IMG/VR virus record: IMGVR_UViG_3300009177_000031
Span: 1-64,000 of that record
Length of the DNA stretch: 64,000 nt
Strand: one strand, 5' to 3'
DNA from: a virus
The notes beneath the pieces were generated by a model. The model saw nothing but the letters and a program-made list of their open reading frames with translations, was not told the origin of the DNA and ran no database searches. Shown here piece after piece: positions 1-64,000 of this stretch (positions are counted from its first letter, which is position 1; every line of letters starts with the position of its first letter). Both the position numbers and the translations under genes were made by a program.

Positions 1-1
1 C

Positions 2-154
2 GTCAGCGCGCGCGACTACGACCGCGTGAAGGACGTCGAGATCACGATGTGGAACCAAACAAAGAAGGCGACGCTCGAAGCTGTCACGAACGCGGCTACC
101 GGCTCGTGCGTGCTCGGCATCGTCAGCGAGGTTGACGATGAACAATCCACCTGA
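2..154 (+). CDS. 3' end of hypothetical protein (partial)
   Basis: Open frame from the window edge (VSARDYDRVKDVEITMW...EQST) to TGA at 152-154, with codon usage like neighbouring genes; overlaps the next start. Confidence 0.6.
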   Translation, partial: VSARDYDRVKDVEITMWNQTKKATLEAVTNAATGSCVLGIVSEVDDEQST

Positions 155-872
155 GATCGGATCGCGTTGCATCGTTTGGGCTCGTCCTGAAGCGAGCCTG
201 ATTTTGCTGTTTGGCGAAGGCAGCTACGAAGGCACGCAATTCGTCAACGGCAACTACTGGCCGGTCATCAAGCTCGATGATGGTCGCGAGATCGTGGTGC
301 ACCAGCACGGCATCTCGGTAGGTATCGCGACGCAGGTTGCTGACCAATGCAAACGCTTCAAAGGCGACGTTTGTCAGTGGGACCTTGATCGCTACCTGCA
401 CGGCGAACGTCCGAACGCCGATCAGCGCACGTATCAATCGACGTCGACGAACGGCGTGACGAACAACATGCCGGCACCGAAGACGGCTTCCGATCGCGTG
501 CTCTACATCAAGAAGGAGATCGAGCTTCAGGAAGCGAAGATCAAGGTCGCCGAGAAGGTCATCACCGATGCGCGTGCAATCATCGCCGCGAAGAAGAAAG
601 AGATCAGCGACCAAACACAATCGGTCATCAGCGAGCTGTCGGCGGTGAACCCTGACTTCATGAAACAGCTCGTTGCGAACGTCGCAGCGCAATTGCAGAC
701 CGGTGCGCCAGCTGTCGAAGCGCCGCGTACGATGGGTGAGATGCAACCGGTGACGCAGCCTGTTGCGCCGCCTGTTGTCGTAGCTGCGCCTGTGGTCGCG
801 CGCATCGTCACGCCGCAGCCAGCTGACAAGGATGTCGACCAAGAATCAATCAGAGCCGCAACGGAGGACTAG
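138..872 (+). CDS. hypothetical protein with coiled coil and Pro/Val-rich tail
   Basis: ATG at 138 preceded by GAGG; abuts the next gene. Confidence 0.75.
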   Translation: MNNPPEIGSRCIVWARPEASLILLFGEGSYEGTQFVNGNYWPVIKLDDGREIVVHQHGISVGIATQVADQCKRFKGDVCQWDLDRYLHGERPNADQRTYQSTSTNGVTNNMPAPKTASDRVLYIKKEIELQEAKIKVAEKVITDARAIIAAKKKEISDQTQSVISELSAVNPDFMKQLVANVAAQLQTGAPAVEAPRTMGEMQPVTQPVAPPVVVAAPVVARIVTPQPADKDVDQESIRAATED

Positions 873-1301
873 ATGGAGAAGAAGGACATCATCGAGACGT
901 GGGACGCGCTACGCCGCGCGTTTGCAATGATGGCGCTCGCGATGGCGAGCAACATGCCTCGCGAGAAGCTGTTCCAGAAGAACGCTGACGGCGAGTACAC
1001 GCTGAAGCTGAACTTGCCAAACAGCTTCCGCGCGACGCTCATTCCGAAGGCTGTCGCTACGAAGCTGCGCGAGCGCGTGGCACGCGGCGACGTCACCACG
1101 ATCCAACCACCGGAGCCGTTCACGTGGCTCGTCATCAAGACAGGCCACGAGGAGATGCGCGCTATCCACGGCATTTGGGTCGGTCGCGCTGCATCGTGGC
1201 GCGGCAAGGTCGACCCGGCCACACTTCCGCGTAGCAGCAACTTCATGACGGCCGAAGAGGCAATCGCAAAGGGTATCCCTGTCCCCACGTTCAAGGAGTG
1301 A
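873..1301 (+). CDS. hypothetical protein
   Basis: GGAGG RBS; ATG directly after the previous stop. Confidence 0.75.
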   Translation: MEKKDIIETWDALRRAFAMMALAMASNMPREKLFQKNADGEYTLKLNLPNSFRATLIPKAVATKLRERVARGDVTTIQPPEPFTWLVIKTGHEEMRAIHGIWVGRAASWRGKVDPATLPRSSNFMTAEEAIAKGIPVPTFKE

Positions 1302-1304
1302 GCT

Positions 1305-2018
1305 ATGGCGCTTCGCAAAGGAATCGTTCCCACTGCACAACCAACCGCAGCACCTGCACCGGTCGCGCGCATCATCGGACGCACAGCACAAGCGGTGATC
1401 ACGACGCCGACGCAATCGGTACCGCAACCGCAGGCGCGCATCATCACGAAGTCGGAAGCGCCGCGTTTGCGTGAAGGGCCTGTACGCGGTCTGCTTGTCG
1501 GCAACGACGGCAAACCGCTTCGTGGGCTTTCGCAGCAAACGCTCGAAGCTCACAAGGCGTACAGCGAAGACGCGACCGAGCGCTGCATGAACTGCGGACG
1601 CATGGTGCCGCCGAAGTACATGAAAACGGTCGTTGCAAACGCGTACAACTCGAACAATCCGCTGCGGCTTTGCGACACGCCGCCAGTGCAGGGCGAAGCA
1701 CCGTCCTGCATCTCGCTCGCGTATCGAGACGTCGGTCGCAACGATGCGCCGCAAGCGAAGCCGTGGCGACCGAGCATCCCTGCGGTGCGCTTCGATCGCG
1801 AGACGGCTGCACCGTACGACGCACGTCAGCGTGGTGTCACGATCAGAGACCTGACCACACGCGACACCTACCACAACGAACGCGAAGTCCCATCGCAGTT
1901 CAAGACAGACGTCTTGATCGGTGAGGGACGCTGGAGTGGGCCGGGAGGTAAGGGACACGTAGTGACACGCGAATCGGTGGCTGCGTCTCGCGATCGTGCA
2001 GCTCGCGCGCGTCGCTAA
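1305..2018 (+). CDS. hypothetical protein, possible Zn-binding
   Basis: AAGGAG RBS; CMNC motif; operon packing. Confidence 0.7.
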   Translation: MALRKGIVPTAQPTAAPAPVARIIGRTAQAVITTPTQSVPQPQARIITKSEAPRLREGPVRGLLVGNDGKPLRGLSQQTLEAHKAYSEDATERCMNCGRMVPPKYMKTVVANAYNSNNPLRLCDTPPVQGEAPSCISLAYRDVGRNDAPQAKPWRPSIPAVRFDRETAAPYDARQRGVTIRDLTTRDTYHNEREVPSQFKTDVLIGEGRWSGPGGKGHVVTRESVAASRDRAARARR

Positions 2019-2070
2019 GTGATCGGAAACGATCGCCTTTCGTCAGGAGCTTGCTCTACAGGTTCCTGGC

Positions 2071-2799
2071 ATGATGTATTCCCAGGAACTCATGATTACG
2101 AGGAAGCAGGCACAAGCCATCGTTCGCGAATGCGCGTACCACCAGTGCGCGAGCGTTCCGATCGAACAGCTCTACGGCGACTACGTTCGCTCCGAGCGTG
2201 CGCTCATCCTCGCCGAGTGGAAGAAGTTCGTCGGTCAGCTCACCACGCACACGGTGAAGGTGACGCTGTCGAGCGCGAAGCAGGATTGGCTCACGCCACC
2301 GTACTTCCTGGACATCGTGCGCCAGCTCGGTCCGATCGCGCTGGACCCTTGCGCGAACCCGTTGAGCTTTGTCAAAGCGTGGTGGTCGTTCTATGGTGGA
2401 CCGAACCACGTCGATGGGCTCGCGCAGCGCTGGTTCATTCCAGAGAACACGGTGTGCTTCGTCAATCCGCCGTACGGACGCACGCTGCATTTGTGGGCTG
2501 CGAAGATGGCGTCAGAGGGTTCGTCTATCATTCGCGATGCAGGTGCACATGAAGTCTCGCTCATTCCAGCTCGCACAGGAACCGGCTATTGGGAGAAGTA
2601 CATCTGGCCGTTCGCGGATGCTGTTTGCTTCTGGCATGGTGGTCATCAGTATCCAGCGCGCATGTGCTTCTACGGTTTGGACGGACGTCCGGCAGACACC
2701 GGCGCGACGTTCGATGCAGCTGTCGTTTACTTCGGCAAACAGCGTGAGCGCTTCAAGGAGATCTTCACGCCGTATGGCACGGTGCAGCTCGTGAACTAA
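2071..2799 (+). CDS. phage DNA N6-adenine methyltransferase (Dam-family, PF05869-like)
   Basis: Motifs DWLTP, LDPCA, DGL..RW, catalytic NPPYG and LIPARTGT.YW. Confidence 0.85.
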   Translation: MMYSQELMITRKQAQAIVRECAYHQCASVPIEQLYGDYVRSERALILAEWKKFVGQLTTHTVKVTLSSAKQDWLTPPYFLDIVRQLGPIALDPCANPLSFVKAWWSFYGGPNHVDGLAQRWFIPENTVCFVNPPYGRTLHLWAAKMASEGSSIIRDAGAHEVSLIPARTGTGYWEKYIWPFADAVCFWHGGHQYPARMCFYGLDGRPADTGATFDAAVVYFGKQRERFKEIFTPYGTVQLVN

Positions 2800-2870
2800 T
2801 CGCGGTTCGTCTAATGGTAGGACAGGGGCCTTTGGAGCCTCTAATCTAGGTCCGAATCCTAGACCGCGAA
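2800..2870 (+). tRNA. tRNA-Gln (anticodon UUG), no encoded CCA
   Basis: Acceptor stem TCGCGGT/ACCGCGA, D arm GTC-TAATGGTAG-GAC, anticodon arm GGGGC-CTTTGGA-GCCTC, T arm CTAGG-TCCGAAT-CCTAG. Confidence 0.88.
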
Positions 2871-2872
2871 CG

Positions 2873-3115
2873 ATGGCCAGCAAAGAAGAGATGCTGGCGC
2901 TGTGGGAAGAGGTGAAAGCCAACTCCAAGCGCCTTGTCGATTGTTCGGGTCCGCATGACTTCGTCGGCATTGAAGCCGAGCTGCAAGGCGAAACGAAGGA
3001 TGGCGGCAAGCTGTATCGCCGTTACGTTTGCACCAAGTGCGGTGGGAAAATTCTTTCGCACGACAAGCTTTGGTACGAACGAGGATTGCAACACGGAAGG
3101 GAACTGCACAAATGA
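2873..3115 (+). CDS. small hypothetical Zn-ribbon-like protein
   Basis: C..PHDF...CTKCGG pattern; stop overlaps the next ATG (ATGA). Confidence 0.7.
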   Translation: MASKEEMLALWEEVKANSKRLVDCSGPHDFVGIEAELQGETKDGGKLYRRYVCTKCGGKILSHDKLWYERGLQHGRELHK

Positions 3116-3957
3116 CCGACGCAAACACCAATGCACCGACTCCCAGCTCGACGTTCGATCTGTCCACGCTCACGACGTGGCAGGGCTTCCTCACCGCGCT
3201 GAAGCGACTCGTCAGCTCGATGAAGTTCTGGACGTTCATGCTCACGCTTCTCCTCGCGCTCGGTACGAAGTACGGCTTCAACGTCGATCCCACGGCGTAC
3301 TGGACGATCGTTGGTCTCGGCGCTGCGCTTCTCGGCGTGCAGGGCGCGACCGATTGGGGGAAGAACGCGCAGGTCGCGCAGAACCAATCGCACGCGATCC
3401 ACAGCGCGAAGTACGGCACGCCGTTCAGTTCGCAAGCTGCGGTTGCGCAGTTCGCGCCCGCGGAAGCGAAGCTTCTCATCATCGGTGATGACGGCAAGGT
3501 TTCGATCCACATGACCGACGGCACCGATCACGACATCACCGAGATGCTGTCGAAGGCTGGCTTCGTCAAGAGCGCGCTCGTTCGTCCGGGTCAAGCTGGC
3601 TTCGCTCGCCTCGCGCTGATGCAGCTCATCGCTGTCGTCGCGGTGATCGCAATCGCGCTGTCGGCGTGCCTGTCCGGCGCGCAGGCGAAGGAGGGTGGTC
3701 TCGCGGCCGGTGGCTGCGGCATCTCCGATCTCGTGAAGTACGCCGACGACGTGAAGACGGCGCTGGGCACGGAAGGTTTCACCTCTGCGCTCGGTGACGT
3801 CGCGAAAAAGGATGGTCTCGCGCAAGAGGCGCTCGTTTGCCTCGTGCAAGGCGTGCTCGCGGTGGAGAGCGGTGGCGGTTCGCAAACCGCAAACCACGGT
3901 CAGGAGACGCCTGTCGTTTCTCACGCGCGTGCGTTCCTCGCTGCGCAAAAGAAGTGA
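3112..3957 (+). CDS. holin-like membrane protein with internal lipobox-like segment
   Basis: Two N-terminal hydrophobic helices (KFWTFMLTLLLALG, YWTIVGLGAALLGVQG) and a later hydrophobic run ending IALSAC; lies upstream of the endolysin. Confidence 0.55.
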   Translation: MTDANTNAPTPSSTFDLSTLTTWQGFLTALKRLVSSMKFWTFMLTLLLALGTKYGFNVDPTAYWTIVGLGAALLGVQGATDWGKNAQVAQNQSHAIHSAKYGTPFSSQAAVAQFAPAEAKLLIIGDDGKVSIHMTDGTDHDITEMLSKAGFVKSALVRPGQAGFARLALMQLIAVVAVIAIALSACLSGAQAKEGGLAAGGCGISDLVKYADDVKTALGTEGFTSALGDVAKKDGLAQEALVCLVQGVLAVESGGGSQTANHGQETPVVSHARAFLAAQKK

Positions 3958-3984
3958 ACCGTGCACGAAAGGAAGAAGAAACAC

Positions 3985-4746
3985 ATGTACACGCCTCCAC
4001 ACGTTCTCATCGTCAACCATCCTGGCAGCGGTGCAGACGACGCTGACCTTCCGAAGATCGCAGCTGCGCTCGCACGCCAGGTGGAGGAGCACTTCGCTCC
4101 GTTCTACGGCGTGACGTGCACCGTCGGTTCGGTTGCGTCGACATTCACCGACTTCGACCACACGAAGCTTCCGCCTGGCACGTGGATCATCGGTCTGTTC
4201 AAGGACGCCGATCAGCCTGGTGCGCTCGGCTACCACGACATGACCGTGCACGGCGAACCGCTCGCAAAAGTGTTTCCGTTGCTCGACAAGCAAGACGGTG
4301 GCGAACTGAGCGTCACGATCTCGCACGAGCTTCTGGAGATGCTCGCCGATCCGTATCTCTCGAAGGCGGTGCAGGCGAGCGACGGGAAGTTCTGGGCGTA
4401 CGAAGTCTGCGATGCCGTCGAAGAGGATCAGTACCAAATCGACGGCGTGTTCGTGTCGAACTTCGTCACGCCGCACTACTTCGAGCCACCGCAGGATCTC
4501 GCCGGCCTGTTCTTCGACTACATGAAGCTCGTGACGAAGCCGTTCGAGGTTCGTCCTGGTGGCTACATGCAGTGGCACAACGGAAGCGGTGGCTGGCATC
4601 AGGTGGAAGCGCAGCACATGCCGCCGCGTTCGTATCGTGCGAGCCTGCACAAACCGTCTCGCGCAAAGCTGCGCGCGAAGACGCACGCGGTGTCTCGTCC
4701 TGTTCCGACTGCAATCCCTGGCAGCGGTGTGGCGCAACATGACTGA
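3985..4746 (+). CDS. zincin-like metallopeptidase domain protein
   Basis: ALGYHD, SHELLEMLADP (HExxE) and EVCDAVE motifs. Confidence 0.6.
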   Translation: MYTPPHVLIVNHPGSGADDADLPKIAAALARQVEEHFAPFYGVTCTVGSVASTFTDFDHTKLPPGTWIIGLFKDADQPGALGYHDMTVHGEPLAKVFPLLDKQDGGELSVTISHELLEMLADPYLSKAVQASDGKFWAYEVCDAVEEDQYQIDGVFVSNFVTPHYFEPPQDLAGLFFDYMKLVTKPFEVRPGGYMQWHNGSGGWHQVEAQHMPPRSYRASLHKPSRAKLRAKTHAVSRPVPTAIPGSGVAQHD

Positions 4747-5461
4747 CAAGCTGTTCGTCGACACATACCTCGGTGATCGCAACGCGCCGATCGAAATCGC
4801 CGCGGTGAAGACGCTCATCAACAGCGGTGATCCGTGGTGCGGTCTCGTCCACAAGATCACGCAGGGGCTCTACGAGTGGGAGTGCGATCGGATCAACTCG
4901 TTCCGCTCGATCATCACCGACCACGATCGCTACGGCGTGGACTTCTTCGATGGCTACTACCACTATCTCGATCTCCACCAGGATTGGGTCGCGCAAGCGG
5001 ACTTCTTCTGGTCGAAGATGGAGAAGATCGGTGGCGAGAAGAAGGGCACGCTGTGGACGATGGTCGACGTCGAGCGTGGTGGGCAAGGCGTCATTCCGAC
5101 GTCGCAACAGGTGTTCGACGGCGTTGGCAAGTGGGCCGAGCGTTACCATCAGCTGAGCGGTCGTTTGCCGACGCTGTATGGCGGTGAGCTGCTTCGCTCG
5201 CTCGGCATCCACGCGCCTGGTGCGCCGATCAACTTGCTCGGCTGCGGTCGCAATTCGATTGCGCTCTACGGTCCTCGTTTGACCATCGACGTGATCGCAG
5301 CGACCGGCACCGATCCGGCGCACTTGCTGTTCTGGCAGTACGACGGCGACGGCGAGGCGTATCTTGCCGGGTACCCGCGCGAAGCGCCTGGCTTCGGCAA
5401 GATCGACATCAGCGCGATGGTGCTTCCTGGTGGTATGGACGCGATGAAGGCGCAGCTCTAA
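4739..5461 (+). CDS. endolysin, glycoside hydrolase family 25 (muramidase)
   Basis: GH25 hallmarks in order: N-terminal VD, KITQG, GYYHY, QAD.F, catalytic DVE, WQY, C-terminal ID. Confidence 0.75.
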   Translation: MTDKLFVDTYLGDRNAPIEIAAVKTLINSGDPWCGLVHKITQGLYEWECDRINSFRSIITDHDRYGVDFFDGYYHYLDLHQDWVAQADFFWSKMEKIGGEKKGTLWTMVDVERGGQGVIPTSQQVFDGVGKWAERYHQLSGRLPTLYGGELLRSLGIHAPGAPINLLGCGRNSIALYGPRLTIDVIAATGTDPAHLLFWQYDGDGEAYLAGYPREAPGFGKIDISAMVLPGGMDAMKAQL

Positions 5462-5483
5462 TCGCTGCGAGAAGGAGGAGAAG

Positions 5484-6134
5484 ATGGCTACGATCAAAAT
5501 CAACGCGAGCGAAACCGAGCTGGTCAGCAAGGCGCTCATGGAGTTCGCGCTGTACGCGCACGTCGATTCGAGCTTCGACGTGTCTTCGTTTCCGCCGTTG
5601 AGGCGTTTGCAAATCGAGCATCACCGGTGGCAATCGGAGAAGCTCAGTTTGAATGCTGACCGTTCGCTCGCGGTCATGAACCTCGGCATCGTCGAAGAGG
5701 CGTGCTGGGAGTTGCCAGTTGCCGTCGAGGAAGACTCGCGCGACGAGATCTTCGACACGCTCGGCGACATCCTCATCTACACGATGGCGTGCTGCACCGA
5801 TCTGCGGCTCGACTTCATGACGCTCGCGCGCGACTTCGACGCTGGCGAGCTGCAAATGGTGCAGGGTCTCGAAGGCTGGATGAACCTGTACAAAGGCATC
5901 GGCATGCTCGCTCACGTCGTCGGCAAGAACCGACAGCGCACGCGCGGCTACGATGATCTGGAGAAGTGCCGCATGCACGGTGGCGCTGCAATCGCGCGCA
6001 TCTGTTCGGCGGTGCACTGGCTCTGCTTCTCGAACGATTGGGAGCCGAGCGTACTTCTTCAGGAGGTTGCGTCGAAGGTGATGCAACGCGATTGGACCAA
6101 GAACTCGACGAGCGGCGAAGTCGCACAAGCGTAA
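5484..6134 (+). CDS. MazG-like nucleotide pyrophosphohydrolase
   Basis: LGIVEEA..EL...DEIFDTLGDILIY (EExxE...D) motif, with a degenerate second repeat. Confidence 0.65.
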   Translation: MATIKINASETELVSKALMEFALYAHVDSSFDVSSFPPLRRLQIEHHRWQSEKLSLNADRSLAVMNLGIVEEACWELPVAVEEDSRDEIFDTLGDILIYTMACCTDLRLDFMTLARDFDAGELQMVQGLEGWMNLYKGIGMLAHVVGKNRQRTRGYDDLEKCRMHGGAAIARICSAVHWLCFSNDWEPSVLLQEVASKVMQRDWTKNSTSGEVAQA

Positions 6135-6872
6135 TTGGAGGAAGTCGTGATTGTCGCAATCGAAGGCATTGACGCCGCAGGCAAGAACGAACAGGTGAAG
6201 CGTTTGGTGGAGTGGTTCACCAAACACGACAGCCTGCAATTCGGCAACGTGCGACAGCACGATTTCCCTCACTACGAAACCGTCGCTGGTGGCGTCGTTG
6301 GACGCATCTTGCGTGGTCAAACGATCATCATTGATGCAAACGACGTCGAACGCGACGACGGTTCCGCGGTGAGCTACGCAGCCAAATGGAACCGCGACAA
6401 AGGCATCATCGTCCAATCGGTCATGGTCGCCGATCGATTGGAGTGGTTGCCGTTGCTCGTCGAGTTCGCGCAATCGGTCGACAACCTGTTGTTGCTCGAT
6501 CGCTACAAGATGTCCGGCATCGCTTACGGTGCCGCAGAAGGTGTAGAGGCTACGTTCACCAGGACGATTCAATCGTCGCTACCGGACGCCGATCTCAACG
6601 TGCTTTTGGACATCTCAGTCGATGAGTCTTACCGTCGCAGACCGCAACGCCGGGATCATAACGAGCGCGATCTCGACAAGCTTCACCGCGCTCGTGGCTT
6701 CTACCTGCGAGAGTTCAATCAGATTGCCGCGAGCGATGCTGATTCTTGCCTAGTCGTTGATGGCAACCAGGATGCTGATTCGATCAAAGAGCAAATCGTA
6801 GAAGCGATTCTACGCAAGATCGAGTCTCTCTATCGCGAGCAAAATATGACAATCGAGTTCGAGAAACACTGA
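6135..6872 (+). CDS. tmk: thymidylate (dTMP) kinase
   Basis: P-loop IEGIDAAGK, FP.Y, DRYKMSGIAYG, PD..VLLD, VDG; start uncertain (TTG 6135 or GTG 6147). Confidence 0.85.
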   Translation: MEEVVIVAIEGIDAAGKNEQVKRLVEWFTKHDSLQFGNVRQHDFPHYETVAGGVVGRILRGQTIIIDANDVERDDGSAVSYAAKWNRDKGIIVQSVMVADRLEWLPLLVEFAQSVDNLLLLDRYKMSGIAYGAAEGVEATFTRTIQSSLPDADLNVLLDISVDESYRRRPQRRDHNERDLDKLHRARGFYLREFNQIAASDADSCLVVDGNQDADSIKEQIVEAILRKIESLYREQNMTIEFEKH

Positions 6873-7194
6873 ATGATTCTCGATACTTGCATGTCGCCCT
6901 TCTGACTGTTTCGATCAATTGCACTGAGTCTTACTAATAGTAATAGACGCGCGCGCATTATGCACGCGTTCGAGGATTCGACGGAAGACGAGTGAAGATG
7001 CAGTTACAGCGCGCAACACCAGAACGCAACACCACACCGCTGCTAGGAAGTGCAGTTGGAGGATGGCGTGTGGTTTTGCAGCTAAGGCACCTAGCTTCGC
7101 GCAGGCGCGATTTTAGGGGTCTGGGCGCCACGTCTCCTCGTCCGATCGCTTCCGCGCGTTCCTACGCAATCCTGTGCAATCCGCGGTGGTCATC
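6873..7194. promoter_or_regulatory. largest intergenic region; AT-rich patch with palindrome, putative promoter/operator and structured element
   Basis: TTGCAC (6919) followed by inverted repeat TTACTA-A-TAGTAA (6931-6943); stem-loops at 7031-7110. Confidence 0.45.
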
Positions 7195-7449
7195 ATGAAG
7201 CGTGCACGGAAGCCGAAGCGCGACTTTGAGATGGAGACGCTGAAAAAGCTCACCACAGTCTCAATGACGGATGACGAGTTTCGCGCGCGACTGCTAGCCG
7301 ACAAGGCTGCGCTTGAAGCGCGGTTGAAAGAGTTGTTCGCGTTCCGCCGCGCGATGAATTTCCCAAAAGGTGGCTTGGGCGAGCAAGAGTGCAACGAACT
7401 GATCCGTGGAATCTCGTCTGAGCTGCGGATGATCAAGGCGCAGCTATGA
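7195..7449 (+). CDS. hypothetical protein
   Basis: 84-aa helical ORF; no strong RBS. Confidence 0.55.
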   Translation: MKRARKPKRDFEMETLKKLTTVSMTDDEFRARLLADKAALEARLKELFAFRRAMNFPKGGLGEQECNELIRGISSELRMIKAQL

Positions 7450-7545
7450 GTCCATACGATGAGGGTTGGTTGCTCGATTGCTTGGGCATCGAGATTCAGC
7501 TGAACGATCCGCGCACGCAAAGCGTGGCGAAGAAGGAGCAAGACG

Positions 7546-7893
7546 ATGGCGACCGGTCCAACAGGAACGAAGCAGAAGACGTACTACGTTCGCGAGGACT
7601 TGGCCAAAGTCATAGCTCACATCGCAAGCCATCATGACAAGCGCGAGTCCGAGATCGTAAACGAAGCATTCGAGGTCTACATCAACCAGGTGTTGACCGA
7701 TGAGCAACGCCGAGTGTTCGGCTACAAGAAGGAGCAGAGTAATGGACACGCAAACGGAACCACAAACGGCGGATCAACTGGTGGCGCAGATCGAACAGGA
7801 AACGAAGACGGAAGCGGAACGACTGGCAGTCCACCAGGAACGAAGAAGCGAGATCGGTCGCAGGATGAAGCTCGACGTCGGCATCCCAGGTGA
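7546..7893 (+). CDS. ribbon-helix-helix DNA-binding protein
   Basis: KQKTYYVREDLAKVI...ESEIVNEAFEVYI RHH pattern; AAGGAG RBS. Confidence 0.65.
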   Translation: MATGPTGTKQKTYYVREDLAKVIAHIASHHDKRESEIVNEAFEVYINQVLTDEQRRVFGYKKEQSNGHANGTTNGGSTGGADRTGNEDGSGTTGSPPGTKKRDRSQDEARRRHPR

Positions 7894-8269
7894 GCGCGCG
7901 ATCCTGGCGAACGGTCAGGAGTCGGACGTGCGTGACTACATCGGCATGGCGCTCGATCCGTTGCTCTACGTGAACCGCAAGTGCAACAAGTGTCTCGCGC
8001 GTGGAACCGAGACGATCGTGAAGTACCTGACGCCTGCGCAGGCGAAGAAGGCTATCGCCGACGATCCGAAGAACGAGCTGTTCATCAGCGAACGTGAGCC
8101 AGGGAAGTTCGAGTACCGCGAGCTGCGTAGCTGCATTTGCTCGAAGCGCCGCTACAAGAAAGCGCACGCTCTGTTCGCCGATGCGCTCGTGAAGGCTGAG
8201 CTGGCGAAGTGGGCTGGCGTCATCATCGATGGCGATGGCGACCGCATGGATCGCGTGGAGTTGCTGTAA
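7742..8269 (+). CDS. hypothetical protein with CxxC/CxC
   Basis: AAGGAG RBS before ATG 7742; CNKC...CIC; overlaps the RHH gene tail. Confidence 0.7.
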   Translation: MDTQTEPQTADQLVAQIEQETKTEAERLAVHQERRSEIGRRMKLDVGIPGERAILANGQESDVRDYIGMALDPLLYVNRKCNKCLARGTETIVKYLTPAQAKKAIADDPKNELFISEREPGKFEYRELRSCICSKRRYKKAHALFADALVKAELAKWAGVIIDGDGDRMDRVELL

Positions 8270-8332
8270 AGCGACGCTGCGTGCGATAAACTGCGGCCTG
8301 TACCGGGTCGATTGCAAACAAAGGAGACAGAC

Positions 8333-8569
8333 ATGGCGCTCTTGAAGAAACCAAAGCAGAAGCTCGTCAGCGTTGCCGGCGCGAGTGCGAAAGCACCGGC
8401 TGCGGCTTCTCGTGCGAAGGCGAAGAAGCCAGGCAAGAAAAAGAAGAAGGGCGGTGGAGGCGGCGGTGGTGGTGACGACGGTGGCGGTGGTGGAGGCGGT
8501 GGAGGCGGTGGAGGCGGTGGAGGTGGAGGCGGCGGTGGTGGTGGTCGCTCGCGTGGTCCGAAGGGCTAA
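8333..8569 (+). CDS. small Lys-rich/poly-Gly protein
   Basis: Strong AAAGGAG RBS; KKPGKKKKK-G8-DD-G22-RSRGPKG. Confidence 0.75.
   Translation: MALLKKPKQKLVSVAGASAKAPAAASRAKAKKPGKKKKKGGGGGGGGDDGGGGGGGGGGGGGGGGGGGGGGRSRGPKG
8450..8545 (+). repeat. GGN trinucleotide tract including (GGCGGTGGA)n
   Basis: 32 codons: 30 Gly and 2 Asp. Confidence 0.9.
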
Positions 8570-8572
8570 CGC

Positions 8573-9010
8573 GTGCAGCTTCATCATCTGAAGAAGCTCG
8601 CGCTTCGGCACATGCCGAAGGTCGCGCGCTTTCCGAAGAAGTGGTGGAGCATGCCGTTGTACGCGTGGGTGCCAGGTCACGAGCTGGCACACGCGCTTCT
8701 CGCGACGTCGGAACAACTGACGAAGCGACGTTTGGGTCTGCACAAACTCGCCACGTGCGCTTGTCGCAATCGCGTGTGTTGGGTGGTCGAAGCGGCTGCA
8801 ACGTACATCTCAACGACGTGGCACGCTGCAATCGGTCGTTTCGATCTGCGTGATGAAGAACTGAAGCCTGAAGTCACGCCGTACGTGAGTCAGCTGCGAA
8901 CGCGCAACATGCGCCGACGCGTGCTGAGGTTGCTGAAGCAGAAGAACCTTTGGCCGCTCCCAATGACGGTCGAAGAAGTAGAAGCCGCGTTTGCGGCGAA
9001 GAAGGAGTAG
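8573..9010 (+). CDS. HExxH metallopeptidase-like protein
   Basis: GHELAHALL followed by a downstream E (VVEAAA). Confidence 0.5.
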   Translation: MQLHHLKKLALRHMPKVARFPKKWWSMPLYAWVPGHELAHALLATSEQLTKRRLGLHKLATCACRNRVCWVVEAAATYISTTWHAAIGRFDLRDEELKPEVTPYVSQLRTRNMRRRVLRLLKQKNLWPLPMTVEEVEAAFAAKKE

Positions 9011-9012
9011 CC

Positions 9013-10167
9013 GTGCGTCTTCCTCAGCTCAAAGTGATTCAGGACGAGGTACGCGAGCCGGTGCATTGCTCGCAGAACGACTACTGTTCGAGCTGTCGGC
9101 TCTACGAGAAGAACGGCGGTCGTTGCGAAGGTTGCACGAAGAAGCACCGTGCCGAGATGCGCCAGGAGTTCCAATGGTGCTACCAGGAGTGCCACACCTG
9201 CACCGGGTACAAAGCGACGGTGACAGCTGTTTGCTGTCGTTCACCGCTGAAGAACATGTACCTCGATGCGGTGACGCAGAACCCTGATAACTGGAACGAG
9301 CCGAAGTTTGAGATCACGGCGCGCGACCGGTTGGAGTTCAAACGCAAAGCGATTGCGCACCTCAGCCAGAAGTGCAACTTCACGGCGACGGTCGGCGATG
9401 CGTTTGCTGACCACGCTGTTGTCGCGACGAACATGAAGGTGGTCGTGAAGCCGAGCGGCAAAGGCTTCGTGAGCGACGATTTGCACGACTACCTCAGTCT
9501 CAGCAAGCGCACGAAGATCATCCTGACCACGATGGACATCGATGATCATTTGGAGAGCGCGTGGCGCGAGGAGTTCTACGCGGACCCTGCGCTATACGAG
9601 AAGGTCGGCATCTCGTACTGGATGCCGCTCGCGTTCTCGACGTTCAACGGCACCGATGCGAGGATGCACCACTACTACCAGTTCTGTCGCACGTACTACG
9701 CGATGGAGCGAAGCAAGGCGCACTTCGTGCCGGCGTACTACCGCGTGCCTGGCATCAGGCTCGACGACTTGATCATGCGCGCGCTGGAGAAGGTGCCGCA
9801 GATCATGTTCAACGCGCAGTTCCTCGGATCGAAGACGTCGGACAACCTCCGCGTGCAATTGGGTCACGTGCGATCGTGGCATCAGTTTGCGCCGGCAAAC
9901 GTCGCGTTCTGGTTCGTTGGTGCGAGCACGCCGACGTTCTTCCACAACGTGCGGAAGCTGATTGGCGAGCGCGATGCGTACTTCATCAGCGGCAAGCCGC
10001 TATACATGTCGCTGTGGGGACAGCGCATGAAGAAGGACGGCAACGAGCGCGACCTGACGCCTGACGATCATCCAGAGAAGCCGCAGCTCGTTGCGGACAA
10101 CTTCAAGACGTTCCGCAAGCTGGTCAAGAAGTGGAACAAACCGCAGAAGGAGGAAGCGACGACATGA
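9013..10167 (+). CDS. DUF4417-like protein with Cys-rich N-terminus
   Basis: GTG after AAGGAG; about 10 Cys in the first 80 aa; DDHLESAW...AFSTF...R pattern resembles DUF4417. Confidence 0.5.
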   Translation: MRLPQLKVIQDEVREPVHCSQNDYCSSCRLYEKNGGRCEGCTKKHRAEMRQEFQWCYQECHTCTGYKATVTAVCCRSPLKNMYLDAVTQNPDNWNEPKFEITARDRLEFKRKAIAHLSQKCNFTATVGDAFADHAVVATNMKVVVKPSGKGFVSDDLHDYLSLSKRTKIILTTMDIDDHLESAWREEFYADPALYEKVGISYWMPLAFSTFNGTDARMHHYYQFCRTYYAMERSKAHFVPAYYRVPGIRLDDLIMRALEKVPQIMFNAQFLGSKTSDNLRVQLGHVRSWHQFAPANVAFWFVGASTPTFFHNVRKLIGERDAYFISGKPLYMSLWGQRMKKDGNERDLTPDDHPEKPQLVADNFKTFRKLVKKWNKPQKEEATT

Positions 10168-10652
10168 AGGAGTTCACGCAAACGGAGCTGTATCCGCGAG
10201 GCAATTGCTGGCAGACCGCAGTGGCGTGCGTGCTAGGCATCGAGCCGGATCAACTGCCATCGCAATTCGATTCGTACACGGAAGCCGAGCGCGAAGGCGT
10301 CAAGTATTGGGACCTGCACTACAACAATCCGCTTCAGGCGTACCTGCGGAAGCACCACGGTCTCGCGTACGTCGAGTTCCACCAGCCAGAGGAAGCGCTC
10401 TCGCAGCTGCGTATCGAGGGCTACCACCTCATCACTGGTGACACCGTTCGCACCGAGCAGTACGGCGGCATTCGCCACGTCGTGGTCGCGAAGGATGGGA
10501 AGGTCGTTTGGGACCCGCATCCAAGTCGTGCAGGGCTCATCGGCAACATCCGGTGGGCTGTGCTTTCGCCATGGCCGAAGCTGTGGCGCTGGGATGACAG
10601 CTCGCTCGTTTGCGTTTGTCCGGCGTGCAAGGAGTCGTCAAATGCAGGATGA
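10164..10652 (+). CDS. papain-like (C39-type) peptidase-fold protein
   Basis: GNCWQTAVA...HVVV...WDPHP gives Cys-His-Asp order; GGAGG RBS. Confidence 0.55.
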   Translation: MKEFTQTELYPRGNCWQTAVACVLGIEPDQLPSQFDSYTEAEREGVKYWDLHYNNPLQAYLRKHHGLAYVEFHQPEEALSQLRIEGYHLITGDTVRTEQYGGIRHVVVAKDGKVVWDPHPSRAGLIGNIRWAVLSPWPKLWRWDDSSLVCVCPACKESSNAG

Positions 10653-10935
10653 GAAGAAGCCAGACTTGCACCATTCGCAAGGTGTGCAGGTTTCTGAAGT
10701 GTTGAGCGGCGTGGATGTGGACAAGGCTCGCAAGGAGGATGTGCTCACCCAAATCGCAAACAGCTTGGTGAGCGATTTGGTGAGCCGTCCTGAAGCGTTT
10801 GTCGCTCACCTGACGTCGCTGCTTATCAGCGGCAAGAAGCGCACGCGTACGATCGCGCAGCGAGGTAGCGACGGCAAGATGTACGAAGTTAGCGTGACGT
10901 TTGAAGTCAAAGAAGTCGATGAGGTGACACCGTGA
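10642..10935 (+). CDS. hypothetical protein
   Basis: AAGGAG RBS; stop overlaps the next start. Confidence 0.65.
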   Translation: MQDEKKPDLHHSQGVQVSEVLSGVDVDKARKEDVLTQIANSLVSDLVSRPEAFVAHLTSLLISGKKRTRTIAQRGSDGKMYEVSVTFEVKEVDEVTP

Positions 10936-11765
10936 CTAAGTTCTTCGTCGCTACGTGCGGCACCGAGAAGATCAAGACGTGTTGGAAAGCAGGCGAGCAC
11001 CGTGTCTCGCTCGAAACATGCCGGCCGAACGACTGGAACATGAACGAAGTCGCGCCGCAGATGTTCGAGAAGCTGAAGCTCGTCATCAAGGAGACGCATG
11101 ATCAGGCAGGGCGCATCCCTCCGATCGCGGTGCGTCCGCATCCGAAGAAGAAGCGGCTGCTTCAGATCATCGATGGTGAGCATCGCTGGAAGATTCTTCC
11201 GTTGCTCGGCATCACCGAGATCGACGTCGTGGTGCTCTACGTCGACACCGAGCGCGCGATGCTGATGACGGCCGAGCTGAACTACAACCGTGGCGAACCG
11301 AGCATGGAGAAGTACCCCACGTACCTCGCTCGCGTGATGAAGGAAGCGGACGTGGATGCGAAGTACCTCGCAGAGCGTTTGCCGGACAGCGAGGACGAAA
11401 TCCGCTCCTATTTGGAGGCGGCAGATCTGGATGTGGACGAAATCCACATCCCGGATGACGACGACGAAGATGACGAAAAGACGTCTGGAAAAGACGCTTC
11501 CGAGAGCGATGCGCTCGTCGAGATCAAGTTTGTGGTGAGACAAGGCGCGGCGGAAGTGATAGAACGTGAAGTGTCAAGGTTGAAGAAGCATCTCGGCGGT
11601 GGAAAGAACGAACGCGATCGTGCATTTGAAATGATGGCAGTGCTCTCATCTCAAACACCAGATGGGAGCATTGCTTCATCAATGGAAGAAGACGAAGACG
11701 AGATCGACGTTTCAGTCGACAAGCCTCGCAAGAAGAAAAAGAAGAAGCTCAAGAAGCCAGATTGA
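10932..11765 (+). CDS. ParB/Srx-like N-terminal domain protein
   Basis: PNDWNMN, PPIAVR, QIIDGEHRW and N.NRGE motifs; acidic linker and Lys-rich C-terminus. Confidence 0.8.
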   Translation: MTKFFVATCGTEKIKTCWKAGEHRVSLETCRPNDWNMNEVAPQMFEKLKLVIKETHDQAGRIPPIAVRPHPKKKRLLQIIDGEHRWKILPLLGITEIDVVVLYVDTERAMLMTAELNYNRGEPSMEKYPTYLARVMKEADVDAKYLAERLPDSEDEIRSYLEAADLDVDEIHIPDDDDEDDEKTSGKDASESDALVEIKFVVRQGAAEVIEREVSRLKKHLGGGKNERDRAFEMMAVLSSQTPDGSIASSMEEDEDEIDVSVDKPRKKKKKKLKKPD

Positions 11766-11768
11766 CCT

Positions 11769-12107
11769 ATGAGCGATTTGGAAGACGAAAGCTACATTGC
11801 AGGCGACTTCTATTCGCTCATTGGATCAGCACAGCTCAACGAGCTGAAGCAGGTGGAGCTAGCGTACGTAGCTGAGCGCGAAGAAGCGCAACAGCTCACG
11901 CAAGAGCAGAACCCTGGCGCGATGACACTGATGCAGATCGCAGATCTGCGCTCACAGAAAGAACTCGACGCGGTTGCTGAAGAGAAGAACGCAGTCGAAG
12001 ACAAGCGCCTCGCGGATGCTGAGGTGCAGCGCAAGGAGCAAGAGAATGCCCGACTCCAAAACAAGTTCCCACCGCCAGATCTCAAGCACGGGGGGTACGA
12101 TTCGTGA
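11769..12107 (+). CDS. hypothetical coiled-coil protein
   Basis: Acidic helical ORF in operon packing. Confidence 0.6.
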   Translation: MSDLEDESYIAGDFYSLIGSAQLNELKQVELAYVAEREEAQQLTQEQNPGAMTLMQIADLRSQKELDAVAEEKNAVEDKRLADAEVQRKEQENARLQNKFPPPDLKHGGYDS

Positions 12108-12267
12108 GTGCGCGTGCGGCAAATGCGGTGACTCGCGTTTGACAACGCCAGGCACGAAGTGCGAATGCGGTGGCGTCATGAAGGCGCAGGATCGCGGCGA
12201 AGGAGACATGATGCGCAAAGCGTTTGGTCTCGAAGACACTGACCTTCGCAAAGGCGGTCTGCGGTGA
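12046..12267 (+). CDS. small Zn-ribbon protein with several xxK-A/G sites
   Basis: AAGGAG before ATG 12046; CGKC...CECG; MKAQ, MRKA, LRKG. Confidence 0.5.
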   Translation: MPDSKTSSHRQISSTGGTIRECACGKCGDSRLTTPGTKCECGGVMKAQDRGEGDMMRKAFGLEDTDLRKGGLR

Positions 12268-12698
12268 GGTTCCTCGTCAAGCTTCAGGCGATCCTGTCGG
12301 AAGACAACGATCAGCTGCAACGCTACCTGGACTTCAATCAGGTGGTTGATGACACGCTTCCGACGACGCAAGACGGTGGCGTGTTCACGCTCGCTGCGCT
12401 TGCGACGCAGCAAGTGCTGTTTCCAAAGGTGACGAACGGCAAGTACCTCGCCATCGTCGTTTGGAGTGGCGAAGCGCAGTACCGCGTGAACAACATCGGT
12501 TCGCAGCTGTTGGGCATCAAGCCGAATCCAGCGACGACGCCGGATCCAAACCTGCCCTATCAGAAGACGGCGCAACCAGGACTCGTCTTCTGCGGACCGA
12601 TCAGCGTTTCAGCGCCGCTCACCGCGCTGTGGCTCGTCAACCCCTCGTCGACGACTCCTGCGCGTGTGCAGGTCGCGATCGTCGGTGAAGCTGCATAA
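12264..12698 (+). CDS. hypothetical beta-rich (virion-like) protein
   Basis: GTG overlapping the previous stop; beta-strand composition. Confidence 0.65.
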   Translation: MRFLVKLQAILSEDNDQLQRYLDFNQVVDDTLPTTQDGGVFTLAALATQQVLFPKVTNGKYLAIVVWSGEAQYRVNNIGSQLLGIKPNPATTPDPNLPYQKTAQPGLVFCGPISVSAPLTALWLVNPSSTTPARVQVAIVGEAA

Positions 12699-12711
12699 CA
12701 AGGAGTCGATC

Positions 12712-14280
12712 ATGACGATGGATTTGCAAACGCTCCGTATCAACCGCACGCCTGTCAGCGAGAACCGCAAGTGTGAAGGTTGCGTGCACTACGACGGCAA
12801 CGCCGCTGCAAAGGGTGGCGCGTGCGAGGTTGGTCAATCGCCAGCGCTGTGCGGCAACGGTGGAGAGCCGAAGTACGGCTACGCTGCGCTCGCCGATCTG
12901 TCGCCTGACGAAGTCGACGATCTTGCAACGCCGCTCATCAACGGTCCGCAAGGAACGATGAACGAGCACGGCGAGATCGAGAAGACGATCACGATGAAGC
13001 GCGTGTGCCTCGGTGACGAGGATCTGACGATCGCGCAGCGCATCCACGGCGAGCAATCGAAGTACACGAAGAAGTCGTGGGGCTACGCCGATGGTCAGGT
13101 GAACGCGTTTGCCGGTGCCGAGCTGGCGCACGAGCGCACGGTGAACCCGGAGCATCCGATGATCGACGTCGCGAAGTCGCTGCACGACATGTACATGTCG
13201 CCGCGCAAGCAGCACAAGTACGGCGTGACGGACGTGCTCGCGTTCCTCCAATCGCGCGGCATGCCGGTGACGGATGACGAGATGGAGGTTTGCAAATCGC
13301 GCTTCGGTGCGACTCGTCAGGTTCCTGTCGGTCACGCGGAGAATCCGACGTTGCCGCAAGCTGCGGCTGGATTGCGCGCACACAACACCGCGACGCGAGC
13401 GCCTGGCGGTATGGGCTCGCAAACGCCGTCTGCACCGGTTGCTGCGAAACCTCGTCGATCTGGTTCGGCGACGCAGCAAATGCCGATCGCGAAGTCGATG
13501 CCGAACGTTCGCAAGATCGGTGGCGACAGCGACCCTTTTGATCGCAGCCGTCTGTCGAAGTCGACAGGCGGCGAAGGGTCGCGTGGTGGCAAGGTCATCG
13601 GTCACACCAAGAGCGGCAAGCCGGTGTACGAAGGCGTCGAGCACAAGAACTGGAGCCAGCACAACGATCACTTCAGGACGCCGGAAAACGAGCGCAAAGC
13701 GTCGGCAGAAGACGCGATGCAGGCTTCGCAAAAGGCGTACAGCAAGGCGTACGCGGCGCACAAGATGTCATCGCGCAGTCACTCGAAGAAGCACAAACCA
13801 GAGACGTGGGATCCGGCCGAGCATCACGCTGCGGCTGAAGCCTACGAGGAAGCGGCTGTACATCACGAGCATGCTTCGCATCACGCGAACCCGTCGCGTC
13901 CAGACACCGAAGGGCTTCGTCGACCTGGTGAGCCTGAGTATCTCTCGAAGGAGTGGCATCAGCGCGAAGCAGAGCATCGCAACATTCGCGCAGAGCATCA
14001 CCGGCTGAAAGCGGACATCGCGCAGCACCTACGCGACAAGCAGTATGGTCTCGCGCACGACACAGCCAAACAGCTCGCCGAACACCCTCAAGCTGGTGCT
14101 CACGCACTCGACAAGCTCGATCACGAGAAGATCCTCGAACACGTTGCGAAGAAGACGTCGAAGGTTCCGCACAACGAGATGGTTGCACGCGATGCGGAAC
14201 AAGAGGGCAAGCATGATGTAGCTGCAAAGCTGCGTCGTTTGCGGAAGTCCGAGACGCCAAACGTTCGCCGCATCGGCTGA
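12712..14280 (+). CDS. putative head-packaged multidomain protein (GSRGG tag, His-rich module)
   Basis: AAGGAG RBS; LSKS-TGGEGSRGGKVIGHTKSGKPVY; immediately upstream of the portal. Confidence 0.75.
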   Translation: MTMDLQTLRINRTPVSENRKCEGCVHYDGNAAAKGGACEVGQSPALCGNGGEPKYGYAALADLSPDEVDDLATPLINGPQGTMNEHGEIEKTITMKRVCLGDEDLTIAQRIHGEQSKYTKKSWGYADGQVNAFAGAELAHERTVNPEHPMIDVAKSLHDMYMSPRKQHKYGVTDVLAFLQSRGMPVTDDEMEVCKSRFGATRQVPVGHAENPTLPQAAAGLRAHNTATRAPGGMGSQTPSAPVAAKPRRSGSATQQMPIAKSMPNVRKIGGDSDPFDRSRLSKSTGGEGSRGGKVIGHTKSGKPVYEGVEHKNWSQHNDHFRTPENERKASAEDAMQASQKAYSKAYAAHKMSSRSHSKKHKPETWDPAEHHAAAEAYEEAAVHHEHASHHANPSRPDTEGLRRPGEPEYLSKEWHQREAEHRNIRAEHHRLKADIAQHLRDKQYGLAHDTAKQLAEHPQAGAHALDKLDHEKILEHVAKKTSKVPHNEMVARDAEQEGKHDVAAKLRRLRKSETPNVRRIG

Positions 14281-14291
14281 AGGAGTAGTCA

Positions 14292-16097
14292 ATGGCGCTT
14301 GTCGATCAGCACGGGCGAGAAGTCTCCGTCATGCCGGTGGATGCACCGGTATCGGAGCAAATCCAGAAGGCAGTCACAGCTGCAACGGAGGAGCTGTTCG
14401 ACAAGATGGATCGCGTGCTGTCGATGTCAGCACCACCGCCACCGAGCGCAAACGAGCCGAAGGGCTGGTACACCGATCCGTTTGCGCTTCTCGACTCGCT
14501 CGGCATGGGCTACCGCGCGAACCCAAGCCACGTGACGTACGAGACGCTTCGTCAAATGACGGAGCGCGACACGTTGCTTGGTAGCATCATCAACACGCGC
14601 ATCGCGCAGATCAGCACGTTCTGTCGCGAGCAAGAGAACAAGTACAGCGTCGGCAACCTGGTGCGTTTGAAGGGCGCCGATCGGCACAAGCGACGTCTGA
14701 CGAACGGTGAGAAGGATCGCAAGAAGAAGATCGAAGCCTACGTCGAGAACATGGGTGGCGAGCGCAACGTCACGCGCGACAAGTTTGGCAACGCGGTGAA
14801 GAAGCTCGTGCGCGACACGCTCTCGTACGATCAGGCGAACATCGAGAATCACTTCACGCGCGGTGGTGACCTGCACCAATCGCTCGTGCTCGACGCGACG
14901 ACGATTCGCATCGCCGATCAGACGAAGACGAACCCTCGCGGCATTCCGCTGAAGCCGTCCGACGAGAAGACGCACATCATGTACGCGCAGATCCTCAACG
15001 GAGAGATCGTGCGCGAGTTCACGCCTCGCGAGCTGGCGTTCCCAATTCGCAATCCGCGCTCGAACCTCAAGGTCGGTGGCTACGGCTTTCCAGAGCCGCA
15101 GCTCCTGATCCAAACCGTCACCGCCCACATTTGGGCTGAGGAGTGGAACCGCAAAGCGTTCTCGCAGGGCTCGACGATCAAGGGTGTCCTCAACATGCGA
15201 GGCAACATCGATCGTCAGAAGTACGACAACTTCAAGCGTCAGTGGACCACGCAGGTTGGTGGCATCACAAACGCGTGGAAGACGCCCATCATCAACAGCG
15301 ACGGCATCGACTTCGTTCCGATGCAGATGTCGAACACGGAGATGGGCTACCAGATGTGGATCGAGTATCTGGTCAAGATCGCGTGCGCCATCTACCAGAT
15401 GGACCCGACCGAGATCAACTTCGACCTGCGCGGTGGCAGTGGTACCGGTCAACAGCCGACGTTCGTCTCGTCAAACGAGGCGCAACAGAAGATGTCGCGC
15501 GACCGCGGTCTGCGCCCGCTGCTTCGCTTCTTCGAGGATCTGTTCAACCAGCACATCATCGATCGCATCGATCCTGACTTCGAGCTGGCGTTTGTCGGTC
15601 TCGACGCGAAGACGGAAGCGGAAGCGGTCGAGCTACGTCAGAAGCAAGGCCAAACGCACCTGACCATCAACGAGGTGCGCGCGCTCGAAGATCTGGATCC
15701 GATTCCTGGTGGCGACGTCATCATGAATCCGACGTACACCGGCTACCTGCTACAGCAACAGCAAATGCAAATGCAGGGTGGCGCTGGTGGCGGTGGTGGT
15801 GGAATGCCTGGCATGCCTGGTGGGCAGCAACAGCAGCAACCGCCAGAGCAACCGTACGCGAATCGGTTTGGACACGCTGGTTCGCCACCGACGGACGGTG
15901 CGAAGGCCGGCGCGAAGAACCTGCAATCGATGTCGCACAACAAGCCGCAGCAAGACGACGTGCACGACGAAGACGACGACATCCGCATCCTGCGGCGTGA
16001 CGATTGGTCATCGAGCGTTCACGCATCGGTGCGTGACAACGACCTGCGTAAGAGCGAGCGGAACGCGGTGGCGGACTTCTTCGAGATCGACCTGTAA
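14292..16097 (+). CDS. portal protein
   Basis: IINTRIAQI, RDTL.YDQ, IRNPR...GYG.PE, FSQG...KGVL, WK.P, TINEVR..EDL.PI.GGD; Twort/SPO1-like portal. Confidence 0.93.
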   Translation: MALVDQHGREVSVMPVDAPVSEQIQKAVTAATEELFDKMDRVLSMSAPPPPSANEPKGWYTDPFALLDSLGMGYRANPSHVTYETLRQMTERDTLLGSIINTRIAQISTFCREQENKYSVGNLVRLKGADRHKRRLTNGEKDRKKKIEAYVENMGGERNVTRDKFGNAVKKLVRDTLSYDQANIENHFTRGGDLHQSLVLDATTIRIADQTKTNPRGIPLKPSDEKTHIMYAQILNGEIVREFTPRELAFPIRNPRSNLKVGGYGFPEPQLLIQTVTAHIWAEEWNRKAFSQGSTIKGVLNMRGNIDRQKYDNFKRQWTTQVGGITNAWKTPIINSDGIDFVPMQMSNTEMGYQMWIEYLVKIACAIYQMDPTEINFDLRGGSGTGQQPTFVSSNEAQQKMSRDRGLRPLLRFFEDLFNQHIIDRIDPDFELAFVGLDAKTEAEAVELRQKQGQTHLTINEVRALEDLDPIPGGDVIMNPTYTGYLLQQQQMQMQGGAGGGGGGMPGMPGGQQQQQPPEQPYANRFGHAGSPPTDGAKAGAKNLQSMSHNKPQQDDVHDEDDDIRILRRDDWSSSVHASVRDNDLRKSERNAVADFFEIDL

Positions 16098-16101
16098 GGC
16101 G

Positions 16102-18633
16102 ATGCAGCTCATCTTCAAAGCGACGAACGTCAAGCATCCGGGTAGCCGCGGTGGGCAATTCTGGATCGACGACAAGGGGCAAGCTCGCTACGACGAGAAG
16201 CCGACGGAGCAGAAGCGTCCGCACAAGTACCTCGCAATCGTCACGCTGTCGGACGGCACCGAGAAGCGCATCGAGCCAAACGACGACGAGCTTGACGAAT
16301 ACGGTCAGGTGATCGGTGGTCAGGCGAAGATTCGCGAGATCATCAACCGCGCACTGTTCGGTGAGTACGGCTTCAAGCCAAACGGAACCTTCTGGCAGAA
16401 GAAGGGCATCCTCATCGAGTACAAGACGCGCACGACAACGCGCGGCAAGACGGAAGTCGACGCGATCCAGCGTCACCAAGGCTACACGTCGTTCGAGTTC
16501 CGTGATTCGTCCGTGTCGCGCGCGTACGGCGCAGAGCTTCCGAAGAAGATCACGCAGCACTACGTCGATCCGAAGGACGTCACGTCGAAGCACGAACCGC
16601 TTCCGTCGAAGGAGAAGATCGAGCTTCCTGAAGGCGCGACGTCGGATCAACCGCCGATCGAAGAGATGAGCATCCACACCGTGCCGAAGCGGTTGCCGAG
16701 CACGCTGACGGCGATTGGCGAGAAGCTGAAGGACAACGAGAACCCAATCGCAATCGCCGATGCGTACCTCGATGCGACGTTCCACGCGCGCAAGCCGAGT
16801 CAGGCGAAGACGGAAGCCGGACAGACCAAGGCGCGCGCAGAGCGCGAAGGTCAGTTCAACGAAGTCATCGGTCATCGCAAGATCGAGCGGCTACCGATTT
16901 GGGCAATCGCGAAGTACGACTCGCCAGCGCAATTGCAGCAAGAGCTGTCGCGCGATGGTGGACGTCCGCTCACGACGCTCATCACGCTCGGCGTTTGGGA
17001 TGAGAACAACAAGAGCAAGCGCGTTCGTGAACAGCTCATAGCGGAGTGGTCAGGCTTCTTGCGCCGCTGGTCGCAGCGCTTCGCGAGCGTGTACGCGAGC
17101 ACCGATTCGTACCGCAAGTTCGACAAGCTCGAAGGTGGGAGCAAGGCTGCGCGCGATTGGATGCACGATCGCCAGCGTGACCTGTTCAACGAAGGTGTCG
17201 CCGTGTTGCTGGACGAGGCGAACAAGTACCAGGCGAACGACGAGCCGGCCGGACCCGACAGCCGATTCGATCTGAAGGTCACGAACGCGATCAAGAACCA
17301 CCTGGAGAAGAAGGCGAAGCAGGCCGCAGTCGAGGTGCACGGCGCGACGTACTCCGAGGATTTGGCCGAAGAGGAAGCGTTCAGCCCACCGCGCATGCTC
17401 ACGCCGCGCGAGCAATTCGAGCTGCGTCACTTCGAGCCGCAAGCGATCGAGATTCTCAATTGGGCGACGTCAACGCTCAAACCAGAGCAACGTGCGGCGT
17501 TCAAGTCGCGTTTGTGGATCGACGACTACGAGAAGCATCCTGACGCATCAGAGGAGCGCGTTTGGAACGAGCGACGTGCCGAGCGTATGCAGAAGCACGG
17601 TGAGTCGAACCTGCATTGGGGACGTCCGTGGATTCGCTCTGGCGACAGCGGCACCGTGCAGGCGATGAGCGACATGCTTGGTGACATCGAAGTGAAGCTG
17701 CGCGGTGGTAAAGGCATCGCGAAGCTTCGCACGCTGAAGCCGCAGCATCAGATGTACTACCTGGAGAAGTGGTTCAACGAAGCGCAGGAGCACGTTCTCA
17801 ATCAGCTGAAGACGAAGGGCGGCGGTCTTTCGTCTGAAGGCAGGGTAGTCGAGCGCTGGCTGCGTTTGGAAGAGAAGCTCGCGCACGTGAACACGAAGGA
17901 GATCACGGACCGCGTGCAGCACAAGACGGTGCAAATGCCGCTGAAGCCGGCTGCGCCGATCGTCGAGCACAATCGCGCTCACGAGAACCCGTCCGTCACG
18001 TTCTTCAAGCAGCCTGGAACGAACCGCGAGCTGGCCGAGCGTCTCGGCATCCTCGGCGATCTCGATCTGCCCATCGCGCTGAAGAACGTGAACCTTCCGA
18101 AGCAATACGAAGAGAAGCTGAAGCGCGTCGAGGACTACCATCGGCGTTTGCAATCGAACCTGAAGCACGTTGGCGATCTTGGTGTGCTTCGCGACGAAGC
18201 GCATGCGGCGATGGAGCGTCACCGCAACATGGGCTCGTGGTACCACTCGCCGAGCGGTTCGATGGAGTGGCATGAGGACAACGGCGTGGTTGCTCTACAC
18301 GAAGCGTTGCTGAAGCTGCACAAGACGAAGGGCGAAGACCAAGCCGCTGTCACCGCGTTTACGAACGCCGCAAACGCGCTCGGCAAAGAGCATCCGATGG
18401 TGCAGGACTACGCGCGACGTTTGGCGACGCTCGGCATGGATCCACCGACGAGCACTGATCTCGCAGCGTGGAAGGCTCGCTCACATTCGGCGTATCGCGA
18501 GCACGCGAACCGGTTGCACCTGATCGAGTTCGCCCAAGAGCAACGCAACGCGAAGAAGTCGATCCGCGATTTGCGTGATGCCTTCAAGAAGTGCATCGGT
18601 GCGTACGACGATCTCAGGAAGGCGTTCGTGTAA
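16102..18633 (+). CDS. putative head-packaged protein with sigma-70-like domain
   Basis: N-terminal LIFKA...PGSRGGQFW tag; region-2-like EQLIAEW...RDLFNEGVAVLL.A.KY...RF....AIKN; region-4-like L.PEQR...RL. Confidence 0.65.
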   Translation: MQLIFKATNVKHPGSRGGQFWIDDKGQARYDEKPTEQKRPHKYLAIVTLSDGTEKRIEPNDDELDEYGQVIGGQAKIREIINRALFGEYGFKPNGTFWQKKGILIEYKTRTTTRGKTEVDAIQRHQGYTSFEFRDSSVSRAYGAELPKKITQHYVDPKDVTSKHEPLPSKEKIELPEGATSDQPPIEEMSIHTVPKRLPSTLTAIGEKLKDNENPIAIADAYLDATFHARKPSQAKTEAGQTKARAEREGQFNEVIGHRKIERLPIWAIAKYDSPAQLQQELSRDGGRPLTTLITLGVWDENNKSKRVREQLIAEWSGFLRRWSQRFASVYASTDSYRKFDKLEGGSKAARDWMHDRQRDLFNEGVAVLLDEANKYQANDEPAGPDSRFDLKVTNAIKNHLEKKAKQAAVEVHGATYSEDLAEEEAFSPPRMLTPREQFELRHFEPQAIEILNWATSTLKPEQRAAFKSRLWIDDYEKHPDASEERVWNERRAERMQKHGESNLHWGRPWIRSGDSGTVQAMSDMLGDIEVKLRGGKGIAKLRTLKPQHQMYYLEKWFNEAQEHVLNQLKTKGGGLSSEGRVVERWLRLEEKLAHVNTKEITDRVQHKTVQMPLKPAAPIVEHNRAHENPSVTFFKQPGTNRELAERLGILGDLDLPIALKNVNLPKQYEEKLKRVEDYHRRLQSNLKHVGDLGVLRDEAHAAMERHRNMGSWYHSPSGSMEWHEDNGVVALHEALLKLHKTKGEDQAAVTAFTNAANALGKEHPMVQDYARRLATLGMDPPTSTDLAAWKARSHSAYREHANRLHLIEFAQEQRNAKKSIRDLRDAFKKCIGAYDDLRKAFV

Positions 18634-20858
18634 TGCAGGTCATCCTCAGCGGCCACACGGTGCGCGCCGATTTGGAAGCAACGCCAATCGGCGCATTCGA
18701 CGTCATTCGTGACGACGTGCGCATGATCTCCACGGTGAAGCCGGTCGAGCGCATCTTCATCGAGCGCACCGAGACCGGCTATCGCGGCGTGCTGTACTCG
18801 AACGAGAAGCCGTTCCTGTTCGCGCTGAACGGCAACGGTTTCACCGCGAAGCCGATTGCGCAGGATGCGACGGTGTTCGCGTACTGCGACCGTTTGCAGG
18901 ACGAGGAGCGCGACCTGACGATGCGCCTTGATCAAGAGCGCGCAGACGCGGACATGGTGGATGTGAATCGTGTGATGTTCGAGCGCGACTCGAACCTGAC
19001 CGATGATGCAGCTGTGGCTCGCGAAGACGCGTCGCCTGCGACGCTGAAGGTGTGGGGACCGTCAGTCGACATCGCCGATCCAATCGAGCGCGTTCCTGGT
19101 GCGTATCGCAAGATGCGCCAGGGTGGATCGTCACTCGAAGGCAAGCGCAACAACGGCGTTTGCGGTGGCGGCATCGTGATGAAGGATGGGAAGGTGCTTC
19201 TCGTCAAGCCGCGTGGTGGATGGGGTGGCTACGATTGGACGTTCCCGAAGGGCTACCCGGCCGCAATCGACAACAACCATTTGGAGCAAACGGCGGTGCG
19301 CGAGGTGTGCGAGGAGACCGGCTACCGCGTCTTCGCCAATCGCTTCATCGGTCGCTTCTCGCACAACGATGGTGGTGTTTGCGACTACTTCTATTGCGAT
19401 GTCGACAACTCGAAGGAAGCCGGCACGCCGGATCCGCACGAGACGTCGGCGATCAAGTGGTGTTCGCTGGTCGAAGCGTTGGAGCTTCTCAACGATGACG
19501 TCGACGTGAAGATCCTGGCGCAAGCGAACAACCTGCTACCGCAATTGATCATCAAGTCGGAGGGCCACACCGGAACGATGGTGGCGCTGCATCTTCCGAC
19601 GGACATCGCAAAGAAGATCGCACTGAAGGGCGGTGAGGACCCTGCAAAGCTGCACATCACGCTCGCGTACCTCGGCAAAGGACTCAGCGAGCAACAGAAG
19701 AAAACCGCCGCTTCTGTGGTGCGCAGGTTTGCAGAGTCGATCGTCGATGGCTTGAAGGTGACGCTCGGCGGTGTCGGTCGCTTCAGTGCGAGCGGCACGA
19801 CGGAGGGGCGTGACGTTATCTACCTGTCGGTCGATTCGCCATCGCTCACGCGCGTTCGTCCAGAGCTGGCGAACATGCTGCGCGAGGCAGGCTTCGACTT
19901 CGACGTGCAGCACGGCTTCATTCCGCACGTGACGCTCGCGTACGTCGACAAGGACGAGAAGACGCCGATCAATCGCGTGGAGCCGATTGAGATCAAGTTC
20001 GACACGATCTCACTCACGATCGCGAACAAGCAGATGACGTTTCCGCTGAAGCTGTCGAAGCAGAACCAAGAGTTCTACGACGTGGGCCGGCGCAACTACG
20101 AAGCGCTGATGAAGTGGCGCGTCGATAAGCTGGAGAAGATGTACGGCGTCAGGTTGCCGATCAAGCCGCAGGAGTCGGCGACGTTCGTGCGTTTGGACAA
20201 GAGCCTCGATTACGAGCCAGTGATGGTGAAGGCGTTGCCGCGCATGAACAGTGACCAACGCGACGCGAAGAACAAGAAAGTCGGCGTGAAGCCGCCTGGC
20301 GCAGCGAAGAAGCAAGCCGGTGCGACCGGCAAGACGCGCTACACGTATCCGGCCGAGCAAGCAAACGCGAAGCCTGGACAGCCGCAACAGCCTGGTGGGC
20401 AACCGCAGCAACCTGGTGCGCCTGGACAGCCGCAGCAAGGTCAGGATCAGGTGCTTCCGCATCCTGACACGCCGCCGCCGCAACCCGAGCAAGCTCCGAT
20501 TGCAGCCGAGCATCCTGACAAACCGCCGCAGAACGATCCGCGTGGTCCCAATCCGCAAGAGCCGCAGCAACCGAAGCACACGATCAACATCGGCGAGCTG
20601 TGCGCAGCGCTCGGTGTTCAGCGCTCGGTGCTTCAGCAAATCGTTGCGCGCATGCAAAAGAACTTCGGCGCTGACGCGCGGAAGAAGTTCGTGTCGTTCA
20701 TGAGTGTGCAGCTGAAGCAGTTTGCGGACGAGCACGGTTTGGAAGGCGACTACTTCGGTTTGCTGTTCGATGTGCTCACCGGAAAGGTGCAGGAAGGTCA
20801 GCCTGCATCGCAACAGCAACCGCAACCGCAGGGAGGAAGCCGTGGCGCTAAAGCGTGA
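18633..20858 (+). CDS. multidomain protein: Nudix hydrolase + 2H phosphoesterase + Q/P-rich tail
   Basis: Nudix box WTFPKG...TAVREVCEETG; two HxT motifs (LHITLAY, PHVTLAY). Confidence 0.85.
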   Translation: MQVILSGHTVRADLEATPIGAFDVIRDDVRMISTVKPVERIFIERTETGYRGVLYSNEKPFLFALNGNGFTAKPIAQDATVFAYCDRLQDEERDLTMRLDQERADADMVDVNRVMFERDSNLTDDAAVAREDASPATLKVWGPSVDIADPIERVPGAYRKMRQGGSSLEGKRNNGVCGGGIVMKDGKVLLVKPRGGWGGYDWTFPKGYPAAIDNNHLEQTAVREVCEETGYRVFANRFIGRFSHNDGGVCDYFYCDVDNSKEAGTPDPHETSAIKWCSLVEALELLNDDVDVKILAQANNLLPQLIIKSEGHTGTMVALHLPTDIAKKIALKGGEDPAKLHITLAYLGKGLSEQQKKTAASVVRRFAESIVDGLKVTLGGVGRFSASGTTEGRDVIYLSVDSPSLTRVRPELANMLREAGFDFDVQHGFIPHVTLAYVDKDEKTPINRVEPIEIKFDTISLTIANKQMTFPLKLSKQNQEFYDVGRRNYEALMKWRVDKLEKMYGVRLPIKPQESATFVRLDKSLDYEPVMVKALPRMNSDQRDAKNKKVGVKPPGAAKKQAGATGKTRYTYPAEQANAKPGQPQQPGGQPQQPGAPGQPQQGQDQVLPHPDTPPPQPEQAPIAAEHPDKPPQNDPRGPNPQEPQQPKHTINIGELCAALGVQRSVLQQIVARMQKNFGADARKKFVSFMSVQLKQFADEHGLEGDYFGLLFDVLTGKVQEGQPASQQQPQPQGGSRGAKA

Positions 20859-23208
20859 TCTGATGAAAGCAACGGTGCAGAACCCTGGCTCGCGCGGTGG
20901 CAAGTTCTGGCGTGACGAGAAGGGCGTCATTCACTACGGCGAGAAGCCGGTGGAGGACAAGATCCAGGAGCGCGCGAAGTCGATCCTCGATCAAGTGAAG
21001 CGTCGCGCGCGTGGCAAGGGTGGCGAGATTGCGCTGTCGAAGCAGGATCTGGAGAAGCTGCTTGCGTCAGGCAAGTACGCGCTCGTGAGTGCAGGGCCGA
21101 ATCCAAACCACGCTGACGACAAGAATCTCAGCCAAGACGAAATCAAACGTCGCCACAAACAGCTCGGCGAAGACTTGGTCGATGCTGGCTACATGTTCAC
21201 GAACGTGACCGGTCACTACGGTGGAACCGAAGATTCGTACCTCGTGATGATTCACGATGCGGATCGTAAAGACGTCGACGAGCTTGGGAAGAAGTACCAC
21301 CAAGATTCGATCATCTACGGTGAAGCTGGGCACCAGGAGATGCGCTTCACTTTTGGTGAGCACGTTGGTACGATGCACACCGGTACGGGTTACGAAATCA
21401 AGAACGACGCTGACGACTTCTTCACGATCGTTCGCCATCCAGACGGAAGCTCGACGAAGTTTGCTCTCAACTTCGATTGGGACAAACGAGAGATTGCAAA
21501 AGCGCTCAAGCTGTTGTTCAAAGCAGAGAAGCCGGAAGAGAAGAAGCCGGCGAAAGACGAGAAGGGCGCTGGCTTCAACGAATCGATGGGTGAGCAACCG
21601 GTGGATGCACCGGTCGGATTCGGACCACGCATCGTCAAGTTGCCGATGCACCCAAACGCGGATGTGAATCCGAAGGTGCACGAGGCGAAGATGGAAGAGA
21701 AGAAGCAGCGCGAGAAGTCGCAACCGAAGCTCGCGCTGAAGAAGGGTGCTGGCTGGAACGATAAGGACGAGCGGATGTACCAGCACATCAAGGACAGCGG
21801 TGCGAGCGAGAAGATCGCTGCGGCTACCGTCAACAAGCAACGACGCAAGGAGGGCCGCGTGAAGAAGTCGAAGCCGAGTGTCACGCTGATCAAGGGCGTG
21901 CGTCCAGGTGCGAAGGGCGCAGGCTCACGCGGTGGCAAGATCGCGTACCACACTAAGAGCGGCAAGCCTGTGTATCAGTCGCAGGTGAAGAAGCAAGCGC
22001 CGACGTTTTCACAGATGGGCCACAACTGGACGAAGCACGCCGAGAACGCGGAGAAGAAGATCGCCGACTACAAGGCGGATCCGAACTCGAACAACCCGTC
22101 GCACTATCGTTCGTACGTCGGCGAAGCCGCAGGTAACCATGCGACCGCTGCGAAGCAGCATCTCGTCGCCGCGTTCTACCAGCATCACGCCGGTGACTCG
22201 GACAAGGCGAAGGAACACATGGCAGCGGCGGAACATCACGCCGAGCACGCGAAGAAGCACATGGAGACGTCGGCGAAGCACAAAGGTGACTACGGCGTCA
22301 AACATCATCACCAAACCGCGGTGCGTGCGATGAAGTGGTTCGATGCGAACCACGCATCGACACACGAAGCGGTGCACTACGGTCGCCATCCTGATCCTCA
22401 CATCGAATCGATTGCGCAAGACGCGCAGGATTCCGGCCGTCACGAGGAAGCCAAACGCATTCGTCACTCACAAGACGACGTCAAGAAGGCGCTCACGCCT
22501 AGCAACAACAACGGAGGAAACATGTCGAAGAACGAAGTCGCGGATCTGTTCAAGAGCGAGCTGGGCGAGAGCAACGCCAAGCCCATCACCACGTGCGTGC
22601 ACTGCAAGCACGACCTGACGCGAGACGATCTCAAGAAGGGTCTCGGCACGCACTTCGTCGCAGACGACAACGACAACCCGCACAGCGGTGGCGATGGTTC
22701 TGTCGAGGTCGTTCGCGGCGTTCCTGGCGCGAAGGAGAACGACGAAATCGCGCCGCTCTTGAAGGGTCTCAAGGGCAAGGAGGCCGGCGACAACGAGGAG
22801 TATCCGATCAGCAAGAGCGAGATGGCGACGATGGGCATGAGCGTCGACGGTCTCGATGATGGCTGGTACACGATCACCAAGAGCGAGATGCAGAAGCAGG
22901 CACCGGAGCATCTCGCGTACCTCGTCGATCGCAAGGAGCGCGTCGCGAAGGCGATCAAGCCGACGGTCAACGCGCTGAAGAAGGGCGAGGAGCCGATTCG
23001 CAAGGGTGACACGTCGCGCTCGACGACGGACGGACCGCACGGCTACTCGCCGCGCGCTGGCGGTGTTGTCGGTCCGAGCGGTGAATCGCTCGTGCAGTGG
23101 AGCGAAGGCTCGGACAAGCAGGTCGCCGAGTACATCGAGAAGTCCGGTCACGGCTACGGTCCTGGCAACGACGAGCCGATCCGCACGCAAGGTCGGGGGA
23201 CCTTCTAA
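20842..23208 (+). CDS. putative head-packaged polyprotein: SAM-lyase-like domain, ChaB-like mini-domain, His-rich module
   Basis: GTG after GGAGG; two GSRGG tags; YALVSA...RH...TGHYGGTEDS.LV...QDSII...FFTI; many xxK-A/S/G sites. Confidence 0.75.
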   Translation: MALKRDLMKATVQNPGSRGGKFWRDEKGVIHYGEKPVEDKIQERAKSILDQVKRRARGKGGEIALSKQDLEKLLASGKYALVSAGPNPNHADDKNLSQDEIKRRHKQLGEDLVDAGYMFTNVTGHYGGTEDSYLVMIHDADRKDVDELGKKYHQDSIIYGEAGHQEMRFTFGEHVGTMHTGTGYEIKNDADDFFTIVRHPDGSSTKFALNFDWDKREIAKALKLLFKAEKPEEKKPAKDEKGAGFNESMGEQPVDAPVGFGPRIVKLPMHPNADVNPKVHEAKMEEKKQREKSQPKLALKKGAGWNDKDERMYQHIKDSGASEKIAAATVNKQRRKEGRVKKSKPSVTLIKGVRPGAKGAGSRGGKIAYHTKSGKPVYQSQVKKQAPTFSQMGHNWTKHAENAEKKIADYKADPNSNNPSHYRSYVGEAAGNHATAAKQHLVAAFYQHHAGDSDKAKEHMAAAEHHAEHAKKHMETSAKHKGDYGVKHHHQTAVRAMKWFDANHASTHEAVHYGRHPDPHIESIAQDAQDSGRHEEAKRIRHSQDDVKKALTPSNNNGGNMSKNEVADLFKSELGESNAKPITTCVHCKHDLTRDDLKKGLGTHFVADDNDNPHSGGDGSVEVVRGVPGAKENDEIAPLLKGLKGKEAGDNEEYPISKSEMATMGMSVDGLDDGWYTITKSEMQKQAPEHLAYLVDRKERVAKAIKPTVNALKKGEEPIRKGDTSRSTTDGPHGYSPRAGGVVGPSGESLVQWSEGSDKQVAEYIEKSGHGYGPGNDEPIRTQGRGTF

Positions 23209-23420
23209 TGTCGGTTGCTGCACTCTCTGAACGAGCTGTGCAGCAACCGATGGCTGCACGAAGCAAGCAGAGCATCGATTACAAACGCGGCGTTTGTCCG
23301 TGTTGTTCGCAACCGATGTTGGTGATGGCAAGCCAGCCTGAAGCACCGTGCGTCGATTGCTACGTAGAAGAGAAGCCGAAGCTTGCAATCGGAACGCAGC
23401 CCATTCCGGTTGACCGCTAG
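23208..23420 (+). CDS. small Zn-ribbon protein
   Basis: TAATG coupling; CPCC...CVDC. Confidence 0.6.
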   Translation: MSVAALSERAVQQPMAARSKQSIDYKRGVCPCCSQPMLVMASQPEAPCVDCYVEEKPKLAIGTQPIPVDR

Positions 23421-23434
23421 CTCGTGAGGAGCAG

Positions 23435-26400
23435 ATGAACGACGACATCGATTTTGACGCGTTGTATGAAGGTCTCAACGTCGACACCGACTTGATGATC
23501 AAAGCGACGCTTCGCGTGCCTGCGCGTCCGATGAAGAACGCAGTCGCGCAATCGCTGTCGTTGGACCTGAAGGCTTTGTACAAGGCGCGCGCAGAAGCGT
23601 TGATGGCGGACATCACCGACGTGATGAACGAAGAGGAGCCGATTGCAAAGGCCGATCTGATCTTCGCGAATGGGCGCGTTTTGTTCAAAGCTTTGACAGG
23701 GCAACCGAAGCCACCACCTTCGGCACCGAAGCTTGAAACGCATCAGCAACCAGGTCACGCAAACGCACCGAAGACGCCGAGCGCTGGCGCAGGTGCGAAG
23801 TCGACGATGCCTGGTGGACAGCGTCGTCTCACAGCGTCCGGCTACATCCACGTCGAGACTCCTGGCTCGCGTGGTGGAAAGTTCTGGCGCGACGAGAAAG
23901 GCAACGTGCGCTACGGCGACAAGCCGAGCGGCACCTTCCAAGTGGAAGCGCCACCGCATGATGTCGTGGAGCACTACAGGAAGTATTACGCGCCGCAGCC
24001 GTTTGCAGCGCACAACCAGATGGACATGCACGAAGCTCTCATGCAGAGCGAAGTGCTCACGGAAGCCGATCACGGCTTCATGGACTTCTGGCACGAGAAC
24101 TACGATGAGGTTCTGAGCCTCATCAGTGGTGGCAAGCTCACGCGCAAGGACGTCGAGAAGGCCGGGGGTTTGCAGAACTGTTCGTTCCAGATCAACGGAC
24201 GTCCGTGCAGCGTGGGTGAGGCGATCGAGGAGTTCTTCAAGGCGAACGTCGGTGCGTTTGTCGGTGACGAAACGTACGGCGACATTGAGACGCCGGAAGA
24301 CATCCTCGAAGCGGTGCGCGGCTTGATGGACCGCTACCGCAAAGCGCTGCACGAAGATCCGAAGGTGCAAGCGCTCGCGCAAGCCGCAGCGGAGAAGCGC
24401 GAAGCCGAGCGCAACGCGTTCTACCTGACGTGCGAGCACACCGCGGAGGAGTTCTCGCCGCTCGCCGGCGATCTTGTCACGAAGGAGGACTTCGAGGATC
24501 TGACGTTCAAAGCGACCGCTGCAATGGCGCAGATGGGTCTCATCGAGCGCGGTGGCAAAGGCAGCGTTGCTCAGCGCCGCATGCGCGGTGCAATCGTTCC
24601 GAAGTCGAGCATGCTGTTGCAGGACAAGCGCAACATGGGTTCGCTTTGGAAGGACGATCAGCTCGAACGTCTCAGCGCGCCGCAGCTGATGGCGGTGCAC
24701 ATTGCAGTCGATGCGCAGGAGTCGTTCTCGAAGGACAACACCTACGAGTACGAGCCTGGTGCGCCAAACGCGAACCGCGACCGCGTGTTCGATCTCATTT
24801 GCAGCAAGCTCGGCGTCGACCCGGACGATCAGGTCGCGAAGAACACGCTGAAGCGCAAGCTGGAGAAGACGACGGAAGCGACGCTGCGCGCGATGACGAA
24901 CTACAACACCGGACAGGATCCGATGTTCGCGCTCGCGATGACGAAGCGCATCTGTGACATCTACAAGAACGCCGATTGGCTAGAAGACCACAAGAAGAAG
25001 GTCGCCGAGGAGCAATCGCGCATTCAGGAGATCCTCGCTGCGCAAGAGGACACGTCGTTCGAGCCTCCACCGTCGATGGTAAACGGCGTTTGGAACGGCA
25101 AGACGCTGAAGGATGCGAACAAGCCAGAGAAGGGCGTTTGGGCTCCGTTCGAGTACCAGAAGAAGTACATCAACTGGATGCTCAAGGCGAAGCGCGGTGT
25201 GATTGCAGCCGATGCCGGCATGGGCAAGACGCCGATCGTGATCGCGTTCCGTGAGCTGCTTGCATCGCAGGGCAAAGACGTTCCTGCCATTTGCTTCCTA
25301 CCACCGTCGTTGATGGAGCAGTGGCCTGCGGCGATCCAGAAGTTCGCGCCAGAGAACGCCGACAAGATCCTCAACCTCAGTGGTCTCTCGTTGGAGGAGC
25401 GCAAGGTCGCTTTGCAAAGCGACATGGCGAAGAAGGCTCGCTACATCTTCATCAGCACCGGCACGCTCACCGGTGACGTGCCGGATCCGAACTCGACGGA
25501 AGACGAGAACGATGGCACCGGTGGTTCTGACCACGAGATGGTCGAGATCCTGAAGAACCTCGAAGGCGCGGTGTTCATCGACGAAGCGCACCAAGGCGGT
25601 TACAAGAAAGCCGGCAACACGCGCCACGAGATTGCAAAGGCGGTGATGGAGGGTCGCGAGTACGCGTTCGGCATGACGGCTACGCCGATGCCAAACGATC
25701 CGATGGACGTCTATCACCTCGCGAACCTGTTTGCGCCTGGCAGCGTTGGTGACGCCGAGCTGTGGGCTGGTCGCACCGCTGGTGTGGCGTGGAACGAAGA
25801 GGAAGGTCGTTATGAGGTGTCGAACCCGGAGCACCTTGCAGAGCTGAACCAGCGCCTCAAGCCGTTCGTGTTCTACAAGAGCGTCAACGATCCAGACGTC
25901 GTGAAGGACATGGGCAAGGGTCTTCCGCAGAAGACCGGTGTGCACGAAGACTCAGCGATGCACGAGGGTGAGGGCGATCTGAATCTGTCAGGTCACTCGA
26001 ACGCGCAGAACGGTTTGTCGCAGCACGACTACTTCAAAGAGGGTGGTGTCATTGACACCATGATCGAGCTGCGCATCGCGCGTTTGGTGCGCGAGCGAGC
26101 GGAGAAGATTGCAAACGGCGAAGTGAATCCTTCGACCGGTGAGCCGTACAAGGCGTACCACCCCAAGTTCCTTCAGCTGATGGCTGGCGGCATGAAGATC
26201 ATGCTGCAACGGCAAGCGTCGATCTCGCCAGCGCTCATCGATCACACGTATCGCAAGTCCGATGGTGGCGTTGCGCACTCGCCGAAGATCAAGGCGCTGT
26301 GCGATGACATCGTCGCGCACTTCTCAAACGGTGGTCAGGGTGGTGACGACGCGAAGCCGCTCGTCGTGTTCTCATCGTTCCCTGGCAAAGCGTTTCCGCT

Positions 26401-27937
26401 CGTGCGCAAAGCGCTCGCCGAACGCGGTGTGGATCCGTCGCTCATCGAGACGATTGCAGGCGACGTCGCTCCGACGGAGCGCGGCTACATGCAGGACAAG
26501 CTGAACAAGGGCCACGCGAAGGTGCTCCTTGTCGGCACGATGTCAGGTGGCGCCGGTCTGAACCTTCAGGAAGCGGCGAACAAGACGCTGTTCCTCGATG
26601 AGCCGTGGAACCCGGCTGCAAAGCGTCAGGCGATTGGTCGCGTTTGGCGCACCGGACAGAACAACGTCGTGCACGAGAAGACGTACCGTTCGGTTGGTAC
26701 GTACGACTCGGTGGTGGAGCAGAAGATCGCAGGCAAGCAAGCGATGGTCGCTGCGCTTCTCGGAAAGGACATGCCGACGGAGGCATCGTTCAAGCCGGAC
26801 ACGTCGATCAAGGAGCTGCTTGGTCGCGTGAAGGGCACCGACTACACCGAGGATCAGATCAAAGCGATCATGGAGAACTCGAAGAACTACGATTTGGCTT
26901 CGAGTGAGCACAAGCAAGCCGAACAGCTTTTGCAATCGATGCACGATGAGGATTGGAAGGAGAAGGCCGGTGGTCAGGGCTTCGGTGGTGGCGTTTCCGC
27001 AACGCTGACCGACAAGGACTTCGAGCCGAACAAGGAAGCGCAGAAGACGCTCAAGAACAAGGGCGCGCACAAACTCACCGAAGCGTTCGATGAGAAGGAG
27101 TTCCGCGGCAAGTGGGAGATGGATCGCGATAAGCGCCGCTCGAAGCAGAACTACGAGATGGCGAACCTGATGGCTGACGTGTACAGCCAGCAAGGGAACA
27201 AAGAGAAAGCTGACGAGTACAAGCGTCGCGCTGACGAGCTTGCCGAGAAGTACCCTGAACTCGGTGGTGCAAAGGACGGTGGTGCGAAGAAGAAGGGCAA
27301 GGACGAGAAGCCGAAGGCCGAGAAGAAGGGCGACGAGAAGAAGCCTGCGAAGGGTGGCGACAAGAAGCAATCGAAGGAAGGTGGCGAGAGCGAGCAAACG
27401 AAACCGCCACCGCGCGCGACTGCAACGGTTGCTGACGCCGAGCACGAGCTGAAGCAAAAGGCGAAGGCGCAGGACGCGCACACCAAGACGCAAACGGAGA
27501 AGGTGAAGCAGCGCAAGCCGCAAGAGACGACGAACAAGCTCGGTGGCAATCCTGACGAGCAAGAGGCGCCGGTCAAGCCGGCGACCTTGAAGCAGCCGGT
27601 GGTGAAGCGCAACGAAGCGCTCGGTGTCGACTTCCACTCGAAGGACAATCCGTTCCCGGAGAACGGACGCAAGGTGAAGGGCACCGACGTCTCGAACGCG
27701 GAAGCGAACTACGTACTCGATGTGCTGCACAAAGAGAAGAAGCTGAAGTCGTGGGACGAGTTCATCACGACGCACATCAAGCCGGTTTGGGACGAAGAGG
27801 ACGGTCGCAATCCGTTCTCGATGAAGGCTGCGCACGAGTACGTCGGCAAGATCGTCGACGCGATCTCGAATCAAGGCTTGATGACGCTCAACGAGCCGAT
27901 GAAGGCTGCGAAGAAGCAGACCAAGAAGGAGAAGTAG
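23435..27937 (+). CDS. 1500-aa SNF2-family helicase/translocase with GSRGG tag (DarB-like virion protein)
   Basis: YQ, ADAGMGKT, FIDEAH, MTATP, SPK, GLNLQEA, WNPA...QAIGRVWRTGQ. Confidence 0.9.
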   Translation: MNDDIDFDALYEGLNVDTDLMIKATLRVPARPMKNAVAQSLSLDLKALYKARAEALMADITDVMNEEEPIAKADLIFANGRVLFKALTGQPKPPPSAPKLETHQQPGHANAPKTPSAGAGAKSTMPGGQRRLTASGYIHVETPGSRGGKFWRDEKGNVRYGDKPSGTFQVEAPPHDVVEHYRKYYAPQPFAAHNQMDMHEALMQSEVLTEADHGFMDFWHENYDEVLSLISGGKLTRKDVEKAGGLQNCSFQINGRPCSVGEAIEEFFKANVGAFVGDETYGDIETPEDILEAVRGLMDRYRKALHEDPKVQALAQAAAEKREAERNAFYLTCEHTAEEFSPLAGDLVTKEDFEDLTFKATAAMAQMGLIERGGKGSVAQRRMRGAIVPKSSMLLQDKRNMGSLWKDDQLERLSAPQLMAVHIAVDAQESFSKDNTYEYEPGAPNANRDRVFDLICSKLGVDPDDQVAKNTLKRKLEKTTEATLRAMTNYNTGQDPMFALAMTKRICDIYKNADWLEDHKKKVAEEQSRIQEILAAQEDTSFEPPPSMVNGVWNGKTLKDANKPEKGVWAPFEYQKKYINWMLKAKRGVIAADAGMGKTPIVIAFRELLASQGKDVPAICFLPPSLMEQWPAAIQKFAPENADKILNLSGLSLEERKVALQSDMAKKARYIFISTGTLTGDVPDPNSTEDENDGTGGSDHEMVEILKNLEGAVFIDEAHQGGYKKAGNTRHEIAKAVMEGREYAFGMTATPMPNDPMDVYHLANLFAPGSVGDAELWAGRTAGVAWNEEEGRYEVSNPEHLAELNQRLKPFVFYKSVNDPDVVKDMGKGLPQKTGVHEDSAMHEGEGDLNLSGHSNAQNGLSQHDYFKEGGVIDTMIELRIARLVRERAEKIANGEVNPSTGEPYKAYHPKFLQLMAGGMKIMLQRQASISPALIDHTYRKSDGGVAHSPKIKALCDDIVAHFSNGGQGGDDAKPLVVFSSFPGKAFPLVRKALAERGVDPSLIETIAGDVAPTERGYMQDKLNKGHAKVLLVGTMSGGAGLNLQEAANKTLFLDEPWNPAAKRQAIGRVWRTGQNNVVHEKTYRSVGTYDSVVEQKIAGKQAMVAALLGKDMPTEASFKPDTSIKELLGRVKGTDYTEDQIKAIMENSKNYDLASSEHKQAEQLLQSMHDEDWKEKAGGQGFGGGVSATLTDKDFEPNKEAQKTLKNKGAHKLTEAFDEKEFRGKWEMDRDKRRSKQNYEMANLMADVYSQQGNKEKADEYKRRADELAEKYPELGGAKDGGAKKKGKDEKPKAEKKGDEKKPAKGGDKKQSKEGGESEQTKPPPRATATVADAEHELKQKAKAQDAHTKTQTEKVKQRKPQETTNKLGGNPDEQEAPVKPATLKQPVVKRNEALGVDFHSKDNPFPENGRKVKGTDVSNAEANYVLDVLHKEKKLKSWDEFITTHIKPVWDEEDGRNPFSMKAAHEYVGKIVDAISNQGLMTLNEPMKAAKKQTKKEK

Positions 27938-27940
27938 GCG

Positions 27941-28405
27941 ATGCCAAATCGCGAGAAGTCGAACCACGTCGTGTTCCGCACCGTCAATCGCGGTGACGGA
28001 AAGAAGGGCATCGAGGCGCACACGCCTGAGAAGGTGCTTCCGATCCACGACAAGAAGGAACTCGAAGCGCAGCTGAAGCACTACGCGAAGTTTCTTCTAT
28101 CGCTGACGACAGGAAGTAACGTCGCTGCGCGTCGGAAGTATGTCGAGCTGATTCGTCCGGCGCTGCGCTACTACTGCAAGAAGTTCAACGTGCAGGCACC
28201 GAAGTGGCTCGCAAACGACGACTACTACACCAAGACGATGGACACCGCGACGAAGCAGCAGATGTTCGGCATGCGCCCGCTTCGCATCGGGGAGTTTCAG
28301 AAGCTGAAGCCGGTCGAAGGTGTCGAGAGCGTTTCGTATCCAGGCAAGGAGCCGGATGCGGAGGAGCAAGGAGCAAAGGCAAATGGGCAAGCCCCTCAGC
28401 GATAA
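27941..28405 (+). CDS. hypothetical head-region protein
   Basis: Packed between the SNF2 and MuF-like genes. Confidence 0.7.
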   Translation: MPNREKSNHVVFRTVNRGDGKKGIEAHTPEKVLPIHDKKELEAQLKHYAKFLLSLTTGSNVAARRKYVELIRPALRYYCKKFNVQAPKWLANDDYYTKTMDTATKQQMFGMRPLRIGEFQKLKPVEGVESVSYPGKEPDAEEQGAKANGQAPQR

Positions 28406-29336
28406 GCAACGAGAGAAGATCAGCAAGCTGATTGCTGACCATCACCTCGCGTTTGCCGTCGAGGTGCTTGGGCCTGACGCGATTCCGCGCGCTGAGCTTC
28501 AGCGTTTGCAGCGTGAAGGCATCCTGAAGCAGCACGAAGTCGAGCACGCGCAGGTTGCGATTCCAGCTGCGCACATGCTTGGCAAGCAAGCAGCGTCAAA
28601 CGCGCAGCTCGCGCGCATGCCGCCAGAGCAGTTCTGGCAGTTCATCGAGCACGCACCGCCGCAGTTCAGCAAGCACGATCTCGACGCGATGAACGCGGCG
28701 AAAGCTGTGGTTGGTCGTTTGATCGTCAACCTCGGTGTCGGTTTGCTCAACGAGTTCGAGAGTGCCAGCCATGAAGAAGCAGCAAAGCTTCGTCAGGAAG
28801 CGTTGGGGGTTGTACAACACGAGGTTGCGCTCGGCATCGCACGACGTTCTGCGAAGGAGAAAATCCAGCGTCGCTTGCGAGACAAGCTCGGCGAGTCGGA
28901 ACGCAATTGGGCGCTTGTGGTACAAACCGAACTCCACAACGCGCAGGAGTACGGCAAGGCGCTCGGACTCGGCGCTGACGGGCGAGACCCGATCGTCTAC
29001 AAGCGGCCACGTCCTGACGCTTGTCGTTTCTGCAAGCTCCTGTACCTCGTCGATGGTGTACGTCCTCGTCTCTTCCGTCTCTCAGTGCTCGTGAAGAACG
29101 GCACGAACTACGGAAAGCGTGCGCGACGTCCTTCGTTCCGTGGTGCAGGCGCAACGGAATGGAAGGCGACCGTCGGCTGCGTGCATCCTGGTTGTCAGTG
29201 CGAGATGCACCAGATGCCGGAAGGCATGACGTTCGACAAGCAGGGGAAGCTCGTTGCGTCTGTGCGCAAGAGCATCGAGCCTGACGTTCTCACCGCCGAT
29301 CTTCGGAAGCTCATCGGTCACCGGTGCGTCGCATGA
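28383..29336 (+). CDS. head morphogenesis protein (MuF/SPP1 gp7-like)
   Basis: QTELHNA...G, DACRFC and VHPGCQC motifs; lies between portal and protease. Confidence 0.8.
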   Translation: MGKPLSDKQREKISKLIADHHLAFAVEVLGPDAIPRAELQRLQREGILKQHEVEHAQVAIPAAHMLGKQAASNAQLARMPPEQFWQFIEHAPPQFSKHDLDAMNAAKAVVGRLIVNLGVGLLNEFESASHEEAAKLRQEALGVVQHEVALGIARRSAKEKIQRRLRDKLGESERNWALVVQTELHNAQEYGKALGLGADGRDPIVYKRPRPDACRFCKLLYLVDGVRPRLFRLSVLVKNGTNYGKRARRPSFRGAGATEWKATVGCVHPGCQCEMHQMPEGMTFDKQGKLVASVRKSIEPDVLTADLRKLIGHRCVA

Positions 29337-30202
29337 CTCAGCTCGAAACCATCGTGAAGCGGATGAAGCCGGTCTCGATCAAGATGATCGCGGAAGGCAA
29401 CGTCGGCGCACGTCTGGTGACGTATCCGAACGGCGCGCAGGTCGTGATGAAGATCTGTTCGTCTGTAACGACGAAGAACCAGCGCACGACGCAACGCGGT
29501 CTGCCCACCGAGACAGAACCGAAGCGCGAAGTCGCGTTCTATCGGCTGTGCAAGTTGCTCGGTTGGGACATCGTGCCGGAAACCGTTTTGGGCGAATTCG
29601 CCGGTTTCCCTGCGTCGTTTCAGCAATACATGACGGCGGCGAAGCTCTACGACGTGGAGCCGCGCCTGCGGAACCCGGGCAAGAACAGGGTGGCGTGGCA
29701 GATCGCGCTGCGCGAAACCTTGCGAGACAAGGTTCCATTTGAAGACACGCTGCGCCTGACAGTGCTAGATTTCCTGGCAGGGTCGCGCGATCGTCATGCT
29801 GCTAATTATGGTGTTCGTTTGGATGTGTCTGCCAACAAAGCTCGTTGGCGACTCATCGGTTGGGACAACGGTTGCTCGTTTGGTTTGACGCAAGCGTTGT
29901 ACAAATGCGTCGCTCACAAGTGGGTCTTCCGTTACGCGTTCGATCTGTCGACTGTTTGGGATGACCTTCGACGCATTCGACGTTCAGAACTCGCTTCTGC
30001 ACTGAGTGGCCTGATCGACGACGAAGCTATCGACCACGTTTGGCATCGAGTTCAGTTTGTACTCACGTTTCCACATCGCATGCCGTGGAAGACGCTTTCG
30101 CAAGGGCATGACGACGGTGACTCCTTTCCGTCGTACGCAGAATGGTTCAAACCGATGCTGGGCACCAAACCCTTCTACATCTTGCAAACGCAGGCGCTGT
30201 AG
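29333..30202 (+). CDS. PI3/PI4-kinase/HipA-like protein kinase
   Basis: VMK, REVAFY.L..LLG...VPET, catalytic DRHAAN, DNGCSF; ATGA coupling. Confidence 0.8.
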   Translation: MTQLETIVKRMKPVSIKMIAEGNVGARLVTYPNGAQVVMKICSSVTTKNQRTTQRGLPTETEPKREVAFYRLCKLLGWDIVPETVLGEFAGFPASFQQYMTAAKLYDVEPRLRNPGKNRVAWQIALRETLRDKVPFEDTLRLTVLDFLAGSRDRHAANYGVRLDVSANKARWRLIGWDNGCSFGLTQALYKCVAHKWVFRYAFDLSTVWDDLRRIRRSELASALSGLIDDEAIDHVWHRVQFVLTFPHRMPWKTLSQGHDDGDSFPSYAEWFKPMLGTKPFYILQTQAL

Positions 30203-30226
30203 AGGTACTCCTAGGAGCCGGGTTCA

Positions 30227-30973
30227 ATGCGTGACAACGACCTTCTAGACGGCAAAGACGACTTCTTGATTTGGACGCCGAGCTGCGTCGAGATCATCAT
30301 GAAGGCTGGTGTCGACATCGAGCGCACGCGTCCAATCGGTGGAACGTGTTCGACCGAGCGTCTCGATCGCCAGGACGAGAAGGTGTTCGCGAAGGGACTC
30401 GACTTCAACGAGTTCGTGAACCACGGCTACTTCAACGACAACCACAAGCAGAACACGGCTGACATCCTCGGCTATCCGAACATGGCCGAGCTACGCAAGG
30501 GTCGTTGGTGGACCGAAGGCAACTTGCTTCTCGATTGGGAGCCTGCAAATCGTGTTTGGGCGCTCGCGAAAGCGCTCTCAAAGAGCACTGCGAAACGCAG
30601 GCTCGGCTTCTCGATCGAAGGCAAGGTAACGGAGCGCGGTTACGACAACCGCATCACGAAGGCGATCATTCGCCACGTCGCAATCACCAATTCGCCGGTG
30701 AACACCGATTGCACGTGGGACATTCTCGCGAAGGCGTTTGGCTCGATGGAGGAGCTGGAAGGTGCTTCGTTGCGTCGCGCGCTGAGCGCGGGTGCTTCGT
30801 CGCCGGGTTCCAGTGGAGGCGCAGCGCTCGCAGGTGGGCGTGTGGAGCGCAAGCCGATCGAGCTGACGTTCGACGAAGCGGTGAAGGTTCTTAAAGCGCA
30901 TCGTCCGCAGTACGCGTGGGGAACGTGCGAGCGGCTCGCTCGTGTGATTTTCAAACAAGAACGGAGGAACTGA
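30227..30973 (+). CDS. prohead (capsid maturation) protease
   Basis: G.CST..LDRQDE....GLDF, YFNDNH, LGFSIEG (catalytic Ser), VAIT..PVN. Confidence 0.9.
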   Translation: MRDNDLLDGKDDFLIWTPSCVEIIMKAGVDIERTRPIGGTCSTERLDRQDEKVFAKGLDFNEFVNHGYFNDNHKQNTADILGYPNMAELRKGRWWTEGNLLLDWEPANRVWALAKALSKSTAKRRLGFSIEGKVTERGYDNRITKAIIRHVAITNSPVNTDCTWDILAKAFGSMEELEGASLRRALSAGASSPGSSGGAALAGGRVERKPIELTFDEAVKVLKAHRPQYAWGTCERLARVIFKQERRN

Positions 30974-30974
30974 A

Positions 30975-31328
30975 ATGGCAAAGCGAACTCCTACGGGCAA
31001 GCCGCTTACGGGTGCTCAAATCCAACAGGCCAACGACCTGATGGGAACTGTCACGTTCACCGGATCGGTGATCGTGTCGCTCAACAACGTCATCATCCGT
31101 CGCAAGGGCAACAAGATCTTGTCCTCGACGGATCTGAAGAGCTTCTTCATCACCGGTCTCACCTTCATCGATGCTGGTGGTGCCGCGACGGTTCACCGTC
31201 TCGCGGCGGTGAACAACGGCGATGGCACCTTCACGATCAACGCGTCGAAGGAGACCGGTGTCGCCGGCACGTACGCCACCGCGACGAACCCCTGCACCGT
31301 CACCTGGTGCGTCACGCTCGCGCAGTAA
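30975..31328 (+). CDS. hypothetical virion (possible head decoration) protein
   Basis: GGAGG RBS; Thr/Gly-rich beta protein in the head module. Confidence 0.7.
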   Translation: MAKRTPTGKPLTGAQIQQANDLMGTVTFTGSVIVSLNNVIIRRKGNKILSSTDLKSFFITGLTFIDAGGAATVHRLAAVNNGDGTFTINASKETGVAGTYATATNPCTVTWCVTLAQ

Positions 31329-31381
31329 CGAAGGCATCTAAACGCCGTTGAGGCGTTCGACATCTTGCAAAGGAGAAACAC

Positions 31382-31777
31382 ATGTCTCGTCAGAATCTCG
31401 TGCGCTTCAACGTTGGCGGTAAGGATCCGCTCACTCCATTCGGCGTCAAGGTGAGCACCTCGTTCACCATCCCGACGACGAAGCAAGTCGCTTCCGCGGT
31501 CGATTCCGCGTTCGGCGGCGCCAACCTCGCATCGATCATCAACACCGTTGGTGGTCAGCTGCTTCTCGCGATGAACGATGGCGCGGCCGGTACGGCGTGC
31601 GTCTTCGATCTCACGATGCAAGACGTTTGCGATCTGCGTCCTGGTGACGTGGTCGCGATGTCTGCGGTCGCGACGAACATCGTCACGCTGACGGTCACCA
31701 GCGTCGACGGTACGGTGCGCACCTTCCTCATCACCGGCGTCACCACCACGGCGACCGTCGTCGGCTACTTCGCGTAA
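31382..31777 (+). CDS. hypothetical virion (possible head decoration) protein
   Basis: AAAGGAG RBS; strongly biased codon usage. Confidence 0.7.
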   Translation: MSRQNLVRFNVGGKDPLTPFGVKVSTSFTIPTTKQVASAVDSAFGGANLASIINTVGGQLLLAMNDGAAGTACVFDLTMQDVCDLRPGDVVAMSAVATNIVTLTVTSVDGTVRTFLITGVTTTATVVGYFA

Positions 31778-31813
31778 GCGAAGCGGTTGCAAAACCACCA
31801 AGGAGAAACGCAA

Positions 31814-32833
31814 ATGGCAAATCCAAGCCAAGACGAACTTCTCGCCGAGCTGGATAAGCTGGAGAAGTCGACGCTCAAGAAGGGTGGCGACGCACTTCAG
31901 AACGCCCCACACGACGGTGGTTTTGCCACCCAAGGGACGAACATCCAGGAGAAGGCGAAGAAGATGTACAAGGCTCTCCGCAAGGGAGGGTTCTCGAAGA
32001 AGGAAGCGAAGAAGGCCGTCTACAAGGCGTTCGGCGACGAGGAAAGCTCGTCGGACGAGTCTTCGGCGATGTCTTCGGTCGAGAAGGCGATCGGAAGCGC
32101 CGATTCGATGTCGAGCGATGATGCGAGCGGCGATGACGAATCGTCGGATGGCACGTCGAGCGAAGACGAATCGTCCGACGAGTCTTCGGCGATGTCGTCG
32201 CCGATGAAGAAGTCGACCGGCGCTGCGGCGATGGCGAACGCTGTCGCTGGCGCGAAGCCGCAAGAGGATTCGATTCGCAAGGCGCTCACCGACGAGCATC
32301 CTGACGTCGCTGGTGCGCTCGATGCGGTTCCGATTCTCGGTCAGCTGATCGACGCAATCGATCGCATGGCCAAGGGCGGTGGCAAGTCGAGCAAGAAGGC
32401 GCTGGGCAGCATTCGCAAGGCGCTCGTCGCCGAGTCGGAAGCGCGCAACGACTTCAACAGCCGTCTCGCGAAGGCGCTCGTGCACATGACCGGGCGCATG
32501 ATCGGCATCGAGGATCTCGTGAAGAAGATGGCGAGCGAGCCGGTGAACACCGGCAATCGTCAGCCGTCGCTTCGCAAGAGCGATTTGCAGCAACCGTCGT
32601 TTCACGATGGCGGTACGCAGCGAATCACCGGTGGCAACGGCGATCCCAACCAGGTGTCGCCGCTGACGCAACTTCCCTACCTGCAAATCCAAGAGGCTCT
32701 CACCGAGCTGTGCATGAAGGGCGGTGCCGAGCTGATGGACATCACGAAGTTCGAGAACAGCAAGGGCGACCTGCGGCTGTTGCCGCCGAACGTCATCGAG
32801 CAACTGGAGAAGCGTCTCTGCGCTGCGGCGTAA
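31814..32833 (+). CDS. capsid scaffolding-like protein
   Basis: Immediately upstream of the MCP; acidic Ser-rich repeat; about 10 xxK-A/S/G sites. Confidence 0.7.
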   Translation: MANPSQDELLAELDKLEKSTLKKGGDALQNAPHDGGFATQGTNIQEKAKKMYKALRKGGFSKKEAKKAVYKAFGDEESSSDESSAMSSVEKAIGSADSMSSDDASGDDESSDGTSSEDESSDESSAMSSPMKKSTGAAAMANAVAGAKPQEDSIRKALTDEHPDVAGALDAVPILGQLIDAIDRMAKGGGKSSKKALGSIRKALVAESEARNDFNSRLAKALVHMTGRMIGIEDLVKKMASEPVNTGNRQPSLRKSDLQQPSFHDGGTQRITGGNGDPNQVSPLTQLPYLQIQEALTELCMKGGAELMDITKFENSKGDLRLLPPNVIEQLEKRLCAAA

Positions 32834-32874
32834 GCAGACAGCAACGACGAAACGCAAACTGAAAGGAGTCTGAG

Positions 32875-34275
32875 ATGGAAGGCAATCACGTTGGTCTGTC
32901 TGACTACGAGGGACTGACCGGGTTCGGTCTGCTCCCGACCGGAGACACCGAGGAGATCCAAAAGGCTCTCTCGGCCGGCTACCAATCGCCGCGTCACGAC
33001 GGCGGTTCCGCACTGCGCGTGGAGTCGCTCGAAGCGACGCTGCGCATCCTCACGTTCTCGCAAGGACACGTGAAGCTCTGGAAGGACATTCCGAAGCTTC
33101 CGGCGTACTCGACGAGCGAGGAGTACACCGTGCAAACGGCGTACGGCGGTGAGAACGGACCGTTCACTCGTGAAGGCGAGCTTCCGCAAGTCCAGGATGC
33201 GACGTACGAGCGTCGTGTCGAGCTGGTGAAGTTCCTCGGCACGCAGCGCGAAGTGACGCATCCGGCGACGCTCGTGCGCAATGCGTACGGCAACATCATC
33301 GCTCGCGAGACGCAGAACGGCGCGATCTGGCTGATGGAGCGTCTGGAGCGCAACCTGTTCCGCGGTCAAGCGTCGGTCATCCCGGAGTGCTTCGACGGCA
33401 TCGACGAGCAGATCCTCCGCGATCCGTTCGCGAGCGCGAACAACGTGCTCGATCTTCGCGGCGGTCCGATCACGGAAGACGTGATGGAAGAGGCGACGAA
33501 CATCATCGTGGAGAACTACGGTCTCTCCTCGGCGCTGTACCTCGCACCGCGCGCGCATTCGGACATGTCGAAGCAGTTCTACTCGCGTCAGCGCGGTGGC
33601 TTCGGCGAGCGCGAGGGTCGCATCGGCTACTCGGCGAAGATGATGGAGACGAACGCGGGCGACATCGCGCTTCGTGGCGACATCTTCCTGCGCAGCGGCA
33701 AGAACAACGGCGTCAAGACGGCACCGGCCGGCCAGACGTCGGTGCGCGCGCCGAACGCTCCGACGACGGTCACGGGCGCGCACGGCGCGAACGCTGGCTC
33801 GCTGTTCGGTGCGGCGGATGCCGGCACGTACCAGTATTGCGTCACCGCGCTGAACCGCTTCGGCGAGTCGGCGCTGACGCAGGTTGCTGGTGGCGTTGCG
33901 CCGGTGTCCGGTGACGCGGTCACGCTCACGATCACCGATGGTGGTGGTGGTGACACGGCCACGGGTTACCGCGTCTACCGCTCGAAGAACGGTGGTGCGG
34001 TGGGCACGGAGCAATTCGTGCTCGACATCCCGCGTCCGACCGGCGCGGCGACGACGGCGTTCGTCGACGTCAACCAGTTCCTGCCAGGCACGTCGCGCGC
34101 GTACCTGTTGCAGATGAACCTGCAATCGCTGTCGTTCCGACAGCTCGCTCCGATGATGAAGATCCCGCTCGCGACGCTCGCCGCGTCGATCCGCTGGATG
34201 CAGCTCATCTACGGAACGCCGATCGTGTACGCACCGCGCAAGAACCTGATCCTCATCAACGTCGCCGACGACTGA
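32875..34275 (+). CDS. major capsid protein (A511/Twort/SPO1 type)
   Basis: KALSAGY...GGSALRVESLE...LTF...WKDI.K.PA.ST...FTREG...KF, parallel to Herelleviridae Cps; FDGI motif; strong RBS. Confidence 0.95.
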   Translation: MEGNHVGLSDYEGLTGFGLLPTGDTEEIQKALSAGYQSPRHDGGSALRVESLEATLRILTFSQGHVKLWKDIPKLPAYSTSEEYTVQTAYGGENGPFTREGELPQVQDATYERRVELVKFLGTQREVTHPATLVRNAYGNIIARETQNGAIWLMERLERNLFRGQASVIPECFDGIDEQILRDPFASANNVLDLRGGPITEDVMEEATNIIVENYGLSSALYLAPRAHSDMSKQFYSRQRGGFGEREGRIGYSAKMMETNAGDIALRGDIFLRSGKNNGVKTAPAGQTSVRAPNAPTTVTGAHGANAGSLFGAADAGTYQYCVTALNRFGESALTQVAGGVAPVSGDAVTLTITDGGGGDTATGYRVYRSKNGGAVGTEQFVLDIPRPTGAATTAFVDVNQFLPGTSRAYLLQMNLQSLSFRQLAPMMKIPLATLAASIRWMQLIYGTPIVYAPRKNLILINVADD

Positions 34276-34286
34276 TGTAGGGACGT

Positions 34287-34324
34287 AAAGCGAGTGAGCG
34301 TGCTGTTTGGCGCTCGCTTGTTTT
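34287..34324 (+). terminator. intrinsic terminator after major capsid gene
   Basis: Stem AAAGCGAGTGAGCG / CGCTCGCTTGTTTT ending in a T run. Confidence 0.7.
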
Positions 34325-34361
34325 GCTGCTTCTACACCCACTCATCAGAAGGAGATTGCAA

Positions 34362-34964
34362 ATGGAGAACGCTGCTACGAACGACGATGTGAAGACGATG
34401 GATCCGAACACGATGATCAAGCTGAACGTCGTGTCCAAGGATAATGCTGGACGTGCGCCGTCGACACGATGGGGCAAGGTCTCGTTCGACGAGAACGGCG
34501 AGGGTACCGTCGAGATGCCGCTCAAGGACATCGCTCTCTTCAGCCAGCTGAAGTGGTTGCGACCGGAGGACATGGAGAAGTATCTCGGCATCAGCCAGCA
34601 AGCTGCGGCTGTGGTGACGACGGAGCAAGCGAGCGATCTACAGCAACAGCTCGACGCGACGAAGTCTGCAAACGTGCGCCTCGCTACGAAGAACGCCGAG
34701 CTGGAAGCGAAGCTCGACGAGATCCTCGCGCGGTACCAGAAGGAGTTCAAGGGGTACGAGGAGAAGGTGATGGCGGACATGCAATCGATTCGCGAGGATC
34801 TCGACAAGGCGAATGATCGCATGAACGCGGTTGCCGCCGAGAACGATGCGCTGAAGAACGAGAACGCCGCGCTGAAGGCGCAGCTCGCACCGCCTGCGGA
34901 GAAGGCGCCCGAGACGAAGCCGGAAACCCCGGCTGCGAAGGCCGAGAAGGCGGCGAAGAAGTAA
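34362..34964 (+). CDS. hypothetical coiled-coil protein
   Basis: AAGGAG RBS; heptad-rich. Confidence 0.75.
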   Translation: MENAATNDDVKTMDPNTMIKLNVVSKDNAGRAPSTRWGKVSFDENGEGTVEMPLKDIALFSQLKWLRPEDMEKYLGISQQAAAVVTTEQASDLQQQLDATKSANVRLATKNAELEAKLDEILARYQKEFKGYEEKVMADMQSIREDLDKANDRMNAVAAENDALKNENAALKAQLAPPAEKAPETKPETPAAKAEKAAKK

Positions 34965-34967
34965 CCG

Positions 34968-35768
34968 ATGTCGCTCTCTGATGGTGATATCTCGCTCAGC
35001 CGCTCGGATTTGACTCCGACGTGGCTGAAGAAGAACTTCCTGACCGGTCTCCAATTCGTTGATGAGCACGGCACGGAGTACGGCGACGACTTCTTCGACT
35101 ACCATTTGAGCAATGCGGTAGCGAAGTTGGAGAAGCTCTGCGACATCGCCATTCTTGAGCTGGACATCAAGAGCGAGGAACACGATTACCTCGTCACCGA
35201 TTACCTGAATTGGGGCTGGATGCAGCTCTACAAGGTGCCTGTGAAGCAGGTCAACGAGCTTCGAGGCGTCTACCCGCTCGGTACAAACGTAGTGAAGTAC
35301 CCGAACGAATGGATTCAGGTGAACGGTGAAGCGGGCCAAATCAACGTCGTTCCCACACAAGGTGCAATTGGCGCGGTGATCATCGGACAAGGTGGTGACT
35401 TCGTGCCGCTCGTTTACGGTGGTGTCTCGCGCGTGCCGAACCTTTGGCAAGTCGATTACGTGGCTGGAATGGATCCTGACAACATGCCGCGCATGGTTGT
35501 CGAAGGCATCGCAAAGCTCGCGTGCATGGACTTGCTCACGATCGTCAGCGACACCACGCGACCGGTAGGTGTGACGAGTCAGAGCGCTTCCGTCGATGGC
35601 CTGTCGCAAAGCCAGAGCTACGCGGTTCCTGCGTTCCAAGGACGTTTGCAGCGCTACACGGCCGATCTGTACGGTCCTGAAGGCAAGCAACAGGATCTCA
35701 CGATGACGTCTGGTTTGCTGCGCCAGATCCGAGACGCGTATCGACCGATCACGTTGGCGAGCATCTAA
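34968..35768 (+). CDS. head-tail connector (neck) protein
   Basis: Position after the MCP; AVAKLEK..DI, HDY, VDYVAG and SVDGLSQS motifs. Confidence 0.7.
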   Translation: MSLSDGDISLSRSDLTPTWLKKNFLTGLQFVDEHGTEYGDDFFDYHLSNAVAKLEKLCDIAILELDIKSEEHDYLVTDYLNWGWMQLYKVPVKQVNELRGVYPLGTNVVKYPNEWIQVNGEAGQINVVPTQGAIGAVIIGQGGDFVPLVYGGVSRVPNLWQVDYVAGMDPDNMPRMVVEGIAKLACMDLLTIVSDTTRPVGVTSQSASVDGLSQSQSYAVPAFQGRLQRYTADLYGPEGKQQDLTMTSGLLRQIRDAYRPITLASI

Positions 35769-36622
35769 TGGCAGTGAAGCAGCTCGGTGGAGTTCGTGTT
35801 GATGGTGATCCAAACCAGATCGCCCAACCCTCGCCTTCACCGAACGTGCGTGGTGACCAAGACGGCTTCAACGTTCCGCTCGATCGCGATCTGTTCACGA
35901 AGCTGATCAAGTCACACGGCTACGATGTCACATGGGAGAAGGCAACCTTCTGTCCGTTCCTCAAGGGCACCGATCCGAAGGCGCACGATCTCAATTGCAC
36001 GCAGTGTCACAACGGCTTCATGTACTACGGCTTGGTGCCGACGCGAATGCACCTAGCGCCGCTCAACGTGCAGCAACAGTTCTTCGCGTACGGTCGCTTC
36101 GACAGCGGTAAGGCACAGATCACCGCGTATCCAGAGTTCAAGATGTCGTTCTTCGATCGCATCACGCTCACGAAAGCGCGAGCGCGACACTCGGATCGCG
36201 TGATGCGGCAACGAGGCACGAACCGAGACCGTCCGAAGTTCAATCCGATCTCGGTGGACGATTTGCGCTGGGCGACAGGTGATAAGACGATCGGTATCGC
36301 GGTGCAGAACACCGACTTCACGCTCGATGCGGTGACAGGTGAGATCGTCTGGCTCACGAACAATCGACCAAACGCGGATCAGCTCTACAGCATCGTGTAC
36401 TACTTCCATCCGCAGTACATCGTGCTCGACGTTCCTCACCACATTCGCGACCAACCCATTCTTGGTGCCGACACGTCGACGGATCAGCAATGGGAGTTTC
36501 CGGTTCAGGTCGTTGCGCAAATCGATCAGTTCATCCGTGACGAGCGATTGGACCCAAGTAATGAAGGTGCGGCTGTCAATCCATTCCCGGCTCAAGGCCA
36601 AACTCGTTGGCAAGGTTCGTGA
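35768..36622 (+). CDS. neck/head-closure protein
   Basis: WEKA..CP...C..C..G and FDRIT pattern of Herelleviridae-like neck proteins. Confidence 0.65.
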   Translation: MAVKQLGGVRVDGDPNQIAQPSPSPNVRGDQDGFNVPLDRDLFTKLIKSHGYDVTWEKATFCPFLKGTDPKAHDLNCTQCHNGFMYYGLVPTRMHLAPLNVQQQFFAYGRFDSGKAQITAYPEFKMSFFDRITLTKARARHSDRVMRQRGTNRDRPKFNPISVDDLRWATGDKTIGIAVQNTDFTLDAVTGEIVWLTNNRPNADQLYSIVYYFHPQYIVLDVPHHIRDQPILGADTSTDQQWEFPVQVVAQIDQFIRDERLDPSNEGAAVNPFPAQGQTRWQGS

Positions 36623-37301
36623 CGCCACCAACGCGGTGATGGAGAGCGCGGTTTCACACGCAATCGACGCTCTCTCGAACATCGCGGACTCGGAGCTTCA
36701 CGGCACTGCGCAAGCGTACAAGGATGGTTTGCGCAACGCGGTCACGGCGAAGAACGGAACGCTCAAGATCGAATTGACAGGAGTAGCGAAGGATCTCGAA
36801 GTCGGCTATCCAGCGCGCGACATGAAGAAGGAGCTGCTAGCGTCACCGAGCGCGAAGCAGGGCAAGAATGGGAAGTACATCGACATCCCATTCAAGCACA
36901 AGATGAGCGAGGCACCGACGGAGATCAAAGCGAAGGCGCAGGCAGCGATTCGCGCAGAGAACAGCCGAGCGAAGCTAGAGAACAGAGACCCACGCAATCC
37001 GATGCGTGTCATCGGCAACCTGCCAGGCAAGAAGAACGTCCAGCAACGGTTCAACGCACGAGGTGGAACGAAGCAGGTAGAGGTGCAGCACAAGACGAGC
37101 GTGTTCTCGAACATGATCAGGACGAAGCTCGGAAGCAATCAAGCATCGTACAACACGATTCGCCGCATCTCTGCAAACAGCGACCCGCAATCGTGGCACC
37201 ACCCCGGCTTCAAAGGCATCCATGCTCTGAAGCGCATCGAGAAAGACCTTCGCCAGATGTTGCGTAAGGAACTCAAACGAGAGCTACAGCGGAACAAATG
37301 A
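36561..37301 (+). CDS. neck/tail-completion protein
   Basis: LE.G..ARDMK, Y.DIPF.H and RRIS.NS.P.SW.HPG; start uncertain. Confidence 0.65.
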   Translation: MKVRLSIHSRLKAKLVGKVRDATNAVMESAVSHAIDALSNIADSELHGTAQAYKDGLRNAVTAKNGTLKIELTGVAKDLEVGYPARDMKKELLASPSAKQGKNGKYIDIPFKHKMSEAPTEIKAKAQAAIRAENSRAKLENRDPRNPMRVIGNLPGKKNVQQRFNARGGTKQVEVQHKTSVFSNMIRTKLGSNQASYNTIRRISANSDPQSWHHPGFKGIHALKRIEKDLRQMLRKELKRELQRNK

Positions 37302-38074
37302 CGACAGCATCCACACTCCCAACGCCAAACAGCAGCACCGGCTTCATGTACTTCGAGCCGGTGCTGCGGCAGTTCTTGGCCTACCAGCTGAAGCAGATCA
37401 TCGCGAACGTGAACGATCCAGGCATCACGTTCATCGATGAGATGTTTGCGCGTTGGGGTGACGACGTGCGTTTGCAAATCAAGAAGTGGCTGGCGACGAC
37501 AGGTAACATCAGCGTCGACATCAACTTCCCTCAAGAGCACATGACGCTTCCGCTGATCGCGGTCGTGTCCGCAGAGGACAACGAGAAGACGGCTGAAGCA
37601 GTGCTCGGCGACTTCGGCGGCACGCTCTACATCGGTGGGAGTCAGGTCACGAAGTCGAATCCGCAAACGCTACCGCCGAACGTGTACGGTCAAGCAGAGG
37701 CGTTGCCGGATGATCGGCCGCTCGCAATGGAAGCGCGCTACTTGCTGTCGGTGCCGGAAGCACGCATCACGCGTTTGTACATCGCGACCGACGACGCGGA
37801 CTCGGTGCTGTACCTCTACACGATCGTGAAGGCGTTGCTGATCGTGAACAAGCTGGACTTCGATCAATTCGTCGGTGTGCGTAACCTGAAGCTGAACGGT
37901 GGCGACTTGGAGCACCGACAGGATCTGCTTCCGCAGTTCGCGTACATGAAGCAGCTCACGCTCAGCTACGACACCAACTTCGACGTTCCGACTTCCCCAA
38001 CTGGAACGATTGGGGGCATGAACGTTTCGATCACCGCAGCCTTCAACGGCGCGAACATCTCGCTCACTACGTAG
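37298..38074 (+). CDS. tail terminator-like protein
   Basis: Position before the sheath; ATGA coupling. Confidence 0.55.
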   Translation: MTTASTLPTPNSSTGFMYFEPVLRQFLAYQLKQIIANVNDPGITFIDEMFARWGDDVRLQIKKWLATTGNISVDINFPQEHMTLPLIAVVSAEDNEKTAEAVLGDFGGTLYIGGSQVTKSNPQTLPPNVYGQAEALPDDRPLAMEARYLLSVPEARITRLYIATDDADSVLYLYTIVKALLIVNKLDFDQFVGVRNLKLNGGDLEHRQDLLPQFAYMKQLTLSYDTNFDVPTSPTGTIGGMNVSITAAFNGANISLTT

Positions 38075-38083
38075 GAGGGATAG

Positions 38084-38440
38084 ATGGCTGACAGCAAGCT
38101 ACCGGGTACGCGCCAAACGGAGGAAGTCATCCTTGGGAAGAAGTTCCAAGGCGAGACGTTCGTGACCGTGAAGTCGGCTGCACAAGTCGAAGAGGTTGCG
38201 AAGCTGCACGAGACGTACGCTCACGAACACGCGGTTCCAATCGAGGCGTACTTCTCGATTCGCGGCCACAACGAACCCCACATGCGATCGATGTTGCTCG
38301 CGTACACGCAGGTGCGAAAGGCGACCGTCGAAGCGTTCGACGACATCTTCCACCTGTTCTTCCACACGACACCAAAGCCCCCAAAGGCTGCGCCAGAGGC
38401 AGATGCGCCAACGGCAACTGAACCTGCAAAGGAGGTCTGA
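38084..38440 (+). CDS. hypothetical protein
   Basis: GGAGG RBS; small gene before the sheath. Confidence 0.7.
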   Translation: MADSKLPGTRQTEEVILGKKFQGETFVTVKSAAQVEEVAKLHETYAHEHAVPIEAYFSIRGHNEPHMRSMLLAYTQVRKATVEAFDDIFHLFFHTTPKPPKAAPEADAPTATEPAKEV

Positions 38441-38443
38441 ACC

Positions 38444-40234
38444 ATGTCTCGTCAAGTTCTCTTCAACGGCGCAGTTCTGGTGCGTCCAGGCGCGTACACC
38501 AAGATCGACGCATCGCAGTTCCAGAGCATCGTGCTCAACGGCATCGGTGTCGTCGGCATCATCGGCAACGCCGATGGCGGACAGCCGCGTGTCGTGCAGA
38601 TCTTCAACAGCGCCGCAGCTGTGAAGGCTGCATATCGCAGCGGTGACATCGTCGAAGCCGCAGGGATTCTCTGCAATCCTGGCAACGACGATCTCATTCC
38701 TGCGGGCGCGCAAACGATCGTCACCTACAAGGTGAACAATGGAACGCAGGCGACGCTCGCAGCTGCACCGTTCACGTTCACGTCGAAGGATTGGGGGCTG
38801 TCGCAGAACTCGATCAACGTGCAGCTGACATCGCAAGGTGGCAACCTGCGCACGTTCATCTCGCAGGGTCTCGATCAGCTGAGCAACCTGATCGTCGAGA
38901 CGTCGCCGCAGTTCGGCGATCCGACGAAGTACGGCAAGTTCACGCTGAAGTACAACGGCACCGGCACGGCTGCGACCGTCACGATCACGTCGACGACGCT
39001 CACCACGACGGTTACCGCTGGTCCTGGTAGCGAGAACCTCGCGATCACGTTTGCGAACTTCGCTTCTCTGAACGACATCCTGTTCTTCATCAACGGCTTT
39101 GCCGGCGGTGTTTACGTCGCGACAGCACTCATCACGAACGCGCTGTCATTCAACCCGGCGAACCTCGATGCGGTCTCCGCGCTCGATATCAAGACGACGG
39201 CGCTGACGCTGATGGCGAACAACTTCGACGTCAGCGACTGGATCAACAACAACAGCCAGCTGATCACGTGCGTGCTGACGCAGGGACAAACCGGTCCTCG
39301 CGCTGCGCTCACGCTCACGGCTCTCGCTGGTGGAACGCTCGGCACGAGCGCGAACGCCGATTGGGTGACCGGCTTCACCGCTCTCGGTGGTGTTCGCATC
39401 AACCAGGTCGTGCCGCTCGCATCTGCGGATGCAACGACGGCACAAGGCACGTACACGATTGCGTCGGTCAACGCCGGTTTGCAATCGCACTGTTCGTTGC
39501 TGAGCGCGACCGCAGGCAAGAGCGAGCGTCAAGGTTGGGCGTCGTTCTCTGGAACGAAGACGAACCTGATCCTCGCGGCGCAGGGCCTGAACAGCCAGGA
39601 CGTTTGCATCAGCTCGCAGAAGCTGACGCGGCAGAGCGCGGTCACCGGCAACATCACGCAGTTCCCGGAGTGGTCACTGTCGTGTGTGCTCGCAGGCATG
39701 CGTGCAGGCGCACCGCTCGGCGAACCGCTGACGCACAAGTTGATCCTCGCGACCGCAATCGCGAGCGACGCATCGTGGTCGCCGAGCACGACGCAAGACG
39801 TGATCGATCTGCTTCTGAACGGCATCATCCTGGTGACGTCGGTGCAGGGTCGTGGTTTCCAGATCGAGAAGGGAATCACGACGTACACCAAGAGCAACAA
39901 CGACGCCTTCATCGAGGAGACGATCGTCCAGTGCTGGAAGTACATCGCGTTCACGTGGCGCACGAACCTGGAGAACCGCTACACCGGCCGGCCGATGGAC
40001 ATCGGTCAGATCAAGACGGTGATTCCGTTCTCTGTCTCGGTGTTGAACGGTTTGCGCCAGCAAGGCGTCATCACCGACAGCCTCGTGAACGGCGTGCAAA
40101 CGCCTGGCTTCAGCAACCTGCAAGTCACTGCGAGCGGTGACGTGCTGAACGTGTCCGGCAACGTGCAACCGACGTCCGGCATCAACTTCATCTTGAACAC
40201 CGCAGTGCTCGTTCCGGCGCAGTTCTCGGTCTGA
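38444..40234 (+). CDS. tail sheath protein
   Basis: FNG...RPGAY.KID, IIG.ADGG.P, SGD, KDWG, GEPLT.K, GITTY motifs; 596 aa. Confidence 0.93.
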   Translation: MSRQVLFNGAVLVRPGAYTKIDASQFQSIVLNGIGVVGIIGNADGGQPRVVQIFNSAAAVKAAYRSGDIVEAAGILCNPGNDDLIPAGAQTIVTYKVNNGTQATLAAAPFTFTSKDWGLSQNSINVQLTSQGGNLRTFISQGLDQLSNLIVETSPQFGDPTKYGKFTLKYNGTGTAATVTITSTTLTTTVTAGPGSENLAITFANFASLNDILFFINGFAGGVYVATALITNALSFNPANLDAVSALDIKTTALTLMANNFDVSDWINNNSQLITCVLTQGQTGPRAALTLTALAGGTLGTSANADWVTGFTALGGVRINQVVPLASADATTAQGTYTIASVNAGLQSHCSLLSATAGKSERQGWASFSGTKTNLILAAQGLNSQDVCISSQKLTRQSAVTGNITQFPEWSLSCVLAGMRAGAPLGEPLTHKLILATAIASDASWSPSTTQDVIDLLLNGIILVTSVQGRGFQIEKGITTYTKSNNDAFIEETIVQCWKYIAFTWRTNLENRYTGRPMDIGQIKTVIPFSVSVLNGLRQQGVITDSLVNGVQTPGFSNLQVTASGDVLNVSGNVQPTSGINFILNTAVLVPAQFSV

Positions 40235-40251
40235 AAGAAAGGAGCTGAGCA

Positions 40252-40740
40252 ATGGCGGCAGAACTTCCATTCAGCGACGTCGGCACACGGACTTTCTCCG
40301 GTGCGCGTGCGCGCTTCTACTTCAACGGTACGCAGGTGGCGTACGCATCAGGCTGCGATGGGTCCGAGGAGATCCAAATGGAGCCTGTCGAGGTGCTGGA
40401 CAACCTCGCGGTGAAGGAACACGTTCCGGTCGGCTACCGGGTGACGTTCAACGCGAGCATCTTCCGCACCGTCGCGAGCGGCGCGAGCACGGATGTGGCG
40501 CCTGGCTCTCTCAAGGAGCAAGGCATCTTTCCGAAGTTCGGTACGCGCGGTGAGCGCATCCTGCAACTGACGCCTGTCACGGTGTTCATCCAGGATCGCA
40601 ACAGCGGCAAGGTGCTGTACGTGATCGAGGGCGTCAAGCCGTCGTCGCAAAACTTCAGCATCACGGCGCGCGGTGTCGTGGCGCAGAACGTCTCCTTCGT
40701 CGCGATCACGATGAAGGACGAAGCCGAGATCAACGCGTAA
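40252..40740 (+). CDS. tail tube protein
   Basis: Follows the sheath; TFSGARA...EHVPVGY; 162 aa. Confidence 0.85.
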   Translation: MAAELPFSDVGTRTFSGARARFYFNGTQVAYASGCDGSEEIQMEPVEVLDNLAVKEHVPVGYRVTFNASIFRTVASGASTDVAPGSLKEQGIFPKFGTRGERILQLTPVTVFIQDRNSGKVLYVIEGVKPSSQNFSITARGVVAQNVSFVAITMKDEAEINA

Positions 40741-40755
40741 CGAAAGGAGACTGAC

Positions 40756-41271
40756 ATGACTGCACGTTTACGCTCGGACATGACGAACATCCTCACCGGT
40801 GTCGTCACTGCCGGTAGCACACCGCCGATTGTCGAGACGCAGACCAACCTGTTTCTCGATCTGATCGACAGCTCGTACTTCAGCACCGACACGCTTCCGT
40901 CGTTCTCGCCTGCGGTGGGAACGCCGTTGCCAATCGTGTTCGGTGTTCCTGTCTTCGCCGACGTCAACATCCCGGATGCGGCTGGTACCAACACGTACCA
41001 GGTCATCATGCCGTTCAAGGGAACGCTCATCGGCATCGACGTCAACAAGTCGGTTGCAGGCGCTGGCAACACGATCCAGATCACGCAGGCAGGCGGTACG
41101 GCAATCACCGATGCGATTGTCGCAGCGGTCGACAAGGCGGTGACTCACGTCGGCACGATCGATCCTGCGGTGCGCGACTTCGCGGCTGGCGACATCCTCA
41201 AGATCGTCGCGGTGCGTGCGGCCGGTTCGATGCTTTGCAAGGTTCGGTTTTGGGTCATCAAGACGCCGTGA
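40756..41271 (+). CDS. hypothetical virion protein
   Basis: AAAGGAG RBS; beta-sandwich-like C-terminal half. Confidence 0.7.
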   Translation: MTARLRSDMTNILTGVVTAGSTPPIVETQTNLFLDLIDSSYFSTDTLPSFSPAVGTPLPIVFGVPVFADVNIPDAAGTNTYQVIMPFKGTLIGIDVNKSVAGAGNTIQITQAGGTAITDAIVAAVDKAVTHVGTIDPAVRDFAAGDILKIVAVRAAGSMLCKVRFWVIKTP

Positions 41272-41278
41272 GGAACTG

Positions 41279-41617
41279 ATGCCATCGCTTCGTCAGCTGG
41301 AAGCGCATTTCGTCAAATACTTCCACGAAGGCATCGTGGAGTATTGGCAACGCGTTGACACGCTCGCCGAAGCGGATGGTCTCTGGTTTCTCTGTCCGAA
41401 GTGTTTTGCAAACGTAGGTCATACCGGTTGTCACGGTGTGCTTTGTTGGTTTGAGTACAAGGTACCTGACGATGTGAAGCCAGGGCCTGGTCGCTGGAAC
41501 CCACAAGGGACATCGCTGGACGATCTGTCGTTTGTGCCAGGCAAGAAGTCGCACAGCGTTCAGCTGAACGGCGGATGCAATTGGCACGGCTTCGTCACAA
41601 ACGGTCAAGCAGAGTAG
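41279..41617 (+). CDS. DUF6527-like small Cys/His protein
   Basis: FLCPKC...H...RW..G...LSF..S...CNWHGFVTNG. Confidence 0.6.
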   Translation: MPSLRQLEAHFVKYFHEGIVEYWQRVDTLAEADGLWFLCPKCFANVGHTGCHGVLCWFEYKVPDDVKPGPGRWNPQGTSLDDLSFVPGKKSHSVQLNGGCNWHGFVTNGQAE

Positions 41618-41627
41618 AGGGGTAAAC

Positions 41628-41984
41628 ATGTCGACGAGCGCGCAACGAGTCACCACCGTGCAGTTCACTGGAGACGTCACGTTTCCGTTGACGCCGACAC
41701 CGACGGCGAACAATCCGACGTCGCCTGCGAGCGAGATCCTGATGTCGCTCTCAGCTGGCGACAACGTCATCGCGATCCCAACGACCGGTGCGCCAGCTGC
41801 GGCGGTGATGATCTTGAAGCCGAGCGGCAACAACATCGTGCTCAAGCTCAAGGGCATCGCCGGTGACACCGGGGTGCTGTTGCACAAGACGGACTACGAC
41901 ATCATCAGCCTGGATCCGACGGCGGTGTCGTTCATCATCAACGCCGCTTCGCAGGTGAACGGCGTGCGTTTGGTTTGGATGTAA
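41628..41984 (+). CDS. hypothetical beta-rich protein
   Basis: ATG with purine-rich RBS; codon usage. Confidence 0.7.
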   Translation: MSTSAQRVTTVQFTGDVTFPLTPTPTANNPTSPASEILMSLSAGDNVIAIPTTGAPAAAVMILKPSGNNIVLKLKGIAGDTGVLLHKTDYDIISLDPTAVSFIINAASQVNGVRLVWM

Positions 41985-42039
41985 ACGAAAGGAGTCGTGC
42001 GCTGTACGCGGCAACGAAGCCGCAGAAAGCGAGACAGCT

Positions 42040-42366
42040 ATGGATAAGACGAAGGCACTCAAGGTTGGCGACCACATCATCTTCGTGGACGAGAAGCGCG
42101 TTGCTCACGATGCTCTTGTCGAAACGTGGTGGTTGGGTGCGACTTACGTGGACGGTAAGGCCATTGCAAACGACTCGATCGAGAAATTCGAGCGCGAGTT
42201 CGGTGAAGGCAAGCGACCGGCTGTGAACCTGGTGTTCATCTCCGACGATCCGGATCACCGCGATCAGTACGGTGGACAGAAGGTGCACAAGGGTTCTGTC
42301 ATTCACGGCGATGTGCAAACGCCTCCGCGCCTTGGGAACTACTGGTTGTTCGCCAGTGAGCTGTAG
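42040..42366 (+). CDS. hypothetical protein
   Basis: KVGD.I.FVD...ALV...NLVF pattern seen in small phage proteins. Confidence 0.65.
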   Translation: MDKTKALKVGDHIIFVDEKRVAHDALVETWWLGATYVDGKAIANDSIEKFEREFGEGKRPAVNLVFISDDPDHRDQYGGQKVHKGSVIHGDVQTPPRLGNYWLFASEL

Positions 42367-42468
42367 TTGAGTCAAGCGTCGGCGAGGAACCGAGTAGGGA
42401 CCGAGCAAAGCCGAAGCTGTTTCGTAGTCGCGTAGAGAGCACGAACCAAAACCTAGAAGGAGAAGCCG

Positions 42469-42894
42469 ATGTCAGACGAGAAGCCGGAAGAGAAGAAGGA
42501 CGAGAAGAAGGAGCACGTGGAAGTTCGAGACGTCACCGCAGAGGGTGCCGAGAAGAACAAAGAGCTGCGCTTCACGAAGCGCTTCCACATGGTCGTTCGC
42601 GACGAGGGCGGCGAGACCATGCACGAGGGTGAGTTCACGATCAAGCGTCCGACGATCGGCGAGTCCGCGCGCATCGGCGTGTTGATGGCCGAGTACCGTC
42701 AGGACAAGCCGATCTCAGCGCTCGACTACGCCACCGTGAAGACGCACGAGTGGCTGGCGACATGCGTGGTGTGCGTGACGAAAGCGCCTCCGTGGTGGGA
42801 CCCGGAGAACATGTACGACAACGAACCGCTTGCGAAGTGCTACGCAGAGGTCGTAGCTTTCGTGAACTCGTTTCGTAAAGCTGTGGAGAAATGA
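42469..42894 (+). CDS. tail assembly chaperone (G-like)
   Basis: Two genes upstream of the tape measure; G.FT.KRPT, KAP.WW, ends NSFRK. Confidence 0.75.
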   Translation: MSDEKPEEKKDEKKEHVEVRDVTAEGAEKNKELRFTKRFHMVVRDEGGETMHEGEFTIKRPTIGESARIGVLMAEYRQDKPISALDYATVKTHEWLATCVVCVTKAPPWWDPENMYDNEPLAKCYAEVVAFVNSFRKAVEK

Positions 42895-42910
42895 CTTCGA
42901 GAAGCTGCGC

Positions 42911-43360
42911 ATGGTCGCAGCTGCGAAGCTTCAAGCTGACCAATTGCAATGGTGGTGGTGCAATCACTACCGCAGGCCGCTCAAAGATCCGCTGCTTCAG
43001 GAGTACACGCTAGAGGAGCTTCAGATCGAACACTTCATGTACCTCATCGATGAGGATCCGCAGCAAGCCTACCCACGCGGCGACATGGGAAACATCCAGT
43101 TCAGAACTGGTGATCCGATCATCGACGAATGGGAGAAGCAGCTAGCTGAAGGCAAGGACCCTTCGCAAATCGATTGGGACGTTGGTGTCGATCAGGACTT
43201 CCTCAAGCGGTTCAAGGAATACTCGAAGCGCGTTGCCGAGCGTTTGGATCCAGCGCTCGCAGAAGCTCGTTTGAAAGAGGAAGTCGCTCCGCAATTGCCA
43301 CCGTTGGAGCGTGACGAGTTCCTCGAAAGCTTGGTCGGAGGCTTCAAAGACACCTATTGA
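42911..43360 (+). CDS. tail assembly chaperone second part (T-like), probably reached by +1 frameshift
   Basis: Frame open from 42866; weak RBS at 42911; directly upstream of the tape measure. Confidence 0.65.
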   Translation: MVAAAKLQADQLQWWWCNHYRRPLKDPLLQEYTLEELQIEHFMYLIDEDPQQAYPRGDMGNIQFRTGDPIIDEWEKQLAEGKDPSQIDWDVGVDQDFLKRFKEYSKRVAERLDPALAEARLKEEVAPQLPPLERDEFLESLVGGFKDTY

Positions 43361-43368
43361 GGTAGCAC

Positions 43369-45684
43369 GTGGCTGACGAACCTGACGCGACACTCACAAT
43401 CGAACCGGACGAGCCTGCATTCGTCAAAGCCATCGGCGAGATGGCGAAGGCGATGGAGGAGCGTTTCAAGAAGTCTGGCCAGGCGATGAAAAGCGTCTTC
43501 GGCGCAGGCGTGTTCGGTTTGAATCCAGGGCAGAGCTTCAGCCAATCTCCGATGGTCCAACAGACCAAGGAGATGGAGAAGCAACTGAAGTGGGCGAAGG
43601 AGCTGAACAAGGTCGAGCGCGATCGGCGTGAGGTTGCGCGCGCACGTCGTTTCGATGAGAACCGAGCGCGCTACGGTGACAGTGTCGAGCTGGACGAGAA
43701 CGGCAACGTCAAGCGTCGACGTCGTGTTGGTGGCGACGAGGAACGTCAAGCTGCGCGCGGTCGCGCCTACGCAACCGGCATCGGCGCAGCTGGCAGCATC
43801 GCGTTTGGCGGTGGCTCGATGCAGTCTGGTTTGCAGGCAGGTCAGATGCTCGCAAACGCGATTGCACCGGAAGCTGCGCCGGTGACGAACGCGATCACCG
43901 GTTTGGTGATGGACGCGTTGAACGCAGCTGACACACGAACGGAAGCAGCGCTTCGCGCGTACCAGGTCGGTGGATCGAAGGGCGCAAACCAGATCTTGCA
44001 GAGCGGCGACGCAAACGCGTGGCGTGGTTTCGACTACGAGCGCTACGTGAACATGCAGGTCGCTCTCGGACGTCGCACCGGTCAAACTGGTGCAGGTATG
44101 GGCTCAGCGATGAACGCTGAGAACGGCTTTGGTCTCGGCGGCAACCTCATCAACCTGTTTGGTGCGTCGACGCGATCCGGTACCAACATCGCCAAAGGTG
44201 GCAACGAAGAGAAGATCGTCGGCACCGCGTTCGGTCTCGCCGTCTCGGAGAACATCGGCAAGGGCCGCTTTGGCGAAGTGCTCGATCAGCTCACCGGAGC
44301 GATGGAGCAGAACACGAAGGGCGTTGCCGACATCGGTGAAATCGCAGACCGCTTCCAGTTCATTTCGCAGCTCGGCGATCAGTACAAGGGCAACAGCGCT
44401 GGCTCGCGCGAGATGAACCAGAGCCTGACGGCGCTGTCGCAAGGCAATCGTCCGTACACGCAATTGGCGATGCTGCGCGCAGCCGGGTTTGGAAAGCCTG
44501 GCGTGAGCTACGCGCAAGCGTGGCTGCGCACGCAAACCGGTCTCGACGTAGCTGGTGGCGTGTCCAGCGAGGACATGATCAAGAACAACTTCGGTTCGTA
44601 CATCCCTGCGTACGCGAAGGGTGACGCGAACCAGAAGGCATCGATCGTGATGCAGCTTAGTTTGCTCACTGGTATGAACGGTGCGCAGGTGAAGGCGATC
44701 ATGGATCGGCTCGCGTCAGGGCCGCTCGGTCATGTCGATTCAGCGTCCGGCATGGCTGCGTTCAACCAAATGACAGCGTATGGGCCTGGCTCGGATCTCG
44801 ACAAGCTCACGCGTGTCCGGCAAGAGCGTGCGAAGGCCGAGTCGGCGAAAGCGCGCGCAGGCAACTCGACACGCAATTGGATCGACGCGATCGGTGACGT
44901 TGTGCTCGGACCGCTCGGCTCCAAGATCCTTCCTGCGGCTGACAATCAGGGTGGGCTCGATAGCCTTCCAAACGGCACTGGCAATGCTGTTGGTGGTGGA
45001 GGTGGCGCAGGTGGAGGTGGTGGCGCATTCGATCCAGCTAGCGTTCAGAACAACACGTCGTTTGTGAACGATTGGATCAGGATGGAGTCTGGTGGAAACA
45101 TTCAGAGCCGCGACTCAGGTATCGGTTTGGAGGATTGGCGTGGAGCACGTGGCTACGCGCAGCTCACGCGTGAGGAAGCGCGCGGACTCGGCATCACGTC
45201 CGACGAAGACTTCCGTCGTTTGTCGACGGACCCTGAATACTCGATGGAGATGAGCAAGAAGCTCATCGCGTCGAAGGCGATCCAAGCTGTCGCGGTCGCG
45301 AAAGCGCGCGGTTTGCAGTGGTCGCAATCCGACATGCTGCACCTGACGAAGTACGAGCACGGTGGTTCAGGCTTCGTCGAAGCTGGTTTGAATCAGTTCG
45401 TGTCGAAGGTCGGACGCAATCCGCAATCGTGGAACGAATACTACCAAGCGATGAACAAGAATCTGCAAGACGATCCGTCGCGTGGTGTCACCGCGTACCA
45501 AGCGCAGCGCGCGCTCGACAACGCGAACAACATCAAGACTGGCGGTGGCCAGGTCACGGTGGTCGTTGTCGACAAGACGCAGCACGGTGTCGACGTGCAG
45601 CACGAAACGCAGTCGTACGCGCAGCAAGCTCGGAAGGCTGCACCTGGCGACGTTCCAATCACGAGTCCTGATCAGCTCCCATGA
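43369..45684 (+). CDS. tape measure protein with C-terminal lytic-transglycosylase-like domain
   Basis: Ala/Gly-rich helical protein after the chaperones; WIRMESGGN...ARGYAQL lysozyme-like motif. Confidence 0.8.
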   Translation: MADEPDATLTIEPDEPAFVKAIGEMAKAMEERFKKSGQAMKSVFGAGVFGLNPGQSFSQSPMVQQTKEMEKQLKWAKELNKVERDRREVARARRFDENRARYGDSVELDENGNVKRRRRVGGDEERQAARGRAYATGIGAAGSIAFGGGSMQSGLQAGQMLANAIAPEAAPVTNAITGLVMDALNAADTRTEAALRAYQVGGSKGANQILQSGDANAWRGFDYERYVNMQVALGRRTGQTGAGMGSAMNAENGFGLGGNLINLFGASTRSGTNIAKGGNEEKIVGTAFGLAVSENIGKGRFGEVLDQLTGAMEQNTKGVADIGEIADRFQFISQLGDQYKGNSAGSREMNQSLTALSQGNRPYTQLAMLRAAGFGKPGVSYAQAWLRTQTGLDVAGGVSSEDMIKNNFGSYIPAYAKGDANQKASIVMQLSLLTGMNGAQVKAIMDRLASGPLGHVDSASGMAAFNQMTAYGPGSDLDKLTRVRQERAKAESAKARAGNSTRNWIDAIGDVVLGPLGSKILPAADNQGGLDSLPNGTGNAVGGGGGAGGGGGAFDPASVQNNTSFVNDWIRMESGGNIQSRDSGIGLEDWRGARGYAQLTREEARGLGITSDEDFRRLSTDPEYSMEMSKKLIASKAIQAVAVAKARGLQWSQSDMLHLTKYEHGGSGFVEAGLNQFVSKVGRNPQSWNEYYQAMNKNLQDDPSRGVTAYQAQRALDNANNIKTGGGQVTVVVVDKTQHGVDVQHETQSYAQQARKAAPGDVPITSPDQLP

Positions 45685-47633
45685 CGACACCTCAAGTCCA
45701 AATCCCGGAAGTAATCGAGGGCTACAGCGATGTGCGCGTCGTTTGGTACAACGCGCAAATGAAGCCGTCGTGGTTTCGCGTGAACATCGGTGCTGGTGAC
45801 GCGGAAGGTGGACCACCTGTTCTCGATCCAGAGCAGAACACGCAAAACGCGGTGCAGGCGCAGCTCGCGCAGCAAGCTGGCAACGCGAAGCAACAGCTGA
45901 CGGAGCTGAACAAGTTCCCAATTGCAGCGCGCGGCACCGAGTACGAGAACGGCAACGAGCTGATCACGGACGGCGACAGCGACGTGGCGCAGATGTCGTG
46001 GAACAAGGACATGGAGTCGCCTGCGGGCGTACTCAACCTCGTCCTGTTTCCGAAGCGCGACTACGCGCACCTGATGCAGCCGGAAGACATCCTCATCATC
46101 TACGGTCGTGCCGACAAGTACAAACCGGAGACGATGCTCGCGATGGTGTCGGTCGACTCGGTTCGTTTGTCGCGCGTGGTCGATGGAAGCGGTGCGACGA
46201 TCGAACGCGTGAACGTGACGGCGCGCGATTTGGGCAAGGTGTTGATGGAGACGCCGACGGTTTACGACCAAGCGTTTGGTGGGAAGACGATCCAGAAGTT
46301 CTTCTCGCAGTTCGTCAAGGCGTTCACCGAAGGTCAAGCGCAAGGAGGGCCGAGTCTCGTCGTGCAAACGATGCTCGCCATCTTCTTCTCGATTCGCCAA
46401 AACTTTGTCACGACGTCGGTGGGTGCCGAGGTGCCGACGTCCGACGAGCCTGCCCTGCAATCAGGTCCGCTTCGCTCGTGGCGCTTCCCTGGCACGCGCG
46501 ACATCTCGCTGTTCTCGTACATCGATCTGTCGTCGTTCGTGCAAACGCCGATGGTGGGTGCGCTCGTCGTTGAAGGCACGGTGTTGCAGAACGCCGGCAA
46601 CCTCTGGCAGCTCTGTGACATGTACGCGAACCGTTTGGTGAACGAGTTCTTCATCGACACGCGTGATCTCGTCGACGGCTACGACGCGCCTCACAAACGC
46701 GCTGGCTACTTCGCACAGCAATTCCTCAAAGGCCAAGGCGACGACGGCACCGATCAGAAGCAGAAGATCGACTCGCTTCAGCGCACGATTACGCTGGCGC
46801 CAGAGCTGTTGGAGGACTCGAAGAACAAGCCAGAGCTGTTGAGCAAGATCGCGGCTGCGGACTTCAACCACTCGCCGCAATCAGGCAACGGTGCAGGCAG
46901 CGTCATCGCGCTCGTGCACCGCCAGTACCCGTACGACACGTTCTCGTTCTACATGCTTCCGACCACGGTCATCTACGAGACCGAGGTGTTCGACGTCGCA
47001 TTGGAGCGTGGCTCGCACGACATCCTCAACTTCTTCCGTGTGCGCTTCCCTGGCTTGGTCGAAGGTGTCTCGCAGGATCTTCAGTTCGGCACCACGATCA
47101 ATCGTTTGTCGTGCGAGCAACACGGCATCCGTCGGTTCGAGGGCGAGAGCATCTATCCGTACGTCAACGACAAGACGGACAACAACGGCTTCATCTCGTC
47201 GTTTCAGCCGACGTTCGATTACTACATGTCGTGCGTCACCGCGTGGTATGCGTACAACGAGCGTTTGCTCGAAGGCACGATGACGATGCGGTTCCGACCG
47301 GACATCCGCATTGGAACGCGTTTGACGTTCGTCTACACGCGTAAAGGCAAGGTGCAGGTCTCTGACTTCTACGTGCAGCGCGTCTCGCACACGTACACGC
47401 CGCAACCGAACACGTCGCGAACGACGGTGGATCTCGTGCGTGGCGTGGAGCGTCTCGATGTGTCGACGGTTGGCGATTCGCCGGAAACGCACTTGTACTG
47501 GACGAACGAAGGGCGCTCGCTCGATCCAGATCCGTACGAGACGGTGGTGTCGGAGGACATCTTCACGACGTCGAACGTGCAAGCGCCAGACGTTCAGCCG
47601 ACGCAGCTCGCGCCGGACCAAGGAGACTCGTGA
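45681..47633 (+). CDS. baseplate hub protein
   Basis: Position; ARDLGKVL, NEFF.D, GT.T.R.RPDIRIG.RL, FYV..VSH...T...L.RG. Confidence 0.75.
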   Translation: MTTPQVQIPEVIEGYSDVRVVWYNAQMKPSWFRVNIGAGDAEGGPPVLDPEQNTQNAVQAQLAQQAGNAKQQLTELNKFPIAARGTEYENGNELITDGDSDVAQMSWNKDMESPAGVLNLVLFPKRDYAHLMQPEDILIIYGRADKYKPETMLAMVSVDSVRLSRVVDGSGATIERVNVTARDLGKVLMETPTVYDQAFGGKTIQKFFSQFVKAFTEGQAQGGPSLVVQTMLAIFFSIRQNFVTTSVGAEVPTSDEPALQSGPLRSWRFPGTRDISLFSYIDLSSFVQTPMVGALVVEGTVLQNAGNLWQLCDMYANRLVNEFFIDTRDLVDGYDAPHKRAGYFAQQFLKGQGDDGTDQKQKIDSLQRTITLAPELLEDSKNKPELLSKIAAADFNHSPQSGNGAGSVIALVHRQYPYDTFSFYMLPTTVIYETEVFDVALERGSHDILNFFRVRFPGLVEGVSQDLQFGTTINRLSCEQHGIRRFEGESIYPYVNDKTDNNGFISSFQPTFDYYMSCVTAWYAYNERLLEGTMTMRFRPDIRIGTRLTFVYTRKGKVQVSDFYVQRVSHTYTPQPNTSRTTVDLVRGVERLDVSTVGDSPETHLYWTNEGRSLDPDPYETVVSEDIFTTSNVQAPDVQPTQLAPDQGDS

Positions 47634-48550
47634 TCGCGCGGCGGCGAATCGGTCAAGCAGGTATCCGTGGTGCTCGGGTAGCCGGCAAGTACCCTGCGTT
47701 CTCGAAGGGCGTGCCTGTCGAGTGCGTCGTGATCGCGGTGTATTTCATCGACGACACCGGCAACCTGTCGAAGAAGTACACCGAGTACGACGTCAAGGAT
47801 CTGCGCACCGGTCAGATCTATAACAACGTGCGTCGCGTCGATTCGGTTGCAGGCATGGATGACGGTGAAGAGAACGTGCTCCGTCCTGCGCAGAAGCTCA
47901 TCGGTGCGCAATCGTCCTCGTTCGATCCGAAGATCGATCAGCTCTCACAATCGGACGGCGACCGCGTTGCGGTGACGTTCAGTTACGGTGCGCAGCACAC
48001 GCCGGTCATCACCGACGTGCTTCCACATCCACAGCTCTCGTACGGTACGACGAAAGCGCAAGGGCAGCGTCGTTTCCAAACGCACAAGGGTACGTCGATT
48101 GAGACGAAGTCGGATGGCACGTACCAGATCAAGCGCAACGACACCACGATCACGCTCAACGCCGATGAGACGATCGACATCGTTCACAAGAGCGGTTCGG
48201 TGATGCACTTCCGCGACAACGGCGACATCGAGGCGACTGCAAACGCGAACATGGTCGTGGACGGTCAAGCGGTCATGCTCGGCACGAGCACAGCGGCAAT
48301 TCACCCTGCACCAGAATTCGATGTCTATCGCGCATCTGAGACCACGCTACACGTAGCACTAACGGCACTGGTCACTGCAATCGGTGCGTTTGGAACAGCG
48401 ACAGCTGGCGACCCGACAATGGTGATTCACCCAATCACGGTTGCAGCTGCAACTGCACTCACCGCAGCCACGGTTCCGGCGATTGCTGCGATTCAGGCGT
48501 TCGAGGCTGCGGCTGCTACGTACCTGTCCAAGAAAGTCACCAACGAGTAA
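47630..48550 (+). CDS. baseplate central spike (gpV/gp5-like)
   Basis: OB-fold-like N-terminus (GDRVAV.F) then beta-helix repeats (HKSGS.M....GDI). Confidence 0.7.
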   Translation: MIARRRIGQAGIRGARVAGKYPAFSKGVPVECVVIAVYFIDDTGNLSKKYTEYDVKDLRTGQIYNNVRRVDSVAGMDDGEENVLRPAQKLIGAQSSSFDPKIDQLSQSDGDRVAVTFSYGAQHTPVITDVLPHPQLSYGTTKAQGQRRFQTHKGTSIETKSDGTYQIKRNDTTITLNADETIDIVHKSGSVMHFRDNGDIEATANANMVVDGQAVMLGTSTAAIHPAPEFDVYRASETTLHVALTALVTAIGAFGTATAGDPTMVIHPITVAAATALTAATVPAIAAIQAFEAAAATYLSKKVTNE

Positions 48551-48554
48551 AACC

Positions 48555-50759
48555 ATGGCTGACATCACCGAAGACCCTAGCGTAAAGATGCCGCCACTCG
48601 CCAATTGGGTGGCTCAAACGTTTGCGTATGGCTTCTTGCTCGATCGCTCGGCAGTGCTGGACTACAGCGGCAACGCTGCGCCCAATCAGAGCGGACGCTC
48701 TGGTTTCGACAGTCCGCAGCCTGACGATTTGCATTTGCTCAACCTCAATCCGCAACAGCTGTCGATGCAAGAGCCGCTCGCTACGGCTATCGCTCCCACG
48801 CAGGGCGGTGGTAAGTTCATCGAGTCGCGCGGTGGCGTGATGAAGACGCTGACGATCCACGGCACCACCGGCTTCCTTCCGCCTGTCGCTCCGTACGCGA
48901 CGCACATGCGTCAGCCGTCATCGCTCATCGACGTGTCGAGCACAGGCACCGAGCTGATCACGTCGCCGAATCCGTCGGTGCAACAGAACCAAACCGGCTT
49001 CTTCGAGTTCTACCGTTTGCGGAAGCTGTTCCGGCAATTCGGTTTGGAACGCAAGCAAGGCAAGGCAGTGCAAATGCACTGGCTGGACTTCAAGGGTGAC
49101 GAGTTCTGGATGGTCGAGCCGCAGTCGTTCGACATGGACCGCACGCGGTTCGGCTACGTCTACAACATCCGTTGCAACCTGATCATGCCTTCGCAGCTGA
49201 AGCTGAAGCACAAGGACCAAGGTCAGGATGCGAAGATTCGTGGTCTCGATTCGCGCGACTACGGCGCGGCGTTGCTGAAGAACCCGATCAACGGTGCGCT
49301 CGATCCGTCGCAGCTCAGCTTGCTCACGCGCATGACGCAGATGGCGAACGGTGCAGCTGCGTTCGTCAACAACTACGCGCTCGGCGTGGTCGGCTTGAAG
49401 CTGCAAGGCATCCTCAGCGCAATCGGTGCCGTGCAGCAATTCTTCTCGGACATCGCAGCGGTTCGGCGAGCTGTGCTCGACACCGCGCTGAACCTCTACA
49501 AGCAAACGTACAGCGCGATCCAAGGGCTGTCGGATGCGTGGGATGACGTCACGCCGGATGCCTTCAAGAAGGACATCAACGAGTGGCAGATCGAAATGCA
49601 GGGCGTGACCGAAGGGCTGATGAACAACCATTTGCTCACGTTCGGTGCAAACGCGCTCGGTTTCCAGAGGGAGAACCAGAAGTACACCACACCGCTCGCT
49701 GTCGGCGGCACGAAGACGGCGTTGCTCACCGAGACGTCGAACGCGAGCCAACAGGTGACGCAGGTCAGCGCTGGTCTCGCACTGATCGGCAACATCGAGC
49801 AAATGATGTCGACGACGGCAATGCGTGCCGAGGACATCCTCAGCGGCGAGACGATCTTCGACATTGCGCAGCGATGCCTCGGTGATGCAAACCGCTTCAT
49901 CGATCTGGTGCTCATCAACCAGCTGAAGCCACCGTTCATCGTCTCTGACCTTGCAAACAAGCTTCCTGGCACGCTCGCGTGGACGGAGAAGATCCTCGTT
50001 CCTGCGAGCGAGGAGTCCGCGTCGATCAGCTCGGCCGCACCGGTGCAATCCGCTGTGCCTTCGTTTGCAGGCTCTGTTGCAGTGGTTCCTGTTTTTCCGC
50101 TCAGCCCTACGCTGCAATTCCTCATCACGACGCCGCAGGTGCCGTACCGCGATGAGATGTGGCTCGGTTTCACGGTGACGTGGTTGACCGGGAGCAACGC
50201 TGGTCAGACGCGCGTCATCACCGACAACACGAACCAGGGTGACGGTACGACGCTGTTCACGTGCAATCGCGCGCTGTCGAATCCTGTCGTGGTCGGTGAC
50301 ACGTTCTCGGTGTCGCTCATCCTGTTCACGTCGCGCAAACCGGTGACACCGGAGAACGCGGCGTACGGCATGGACATCATGGGTGTGTTCGCGAAGTCGA
50401 ACGGCATCAACACGGATGGCACGATCGACATCTTGCTCGGTCCGACGAAGGACCTAGCCACGATCGAGGGCATCGAGAACTTCGAGCAAGCCATCACGCT
50501 CGCTTTGCAAACGCCGCGTGGCTCGAACAAGTCCAATCCGCTTTACGGCACGTCGAACGTGATCGGCCGGATGTTGGAGCCGAACGTTCTCGCGCTGAAT
50601 GTCTTCTACGTTCGTCAGTCGCTGTTGCAGGATCCGCGAATCGCTGCGGTCGAAAGGCCGCAGATGGTTTACGACAACGACACTGGAGCGCTCTACTTCA
50701 CTGTCTACGTCCGTCCTGTCCGAGTGCAGCGCACTTTCTTCCTTCGCATTCCAGTCTGA
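48555..50759 (+). CDS. fused baseplate protein: tube-initiator-like + LysM-like + gp25-like
   Basis: LNPQQLS...TI.GTTG; GETIFDIAQR.LGD..RF..L..INQL; G.ENF.QAI...L.TPRG...YG...LLQDPRI..V. Confidence 0.75.
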   Translation: MADITEDPSVKMPPLANWVAQTFAYGFLLDRSAVLDYSGNAAPNQSGRSGFDSPQPDDLHLLNLNPQQLSMQEPLATAIAPTQGGGKFIESRGGVMKTLTIHGTTGFLPPVAPYATHMRQPSSLIDVSSTGTELITSPNPSVQQNQTGFFEFYRLRKLFRQFGLERKQGKAVQMHWLDFKGDEFWMVEPQSFDMDRTRFGYVYNIRCNLIMPSQLKLKHKDQGQDAKIRGLDSRDYGAALLKNPINGALDPSQLSLLTRMTQMANGAAAFVNNYALGVVGLKLQGILSAIGAVQQFFSDIAAVRRAVLDTALNLYKQTYSAIQGLSDAWDDVTPDAFKKDINEWQIEMQGVTEGLMNNHLLTFGANALGFQRENQKYTTPLAVGGTKTALLTETSNASQQVTQVSAGLALIGNIEQMMSTTAMRAEDILSGETIFDIAQRCLGDANRFIDLVLINQLKPPFIVSDLANKLPGTLAWTEKILVPASEESASISSAAPVQSAVPSFAGSVAVVPVFPLSPTLQFLITTPQVPYRDEMWLGFTVTWLTGSNAGQTRVITDNTNQGDGTTLFTCNRALSNPVVVGDTFSVSLILFTSRKPVTPENAAYGMDIMGVFAKSNGINTDGTIDILLGPTKDLATIEGIENFEQAITLALQTPRGSNKSNPLYGTSNVIGRMLEPNVLALNVFYVRQSLLQDPRIAAVERPQMVYDNDTGALYFTVYVRPVRVQRTFFLRIPV

Positions 50760-50767
50760 GGTAGCCG

Positions 50768-52870
50768 ATGCCTACGCCGTTCCAGCTGAAGACATTCCCT
50801 GAGATCCTCGCTGCGATGTTCGCGACCGCGCGTTCGCAGCTCGATCCAGACATCGACCTGAACATCGGTTCGATCCTGCGCGCGATCTACGAAGCGTGCT
50901 CGCTGCAAGATGCTGAGCAGTACGTTCAGATCGGCAAGCTTCTCGATCTGTTCTCGCGCGGCAATGCGATTGGCGACGATTTGGATCGTCGCGGTCTCGA
51001 CTTTGGCGCTGACGTCTTCACCGACATGCGGCGACGTCAGGCGAACACGAGCATCTCGGCAATCGTGGTTGGCGATGGAACGATCCAGCGCTCGGCAACG
51101 CTCGTTGCTGACGTACCTGCAACGTCGTCGTCGTTCTCGATCAGCGACCCAACGAATTGGCCTGCGGCTGGCTCGATGATGATGGAGCCTGGAACGCTGC
51201 GCCAGGAAGAGGTGTTCTTCACGCTGTCTGGTGCCGTCGTCACAATCGTGTCGCCTGCAACCGGAACGGTGAACCCTCACCTGCAAGGCGGAACGGTCAA
51301 GACGATTGCGACGCGTTCGGTGCTCGCGGTGCAATTGAACGCTGGTGGTACCTCAGCGTCGATCCAATCAGGCACCGAAGGCGCGTGGCCTTCGAGCGGT
51401 TCGGTCATCTTCGAGCGCGACACGGTTCGACGCGAGCTGCGCACGTTCACACGTGTCGGCACGACGCTGACGCTCGGTGTTGCAGCGACGTTCACGCACG
51501 CAGCTAGCTCGGACGTGACGTTGTCGACGTTCGGGTCAGACCGTCCGGTCGGTAGCGGTAGCGCGTGCCTCGTGCCGGCCACGACGTCCACCGCGTCGAT
51601 TCTGTTCCGCACCACCGCAGCGGGTACGCTGATGGACGGCGACTATGCGTCCGATCCGATTGCTGTCGAGTCTGACGGCGTTGGTTCTACGACGCGCGTT
51701 GGTGCAAACACGATCACGCAATGGCAGTCGCCTCCGTTCGCAAACGCGACGGTGACGAATCCGAACGCAGCGGTGCGCGGTCGCGATCGTGAAGACGACG
51801 CGTCGTACAACACGCGCATCTCCAACTTCATTCAGAGCCTGTCGCGTGCGACAGCGCTCGCGATCGAAACGCTGACGGCCGGACAGCAGGATCCGTTCAC
51901 GAATCTGATCATCTCGTTCGCGCAAACGGTGGAGCCTGTCGCGCCAGGCCAATCGTTGCTGTACGTCACCGATGGCAGCACGACGTTCGCGATCGACTAC
52001 CAGGTGAAGCCTGGACGAATCATCCTGATCAACGATGCGCGCACGAACGACAAGCGCGCTCACCTACCGGACTACGGTCCGTTCCAGGAAGTGCTCGCAC
52101 CGACGGCGCAGGTCACGCCGCGTTTGTACAAGAGCGATCCAGGAGCGTCGAACGTGTCGACGCTCACCGGTGCAAACTTCATCGAAGATTCGACGCAAGG
52201 CTGGACGGTGAACCAGTGGGCAGGTTTCACGGTGAAGGCTACCGATGGGCAGTTCTATCCGGTCACCAGCAACACGGCGATCCGTTTGACCGTGACAGCT
52301 GGTGGCGCAACGCCAGCGCTCGGTCAGTACGCGGTGTTCGATTTGCGCGTCTCCGCTGCGCCGCTCGTGCCGGAAACGGACTACGTGTTCAACTCGTCCA
52401 CGGGTGATTTGGAGCTGGTCGTTCCGCTCGCGCAGCATCAATCGATCATCGCAGCGGATGACAACGCGACCGCGGTTGGTGCGTACGTTTACTCGCGCGG
52501 TCTCGCTGCGTACGCGCAGCGTTTGGTGAACGGCGACCGCACGGACCTGCAAGACTACCCTGGCATCAAAGCGCTCGGTACGTCGTGCCTCGTCACCGCA
52601 CCGACGGTCATCACGCCGACGATCGTCATCCAGATCATCACGGCGTCAGGACTCACCGATGCAGATCTCGCGTCGACGGTGCAGAGCGTGGTGCAATCGT
52701 ACGTGAACGGTCTCGGCATCGGTCAGCAAGTGCTCATCTCCGAGATTATGCGTCTCGTGAAGAACCTCAACGGCGTCACCGATTGTCGCGTCATCTCGCC
52801 GACGGCAAACGTGCAGGTACCTGACGGACAAATCGCGCGCATGAACACGACTGACGTGCAGGTGGTGTGA
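50768..52870 (+). CDS. baseplate J-like wedge protein
   Basis: DLNIGSILRAI.EA, A.GDDLD, G.DRE.D..Y..R, LSRAT..AI, Y.NGLGIG..V.ISEI. Confidence 0.85.
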   Translation: MPTPFQLKTFPEILAAMFATARSQLDPDIDLNIGSILRAIYEACSLQDAEQYVQIGKLLDLFSRGNAIGDDLDRRGLDFGADVFTDMRRRQANTSISAIVVGDGTIQRSATLVADVPATSSSFSISDPTNWPAAGSMMMEPGTLRQEEVFFTLSGAVVTIVSPATGTVNPHLQGGTVKTIATRSVLAVQLNAGGTSASIQSGTEGAWPSSGSVIFERDTVRRELRTFTRVGTTLTLGVAATFTHAASSDVTLSTFGSDRPVGSGSACLVPATTSTASILFRTTAAGTLMDGDYASDPIAVESDGVGSTTRVGANTITQWQSPPFANATVTNPNAAVRGRDREDDASYNTRISNFIQSLSRATALAIETLTAGQQDPFTNLIISFAQTVEPVAPGQSLLYVTDGSTTFAIDYQVKPGRIILINDARTNDKRAHLPDYGPFQEVLAPTAQVTPRLYKSDPGASNVSTLTGANFIEDSTQGWTVNQWAGFTVKATDGQFYPVTSNTAIRLTVTAGGATPALGQYAVFDLRVSAAPLVPETDYVFNSSTGDLELVVPLAQHQSIIAADDNATAVGAYVYSRGLAAYAQRLVNGDRTDLQDYPGIKALGTSCLVTAPTVITPTIVIQIITASGLTDADLASTVQSVVQSYVNGLGIGQQVLISEIMRLVKNLNGVTDCRVISPTANVQVPDGQIARMNTTDVQVV

Positions 52871-54279
52871 TGACAGCTTCAACCGACGTCAAGGATCTGT
52901 ACAAGGTCTACCAGCTGCTTCAAGGTTTGCCGCCTTCGTTCAAGCGAACGAAGGATGGCGTTCTCGCAGCTGCGCTCACAGCATGTGGCGAGCGCGACAA
53001 CTTCATCGGCGGTCTGTTCGGCAAACGCAACTTCCTCGGCGAGACGTCGCTGCTTCTGAGTGGGCCTGGCATCATCAACACGACCGCAGGGCTGTCGCAG
53101 AACGCTACGAACGGCAAACCGCCTGGACCGACGGTTCCAACTGGTGCCGATTTGAGCGTGAGCGGTGGCGTCGTTTGGACCGCGGTGATGACGACGACAG
53201 CGCTCACCACGGTGTCGTTCTCGATTGCAGTGCTCGCAGGTGCGCCAGCGCCAAACGGCATCACGGTGAACGACAACCAGTATTGGGACACGAACCTGAA
53301 CTCGTGGCAGACCGCGACCGGCAACGTCGGGGTGCTCATCGGTTTGGGCGGTGGCGGTGTCACGGTTGCGACGCTCGAAGCGGCGATCAACTCGAAGTCG
53401 CGTTTGCTGCGCGTGACGTCGCCTGATGTCACAAACGCTGCGCACACGATTCCAGCGCAAACCGCTCTCGTTGGGCCTGTCAACATGTCGAACGTGCAGG
53501 ATCGCAGCGCGATCGATCAGGCGCGCGATTCGATGTTCGTGAACACGGCGAGCGGCAAGTTCCTCACGGACCTTGGCTCGAACTACGGCGTACCTCGTCC
53601 TCCGCAATCGCCGTTCGACGACGAGCTGTTCCGGCGCATCGTCCCTGTGCTCGCGTGGCTTCCGAAGACGCCGTTGCTCGTGACGTACAAGCTCGCTGAG
53701 GTGATCTTCGGTACGCAAGCGGTGGTGCAAACGCAGTACGGACACACGTGGCAGATCTACGAGGTGAACCCAAACGAGATCATCTTCGAGTGTCCGATTG
53801 GGCTCATCGCTGGAAACACAGAAACCGCTAGCTACATGCACGGCTACCCTGGAACCACAGGAGCGGTGACAGGACCGACGAACACGATCACCAACGTTGG
53901 ATCAGATGCGCGCCTCGCAGTTTCAGGAAGCAACCTGACAGGCTTCACGATCTACGTGTTCTTTACTGGTGCCTGGCAGACGTACACGATTAGCTCGTCT
54001 AGCTACAACCTCGGAACGCAGACGAACACGTTTGTGTTGAGCGCATCGACGGTACCGACTGGTGACAGCTATCCGTTCTTCATCGACATCCCAAGCGCGA
54101 ACAGCTTCAACCCTGGCGATTACATGATGAGCGACGCGACGGTGACAGCGGACGGTACGAATCCTCCGCACAACGATTTGGTTTACTTGTTCGGTAAGGC
54201 CCGGCTTGATATCTTTGAGTTCTACATGAACAACTTTGTGCGAGCTGCGGGCGTCAGCTTGCGCAGCGAGATTCTGTAA
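52870..54279 (+). CDS. baseplate wedge protein (gpI-like) with insertions
   Basis: TASG.FL..LG.NYGV.RP...DD..FR and C-terminal RAAGV. Confidence 0.7.
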   Translation: MTASTDVKDLYKVYQLLQGLPPSFKRTKDGVLAAALTACGERDNFIGGLFGKRNFLGETSLLLSGPGIINTTAGLSQNATNGKPPGPTVPTGADLSVSGGVVWTAVMTTTALTTVSFSIAVLAGAPAPNGITVNDNQYWDTNLNSWQTATGNVGVLIGLGGGGVTVATLEAAINSKSRLLRVTSPDVTNAAHTIPAQTALVGPVNMSNVQDRSAIDQARDSMFVNTASGKFLTDLGSNYGVPRPPQSPFDDELFRRIVPVLAWLPKTPLLVTYKLAEVIFGTQAVVQTQYGHTWQIYEVNPNEIIFECPIGLIAGNTETASYMHGYPGTTGAVTGPTNTITNVGSDARLAVSGSNLTGFTIYVFFTGAWQTYTISSSSYNLGTQTNTFVLSASTVPTGDSYPFFIDIPSANSFNPGDYMMSDATVTADGTNPPHNDLVYLFGKARLDIFEFYMNNFVRAAGVSLRSEIL

Positions 54280-54288
54280 GGAGCGATC

Positions 54289-57108
54289 ATGGCGACAGGC
54301 GATAAGACCACAGCGACGCGACCGGTTGGTCAATCCAACATGCGGTTGGATCTGGTCGACTACGCCGCGATGGCGTTGGTCGGTCAGCTCGCAGTCGAAG
54401 CGGCGAACCGCTCGCTCGCAGCGACACCGAAGGCGACAGCTGGTGCAGCTGTCGGTGAGCGCTGGCTCGGAAGCATGACGGCGAATCCCACGACCGGTTC
54501 GGACGGCTTGTTTCGTCTCGACTCCACGACGTTCGTTGGTCTCGATGCGAACGGCGGCATGCTCATCAAGCCGAACGGTACCGCGCTCTCGATCACGATC
54601 CCAGCTGGTGGTGCGAGCCAACAGGTGTATGCGTACGTCAGCGACGTCTCCGAGAACACGCAGGTGCGTCGCTTCCTTCCTGCAACCGGCCCGTTCAACG
54701 AGTTCGCGAGCGCGATCAACGTGGCGCTTCGCCAAACGGTTGGGCTCTACGTGCGTGCAGGAACGCTCGGAAGCGTTGTGGCGCAGGATGCGGTTGCAGG
54801 CATCACGCGTCCGCTTCTGTTCCTCGGTATCGCAACGAACACCGGTGGTGTCGTCACGTTCACGCCTGGTACGAACACGCTCGAAACGGTGCGCACGCCT
54901 GCGAGCGTTCCGCAAACTGACAGCGGCACGACGACGGTCAAGACGACGGTTACCGGTTCGCAGAACACATTGCGCGAGCTGATCAACGCTGCGCTCTACG
55001 CAGTGGGCAACGCGATGTTCAAGGGTAGTGACTTCATCACGCCTGCGGACGGCAACAATTGGGGTGCGTACAACGTCGCGTCGCTCTCTGGCGGTATCGA
55101 CAAGACGTTCCGCCAAGCGCTCGGGTACGTCATCATCGGCAACGGCACGACGGTGTTTGGCGACTTCAACACGAACGCGTATGCAAACAGCAAGCTGTTG
55201 ATGGATGCAGCGTTTGCGTCGCTCCCAGCACAAGGTGGCACGATCATCATCAAGCGTGGTGTGCAGCTCACCAATTGGGGTGGCGTCACGTGCAATGCGC
55301 CTACGGCGAAGACCGTCGTCATCATTGGCGACCACACGAACACGCCGAACAACTTCCCACAACTCAACTTCGCCACCGGTGAATCGATCACCGCAGGAAG
55401 CACCGGTGCACTCATCTTCCAGAACGTGCACATCCGGTGGGTGCAGAACGCAATCATCGCTGCGGCAACTGGTGCAGGTTCGTACCTGAAGTTCGTCGAT
55501 TGCTACATCGACAAGGCCGGTGCCGCGGACACAGGGGCCTTCATCACCGGTACGACGGTGAGCGACGTCCATTTCGAGCGCTGCAACGCGCTCGTGTCTG
55601 TCACGAGCGGTACCGCAAACGGCATGCTGATTCGCGCGACAAGCCAGTGTCAGCGTTGGGCGGTGAAGAAGTGCAACTTCACCGCTGGTAGCGCTGATAT
55701 GGCGTGGTTTCAATTTGGCGACATGCGCGCCGATTTGGACTTCACCGATTTGACGTTTGCGGACTTCGGAACGCAAACCGGAGCTACCGCTGGTGTCGGT
55801 TGTTTTACGTGCGCTTCGTCTGACAACTCGACGGTGGCGAACATCGTCGGTCGGCGTTTCAGGAACATCTACAACACGACGTCGGTTCCGACGTTTTTCC
55901 TGTCGACCGCAGGCAATCTCGACATCTCGAACGTCGAGCAATTGAAAGCGTCGACGGTTGCGTTCAGCGCATCAGGCTACAGCGGTACAGGGCCAATCAA
56001 GGTGCGTCACAGCAGGATCGTAGGCGTCACGCTCGCCGGCGCGTACCCTGACATCGCGTTCCAAGACGTCACGTTCTTCGGGACAGGTTCGACGCTTGGA
56101 AGTGTCACGAGCAACCAAGGCACGATTGAAATCACGCGTTGTCGTTTCATGCCGACGATCGCGGGGCGGCCGATTCTCGTTGGTGGTTTGACGATCAACG
56201 AGCTTCGTGTCGACAGCTGTTACTTCGAGGGCGTGTTTCACACGACGACGGACATCGCGTGCTTCGCGGTGCAAGCAAACACGAAGCTCACGAAGTGCGT
56301 GATCCAGAACAACGAGGTGAACGGCTTCCAGAACATCGCGTGGGCTGGTGGCGCAAGCGTCTACTCGCGCTGCTTCGAGCTGGACGTCGTGACGGTCACG
56401 TCTGTCGTGTTCCAGAACAACACCGCTACGAACCTGATGAGCAGCTCGTCAGGAACGGCACGTGTTGGCGTGTACATGTTGGAGCTGAACTCGCACGATC
56501 GCGCAACGGTGGAATTGGGCATTGGTGGTTTGGTGTACCGCAACAACACGATCGGCGATGACGGCTCGCGATGCATGATGCTGATGGTGGCGAACTACGG
56601 ATCCGTCACCGACGTGTTCATCCAGAACAATCGGTGGGGTGGGACGTACGACAACGGTGCAGCGAACGCGTGTTCGCTTTCGCACATCATCAACTTCGCT
56701 TCACCTGGCTCTGGCACGCAAACGCTGTCGTTCGTCAAGGTCGAAGGCAACCACATGACGTTGCTTGCTGGCGCAGGCAACATGAACGCGATCGCAATCG
56801 ACTTCGCTCGGTTCATGCAGTTCTTCTCGGTGTTGCCGATCTTCGCGCTGTCGATCTCGCACAACCACTTCGATTGCTCGTCCGGTAACCCGGCTGCATT
56901 TGATGCCGTCAACGGCTTCGGCGTCAACATGAGCTTCGCTGTTTGGAGTTTCGAGCTGTGGGGGAACACCGCCATCTATGGCGCGAGCACGGTGGTGAAC
57001 TTCTTCCAGATCAACATCGGAAGTGCAATCAGCTTCAACGCAAGCTCTGGCGCGTTGCCGACAGCCGGTTCGGTGTTCACAAGCAACATCCAGATCAAGC
57101 GTCACTAA
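54289..57108 (+). CDS. tail fibre/spike with parallel beta-helix (depolymerase-like)
   Basis: A..SLP..GGTI.IKRG followed by Asn-ladder repeats (IQNNEVNG, FQNNTAT, YRNNTIG, IQNNRW, VEGNHM, ISHNHF). Confidence 0.75.
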   Translation: MATGDKTTATRPVGQSNMRLDLVDYAAMALVGQLAVEAANRSLAATPKATAGAAVGERWLGSMTANPTTGSDGLFRLDSTTFVGLDANGGMLIKPNGTALSITIPAGGASQQVYAYVSDVSENTQVRRFLPATGPFNEFASAINVALRQTVGLYVRAGTLGSVVAQDAVAGITRPLLFLGIATNTGGVVTFTPGTNTLETVRTPASVPQTDSGTTTVKTTVTGSQNTLRELINAALYAVGNAMFKGSDFITPADGNNWGAYNVASLSGGIDKTFRQALGYVIIGNGTTVFGDFNTNAYANSKLLMDAAFASLPAQGGTIIIKRGVQLTNWGGVTCNAPTAKTVVIIGDHTNTPNNFPQLNFATGESITAGSTGALIFQNVHIRWVQNAIIAAATGAGSYLKFVDCYIDKAGAADTGAFITGTTVSDVHFERCNALVSVTSGTANGMLIRATSQCQRWAVKKCNFTAGSADMAWFQFGDMRADLDFTDLTFADFGTQTGATAGVGCFTCASSDNSTVANIVGRRFRNIYNTTSVPTFFLSTAGNLDISNVEQLKASTVAFSASGYSGTGPIKVRHSRIVGVTLAGAYPDIAFQDVTFFGTGSTLGSVTSNQGTIEITRCRFMPTIAGRPILVGGLTINELRVDSCYFEGVFHTTTDIACFAVQANTKLTKCVIQNNEVNGFQNIAWAGGASVYSRCFELDVVTVTSVVFQNNTATNLMSSSSGTARVGVYMLELNSHDRATVELGIGGLVYRNNTIGDDGSRCMMLMVANYGSVTDVFIQNNRWGGTYDNGAANACSLSHIINFASPGSGTQTLSFVKVEGNHMTLLAGAGNMNAIAIDFARFMQFFSVLPIFALSISHNHFDCSSGNPAAFDAVNGFGVNMSFAVWSFELWGNTAIYGASTVVNFFQINIGSAISFNASSGALPTAGSVFTSNIQIKRH

Positions 57109-57118
57109 GGAGGCGTTC

Positions 57119-57481
57119 GTGTCCGCTGCAATCCCAAAGGTCTCGTACGGACAAACCGTCACTCGCATCAAACAGGGCGACACGCTTCCGATCCTCACGT
57201 ACACGACGCAGGACGAGAACCAGCAAATGGTTCCAATCACCGGCGCGACCGGCGTGCAGTTTCGCTACTGCTTGAAGGGCGCCGATCCGGCAACTGCAAT
57301 CGTTCGTCAGGCGACGATCCTCGCAGCTGACCAAGGTCAATTGACGTACGCCTGGATTGCAGCCGACACGGCGCAGCCTGGCACTTACAACGGCGAATGG
57401 ATCGTCGCCTTCCCAAATGGTGGACAGCAAACCTTCCCTGTGCGCGGCTATCAGCCGTTCGTTGTGGAAGCGAAACTCTGA
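57119..57481 (+). CDS. BppU-like baseplate upper/fibre-associated protein
   Basis: IKQGDT.P...G.L.Y.W...DT..PG.Y.GEW.V.F..G..QTFP..GY; AAGGAGG RBS. Confidence 0.7.
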   Translation: MSAAIPKVSYGQTVTRIKQGDTLPILTYTTQDENQQMVPITGATGVQFRYCLKGADPATAIVRQATILAADQGQLTYAWIAADTAQPGTYNGEWIVAFPNGGQQTFPVRGYQPFVVEAKL

Positions 57482-57498
57482 AGTGAAAGGAGACCACA

Positions 57499-57849
57499 AT
57501 GAGCGCTAGCGGCAAACTGATGTCATTCGGCGGTACGGCGACCACGACGGAGACGCGCGTTGCGTTTCCGCAGGCGTACCGTAGGGGCTACCCAAACGCG
57601 AACCCTGGTGCTGGTGTTCAGACGTATCCGACACCGCAAAAGCCACCTTCGTTCATGAAAAACCTGCGCATCCGGTGCACCGATGCGACGAACGATTTGC
57701 TCATCCGCATCAACGGCGGTTCGCAAATCACGGTGAAGCACACCGATGCGCAGCCGTTCCAGTTCGATCCTGGTGAGGTTCACGATCTCACCGTGCAATC
57801 GAGTGCGGCGACGGCTGCGTGGGAAGCTGTCGGCGTCGTGTCGGCATAA
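57499..57849 (+). CDS. hypothetical virion protein
   Basis: AAAGGAG RBS. Confidence 0.7.
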   Translation: MSASGKLMSFGGTATTTETRVAFPQAYRRGYPNANPGAGVQTYPTPQKPPSFMKNLRIRCTDATNDLLIRINGGSQITVKHTDAQPFQFDPGEVHDLTVQSSAATAAWEAVGVVSA

Positions 57850-57861
57850 ACGGAGGCGACG

Positions 57862-58299
57862 ATGAACCCTGTCGTAACGCTTGCGCAAGCGGCGCCCATC
57901 GAGAAGTCGGGCACCGATTACATGGTGCAGTACGGCGTCGTTGGCATCATGTGCGTGGTGTTCGCGTACATCATCTTCTACCTCTACCGCGAGAACCGAG
58001 CTGACCGACGCGAAGCAGCTGCAAACGAGAAGAACCATGCCGCCGAGCTGATGGCGTGCAAGGAGCAGTGCAAGACGGAGAAGGAAGCGCTGGAGAAGCT
58101 GTTCGAGAAACGCAATCGCGAGATCCTCGAAGGCTACACGCAACAGCTCATCGTGATCCGTCAGTCGTGCGAGAAGCGCGAGGACGACATCCGGCGCGAG
58201 TTCAACGCGCTCGCAGAGAAGCTCGCCAACGGCAACAAGGAATCCAGCGAGGCGTTGGTCGAGATGCTTCAGCAGTTTCTCAACAAGGTGGTCAAGTGA
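57862..58299 (+). CDS. single-TM holin-like (BhlA-like) protein
   Basis: QYGVVGIMCVVFAYIIFYLY then a charged coiled coil. Confidence 0.55.
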   Translation: MNPVVTLAQAAPIEKSGTDYMVQYGVVGIMCVVFAYIIFYLYRENRADRREAAANEKNHAAELMACKEQCKTEKEALEKLFEKRNREILEGYTQQLIVIRQSCEKREDDIRREFNALAEKLANGNKESSEALVEMLQQFLNKVVK

Positions 58300-58310
58300 A
58301 AGGAGCTTCC

Positions 58311-58553
58311 ATGGCGCTCTCGCAGAACGCAAAGGATGCTGTGCAGGAAGCTACGGCTTCATGTGAGCGCGTTGCTGAACGTGCTCGCACGATCACCGCC
58401 GCAATTGCAAATCGACCTACGCGTGCTCGAACGAATCCGTTCATCAAGATCGAGGACAGCGAGTTCGAGCAAGAGGATAGCATGGTGATGTCGATCGAGA
58501 AGGTCATCAGCACGCAAAGCAACGCGGCGATCGAAGTGCAAAAGGACGAGTAA
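58311..58553 (+). CDS. hypothetical protein
   Basis: AAAGGAG RBS before ATG 58311. Confidence 0.65.
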   Translation: MALSQNAKDAVQEATASCERVAERARTITAAIANRPTRARTNPFIKIEDSEFEQEDSMVMSIEKVISTQSNAAIEVQKDE

Positions 58554-58554
58554 C

Positions 58555-58983
58555 GTGGGAACAACCGGTGCGTACAACGTGGCGAAGTTTCAGCTCGCCA
58601 CGAAGCAGCTCGATCTGTCGTCAGCCGACTTGCGCGTGCTGTTGGTCGCGAGCGGCTACGTGTTCAACCCTGACCATCGTGTGGTCTCCGACATCACGTC
58701 CGAGCTGAGCGGCACCGGGTACCTTCGTCAGCAATTGCAAACCATCAGCGTCGTTGAAGACGACGTGAACAACGTCGTGACGTTCGATGCAGCTGACATG
58801 TTGTGGGCAGGTGCAAATTTCACCGGCGGTGCTGTCGATGCAGCGATCATCTACATCGAAAGCTCGAACACCGATTCGCTGCGACAGCTCGTTTGCAGCG
58901 TCAACCTGAATCCAAAGATCACAACGGCTGGCTCAAACTACACGGTCTCGTGGGGTGCAAACGGCATCCTTCGCTTGTCCTGA
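58555..58983 (+). CDS. tail-associated structural protein
   Basis: L.V.LV..GY....H.......ELSGTGY...L...FDAAD..W...W...GI pattern of phage tail proteins. Confidence 0.7.
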   Translation: MGTTGAYNVAKFQLATKQLDLSSADLRVLLVASGYVFNPDHRVVSDITSELSGTGYLRQQLQTISVVEDDVNNVVTFDAADMLWAGANFTGGAVDAAIIYIESSNTDSLRQLVCSVNLNPKITTAGSNYTVSWGANGILRLS

Positions 58984-58995
58984 AGGAGCAATCGC

Positions 58996-59310
58996 ATGCA
59001 GTGGAACGTTCGTGAAGACGGACCCTACGTCGTCATCCCTGGTGGTAGGGAGGTTCTGATCACTGAAGCCGTGCCGTTCATAGCGGCAGATGGTTCGCTC
59101 GTCATTCGCATTCCAGCGCGTGATGTGAACGTCATCACGCCGATCGTTCCAGAGCTGCACTACGACATGACGGACGTGGTGCGTTTGGTGATCGCAGTGG
59201 TCAGGGGTGGGCTCACGATCGCTCAAATCTCTGCGGTTCGTCCAAATGTCGCAACCGCAGTGCAAACGTTCATGACCAACCACGGTCTCGTCGCAGGATC
59301 AGCACCATGA
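58996..59310 (+). CDS. hypothetical protein
   Basis: AAGGAG RBS. Confidence 0.65.
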   Translation: MQWNVREDGPYVVIPGGREVLITEAVPFIAADGSLVIRIPARDVNVITPIVPELHYDMTDVVRLVIAVVRGGLTIAQISAVRPNVATAVQTFMTNHGLVAGSAP

Positions 59311-61037
59311 CGGCAATCAAAGACGCAATCGATCTCATCACGCAGAAGTCAAACGGTCTCGTCACGACGGCGGATCAAATCGCGTCGTTGATGACGGATG
59401 GTGGCGCTGTTGCGATGGAGACGATCTACTCGCACAAGGAGCCGCGTGTTGCAGGCGCTGCGGCTTCAGCCGCGATCATCGGTCAGCCACTCTCGATGTG
59501 GCAGTTCGAGGGAACACCTCTGACTCACGGGGCGGTGCCGACGGTTTGGGCAAACCCAACGCGTGCAACGCTTGGTGGTTTTCAGCAAGCGAATCCTGGT
59601 GGCGGTCGTACGAAGCTGATGCTCTCGCTGATCGCCGGTTGTCAGAACGGTGGCTACCTGATCATCGGTGATCGTTTGGGCCACATGGGCGGTCTCGATG
59701 GCACACTTACCACTGCGCAAAACGTCAACGGTGGTTCGCCTGGCGCACCCACGCGCAACACAGGTGGTGTTGGCAATCTGTTGCTGATCGAAATCTACAC
59801 AGCGGTTGGCGCTACAGCTACCACGATCACCGCAAACTACACGAACGATCAAGGAACCGCAGGTCAGGTGACGCAACCGATCGTGTTTGGTGGCGCCAGT
59901 CGTCAGGAAGCACAACGCGTGATGGTGATGTCGCTCGCCGCAGGCGACAAGGGTGTTCGCTCGGTCACGAGCGTCACGGTGCTCGCGACGACAGGCACCG
60001 CAGGTAACTTCGGCGTGACGCTGTTCCGACCGCTGATGTGCATTCCGTTTGCGAGCGCGACAGGCTGCGGTCACATCATCAACGCGCTCAATCACGCGAT
60101 GTCGGTGCTGGACACGGATGCGTGCCTCAGCATGATCTTCGTTCCCACGGTAGCGGCATTGCCGATTACCGACATCGTCATGAACAACGTCGAAGTCGCT
60201 GGTACGCCAGGCACGACGACGGAGACGATTCACCAGTGGAAGGAGCTGCGCCTCGGTGGTGCTGCATACGCCACCGCATCGATGGCTGGTAAAGAGCTGT
60301 CGATGTGGCAAGCAGAAGGTTCGCCGAGCCATGGCGCAGCTCCGGGTGCATTTGCAAATCCGACCAACGCAACGGCCGGAAGCTTGATGCAAACCGATCC
60401 GGCTGGTGGCAAACAGAAGTGGCTCACGTCGCTGATGTTCCCTGGCGGCTACATCGGCTCATCGTGGATGTTGATGGATCGTCTGATGCACGCTGGTGGC
60501 TTCAGCGGTATCGTCACGACAGCGCAAAACCTCAACGGTGGTTCGCCAGCGACGTTGACGCGGCACTATGCAGACAGTACCGGCGCTCTAGATGTCGGCA
60601 ACCAGATCTTCATCGAGATCAACGCTGCGCTTGGTGCAACCGGAACAACGGTGACTGCGGTGTACGCAAACGAGAACGGCGTTTCGCACACGACGCAAGC
60701 TGTTACGATTGGCGGCACCAGCTTCTTCAATCCAGGGCGTTGGATCCAACTACCGCTTGCCGCAGGCGACAGGGGCGTGCAGTCGGTGACAAGCGTAACG
60801 CTTGCAGGAACCACAGGAACCGCAGGCGCGTTTAGCGTCGTGGTTGTTCACCCTCTGCTTCACCTTCCGGTTTCGCAAATGCAACCTGACTCGTGGCAAG
60901 GCGCAATCGACACGCCTGGCAACATCGAGATCAAAACAGGTGCGTGTTTGTTTTGGTCGTGTTTGCAATCCGCAGGTGCGACGTCAGCTCTGCTCCCAGC
61001 ACTACCGCTGGTTCAATTCTCCTTCGTGGATAAGTGA
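59307..61037 (+). CDS. virion protein with two tandem paralogous beta domains
   Basis: Repeated SMWQ.EG.P.HGA.P...ANPT.AT.G, DRL.H.GG, LAAGD.GV.SVTSVT..TTGTAG. Confidence 0.8.
   Translation: MTAIKDAIDLITQKSNGLVTTADQIASLMTDGGAVAMETIYSHKEPRVAGAAASAAIIGQPLSMWQFEGTPLTHGAVPTVWANPTRATLGGFQQANPGGGRTKLMLSLIAGCQNGGYLIIGDRLGHMGGLDGTLTTAQNVNGGSPGAPTRNTGGVGNLLLIEIYTAVGATATTITANYTNDQGTAGQVTQPIVFGGASRQEAQRVMVMSLAAGDKGVRSVTSVTVLATTGTAGNFGVTLFRPLMCIPFASATGCGHIINALNHAMSVLDTDACLSMIFVPTVAALPITDIVMNNVEVAGTPGTTTETIHQWKELRLGGAAYATASMAGKELSMWQAEGSPSHGAAPGAFANPTNATAGSLMQTDPAGGKQKWLTSLMFPGGYIGSSWMLMDRLMHAGGFSGIVTTAQNLNGGSPATLTRHYADSTGALDVGNQIFIEINAALGATGTTVTAVYANENGVSHTTQAVTIGGTSFFNPGRWIQLPLAAGDRGVQSVTSVTLAGTTGTAGAFSVVVVHPLLHLPVSQMQPDSWQGAIDTPGNIEIKTGACLFWSCLQSAGATSALLPALPLVQFSFVDK
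59976..60018 (+). repeat. 43-bp exact direct repeat, copy 1 (copy 2 at 61651-61693)
   Basis: ACGGTGCTCGCGACGACAGGCACCGCAGGTAACTTCGGCGTGA at both positions. Confidence 0.9.
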
Positions 61038-61044
61038 GGCGCCG

Positions 61045-61881
61045 ATGTCTGTCTCAACCTACGCTGCGTTGCTGAACAAGCTTTTGAACCCTACGCAAGA
61101 GATCAAAGCGATTGCAGCTGCGACATCGCCAGCGCAGAGCACGCAAACGTGTCCGCTCGTCAGCGAGTGGATCACAGCTGGTCGCGGTCCTACGGTTGGT
61201 GTTGCGCCAGGTGCAGCTGCGATTCCAACAAATGCGACAGCTGGTGCGCTCGGTCAATCGAACAAGGCTGGTACCGAGCAACGCGCGTGGTTGAAGCGTT
61301 TCGACATCTCGTACGGTCAGAACACACCGGGCGTCGGTATGTTCTTGCTGGTCGATCGACTCGCTCACATGAGCGGTTTGAGCGGCATCGTTACGACTGC
61401 GCAAACGGTCGGCTTCCCTGCGCTGACGCGTTTTACGAGCGGTGCAGGCGTTTGGGCTGCAATCGAGTTCTACGTGGCGGTTGGCGCAACCGGTACGACG
61501 TTGACGATGTCGTACACCAACACGGTACCGACGGCTGGTCAGACATCGCAGCCGATTGCGTTTGGAGGCACCGGTCTGAACAACATCCGTCGCATTCTTC
61601 CGATCTCGCTCGCGAGCGGCGACACTGGCGTAACTGCGGTGGCGTCAGTGACGGTGCTCGCGACGACAGGCACCGCAGGTAACTTCGGCGTGAACCTGTT
61701 CAAGACGCTCGCTGCATGGCCTGCGGTCAGCGCGATTCCGTACTTGATGAGCGGACAGCCGTTGCCTTACTTCGGCATGATGCCGGCGATTCCTGACAAC
61801 GCGTGTTTGCAATTCCTCTACATCGGCGGTTCCGGTTTGGGCAACACGAACGTCCAAGTCGTGGACTTCTTCGAGGACTAA
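61045..61881 (+). CDS. virion protein, third copy of the same beta domain
   Basis: DRLAHMSGLSGIVTTAQ...LASGDTGV...VTVLATTGTAGNFGV. Confidence 0.8.
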   Translation: MSVSTYAALLNKLLNPTQEIKAIAAATSPAQSTQTCPLVSEWITAGRGPTVGVAPGAAAIPTNATAGALGQSNKAGTEQRAWLKRFDISYGQNTPGVGMFLLVDRLAHMSGLSGIVTTAQTVGFPALTRFTSGAGVWAAIEFYVAVGATGTTLTMSYTNTVPTAGQTSQPIAFGGTGLNNIRRILPISLASGDTGVTAVASVTVLATTGTAGNFGVNLFKTLAAWPAVSAIPYLMSGQPLPYFGMMPAIPDNACLQFLYIGGSGLGNTNVQVVDFFED

Positions 61882-61884
61882 CCA

Positions 61885-62265
61885 ATGCTATTCGGCGGAC
61901 ACAACGCGACACCTCTGTTTCTGGACGGCTACGCTCAGAACTTTGGCGTCTTTCCGCTCATCGCAAGCTCCACGATCACCGGGACCGTGTTGATTGGAGG
62001 CGAGCCTCTGGCTGACGGCGCCACGATCAACATCTACAGCGATGTCGGTGGGCTTATCACGTCAACGACGACGACAGGCGGCGCTGGTGGTTTCTCGGTG
62101 AACGTTCCTGACGTCAACACCGTTTACTTCGCGAGCTACACCGACGGTTCAACGATCGCAGCTCGAAGCCTCGGTCACACGGCTACGGCGTCTCTCGTTT
62201 ACAACATCACCACAAACCGTGCAGCCTCGCCGCTAGGCTCGTTGGTGGTTAGGAGCAACGTATGA
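61885..62265 (+). CDS. hypothetical Ig-like virion protein
   Basis: ITGTV...GATI.IY...TTT...G.FS pattern. Confidence 0.65.
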   Translation: MLFGGHNATPLFLDGYAQNFGVFPLIASSTITGTVLIGGEPLADGATINIYSDVGGLITSTTTTGGAGGFSVNVPDVNTVYFASYTDGSTIAARSLGHTATASLVYNITTNRAASPLGSLVVRSNV

Positions 62266-62798
62266 TGGGATACGCCGCACTCGGCGAAACACGCCGTTTG
62301 CTGTTCTCGACGCAGAATGCGACTGGTGCAGCGACAAACGCCGACAGCTTGCCGACGGTCTCGGTCTACCAGCAAGGCACACTGATCGGTGCAGGTTCGC
62401 CAGTCGTGACGAACAAAGCGACCGGTTTGTACGAGGTGGCGATCGTGCTCACCACGGCGAACGGCTTCGCTGTCGGCAAGGAGTACAGCGTCGCAGCAAA
62501 CGCAACGGTCAACACCGTTGCAGGCGTCATCCCTGTCGCAAACTTCGTGATCGATCCGCAGATCGTTCGTGGTCTCACTTCTGGTTCACCTACCACGACG
62601 ATCATTCCGACGAACATCACGGTTGCGTCCGCGGACTACTACAAAGATGCGTGGCTGCTTCTCGAAGACGGTGCGCTCGCAGGTCAAGTGAAGCGCATCG
62701 GAGCGATGACGGTTGGCGGTCAAATCACGTTGGCTGCAAGCTACGCGTTCAGCCTGGCGCCTGCGGCTGGCGTCAATTGCCGCATCATCAACCGGTGA
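62262..62798 (+). CDS. hypothetical virion protein
   Basis: Coupled start; beta-rich; TGLYEV. Confidence 0.7.
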   Translation: MMGYAALGETRRLLFSTQNATGAATNADSLPTVSVYQQGTLIGAGSPVVTNKATGLYEVAIVLTTANGFAVGKEYSVAANATVNTVAGVIPVANFVIDPQIVRGLTSGSPTTTIIPTNITVASADYYKDAWLLLEDGALAGQVKRIGAMTVGGQITLAASYAFSLAPAAGVNCRIINR

Positions 62799-62801
62799 AG
62801 C

Positions 62802-63026
62802 TTGTCGCTGCGTCGCACATCAGCGTTCGTCATCCTCACGTCAGACGACGTGTTTGTGCCGCCATCTGGCGATGTCGTTGTGGCGGATACGGCGATGATC
62901 CTGGTGAGCGTGCAAGACGCGTCTGCATCGCAGGTTGTTTTGCCGCGTCCAACGCAGGTCATCACCGGTGACATCCGGGTGCTCGGCGAGATTCAGGGCC
63001 GCATCACCGTGGTTGGAGGTTCGTAA
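62802..63026 (+). CDS. hypothetical protein
   Basis: Fills the gap; TAATG coupling to the next gene; start uncertain. Confidence 0.5.
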   Translation: MSLRRTSAFVILTSDDVFVPPSGDVVVADTAMILVSVQDASASQVVLPRPTQVITGDIRVLGEIQGRITVVGGS

Positions 63027-63361
63027 TGGCATCGTCCGTCATCGTTGGAACGCGTGCGCGGTTGCAGATGACGTTCAAGCGCGACATCGGTGACGGCAAC
63101 GGTCCGCAGCCGTTCGATCCGCAGGTCATCCTGTTCACGTCTACGTTCACGCCTGGTTCTGTTGGCCTACCTCAAACTAAGGAAGCTCTACAGTACGGTG
63201 TGGATGCAGACGTTGTTCGACTCTCACAGGGCATCTACTACGTGCAACGGTTGTTGGACACGATCGGCACGCTCAAGTTCACGTATCGGTCAACGGCGTG
63301 GGGTGAGGAACTGAACATGGAAGAGATCTGCAAGGTGGCTGCACGCTCGGTCATCGAGTAG
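63026..63361 (+). CDS. hypothetical virion protein
   Basis: GGAGG RBS; DP...G.YY...GT..F pattern. Confidence 0.65.
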   Translation: MASSVIVGTRARLQMTFKRDIGDGNGPQPFDPQVILFTSTFTPGSVGLPQTKEALQYGVDADVVRLSQGIYYVQRLLDTIGTLKFTYRSTAWGEELNMEEICKVAARSVIE

Positions 63362-63420
63362 AGCGAGTTCTTCGACGAGAACCTACGCTCGAACCTGGTG
63401 CAGATCTCGGTGCAGATCTC
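63361..63420. promoter_or_regulatory. hairpin plus tandem 12-bp repeat at the structural/replication module boundary
   Basis: GAGCG-A-GTTCT...AGAAC-CTA-CGCTC hairpin (63361-63390); GGTGCAGATCTC twice (63397-63420). Confidence 0.5.
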
Positions 63421-63480
63421 CAAGTGTCAGAGGCGTGTCGTAAGACCATGCGCGCGATGTAGTGTCACGAGCTGAGCGAG

Positions 63481-64000
63481 ATGAAGGAGAAGGTAACAGT
63501 CGAAGTGCTGAGCAACGTGCGCTGTCGAATGACAGGCGCACCGAAGGCGTTGCTGAAGCACCTCGACGATTCGCTCGCCGAGCAACAGAAGGGCAGCGAA
63601 TGGTCGCCACGTCACCGCCGCTTCGGTGGGAAGTGGGACGGCAAGAAGCATCACTTCCATCGCTCGCCGACATTCGCAGGCGTAGGCACTTTCGCGAGGG
63701 GTTTGCTGTCGCGCGTGAAGCGTCTCAGCAAGCTGAAGGGCTACAAGGTGCGCGTGGTGGACAAGCGCAAGGGCGTGTTCCCACCGATCGACACGTCGAA
63801 GCTGAAGCCGGACATGCTCATCGGCGTGCGCATGGATGGCGAATATAGCTACCAGCTGGACGCTGTGAAAGCTGCGTTGACCGGGGAGGCAGGCGTCCTC
63901 TTCATGGCCACGAACGCAGGCAAGACGGAGATCGCAACCGCGCTGATCAAGGTGCTGCACGAGCGTTCGGTGTTGTTCGTGGTGCCCAAAGCGATCCTGT
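63481..64000 (+). CDS. superfamily 2 DNA helicase (UvsW-like), 5' part, runs off the window
   Basis: Read manually (absent from the ORF track): MKEKVTVEV...KWDGK.H...GLL...YQLDAV..AL...GVL.MATNAGKTEIA...VLFVVP (Q motif, Walker A, motif Ia). Confidence 0.85.
   Translation, partial: MKEKVTVEVLSNVRCRMTGAPKALLKHLDDSLAEQQKGSEWSPRHRRFGGKWDGKKHHFHRSPTFAGVGTFARGLLSRVKRLSKLKGYKVRVVDKRKGVFPPIDTSKLKPDMLIGVRMDGEYSYQLDAVKAALTGEAGVLFMATNAGKTEIATALIKVLHERSVLFVVPKAIL

Follow-up and report, generated by a model that had tools for sequence, protein, structure and literature searches.

What are large genes encoding unrelated enzyme domains doing among the head genes of a phage? This question is raised by an uncultivated myovirus represented by an 88,309-bp IMG/VR record (60% G+C), of which the window, that is, the whole stretch of DNA that was analysed, comprises the first 64,000 nucleotides. 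About 14 kb of such genes had been noted between the portal and the prohead protease, with one more before the portal; by gene calls, the block extends over 14.1 kb from the portal end to the protease start, and one additional cargo gene (A) lies 5' of the portal. The genes and predicted products are as follows.

12712..14280, +, protein A, 522 aa; GSRGG unit, 5 sites
14292..16097, +, portal protein (PF04860, E = 2.6e-21; phrog_12)
16102..18633, +, protein C, 843 aa; type-1 GSRGG motif, central part possibly sigma-70-like
18633..20858, +, protein D, 741 aa; Nudix and 2H domains (Pfam, PHROG)
20842..23208, +, protein E, 788 aa (GTG at 20842) or 781 aa (ATG at 20863); PF23780
23435..27937, +, protein F, 1500 aa; SNF2-type ATPase (Pfam, phrog_62)
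27941..28405, +, protein G, 154 aa; conserved among relatives
28383..29336, +, protein H, 317 aa; conserved head-module protein
29333..30202, +, protein I, 289 aa; candidate PI3K/PI4K/HipA-like kinase
30227..30973, +, prohead (head maturation) protease (phrog_1028, E = 1.4e-44)
31814..32833, +, scaffold-like acidic Ser/Asp/Glu-rich protein between the protease and the MCP; site-rich
32875..34275, +, major capsid protein (MCP; phrog_752), homologue of SPO1 Gp6.1

All genes from A through the MCP are on the + strand, and the genes are tightly coupled; a scan of 11.5-31.4 kb found no promoter-like sites and one weak terminator-like site on that strand. The locus is probably a head-assembly operon with a variable cargo block inserted between the portal and the protease, and we consider it reasonably likely that the cargo consists of head-internal polyproteins that are processed by the prohead protease, the freed enzymes being delivered with the DNA.

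Judging from sequence, this head, with respect to its portal, its protease and its capsid protein, belongs to the SPO1/Herelleviridae type. The MCP matches the structure of SPO1 Gp6.1 (9vel, E = 1.5e-76) and is 35-39% identical to the MCPs of Bacillus phages, and the nearest cultured portals, those of Herelleviridae, are 40-42% identical and lack the cargo block. The predicted maturation cut of the MCP (a slash marks cuts throughout) is EIQK/ALSAG, K30/A31, which aligns with K24/S25 of phage 812 and with LNK/ALEAG of SPO1; the mature chain of phage 812 (PDB 9row, 439 residues) starts 24 residues into the 463-residue chain of 5lii. The site pattern that the earlier note likened to the MCP N-terminus corresponds, by alignment, to the site at which the phage 812 capsid protein matures. 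The hydrophobic-x-K/A pattern at this cut is retained in 23 of 23 MCP homologues from unit-bearing loci (see below).

Sites were defined as [LIVMF]-x-K-[ASG] (h-x-K-[ASG]), and expected numbers were obtained from sequence shuffles. The protease contains 8 sites (0.94 expected), 7 of which are retained in the relative G001, and the scaffold-like protein contains 12 (2.2 expected), a pooled enrichment of 6.4x. The portal carries SEQIQK/AV at K26 and DLRK/S close to its C-terminus, both retained in G001. In the cultured Bacillus phage CP-51, the protease (9 sites, 1.44 expected) and the annotated scaffold (13, 1.37 expected) are similarly rich, and the sheath and tail genes have none. Across 62 related IMG/VR loci, the enrichment is 5.3x in protease ORFs and 3.65x in ORFs between the protease and the MCP.

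The cargo pooled contains 40 sites against 19.3 expected (2.07x), a number reached in 0 of 500 shuffles, whereas 29 tail and non-structural control genes contain 37 against 40.9 expected (0.90x), so that the comparison of site frequencies proposed earlier came out in favour of the cargo. Removal of E leaves 25 sites against 15.0 expected (p = 0.011). Unit-bearing ORFs of the 62 related loci are enriched 2.54x, or 2.35x once the units are removed.

The cargo proteins differ in both domain content and site density. Residues 1-192 of A form a Cys-rich N-terminal domain that is conserved in relatives, where it adjoins the portal; after it come a linker and a single type-2 GSRGG unit (LSK/STGGE-GSRGGKVIGHTKSGKPVY) whose helical tail is His-rich. 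A had zero matches in Pfam, PHROG and NCBIfam, and contains 5 sites (1.69 expected). C begins with the hexapeptide MQLIFK/A, in which K6 has A or S after it in all 6 family members, followed by the type-1 GSRGG motif. Its central region (about residues 300-600) is possibly sigma-70-like, a lead from language-model similarity (0.92-0.94, the ten best named clusters all being Sigma70); Pfam, HMM, PDB and short-homologue searches gave this assignment no support. C is not enriched in sites (2 against 2.9 expected). In D, a Nudix domain (residues 181-294; 50.1 bits, cut-off 21.1) is followed by a 2H phosphoesterase/LigT domain (residues 339-450, motifs HITL and HVTL), with an NCBIfam match to 2',3'-cyclic phosphodiesterase at E = 2e-10, under the cut-off. 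Sites lie between the two domains (K308/S) and after 2H (K523/S, K533/A), and 4 of 4 aligned sites are retained in G001; the C-terminal tail is P/Q-rich, and one GSRGA copy is present at the terminus.

The longer form of E is preceded by the Shine-Dalgarno sequence GGAGG upstream of 20842, and the database gene call is also 788 aa. Its predicted order is a short propeptide (...LMK/A), a type-1 GSRGG motif, a SAM-lyase domain (PF23780, 31.2 against a cut-off of 28; the top Foldseek match is the T3 SAM lyase), a cleavable linker, a small helical domain, a type-2 GSRGG unit with a four-helix bundle, and a site-dense C-terminal half. E contains 15 sites (4.1 expected). The C-terminal half is as dense in sites as the scaffold, and could be degraded and lost instead of delivered. 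F has 4 sites in its N-terminal region (K23, K50, K72 and K85), a type-1 GSRGG motif at residue 144, an SNF2-type ATPase core at about 542-1229 (Pfam SNF2-rel_dom, ResIII and Helicase_C; phrog_62, E = 1.6e-50), and a Lys-rich tail without sites; a Pfam search detected no methylase partner for SNF2. It contains 13 sites (7.65 expected), but 6 of the 13 lie within the SNF2 core, so that many motif matches cannot be cuts.

G, H and I together contain a single site (2.9 expected). Family searches with G gave no match. H contains the motif C..C ... HPxCxC and has homologues at 22 of the 62 unit-bearing loci; within a 17-member alignment, a fusion to InPase (PF18823) occurs once and inteins are present in two members. 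A MuF-like assignment of H was not confirmed, since no MuF model detects it and Phage_Mu_F gave no match in this alignment. I, conserved in the relatives G001, G002 and G003, is a candidate PI3K/PI4K/HipA-like kinase, a lead from matches to TIGR03843 (E = 1.1e-8, 34.8 bits, far under the cut-off of 172) and HipA_C (E = 0.24). Of the domains originally listed for the block, Nudix, 2H, SAM lyase and SNF2 are thus confirmed and the sigma-70-like and PI3K/HipA-like domains stay at the level of leads; ChaB was undetected, its sole trace being DUF7218 at E = 0.008.

In a six-frame translation of the whole record, GSRGG occurs five times, always in frame, in four proteins (A, C, E and F, with two copies in E) and nowhere else; four was also the number given in the earlier note.

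13576..13629, +, GSRGG unit head of A, type 2
16141..16203, +, GSRGG motif of C, type 1
20887..20949, +, GSRGG motif 1 of E, type 1
21922..21975, +, GSRGG unit head 2 of E, type 2, with LIK/G directly upstream
23864..23926, +, GSRGG motif of F, type 1

The pentapeptide exceeds a tag: by sequence comparison, it is the start of a unit of about 60 residues belonging to a large unannotated family that nearly always follows a site. A profile search retrieved 2,078 cluster representatives (E<=1e-3); the unit matched no Pfam model, LPD families included, and neither a literature search nor one of GenBank phages found it. At 42 of 62 loci, this portal, protease or MCP has a homologue within 10 kb. As modelled, a unit consists of a beta hairpin and a bundle of helices; in unit 2 of E, the AlphaFold2 (AF2) model places the hairpin at 360-371 and helices at 372-505 (pLDDT 82-97). 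A wide range of enzymes is fused to the unit, and by their annotations its partner domains are effector-like: SAM lyase, Nudix, SNF2, Zeta toxin, LPD1, ferritin, and a PAPS reductase combined with a methyltransferase. Of 56 portal-to-protease ORFs in relatives, 6 again contain Nudix.

Both sites and modules can be followed in relatives. In the G001 alignment, 36 of 44 sites are retained as the motif, often via class-preserving swaps, compared with retention of 223 of 383 other Lys residues; across the 12 members of the E family, retention is 96 of 131 for site Lys and 226 of 540 for other Lys. G001 lacks A193-522, having only A1-192, and lacks E1-214, with module boundaries at K195 of A and K213/K220 of E. 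In G002, the portion of A that holds the unit is a separate gene, and the module content differs from that of G001 too. From these alignments, modules appear to be gained and lost at the predicted cut sites.

Under the favoured reading, the cargo would be produced late alongside the head proteins and incorporated into the prohead, where the protease would cleave it behind hydrophobic-x-Lys when Ala, Ser or Gly comes next; the same protease would trim the MCP at K30/A31, shred the scaffold and itself, and probably trim the portal N-terminus. As the cuts would fall in disordered linkers, folded pieces would be released: the SAM lyase, Nudix hydrolase, 2H phosphoesterase, SNF2 ATPase and a possible sigma-like domain, together with basic His/Lys-rich GSRGG units. 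Because the unit begins 2-6 residues past the cut site, it would come to lie at the new N-terminus of the fragment after cleavage, and we propose that, by binding either DNA or the inside of the head, it keeps fragments there. We infer that the cargo enters the head, is cleaved and is ejected together with the DNA, and that it counters restriction, BREX or nucleotide signalling; the predicted cut sites that crowd the linkers of these proteins, next to the unit, suggest such loading, separation and delivery of the enzymes. The earlier proposal of protease-cut polyproteins stands in part, in that the motif is specific, enriched, located in linkers and conserved; C, G, H and I are unenriched, and 'polyprotein' therefore fits E, A, D and the F N-terminus best.

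A rather unlikely alternative is that the proteins with units, and those parts of E that are dense in sites, serve as additional scaffold or core that the protease digests and that is gone before DNA packaging, the enzyme domains acting in the producing cell or going undelivered. E and the multi-unit proteins are indeed scaffold-like in site density, and many protease homologues, with lengths of 500-600 aa, are fusions of protease and scaffold. Moreover, the GSRGG pentapeptide is present in 4 of 19 protease homologues, among them L020, L026 and L038, the full unit being read in L026 only, and L063 has the variant GSHGG, as if the unit were scaffold-like sequence. However, the three folded domains in the AF2 model of E, with sizes from about 20 kDa upwards, contain 0 of 15 sites compared with 40 of 74 other Lys, and segments with pLDDT <50 hold or adjoin 13 of 15 sites compared with 27 of 74 other Lys (Fisher p = 4e-4), where 'disordered' reflects partly thin alignments given the modest confidence of the AF2 models (pLDDT 63 and 58.9). 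The surviving pieces would therefore be too large to escape in the manner of scaffold peptides, an argument from size that draws on what is generally known of T4 internal proteins; furthermore, effector-type enzymes made only late make little sense without carry-over to the next host. Together with the G001 module ends, the linker positions bear out the suggestion that sites coincide with domain boundaries.

It is less probable still that the block encodes ordinary cytoplasmic enzymes in a head operon and that the motif excess stems from the composition of linkers or the periodicity of helices. There is no excess in C, G, H and I, several motif matches lie inside the folded domains of D and F, and 'all other ORFs' of the 62 related loci are likewise enriched 1.39x, although these loci are head neighbourhoods and such ORFs are not a clean control. 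Against this, none of 11 look-alike motifs came near the ratios of h-x-K-[ASG], the only nominally significant ones being h-x-E-[ASG] in the cargo, the best there (25 against 16.7, 1.5x, p = 0.034), and K-[ASG] minus the hydrophobic position in protease and scaffold (26 against 13.8, 1.9x), and the controls show no excess. Sites also avoid the folded domains of the E model and persist through class-preserving changes, a site lies within 9 residues upstream of 105 of 113 unit copies compared with 6.2% of random windows, and protease homologues themselves carry the full unit (L026) or the pentapeptide (three others). Least probable is that the cargo is processed and packaged but serves the head itself, un-ejected, in DNA condensation, pressure control or capsid stabilisation: the units are basic and His/Lys-rich (unit head pI 10.2; whole fragments, median 140 aa and pI 9.0) and have ferritin-type partners, but partners such as SAM lyase, SNF2, Nudix, 2H and Zeta toxin are domains typical of conflict effectors, an argument also made for polyvalent proteins in the available part of PMC5512222.

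The favoured reading, delivery of processed cargo, has precedents. In T4, the internal proteins IPI-III and Alt bear a capsid targeting sequence that is cleaved by gp21, and the protease cuts after Glu in L/I-x-E. As in T4, short N-terminal leaders here end at a predicted prohead-protease site (C, MQLIFK/A; E, ...DLMK/A; F, ...LMIK/A), and basic internal proteins and enzymes would be delivered with the DNA; unlike in T4, the protease family and motif are different, the predicted cut being after Lys, and the cargo would comprise multi-domain polyproteins with many internal sites, in which the conserved unit would remain on the fragment instead of being removed. The prohead protease of giant phages recognises A/G/S-x-E, and in P1, head incorporation follows an ordered Dar pathway.

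The statement that no such system had been described was too strong: polyvalent proteins of phages and conjugative elements (Iyer, Burroughs, Anand, de Souza and Aravind 2017, PMC5512222) and the ejection proteins of T4 and giant phages are of the same kind, as far as the available parts of these sources go. The concept of packaged polyproteins is thus already known; the unit, its coupling to the cut site and the phage lineage appear to be new. According to the accessible portion of PMC5512222, polyvalent proteins are likewise large, string together unrelated conflict domains, SNF2 ATPases and 2H included, neighbour head genes, and are predicted to be packaged and injected, but their processing is ascribed there to embedded peptidase domains, whereas the sites here match the prohead protease. 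LPD1, a polyvalent-associated domain, co-occurs with the GSRGG unit in two proteins from our searches; unlike in polyvalent proteins, neither a methylase partner of SNF2 nor a match to the MuF model was detected here.

In giant phages (SPN3US and the phiKZ group), ejection proteins are processed by the prohead protease (PMC5694885, PMC7411985, PMC10052503). In the parts of these reports available to us, the likeness lies in the many protease-cut head-internal proteins that enter the cell, as we infer here, and in ejected transcription machinery, comparable to the possible sigma-like domain in C; giant phages belong to an unrelated lineage with far larger genomes, and those parts report no repeated tag unit. 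P1 DarA, DarB and Hdf are head-packaged antirestriction proteins (PMC9024508, PMC12810830, as partially available), and F would resemble them as large helicase-type antirestriction cargo; its helicase C domain matches the 'DarB-like antirestriction' phrog_10089 (E = 8.2e-9), although F has no detected methylase domain and the head lineage is different. Closest in the head itself are Herelleviridae (SPO1, phage 812/K, A511 and CP-51), with a homologous MCP, portal and protease family, the same Lys-specific maturation site and, in CP-51, a similarly site-rich protease and scaffold; in CP-51, 62 bases separate the portal and protease genes, in the place of the cargo found here.

The window belongs to an IMG/VR virus record of 88,309 bp with an estimated completeness of 75% and a G+C content of about 60%. 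Between 12.7 and 34.3 kb, every gene lies on the plus strand, packing is dense, and several stop and start codons overlap; from 11.5 to 31.4 kb, there is no plus-strand promoter-like site, and the sole plus-strand terminator-like site is weak. This head-assembly operon encodes five large cargo proteins (A, C, D, E and F) and three smaller proteins (G, H and I; 154, 317 and 289 aa).

Genes of the head-assembly operon, in order
12712-14280, plus strand: A, first gene in order
after A, plus strand: portal (PF04860)
after the portal, plus strand: C, 843 aa
after C, plus strand: D, 741 aa
after D, plus strand: E, 788 aa from GTG at 20842 (likelier) or 781 aa from ATG at 20863
after E, plus strand: F, 1500 aa; then G, H and I
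30227-30973, plus strand: prohead protease (phrog_1028, E 1.4e-44)
between protease and MCP, plus strand: two small ORFs, then an acidic scaffold-like protein
last in the listed order, plus strand: major capsid protein (MCP; phrog_752, E 1.7e-87)

For E, the GTG start is the more likely one because of a GGAGG Shine-Dalgarno sequence and agreement with the database gene call. A greedy longest-ORF gene call was dropped, as it produced many wrong-strand ORFs at 60% G+C, and motifs were counted in the plus-strand ORFs whose GC3 was 0.68 or higher. A ParB-like protein (phrog_723, E 9.6e-14) is encoded ahead of the head block, at 10932-11765.

Tail sheath and baseplate genes downstream of the MCP gene identify the virus as a myovirus. 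The MCP shares 35-39% identity with its counterparts in Bacillus Herelleviridae and is of the SPO1 Gp6.1/812 type (9vel, E 1.5e-76 over residues 12-464; 5lii, E 1.6e-24), and the portal is 40-42% identical to those of the SPO1 group. Megablast of the region against GenBank phages gave no DNA-level match, and the protease had no match at E<=1 in a PDB sequence search. The head module resembles that of Herelleviridae in the SPO1/812-type MCP, the shared protease family and a putative MCP cleavage site following hydrophobic-x-Lys, but differs in the distance between portal and protease, 14.1 kb of cargo here versus 62 bases in CP-51, a cultured Bacillus phage of the Herelleviridae in which the portal, protease, scaffold and MCP genes adjoin one another. 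A Gln/Gly/Pro-rich low-complexity stretch lies near the portal C-terminus (residues ~500-540, window 15790-15900).

The MCP is predicted to be cut at K30|A31 (| denotes the cleavage point), within EEIQK|ALSAGYQ, which aligns with EDVVK|SFQTGYG of phage 812; SPO1 has LNK|ALEAG at the same position. The phage 812 chains in PDB comprise 439 (9row) and 463 (5lii) residues with a numbering offset of 24, and therefore the deposited mature protein begins immediately past the aligned Lys. An earlier note on this DNA had likened the cargo sites to the MCP N-terminus, where K30|A31 aligns with K24|S25 of phage 812. The capsid protein of Listeria phage A511 is cut at Lys|Ser. The available portions of PMC12886913 and PMC5923470 give no cut sites for Herelleviridae proteases. 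A portal site, SEQIQK|AV at K26, is retained in G001, the closest relative (portal 69% identical), and in 6 of the 8 aligned portal homologues.

Matches to the corresponding motif, [LIVMF]-x-K-[ASG] (below, h-x-K-[ASG]), were compared with 500 composition-preserving shuffles. The observed/expected counts are 8/0.94 for the protease and 12/2.2 for the scaffold (20/3.1 pooled), 15/4.1 for E, 5/1.7 for A, 13/7.7 for F and 5/2.7 for D, with no enrichment in C (2/2.9) or in pooled G, H and I (1/2.9). The five cargo proteins together contain 40/19.3 sites, a number reached by 0 of the 500 shuffles; without E, they still contain 25/15.0 (p 0.011). The comparison with tail and non-structural genes, named by the earlier note as a refuting test, upheld the excess in the cargo: the 29 control genes contain 37/40.9 sites. 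None of 11 look-alike motifs (Arg, Glu, Asp or Gln at P1; shifted; reversed; other P1' classes) is comparable, with nominal significance for h-x-E-[ASG] in the cargo (25/16.7, p 0.034) and for K-[ASG] lacking the hydrophobic position in protease and scaffold (26/13.8).

The same signature is found in CP-51 (protease, 9/1.44; annotated scaffold, 13/1.37; MCP, LNK|ALSAGH), where the sheath and tail genes have zero matches. Across the ORFs of 62 related metagenomic loci, the site stands at 5.3x in proteases, 3.65x in ORFs between protease and MCP, and 2.54x in ORFs bearing the GSRGG unit described below; the value of 1.39x for all other ORFs comes from an unclean control because these loci are head neighborhoods. 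The protease in the window contains LRR|ALSAG, with Arg at P1, in the position corresponding to VEK|ALSAGY of the CP-51 protease (L077, 7366-8127), which is a near copy of the CP-51 MCP maturation site. These sequences hint at self-cleavage and at tolerance of Arg at P1.

Within the cargo, the sites are largely retained among relatives. Of 44 sites aligned with G001, 36 remain motif matches, several through class-preserving swaps (e.g., VAKA to LSKS, or IIKS to LIKG), compared with retention of 223 of 383 other Lys. The E family, aligned for 12 members, retains the site Lys in 96 of 131 cells and other Lys in 226 of 540. The AF2 model of E, of modest confidence (12 sequences, mean pLDDT 63), has confident folded parts at residues 13-209, 294-334 and 357-537, which contain none of the 15 sites versus 40 of the 74 other Lys; 13 sites are in or abut segments with pLDDT <50, versus 27 other Lys (Fisher p 4e-4). 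K308 of D separates the Nudix and 2H domains, and K523 and K533 are downstream of 2H; K206 and K349, within domains, are probably structural. Six of the 13 matches in F fall inside the SNF2 core, so that matching the motif does not prove cleavage. The F tail (~1230-1500, window 27120-27937) is very Lys-rich and has zero h-x-K-[ASG] matches, as if these were avoided. A long stretch of D, residues ~560-650, is rich in Pro and Gln.

A GSRGG tag had been noticed in four of these proteins, and six-frame translation of the whole record indeed contains 5 copies, all in frame, in A, C, E (two) and F. The copies are of two types:

type 1: PGSRGGKFWxDxKGxxxYGxKP, in C, the N-terminal part of E, and F
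type 2: GSRGGK-[VI]-x-x-HTKSGKPVY, in A and the middle of E

At the C-terminus of D, a degenerate GSRGG-like stretch, GGSRGAKA (window 20835-20858), lies 4 bases before the E ATG and overlaps the likely GTG start of E.

The unit, a repeat element of about 60 residues beginning with GSRGG, was searched for with a profile of eight copies, which matched 317 longer proteins at E<=0.01, nearly all with the type-2 form and with 1-6 pentapeptide copies by pattern match or up to 11 profile-matched stretches. The consensus starts with hydrophobic-x-K-[GAS], 0-3 residues and usually a subsequent E, continues with the core GS[RK]GG-x-[VI]-[IV]-GHT-[KR]-SGK-[PA]-[IV]-Y, and ends, after 5-15 variable residues, with H-x-x-[FW]-[ST]-x-x-DH-x-DA-x-x-x-H. 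Among 1.84 billion cluster representatives, a 40-sequence profile detected 2,078 at E<=1e-3, 1,191 at 1e-10 and 113 at 1e-30. The unit has no Pfam match even at E<=10, A and E have none among the PHROGs, and a literature search with the motif strings found no phage paper.

The unit is closely linked to the cut site. In the IMG/VR loci, a site occurs within nine residues upstream of 105 of 113 unit copies in these loci, compared with 6.2% of random windows from the same ORFs, with the site Lys 2-6 residues ahead of the first Gly; among the matches listed (120 proteins), 194 of 233 copies have an upstream site. In both AF2 models, of E and of a two-unit protein, the site and GSRGG are disordered and are followed by a beta hairpin and then by helices. 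The helices of E form a confident four-helix bundle, and Foldseek matched this region to generic helical bundles only; the two-unit model (pLDDT 58.9) was too uncertain for a fold search. The fragments between units have a median length of 140 aa, a pI of 9.0 and 7.8% His, and the unit head has a pI of 10.2. In other proteins, the domains combined with the unit include SAM lyase, Nudix, SNF2, Zeta toxin, LPD1, DUF6321, DUF6496, ferritin, PAPS reductase with methyltransferase, and inteins.

In GenBank phages, tblastn had no match at 1e-3 for a three-unit protein and only three chance-level rows at E 5 for a 40-aa unit, a weak negative, as the BLAST low-complexity filter may mask the Gly-rich part. 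The unit is nearly absent from the genomes of 185,579 GTDB species, with 3 loci, all on Bacteroidota MAG contigs (two of ~89-109 kb), which give no host clue for a phage of 60% G+C.

Homologues of the portal, protease or MCP of the window are encoded within 10 kb in 42 of the 62 IMG/VR loci found with the unit; by gene, 28 loci have the portal, 24 the protease, 23 the MCP and 22 H. Among the other 20, several are short duplicates or represent a second site on a contig that does have a homologue. All 23 MCP homologues have h-x-K|A at the aligned position. The GSRGG pentapeptide is present in 4 of 19 protease homologues (L020 twice, L026 and L038; sequence read for L026 and L063): in L026, a canonical unit directly follows the protease domain after KIEK|AGE, and L063 has a GSHGG variant. 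Because the prohead protease works inside the prohead, this finding offers the most direct sequence evidence for a head-internal nature of the unit. Many protease homologues are 500-1100 aa long, with 14-23 site matches each (L020, 1271-4567; L030, 5367-7037; and others), and look like protease-scaffold fusions.

Most of the enzymatic domains recognized in the cargo by the earlier note were recovered with family HMMs. D contains a Nudix domain (PF00293, 50.1 bits, cut-off 21.1), with the Nudix box REUxEExGU present as REVCEETGY, and a 2H/LigT phosphoesterase domain (PF13563, 43 bits, cut-off 27) with both H-x-T/S motifs (HITL and HVTL). Assignment of D to Acb1 was rejected, with PF23474 at only 17.1 bits (cut-off 27). 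The 2H region, residues 298-484, also matches phrog_18402 (861 positions, annotated 'head maturation protease', E 2.5e-13), which points to fusions of 2H with head proteases among catalogued phages, at least in some. In E, a SAM lyase domain, a predicted enzyme, is confirmed by family (PF23780, 31.2 bits, cut-off 28) and by fold, as the first-ranking Foldseek match of the model is T3 SAM lyase 8bb1_E (probability 1.00, target TM 0.56). F contains both lobes of an SNF2 ATPase (PF00176, 56.2 bits; PF00271, Helicase_C, 34.4 bits).

The sigma-70-like label of C is retained as a lead from a language-model search, in which residues 300-600 scored 0.94 and the ten best named clusters were all Sigma70 families. 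Neither sigma-70 region 2 nor region 4 had a Pfam match at E<=10, PDB profiles gave nothing better than E 1.6, and a search for short homologues of residues 290-600 found none. Protein I, a kinase-like candidate, matches TIGR03843 (SCO1664/PI3K-like; E 1.1e-8) at 34.8 bits, far under the cut-off of 172, and HipA_C at 11.5 bits (cut-off 30.5). A ChaB-like domain was searched for and not found, and the N-terminal domain of A, G, and the extra modules of the two relatives described below had no Pfam match. HPxCxC of H presumably resembles MuF; a MuF assignment was not supported for H, as the Phage_Mu_F model matches 0 of 17 family members (H and 16 homologues) at E<=0.01. One H homologue is fused to a polyvalent-type InPase domain (PF18823) and two match intein/Hint models; the scan gave member counts, and these matches were assigned by length to L028 9891-11744, L052 3902-5629 and L070 4175-7162 (618, 576 and 996 aa).

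In related genomes, the module composition changes near the cut sites. In G001, A consists of residues 1-192 alone, E begins at the equivalent of residue 215 and is devoid of the first GSRGG motif and SAM lyase, and an additional 121-aa gene is located downstream of the portal. G002, a complete 118.7-kb relative (protease 74% identical), retains the backbone of A N-terminal domain, portal, C, D, E core, F, G, H, I and protease. In G002, the unit of A is on its own gene, C has a 380-aa added module behind a further type-1 motif, and E, of 436 aa, is devoid of both the SAM lyase and the helix bundle. Nine more distant loci hold portal and protease, 3.3-13 kb apart with 1-12 ORFs between them; seven have an H-like gene, and Nudix is the commonest recognizable domain in the gaps (6 of 56 ORFs).

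In the most likely scheme, the cargo would be synthesized late alongside the head proteins and enter the prohead, where the Lys-specific protease would cleave its linkers; the freed folded enzymes and basic unit-capped fragments would remain with the DNA and exit with it at the next infection. Targeting into the prohead might depend on the unit or on N-terminal leaders ending at a cut site, MQLIFK|A in C (6 of 6 family members), ...DLMK|A in E and ...LMIK|A in F (kept in G001). We further entertain, tentatively and as the less probable case, that the GSRGG unit is a general protease-gated module for capsid loading and delivery in a large lineage of uncultivated phages. Such a module would comprise the linker h-x-K|G-G-E, GSRGG, the basic beta hairpin and the His-rich helical bundle, and an enzyme beside it would be recruited into the prohead, cut free, kept with the DNA and injected.

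If so, the unit would be a natural plug-in for exchanging pre-made anti-defense and takeover enzymes, and head-packaged effector delivery would extend to a new, apparently large group of environmental myoviruses. The delivered SAM lyase, and perhaps a sigma factor, would act ahead of any phage gene expression; to our knowledge, SAM lyases have so far been early-expressed stand-alone proteins, and such enzymes are predicted here to be deliverable ready-made. Cut site and unit would form a sequence grammar from which cargo is predictable in thousands of metagenomic proteins. Foreign proteins could be loaded into capsids with the unit as a tool, and the Lys-specific signature could act as a simple substrate finder for Herelleviridae-type proteases, including those of therapeutic Staphylococcus and Listeria phages.

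The T4 internal proteins, the P1 Dar proteins and giant-phage ejection proteins are known examples of head cargo that is processed or packaged. The leaders of C, E and F recall the T4 capsid targeting sequence, but the T4 gp21-type protease cuts after Glu, and no after-Glu signature is seen here (h-x-E-[ASG] in protease and scaffold, 3 vs 2.8 expected). The polyvalent proteins of Iyer and colleagues (PMC5512222), described with SNF2, 2H and many other domains and predicted to undergo packaging and injection, likewise combine at least two unrelated effector domains per polypeptide, as do D (Nudix and 2H), E (SAM lyase, unit and more) and F (type-1 motif and SNF2). Unlike the polyvalent proteins, A-I have no matches to MuF, methylase (the SNF2 dyad), LPD or embedded peptidase; LPD1 was found in other unit-bearing proteins only. 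The suggestion that no such system had been described is too strong, the kind of system being known. What appears new is a Herelleviridae-like lineage with a variable cargo block within the head operon, cargo that uses the grammar of the Lys-specific head protease, a large GSRGG unit family that lacks annotation and is closely tied to that grammar, and the particular cargo set, embedded SAM lyase included.

Just upstream of A, a 97-aa ORF (11974-12267) without a family match contains 3 sites versus 0.4 expected (p 0.003) and is possibly a further substrate inside the head. Real plus-strand frames of the genome contain 5 copies of the tetrapeptide DLRK; at window positions 12241, 16041, 18610 and 29298, it lies 3-14 residues short of the stop in head-module proteins, namely this ORF, the portal, C and H. 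The A C-terminus is RLRK|SETPNVRRIG. DLRK may mark C-terminal trimming or act as a common signal; among its copies, G001 keeps the portal one only.

Follow-up and report, generated by a model that had tools for sequence, protein, structure and literature searches.

A predicted T3-type SAM lyase module in a multi-module head-region protein of an IMG/VR phage

The SAMase of phage T3 is a monomer built as a barrel of nine strands, with two helices outside it, according to the accessible text of its structural report (10.1101/2023.02.27.530186). Among the SAMases with proven activity, G56, E69 and Q104 of Svi3-3 are the sole strictly conserved residues, with G56 and Y58 of Svi3-3 having a role in SAM positioning (PMC7877911). 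With the E68Q/Q94A double mutant of T3 SAMase, MTA is undetectable, and this mutant keeps partial anti-BREX activity via MetK binding. To our knowledge, the SAM lyases characterised to date (T3 gp0.3, Svi3-3, Orf1) are all small and need transcription and translation in the new host; this delay is a window for type I restriction and BREX, and a capsid-borne form would close it. The anti-restriction proteins of the P1 Dar system and the T4 internal proteins are packed into the head and leave it together with the DNA, and the targets of Dar and T4 IPI are restriction enzymes or DNA. The polyvalent proteins, which are large late-operon proteins encoded beside virion genes and combine unrelated enzyme modules (PMC5512222), are likewise argued, in the accessible text, to be packaged and injected (Iyer et al. 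2017, PMC5512222). In CsCl-purified virions of the cyanophage S-CREM2, a SAM hydrolase (ORF6) was found by mass spectrometry, and its authors propose, in the portion of the article available, that it enters with the DNA (PMC10665884).

The stretch of DNA analysed here (the window) comprises 64,000 nucleotides, positions 1 to 64,000 of the 88,309-bp IMG/VR record IMGVR_UViG_3300009177_000031. It comes from an uncultured tailed phage and encodes gpC (20842..23208, + strand), a multi-module head-region protein with a predicted SAM lyase domain. This 788-aa ORF is identical to the database protein P0002, whose gene call places a GTG start at 20842, with GGGAGG just before it, and the end at 23208. 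In the reading that we consider fairly probable, gpC is capsid-packaged cargo of a myovirus with a major capsid protein (MCP) distantly related to those of the Herelleviridae, and its residues ~50-215 form a T3-type monomeric beta-barrel SAM lyase.

Sequence, fold and conserved residues of the domain

An earlier note on this DNA had quoted a peptide from KYALVSAG to NFDW as a T3-like SAM lyase domain; the peptide is the exact translation of 21073-21480 (+), 136 aa without a stop and within a single ORF. Pfam family PF23780 (S-AdoMet_lyase) matched this domain with 35.4 bits (E 1.2e-8; cut-off 28), and the protein from 20860, likewise the full 788-aa P0002, with 31.2 bits, above the gathering cut-off of 28. 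A six-frame scan of the whole record gave a single PF23780 site (34.8 bits), and the same family matched in 0 of 14 control genomes. PHROG 2226, which matched the domain at E 6.9e-6, is presumably the T3 gp0.3 family, judging solely by the odd label 'SAM-dependent methyltransferase' that it has in common with gp0.3 in NC_003298. No LPD family of Pfam was among the matches of the domain.

Direct comparisons of primary structure gave low scores: the domain alignment matched T3 gp0.3 weakly in hhalign (E 0.063), the family HMM scored 6 bits on T3 gp0.3, and neither phmmer with the domain nor a 31-sequence profile returned a match among all PDB chains at E <=10. No match was obtained when 18000-28000 was compared by Megablast with 50,697 phage records; in tblastn of gpC and the module against phages, the sole match was Myxococcus phage Mx1 (31.5% identity), in a 559-aa hypothetical protein encoded upstream of the tail sheath.

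The AF2 model of the domain (pLDDT 95, pTM 0.87) has 9 strands and 2 helices, and the predicted fold is, as in T3, a beta barrel of nine strands that is monomeric and carries two helices outside, within the PII-like ligand-binding superfamily. A Foldseek search against T3 SAMase and Svi3-3 had been suggested in the earlier note and agrees with the proposed identity, the best PDB matches being T3 SAM lyase 8bb1_E (E 8.5e-5) and 7ock, followed by Svi3-3 6zm9; the structural alignment with T3 gp0.3 has ~21% sequence identity. A second model, covering gpC residues 11-227, reached pLDDT 93-98 in blocks spanning model residues 41-200. Chance resemblance to a SAM lyase was ruled out by the Pfam score, the fold and the conservation.

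As a domain span, 21073-21480 (+; gpC residues 78-213) stood in part: this core lies inside the conserved module, but by conservation and the second model the module starts ~28 residues further upstream. Its full extent, from the consensus of orthologues and relatives and the second model, is approximately 20989..21486 (+; residues ~50-215). The conserved N-terminal extension of ~28 residues has the pattern R-x3-G-x-G-x-E ... L; its glycines in gpC are G58 and G60, and one G is invariant and one nearly so.

Three short motifs carry the conservation expected of the substrate-binding site. G124-H125-Y126 (21211..21219, +), the equivalent of Svi3-3 G56-V57-Y58, has its G in all 143 relatives and its Y in 141 of them; E130-D131-S132 (21229..21237, +), the equivalent of T3 E68-K69-T70 and Svi3-3 E69-x-S71, has E in 143/143 and S in 131/143; and Q154-D155-S156 (21301..21309, +), the equivalent of T3 Q94-D95-C96 and Svi3-3 Q104-E105-S106, has Q in 143/143 (G124, Y126, E130 and Q154 are G47, Y49, E53 and Q77 in domain numbering). 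These 143 relatives are otherwise ~40-55% identical to the domain of the window. The Tyr, Glu and Gln-Asp positions that the earlier note had paralleled with T3 gp0.3 are Y126, E130 and Q154-D155 of gpC. In the low-scoring alignment of the family HMM, the invariant E falls on T3 E68 and Q-D-S on T3 Q94-D95-C96; hhalign likewise places the gpC Gln on T3 Q94, but shifts the Glu by one residue. Because the direct alignments are weak and the Glu in hhalign is one off, the residue equivalence with T3 rests on pattern and fold.

The Tyr-to-Glu loop has 3 residues in gpC versus 10 in T3 and Svi3-3, and substrate specificity could therefore differ. In the weak HMM alignment, the T3 MetK contacts Q103-T104-H105 were not found in the gpC loop opposite T3 K101-T106, and the T3 N-terminal tail, with the MetK contacts T4 and N9 of the T3 subgroup, had no aligned counterpart in gpC; this lowers the claim of T3-like MetK binding, but not that of family membership.

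Layout of gpC and its head-gene neighbourhood

The architecture of gpC is common to its orthologues P0003-P0006. The flanking motifs sit where the earlier note had placed them, with LMKA at residues 7-10 (20860..20871, +), IAKA at 218-221 (21493-21504) and LFKA at 225-228 (21514-21525). LMKA is a putative N-terminal maturation site, whose K9 is invariant in 5/5 orthologues and followed by A or S; the IAKA and LFKA junction (21493..21525, +), 3' of the SAM lyase domain, holds putative processing sites. A hydrophobic-x-K-[AGS] motif is located <=30 aa past the domain in 66 of 103 relatives, versus 18% of background windows. On the cleavage specificity of SPO1-type prohead proteases, the accessible parts of PMC3601020 and PMC6409932 held nothing usable.

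Two of the 5 G.[RK]GG sites in the long ORFs of the window belong to gpC. The first GSRGG tag, from PGSRGGKFW to YGEKP (20884..20949, +; residues 15-36), is predicted as a beta hairpin, with a mean pLDDT of 88 in the first-strand block (model residues 11-20) and 70 in the following block. The second, GAGSRGGKIAYHTKSGKPVY (21916..21975, +; residues 359-378), has G359, G361-G365, T371, K372, G374, V377 and Y378 unchanged in 5/5 orthologues. The C-terminal region of gpC (22504..23205, +; residues ~555-788) is conserved, with many invariant columns across 5 orthologues, and has no Pfam or PHROG family match; an ESM Atlas search with the C-terminal 234 residues gave no feature match, with every TM <0.4. 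By Pfam, PHROGs and ESM Atlas, gpC thus comprises one recognised catalytic domain plus two tags and further regions.

The gene lies in a ~14-kb stretch that is filled with cargo-like genes and flanked by the portal gene (14292..16097, +; PF04860 76.6 bits, phrog_12 E 9e-53) and the prohead (head maturation) protease gene (30227..30973, +; phrog_1028 E 1.4e-44); in Bacillus phage SP-10 the portal is directly beside the protease gene. The major capsid protein gene follows at 32875..34275 (+; phrog_752 E 1.7e-87), with 35-39% identity to Herelleviridae MCPs. gpC is adjoined by a NUDIX+2H protein and by an SNF2 helicase with a DarB-like PHROG match. Neighbours were annotated with cut-offs of E <=0.01 for Pfam and E <=0.001 for PHROGs, at which gpA, the 538-aa ORF 5' of the portal and the ORFs 27941-30202 had no match, and no MuF family was present in the five neighbouring ORFs 27941-32833. 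The same phage encodes a candidate Dam-like methylase, on weak evidence.

Relatives of the module and their fusions

The SAM lyase domain is a mobile module, present in 543 clusters at 50% identity. The 154 collected relatives have a median length of 656 aa; 107 are at least 400 aa long and just 5 are shorter than 200 aa. Instead of the stand-alone small early-gene format, the domain of gpC occupies residues ~50-215 of a 788-aa head-operon protein. Its partner domains in relatives are InPase, RelA/SpoT, zeta kinase, topoisomerase IB, ddrB-ParB, ART-PolyVal, LPD1, portal, MuF and prohead protease, and TopoIB-ParB-SAM lyase-LPD1 proteins occur. Among 53 relatives of at least 400 aa, 49 matched PF23780, with InPase co-occurring in 11, RelA_SpoT in 8 and Zeta_toxin in 7; Phage_portal, Phage_Mu_F, Peptidase_S78 and ART-PolyVal were found once each, so that the portal, MuF and protease fusions are single cases in this set, plus L006. 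In the latter locus, one 853-aa ORF with no stop and no N combines Phage_portal (82.3 bits), S-AdoMet_lyase (44.5 bits) and DUF5661. Locus L004 has full synteny with the gpC locus, the SAM-lyase protein is immediately upstream of the portal in L005 and L007, and it is downstream of the portal in L014 and L020.

Among the best BFVD matches of the fold are a 1477-aa protein labelled 'ART-PolyVal-like' and, from a Flavobacterium phage, a 'structural protein' of 1231 aa, and also stand-alone podophage proteins labelled 'S-adenosyl-L-methionine hydrolase'. A 315-aa protein of S-H34, which belongs to the cyanophage cluster of S-CREM2, matched the module at E 3.8e-7. In representative genomes, two sequence patterns (6 + 147 pattern matches, no relative) gave no prophage copy.

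Proposed packaging, rival readings and comparison with known systems

Because it is part of a large protein encoded among head-assembly genes, the enzyme probably travels inside the capsid and reaches the host together with the DNA. The earlier note's interpretation as a virion-delivered SAM lyase is supported in part. Since the partners of the module include portal, MuF, prohead protease and polyvalent-type domains, we regard the proposed capsid packaging and delivery of gpC as well supported by comparison. gpC would be produced late, along with the head proteins, and enter the procapsid, where the GSRGG hairpin tag near its N terminus, its conserved C-terminal region or both may serve for targeting; the prohead protease would probably trim it at the hydrophobic-x-K-[A/G/S] junctions, and it would leave the capsid together with the DNA. 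On arrival in a new host, the enzyme, being already made, would split SAM into 5'-methylthioadenosine and homoserine lactone, and the cofactor of type I restriction-modification and BREX would be removed ahead of any phage gene expression. The cellular SAM pool is ~10^5 molecules per cell. From this value, the ~10,000 SAMase molecules per cell in T3 infection and the Svi3-3 turnover of ~9.5 per second (PMC7877911), a dozen packaged copies would need many minutes to empty the pool, and global depletion would therefore call for a faster enzyme or for copies in the tens to hundreds.

A wider scheme is conceivable, which we put forward tentatively. In it, the capsid would be loaded with separately tagged, protease-released anti-defence enzymes from the ~14-kb portal/protease interval (NUDIX+2H phosphoesterase, SAM lyase, SNF2/DarB-like helicase and others), and the short GSRGG beta-hairpin would generally direct proteins to the capsid. 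As long as its precursor is uncleaved, in late infection, the SAM lyase would be latent and so spare the phage methylase; its activity would begin only once maturation and ejection have taken place. SAM depletion would then be a pre-loaded, transcription-independent first strike, in an arrangement widespread in uncultured phages (543 clusters).

We consider it unlikely that the module, while still virion-delivered, applies the same fold and chemistry to another substrate, either SAM-AMP, as an anti-type III CRISPR enzyme, or a different sulfonium compound. According to the accessible text of PMC12255297, one phage protein of the SAM lyase superfamily cleaves SAM-AMP but leaves SAM intact, and just the Glu and Gln, which gpC keeps, are structurally conserved between SAM and SAM-AMP lyases (PMC12255297); the far shorter Tyr-to-Glu loop and the N-terminal extension with its invariant and nearly invariant G also speak for such a divergence. 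The domain could also be catalytically inert and serve as a binding or structural module, for instance by binding MetK, as the catalytically dead T3 mutant does, or by sensing a ligand in PII-like fashion within a head protein. The partial anti-BREX activity of that mutant and the superfamily of the fold lend themselves to this idea, but all residues known to matter for SAM positioning are invariant or nearly so in the 143 otherwise divergent sequences, and the aligned gpC loop does not keep the residues with which T3 contacts MetK; we hold this reading to be very improbable.

A genuine SAM lyase could also remain unpackaged and act late in the producing cell, blocking host or competitor methylation or redirecting methionine metabolism, with its place in the head operon reflecting co-expression only. 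The lack of a MuF family in the five ORFs 27941-32833 and the doubt that few packaged molecules could rapidly deplete SAM globally are in its favour. We nevertheless hold it to be improbable, as the module is covalently joined to the portal in L006 and occurs once each with portal, MuF and S78 prohead protease in the 53 relatives, all of these procapsid-resident, and as it travels with the hallmark polyvalent domains ART-PolyVal, LPD1 and InPase; moreover, a late-active SAM lyase would compete with the candidate Dam-like methylase of the phage itself, for which the evidence is weak. If gpC is indeed a packaged SAM lyase, cofactor destruction joins the short list of activities known to be injected with phage DNA. 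As the module is abundant (543 clusters) and swapped among portal, MuF, protease and effectors, it could be a marker by which cargo proteins of the capsid, and the signals that target and process them, are found in uncultured phages, and the compact domain, predicted to be monomeric, is easily tested at the bench.

The searchable literature, in so far as its text was accessible, contained no packaged or fused SAM lyase apart from the S-CREM2 virion protein, no account in which a SAM lyase is a polyvalent module or is fused to a portal, and no paper on DUF3293. The main text of PMC5512222 has 0 occurrences of SAMase, AdoMet or DUF3293, while its supplementary domain tables may list the domain under another name. 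T3 gp0.3 (PDB 8BB1, 7OCK; PF23780) is a stand-alone protein of 152 aa encoded by the first early gene, whereas the gpC domain lies within a late head-region protein of 788 aa; its Tyr-Glu loop is 7 residues shorter, the N-terminal tail and Q103-T104-H105 of T3 are not recognisable, and it adds the ~28-residue extension. With Svi3-3 (PDB 6ZM9, 6ZNB) and the SAM-AMP lyases of type III CRISPR and AcrIIIB4, the domain would, judging by its sequence, have the superfamily chemistry in common; the G-x-Y, E-x-S, Q-[DE]-S constellation that they share positions SAM for intramolecular lactone formation, as described in the accessible parts of PMC7877911 and PMC12255297.

Like the polyvalent proteins, gpC belongs to a late virion-gene neighbourhood, the portal/protease interval, and its relatives include portal and MuF fusions. 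The domains fused in these relatives (InPase, RelA/SpoT, ART-PolyVal, LPD1, ddrB-ParB, MuF, portal) are catalogued in the accessible text of PMC5512222; at least two disparate activities, as expected of a polyvalent protein, are clearly combined in the relatives, whereas gpC itself has one recognised catalytic domain. Zincin-like metallopeptidases are proposed for processing in that text (PMC5512222), whereas no such peptidase was seen in gpC, for which the prohead protease is the candidate. S-CREM2 ORF6 offers a precedent for a virion-associated SAM-degrading enzyme, but, as far as the available text of PMC10665884 goes, as a separate gene product among non-structural proteins and not as a module of a multi-domain head-operon protein. 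gpD, adjoining gpC, matches a DarB-like PHROG (compare P1 Dar). Without sequence relation to P1 Dar or the T4 internal proteins, the proposed action of gpC is alike to theirs in outline; gpC would instead remove the cofactor, SAM.

SAM lyase domain of gpC

Translation of 21073-21480 reproduced exactly the peptide that the earlier note had read as a T3-like SAM lyase, and placed it at residues 78-213 of gpC, a 788-aa head-region protein (20842-23208, + strand). The GTG start codon of gpC at 20842, taken from the gene call of the identical database protein P0002, follows GGGAGG and gives a 17-base overlap with the end of the upstream gene. The flanking motifs named in that note are likewise real, with LMKA at residues 7-10, IAKA at 218-221 and LFKA at 225-228. 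Against a cut-off of 28, the Pfam family S-AdoMet_lyase (PF23780) gave 35.4 bits for the domain alone and 31.2 bits for the protein taken from 20860; DUF3293 scored marginally below its own Pfam cut-off. A six-frame PF23780 scan of the whole 88,309-bp record returned this single site, and 0 of 14 control genomes matched. Sequence searches of PDB chains with the domain and with a 31-sequence profile yielded no matches at E ≤10. The domain also matched PHROG 2226 (E 6.9e-6), labelled 'SAM-dependent methyltransferase'; as the classical SAM lyase, T3 gene 0.3 (NC_003298, locus L002:901-1359), bears the same label in RefSeq, PHROG 2226 is suggested to be the SAMase family. On both entries the label looks like a propagated mis-annotation, and SAM lyases could be hidden behind it in phage annotations.

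An AlphaFold2 model of the domain, based on a 31-sequence alignment, was obtained with a pLDDT of 95 and a pTM of 0.87. In a Foldseek comparison, one of the checks proposed in the earlier note, the best solved structures were two entries of T3 SAM lyase, 8BB1 (E 8.5e-5) and 7OCK; Svi3-3 came next. As described in the preprint 10.1101/2023.02.27.530186, T3 SAMase is by cryo-EM a monomer folded into a barrel of nine strands, with two helices on the outside, and Svi3-3 is trimeric; the gpC domain is predicted to have the T3 layout of nine strands and two helices. Best fold matches in BFVD included large entries named 'ART-PolyVal-like', 'RelA/SpoT' and 'structural protein', as well as small podophage proteins named S-adenosyl-L-methionine hydrolase. 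In a second model, of gpC residues 11-227 (pLDDT 88.6), a conserved upstream stretch of ~28 residues, with one invariant and one nearly invariant glycine, fell inside the confidently predicted module. By modelling and conservation, the SAM lyase module is therefore gpC ~50-215 (window ~20989-21486), so that the extent first proposed, 21073-21480, lies within the module but misses its first ~28 residues.

For residue comparisons, 143 family domains were aligned (domain numbering; adding 77 gives gpC numbering). G47, E53 and Q77 occur in 143 of 143 domains, Y49 in 141, S79 in 134, S55 in 131 and D78 in 120. According to Guo et al. (PMC7877911), only G56, E69 and Q104 are strictly conserved in proven SAMases, and Y58 packs on the sulfonium; for T3 E68Q/Q94A, MTA was undetectable (Andriianov et al.). 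An HMM of the 143 domains aligned the invariant Glu with T3 E68, the next Ser with T70 and Q-D-S with Q94-D95-C96, at only 6 bits, and hhalign against T3 gp0.3 (E 0.063) shifted the Glu by one residue; residue equivalence with T3 thus depends on the fold match combined with the pattern of motifs. The loop between Tyr and Glu has 10 residues in T3 but 3 in the gpC domain, and neither the MetK-contact loop (Q103-T104-H105) nor the N-terminal tail of T3 was recognisable in the alignment of the gpC domain.

Gene context and relatives

The source record (88,309 bp, with the window as its first 64 kb) is an estimated 75% complete; all long genes of the window lie on the + strand, at a G+C content of ~60%. 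At the DNA level, megablast of positions 18000-28000 matched none of 50,697 phage records. The phage is contractile-tailed, with genes for portal (14292-16097), head maturation protease (30227-30973), major capsid protein (32875-34275; 35-39% identity to its counterparts in SPO1-like Herelleviridae) and tail sheath (38444-40234). A thymidylate kinase (6135-6872, 53.1 bits) and a ParB-like protein (10932-11765) are encoded upstream of the portal. In Bacillus phage SP-10 the procapsid protease gene directly adjoins that for the portal, whereas here the two are separated by ~14 kb of genes (16102-30202) without counterpart in SPO1-like phages; it looks as if these putative cargo genes had been inserted into a conserved head module of the SPO1 type. 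The interval begins with gpA (16102-18633), for which no family was found, and gpB (18633-20858), with a NUDIX (50.1 bits) and a 2H/LigT phosphoesterase (43 bits) domain and a sub-threshold Acb1 match (17.1 bits versus 27, Pfam); gpB is a candidate for a packaged enzyme that degrades nucleotide signals. gpC is followed by gpD (23435-27937), a 1500-aa SNF2-type helicase matching a DarB-like antirestriction PHROG (E 8e-9), in which no methylase domain was seen with Pfam or PHROGs; three smaller ORFs complete the interval.

Run exhaustively against 1.84 billion cluster representatives, phmmer matched 543 clusters at E ≤0.001 and 293 at ≤1e-10, and among the 150 matches listed of these 543 the position of the domain within the protein varies widely. 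Among 154 homologous proteins taken from the searches the median length is 656 aa, with 107 of at least 400 aa and only 5 below 200 aa; these lengths, which include metagenomic fragments, are lower bounds. Scanning 53 of the 107 longer proteins with Pfam, roughly best matches first, returned PF23780 (49), InPase (11), RelA_SpoT (8), Zeta_toxin (7), Topoisom_I, NUDIX and DUF5661 (2 each), and Phage_portal, Phage_Mu_F, Peptidase_S78, ART-PolyVal, ddrB-ParB and a GNAT (one each). Among cultured phages, BLAST detected a relative of the module in Myxococcus phage Mx1 alone. This is a 559-aa hypothetical protein (L003 11128-12807) whose gene immediately precedes that for the tail sheath; a few genes further upstream lie a 'NUDIX hydrolase' of 1479 aa and a 'kinase'.

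Gene context was taken from 4 IMG/VR and 23 metagenome loci. Locus L004 has the gene order of the window, from the 538-aa ORF preceding the portal through portal, gpA, gpB, gpC and gpD on to the protease. In L006 (947-3508), one 853-aa ORF, uninterrupted by stop codons or N, combines portal (82.3 bits), SAM lyase (44.5 bits) and DUF5661 (47.1 bits); in L005 and L007 the portal gene lies immediately downstream of that for the SAM-lyase protein. Downstream of the portal, L014 (6863-12445) and L020 (6338-13900) encode proteins of 1860 and 2520 aa in which the SAM lyase module is joined to a topoisomerase IB core of the eukaryote type, to ParB N-terminal and HTH domains, and to LPD1. The remaining loci were too short, or phmmer found in them no head gene like those of the window. 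Portal, MuF and prohead protease reside in the procapsid interior, and the repeated fusion of the module to them is the strongest available evidence that it is capsid cargo. Such fusion reasoning was applied to polyvalent proteins by Iyer et al. (PMC5512222), the available main text of which does not mention SAMase, AdoMet or DUF3293.

Putative targeting tags and processing sites

The sequence G-S-R-G-G followed by a short hairpin-like stretch was found at 13576, 16141, 20887, 21922 and 23864, in four head-region proteins including the ORF before the portal; gpD has one copy, at 23864. In gpC this stretch is modelled as a beta hairpin, and G.[RK]GG occurs in 41 of the 154 homologous proteins; the motif is a candidate capsid-targeting tag. 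K9 of gpC is invariant in five orthologues, all five of which have K-[A/G/S] 2-12 residues ahead of the second tag and one more close to the C-terminal region. In 66 of 103 relatives, hydrophobic-x-K-[A/G/S] was present in the 30 residues that follow the domain, versus 18% of 2,193 background windows drawn from these same sequences; as the relatives share ancestry, a binomial p-value exaggerates their independence. A recurrent junction among relatives is P-C-K-K-S-M ... x-K-[A/G], then a G-P-R-G-G-K-W tag, a variant of the motif that is often found behind the junction downstream of the module. In an alignment with the 'major capsid protein precursor' of SP-10, residues 28-31 of the major capsid protein (IQKA, window 32959-32970) fall opposite LNKA, and this is a candidate site for conserved maturation after Lys. 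A stricter motif was counted three times each in protease, gpB and gpD (0.12, 0.37 and 0.78 expected by shuffling) and once in gpC (0.34), and was absent from portal, major capsid protein and scaffold-like ORF. No paper on the cleavage specificity of this prohead protease family was found, and the hydrophobic-x-K-[A/G/S] sites of gpC are therefore putative cleavage sites.

Probable delivery of the lyase and comparison with known systems

Most likely, the SAM lyase would be made beforehand and carried in the head; the prohead protease would cut it out of its precursor, and it would be ejected alongside the DNA. A monomeric barrel of ~19 kDa would be better suited to fusion and passage than a trimer, and a latent enzyme within the precursor is an attractive idea. 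The main quantitative doubt is dose: the SAM pool is roughly 10^5 molecules per cell, against which a few tens of packaged molecules would be slow; packaged delivery would call for many copies, rapid catalysis or an effect that is local. T3 makes ~10,000 SAMase molecules per cell, and the turnover given for Svi3-3 is ~9.5 per second (PMC7877911). Substrate identity is the second doubt, as a phage relative in the trimeric branch is reported to cleave SAM-AMP, not SAM (PMC12255297), and the loop differing between SAM and SAM-AMP lyases is unusual in the gpC domain too. The earlier note had also argued for temporal separation from a methyltransferase at 2071; a Dam-like adenine methylase candidate does lie at 2071-2799, but its 25.4 bits fall below the Pfam cut-off of 28.1, which leaves the argument weak.

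T3-type SAM lyases, packaged polyvalent proteins and the Pfam tags on these proteins were already known; no paper on DUF3293 was found in the searchable literature. The virion proteome of cyanophage S-CREM2 includes a SAM hydrolase, for which its authors suggest entry with the DNA (PMC10665884). With this exception, a SAM lyase as a polyvalent, portal-linked, packaged or injected protein is undescribed in the searchable literature, and what would be new here is the combination of a T3-type SAM lyase with a probably packaged protein of the polyvalent type.
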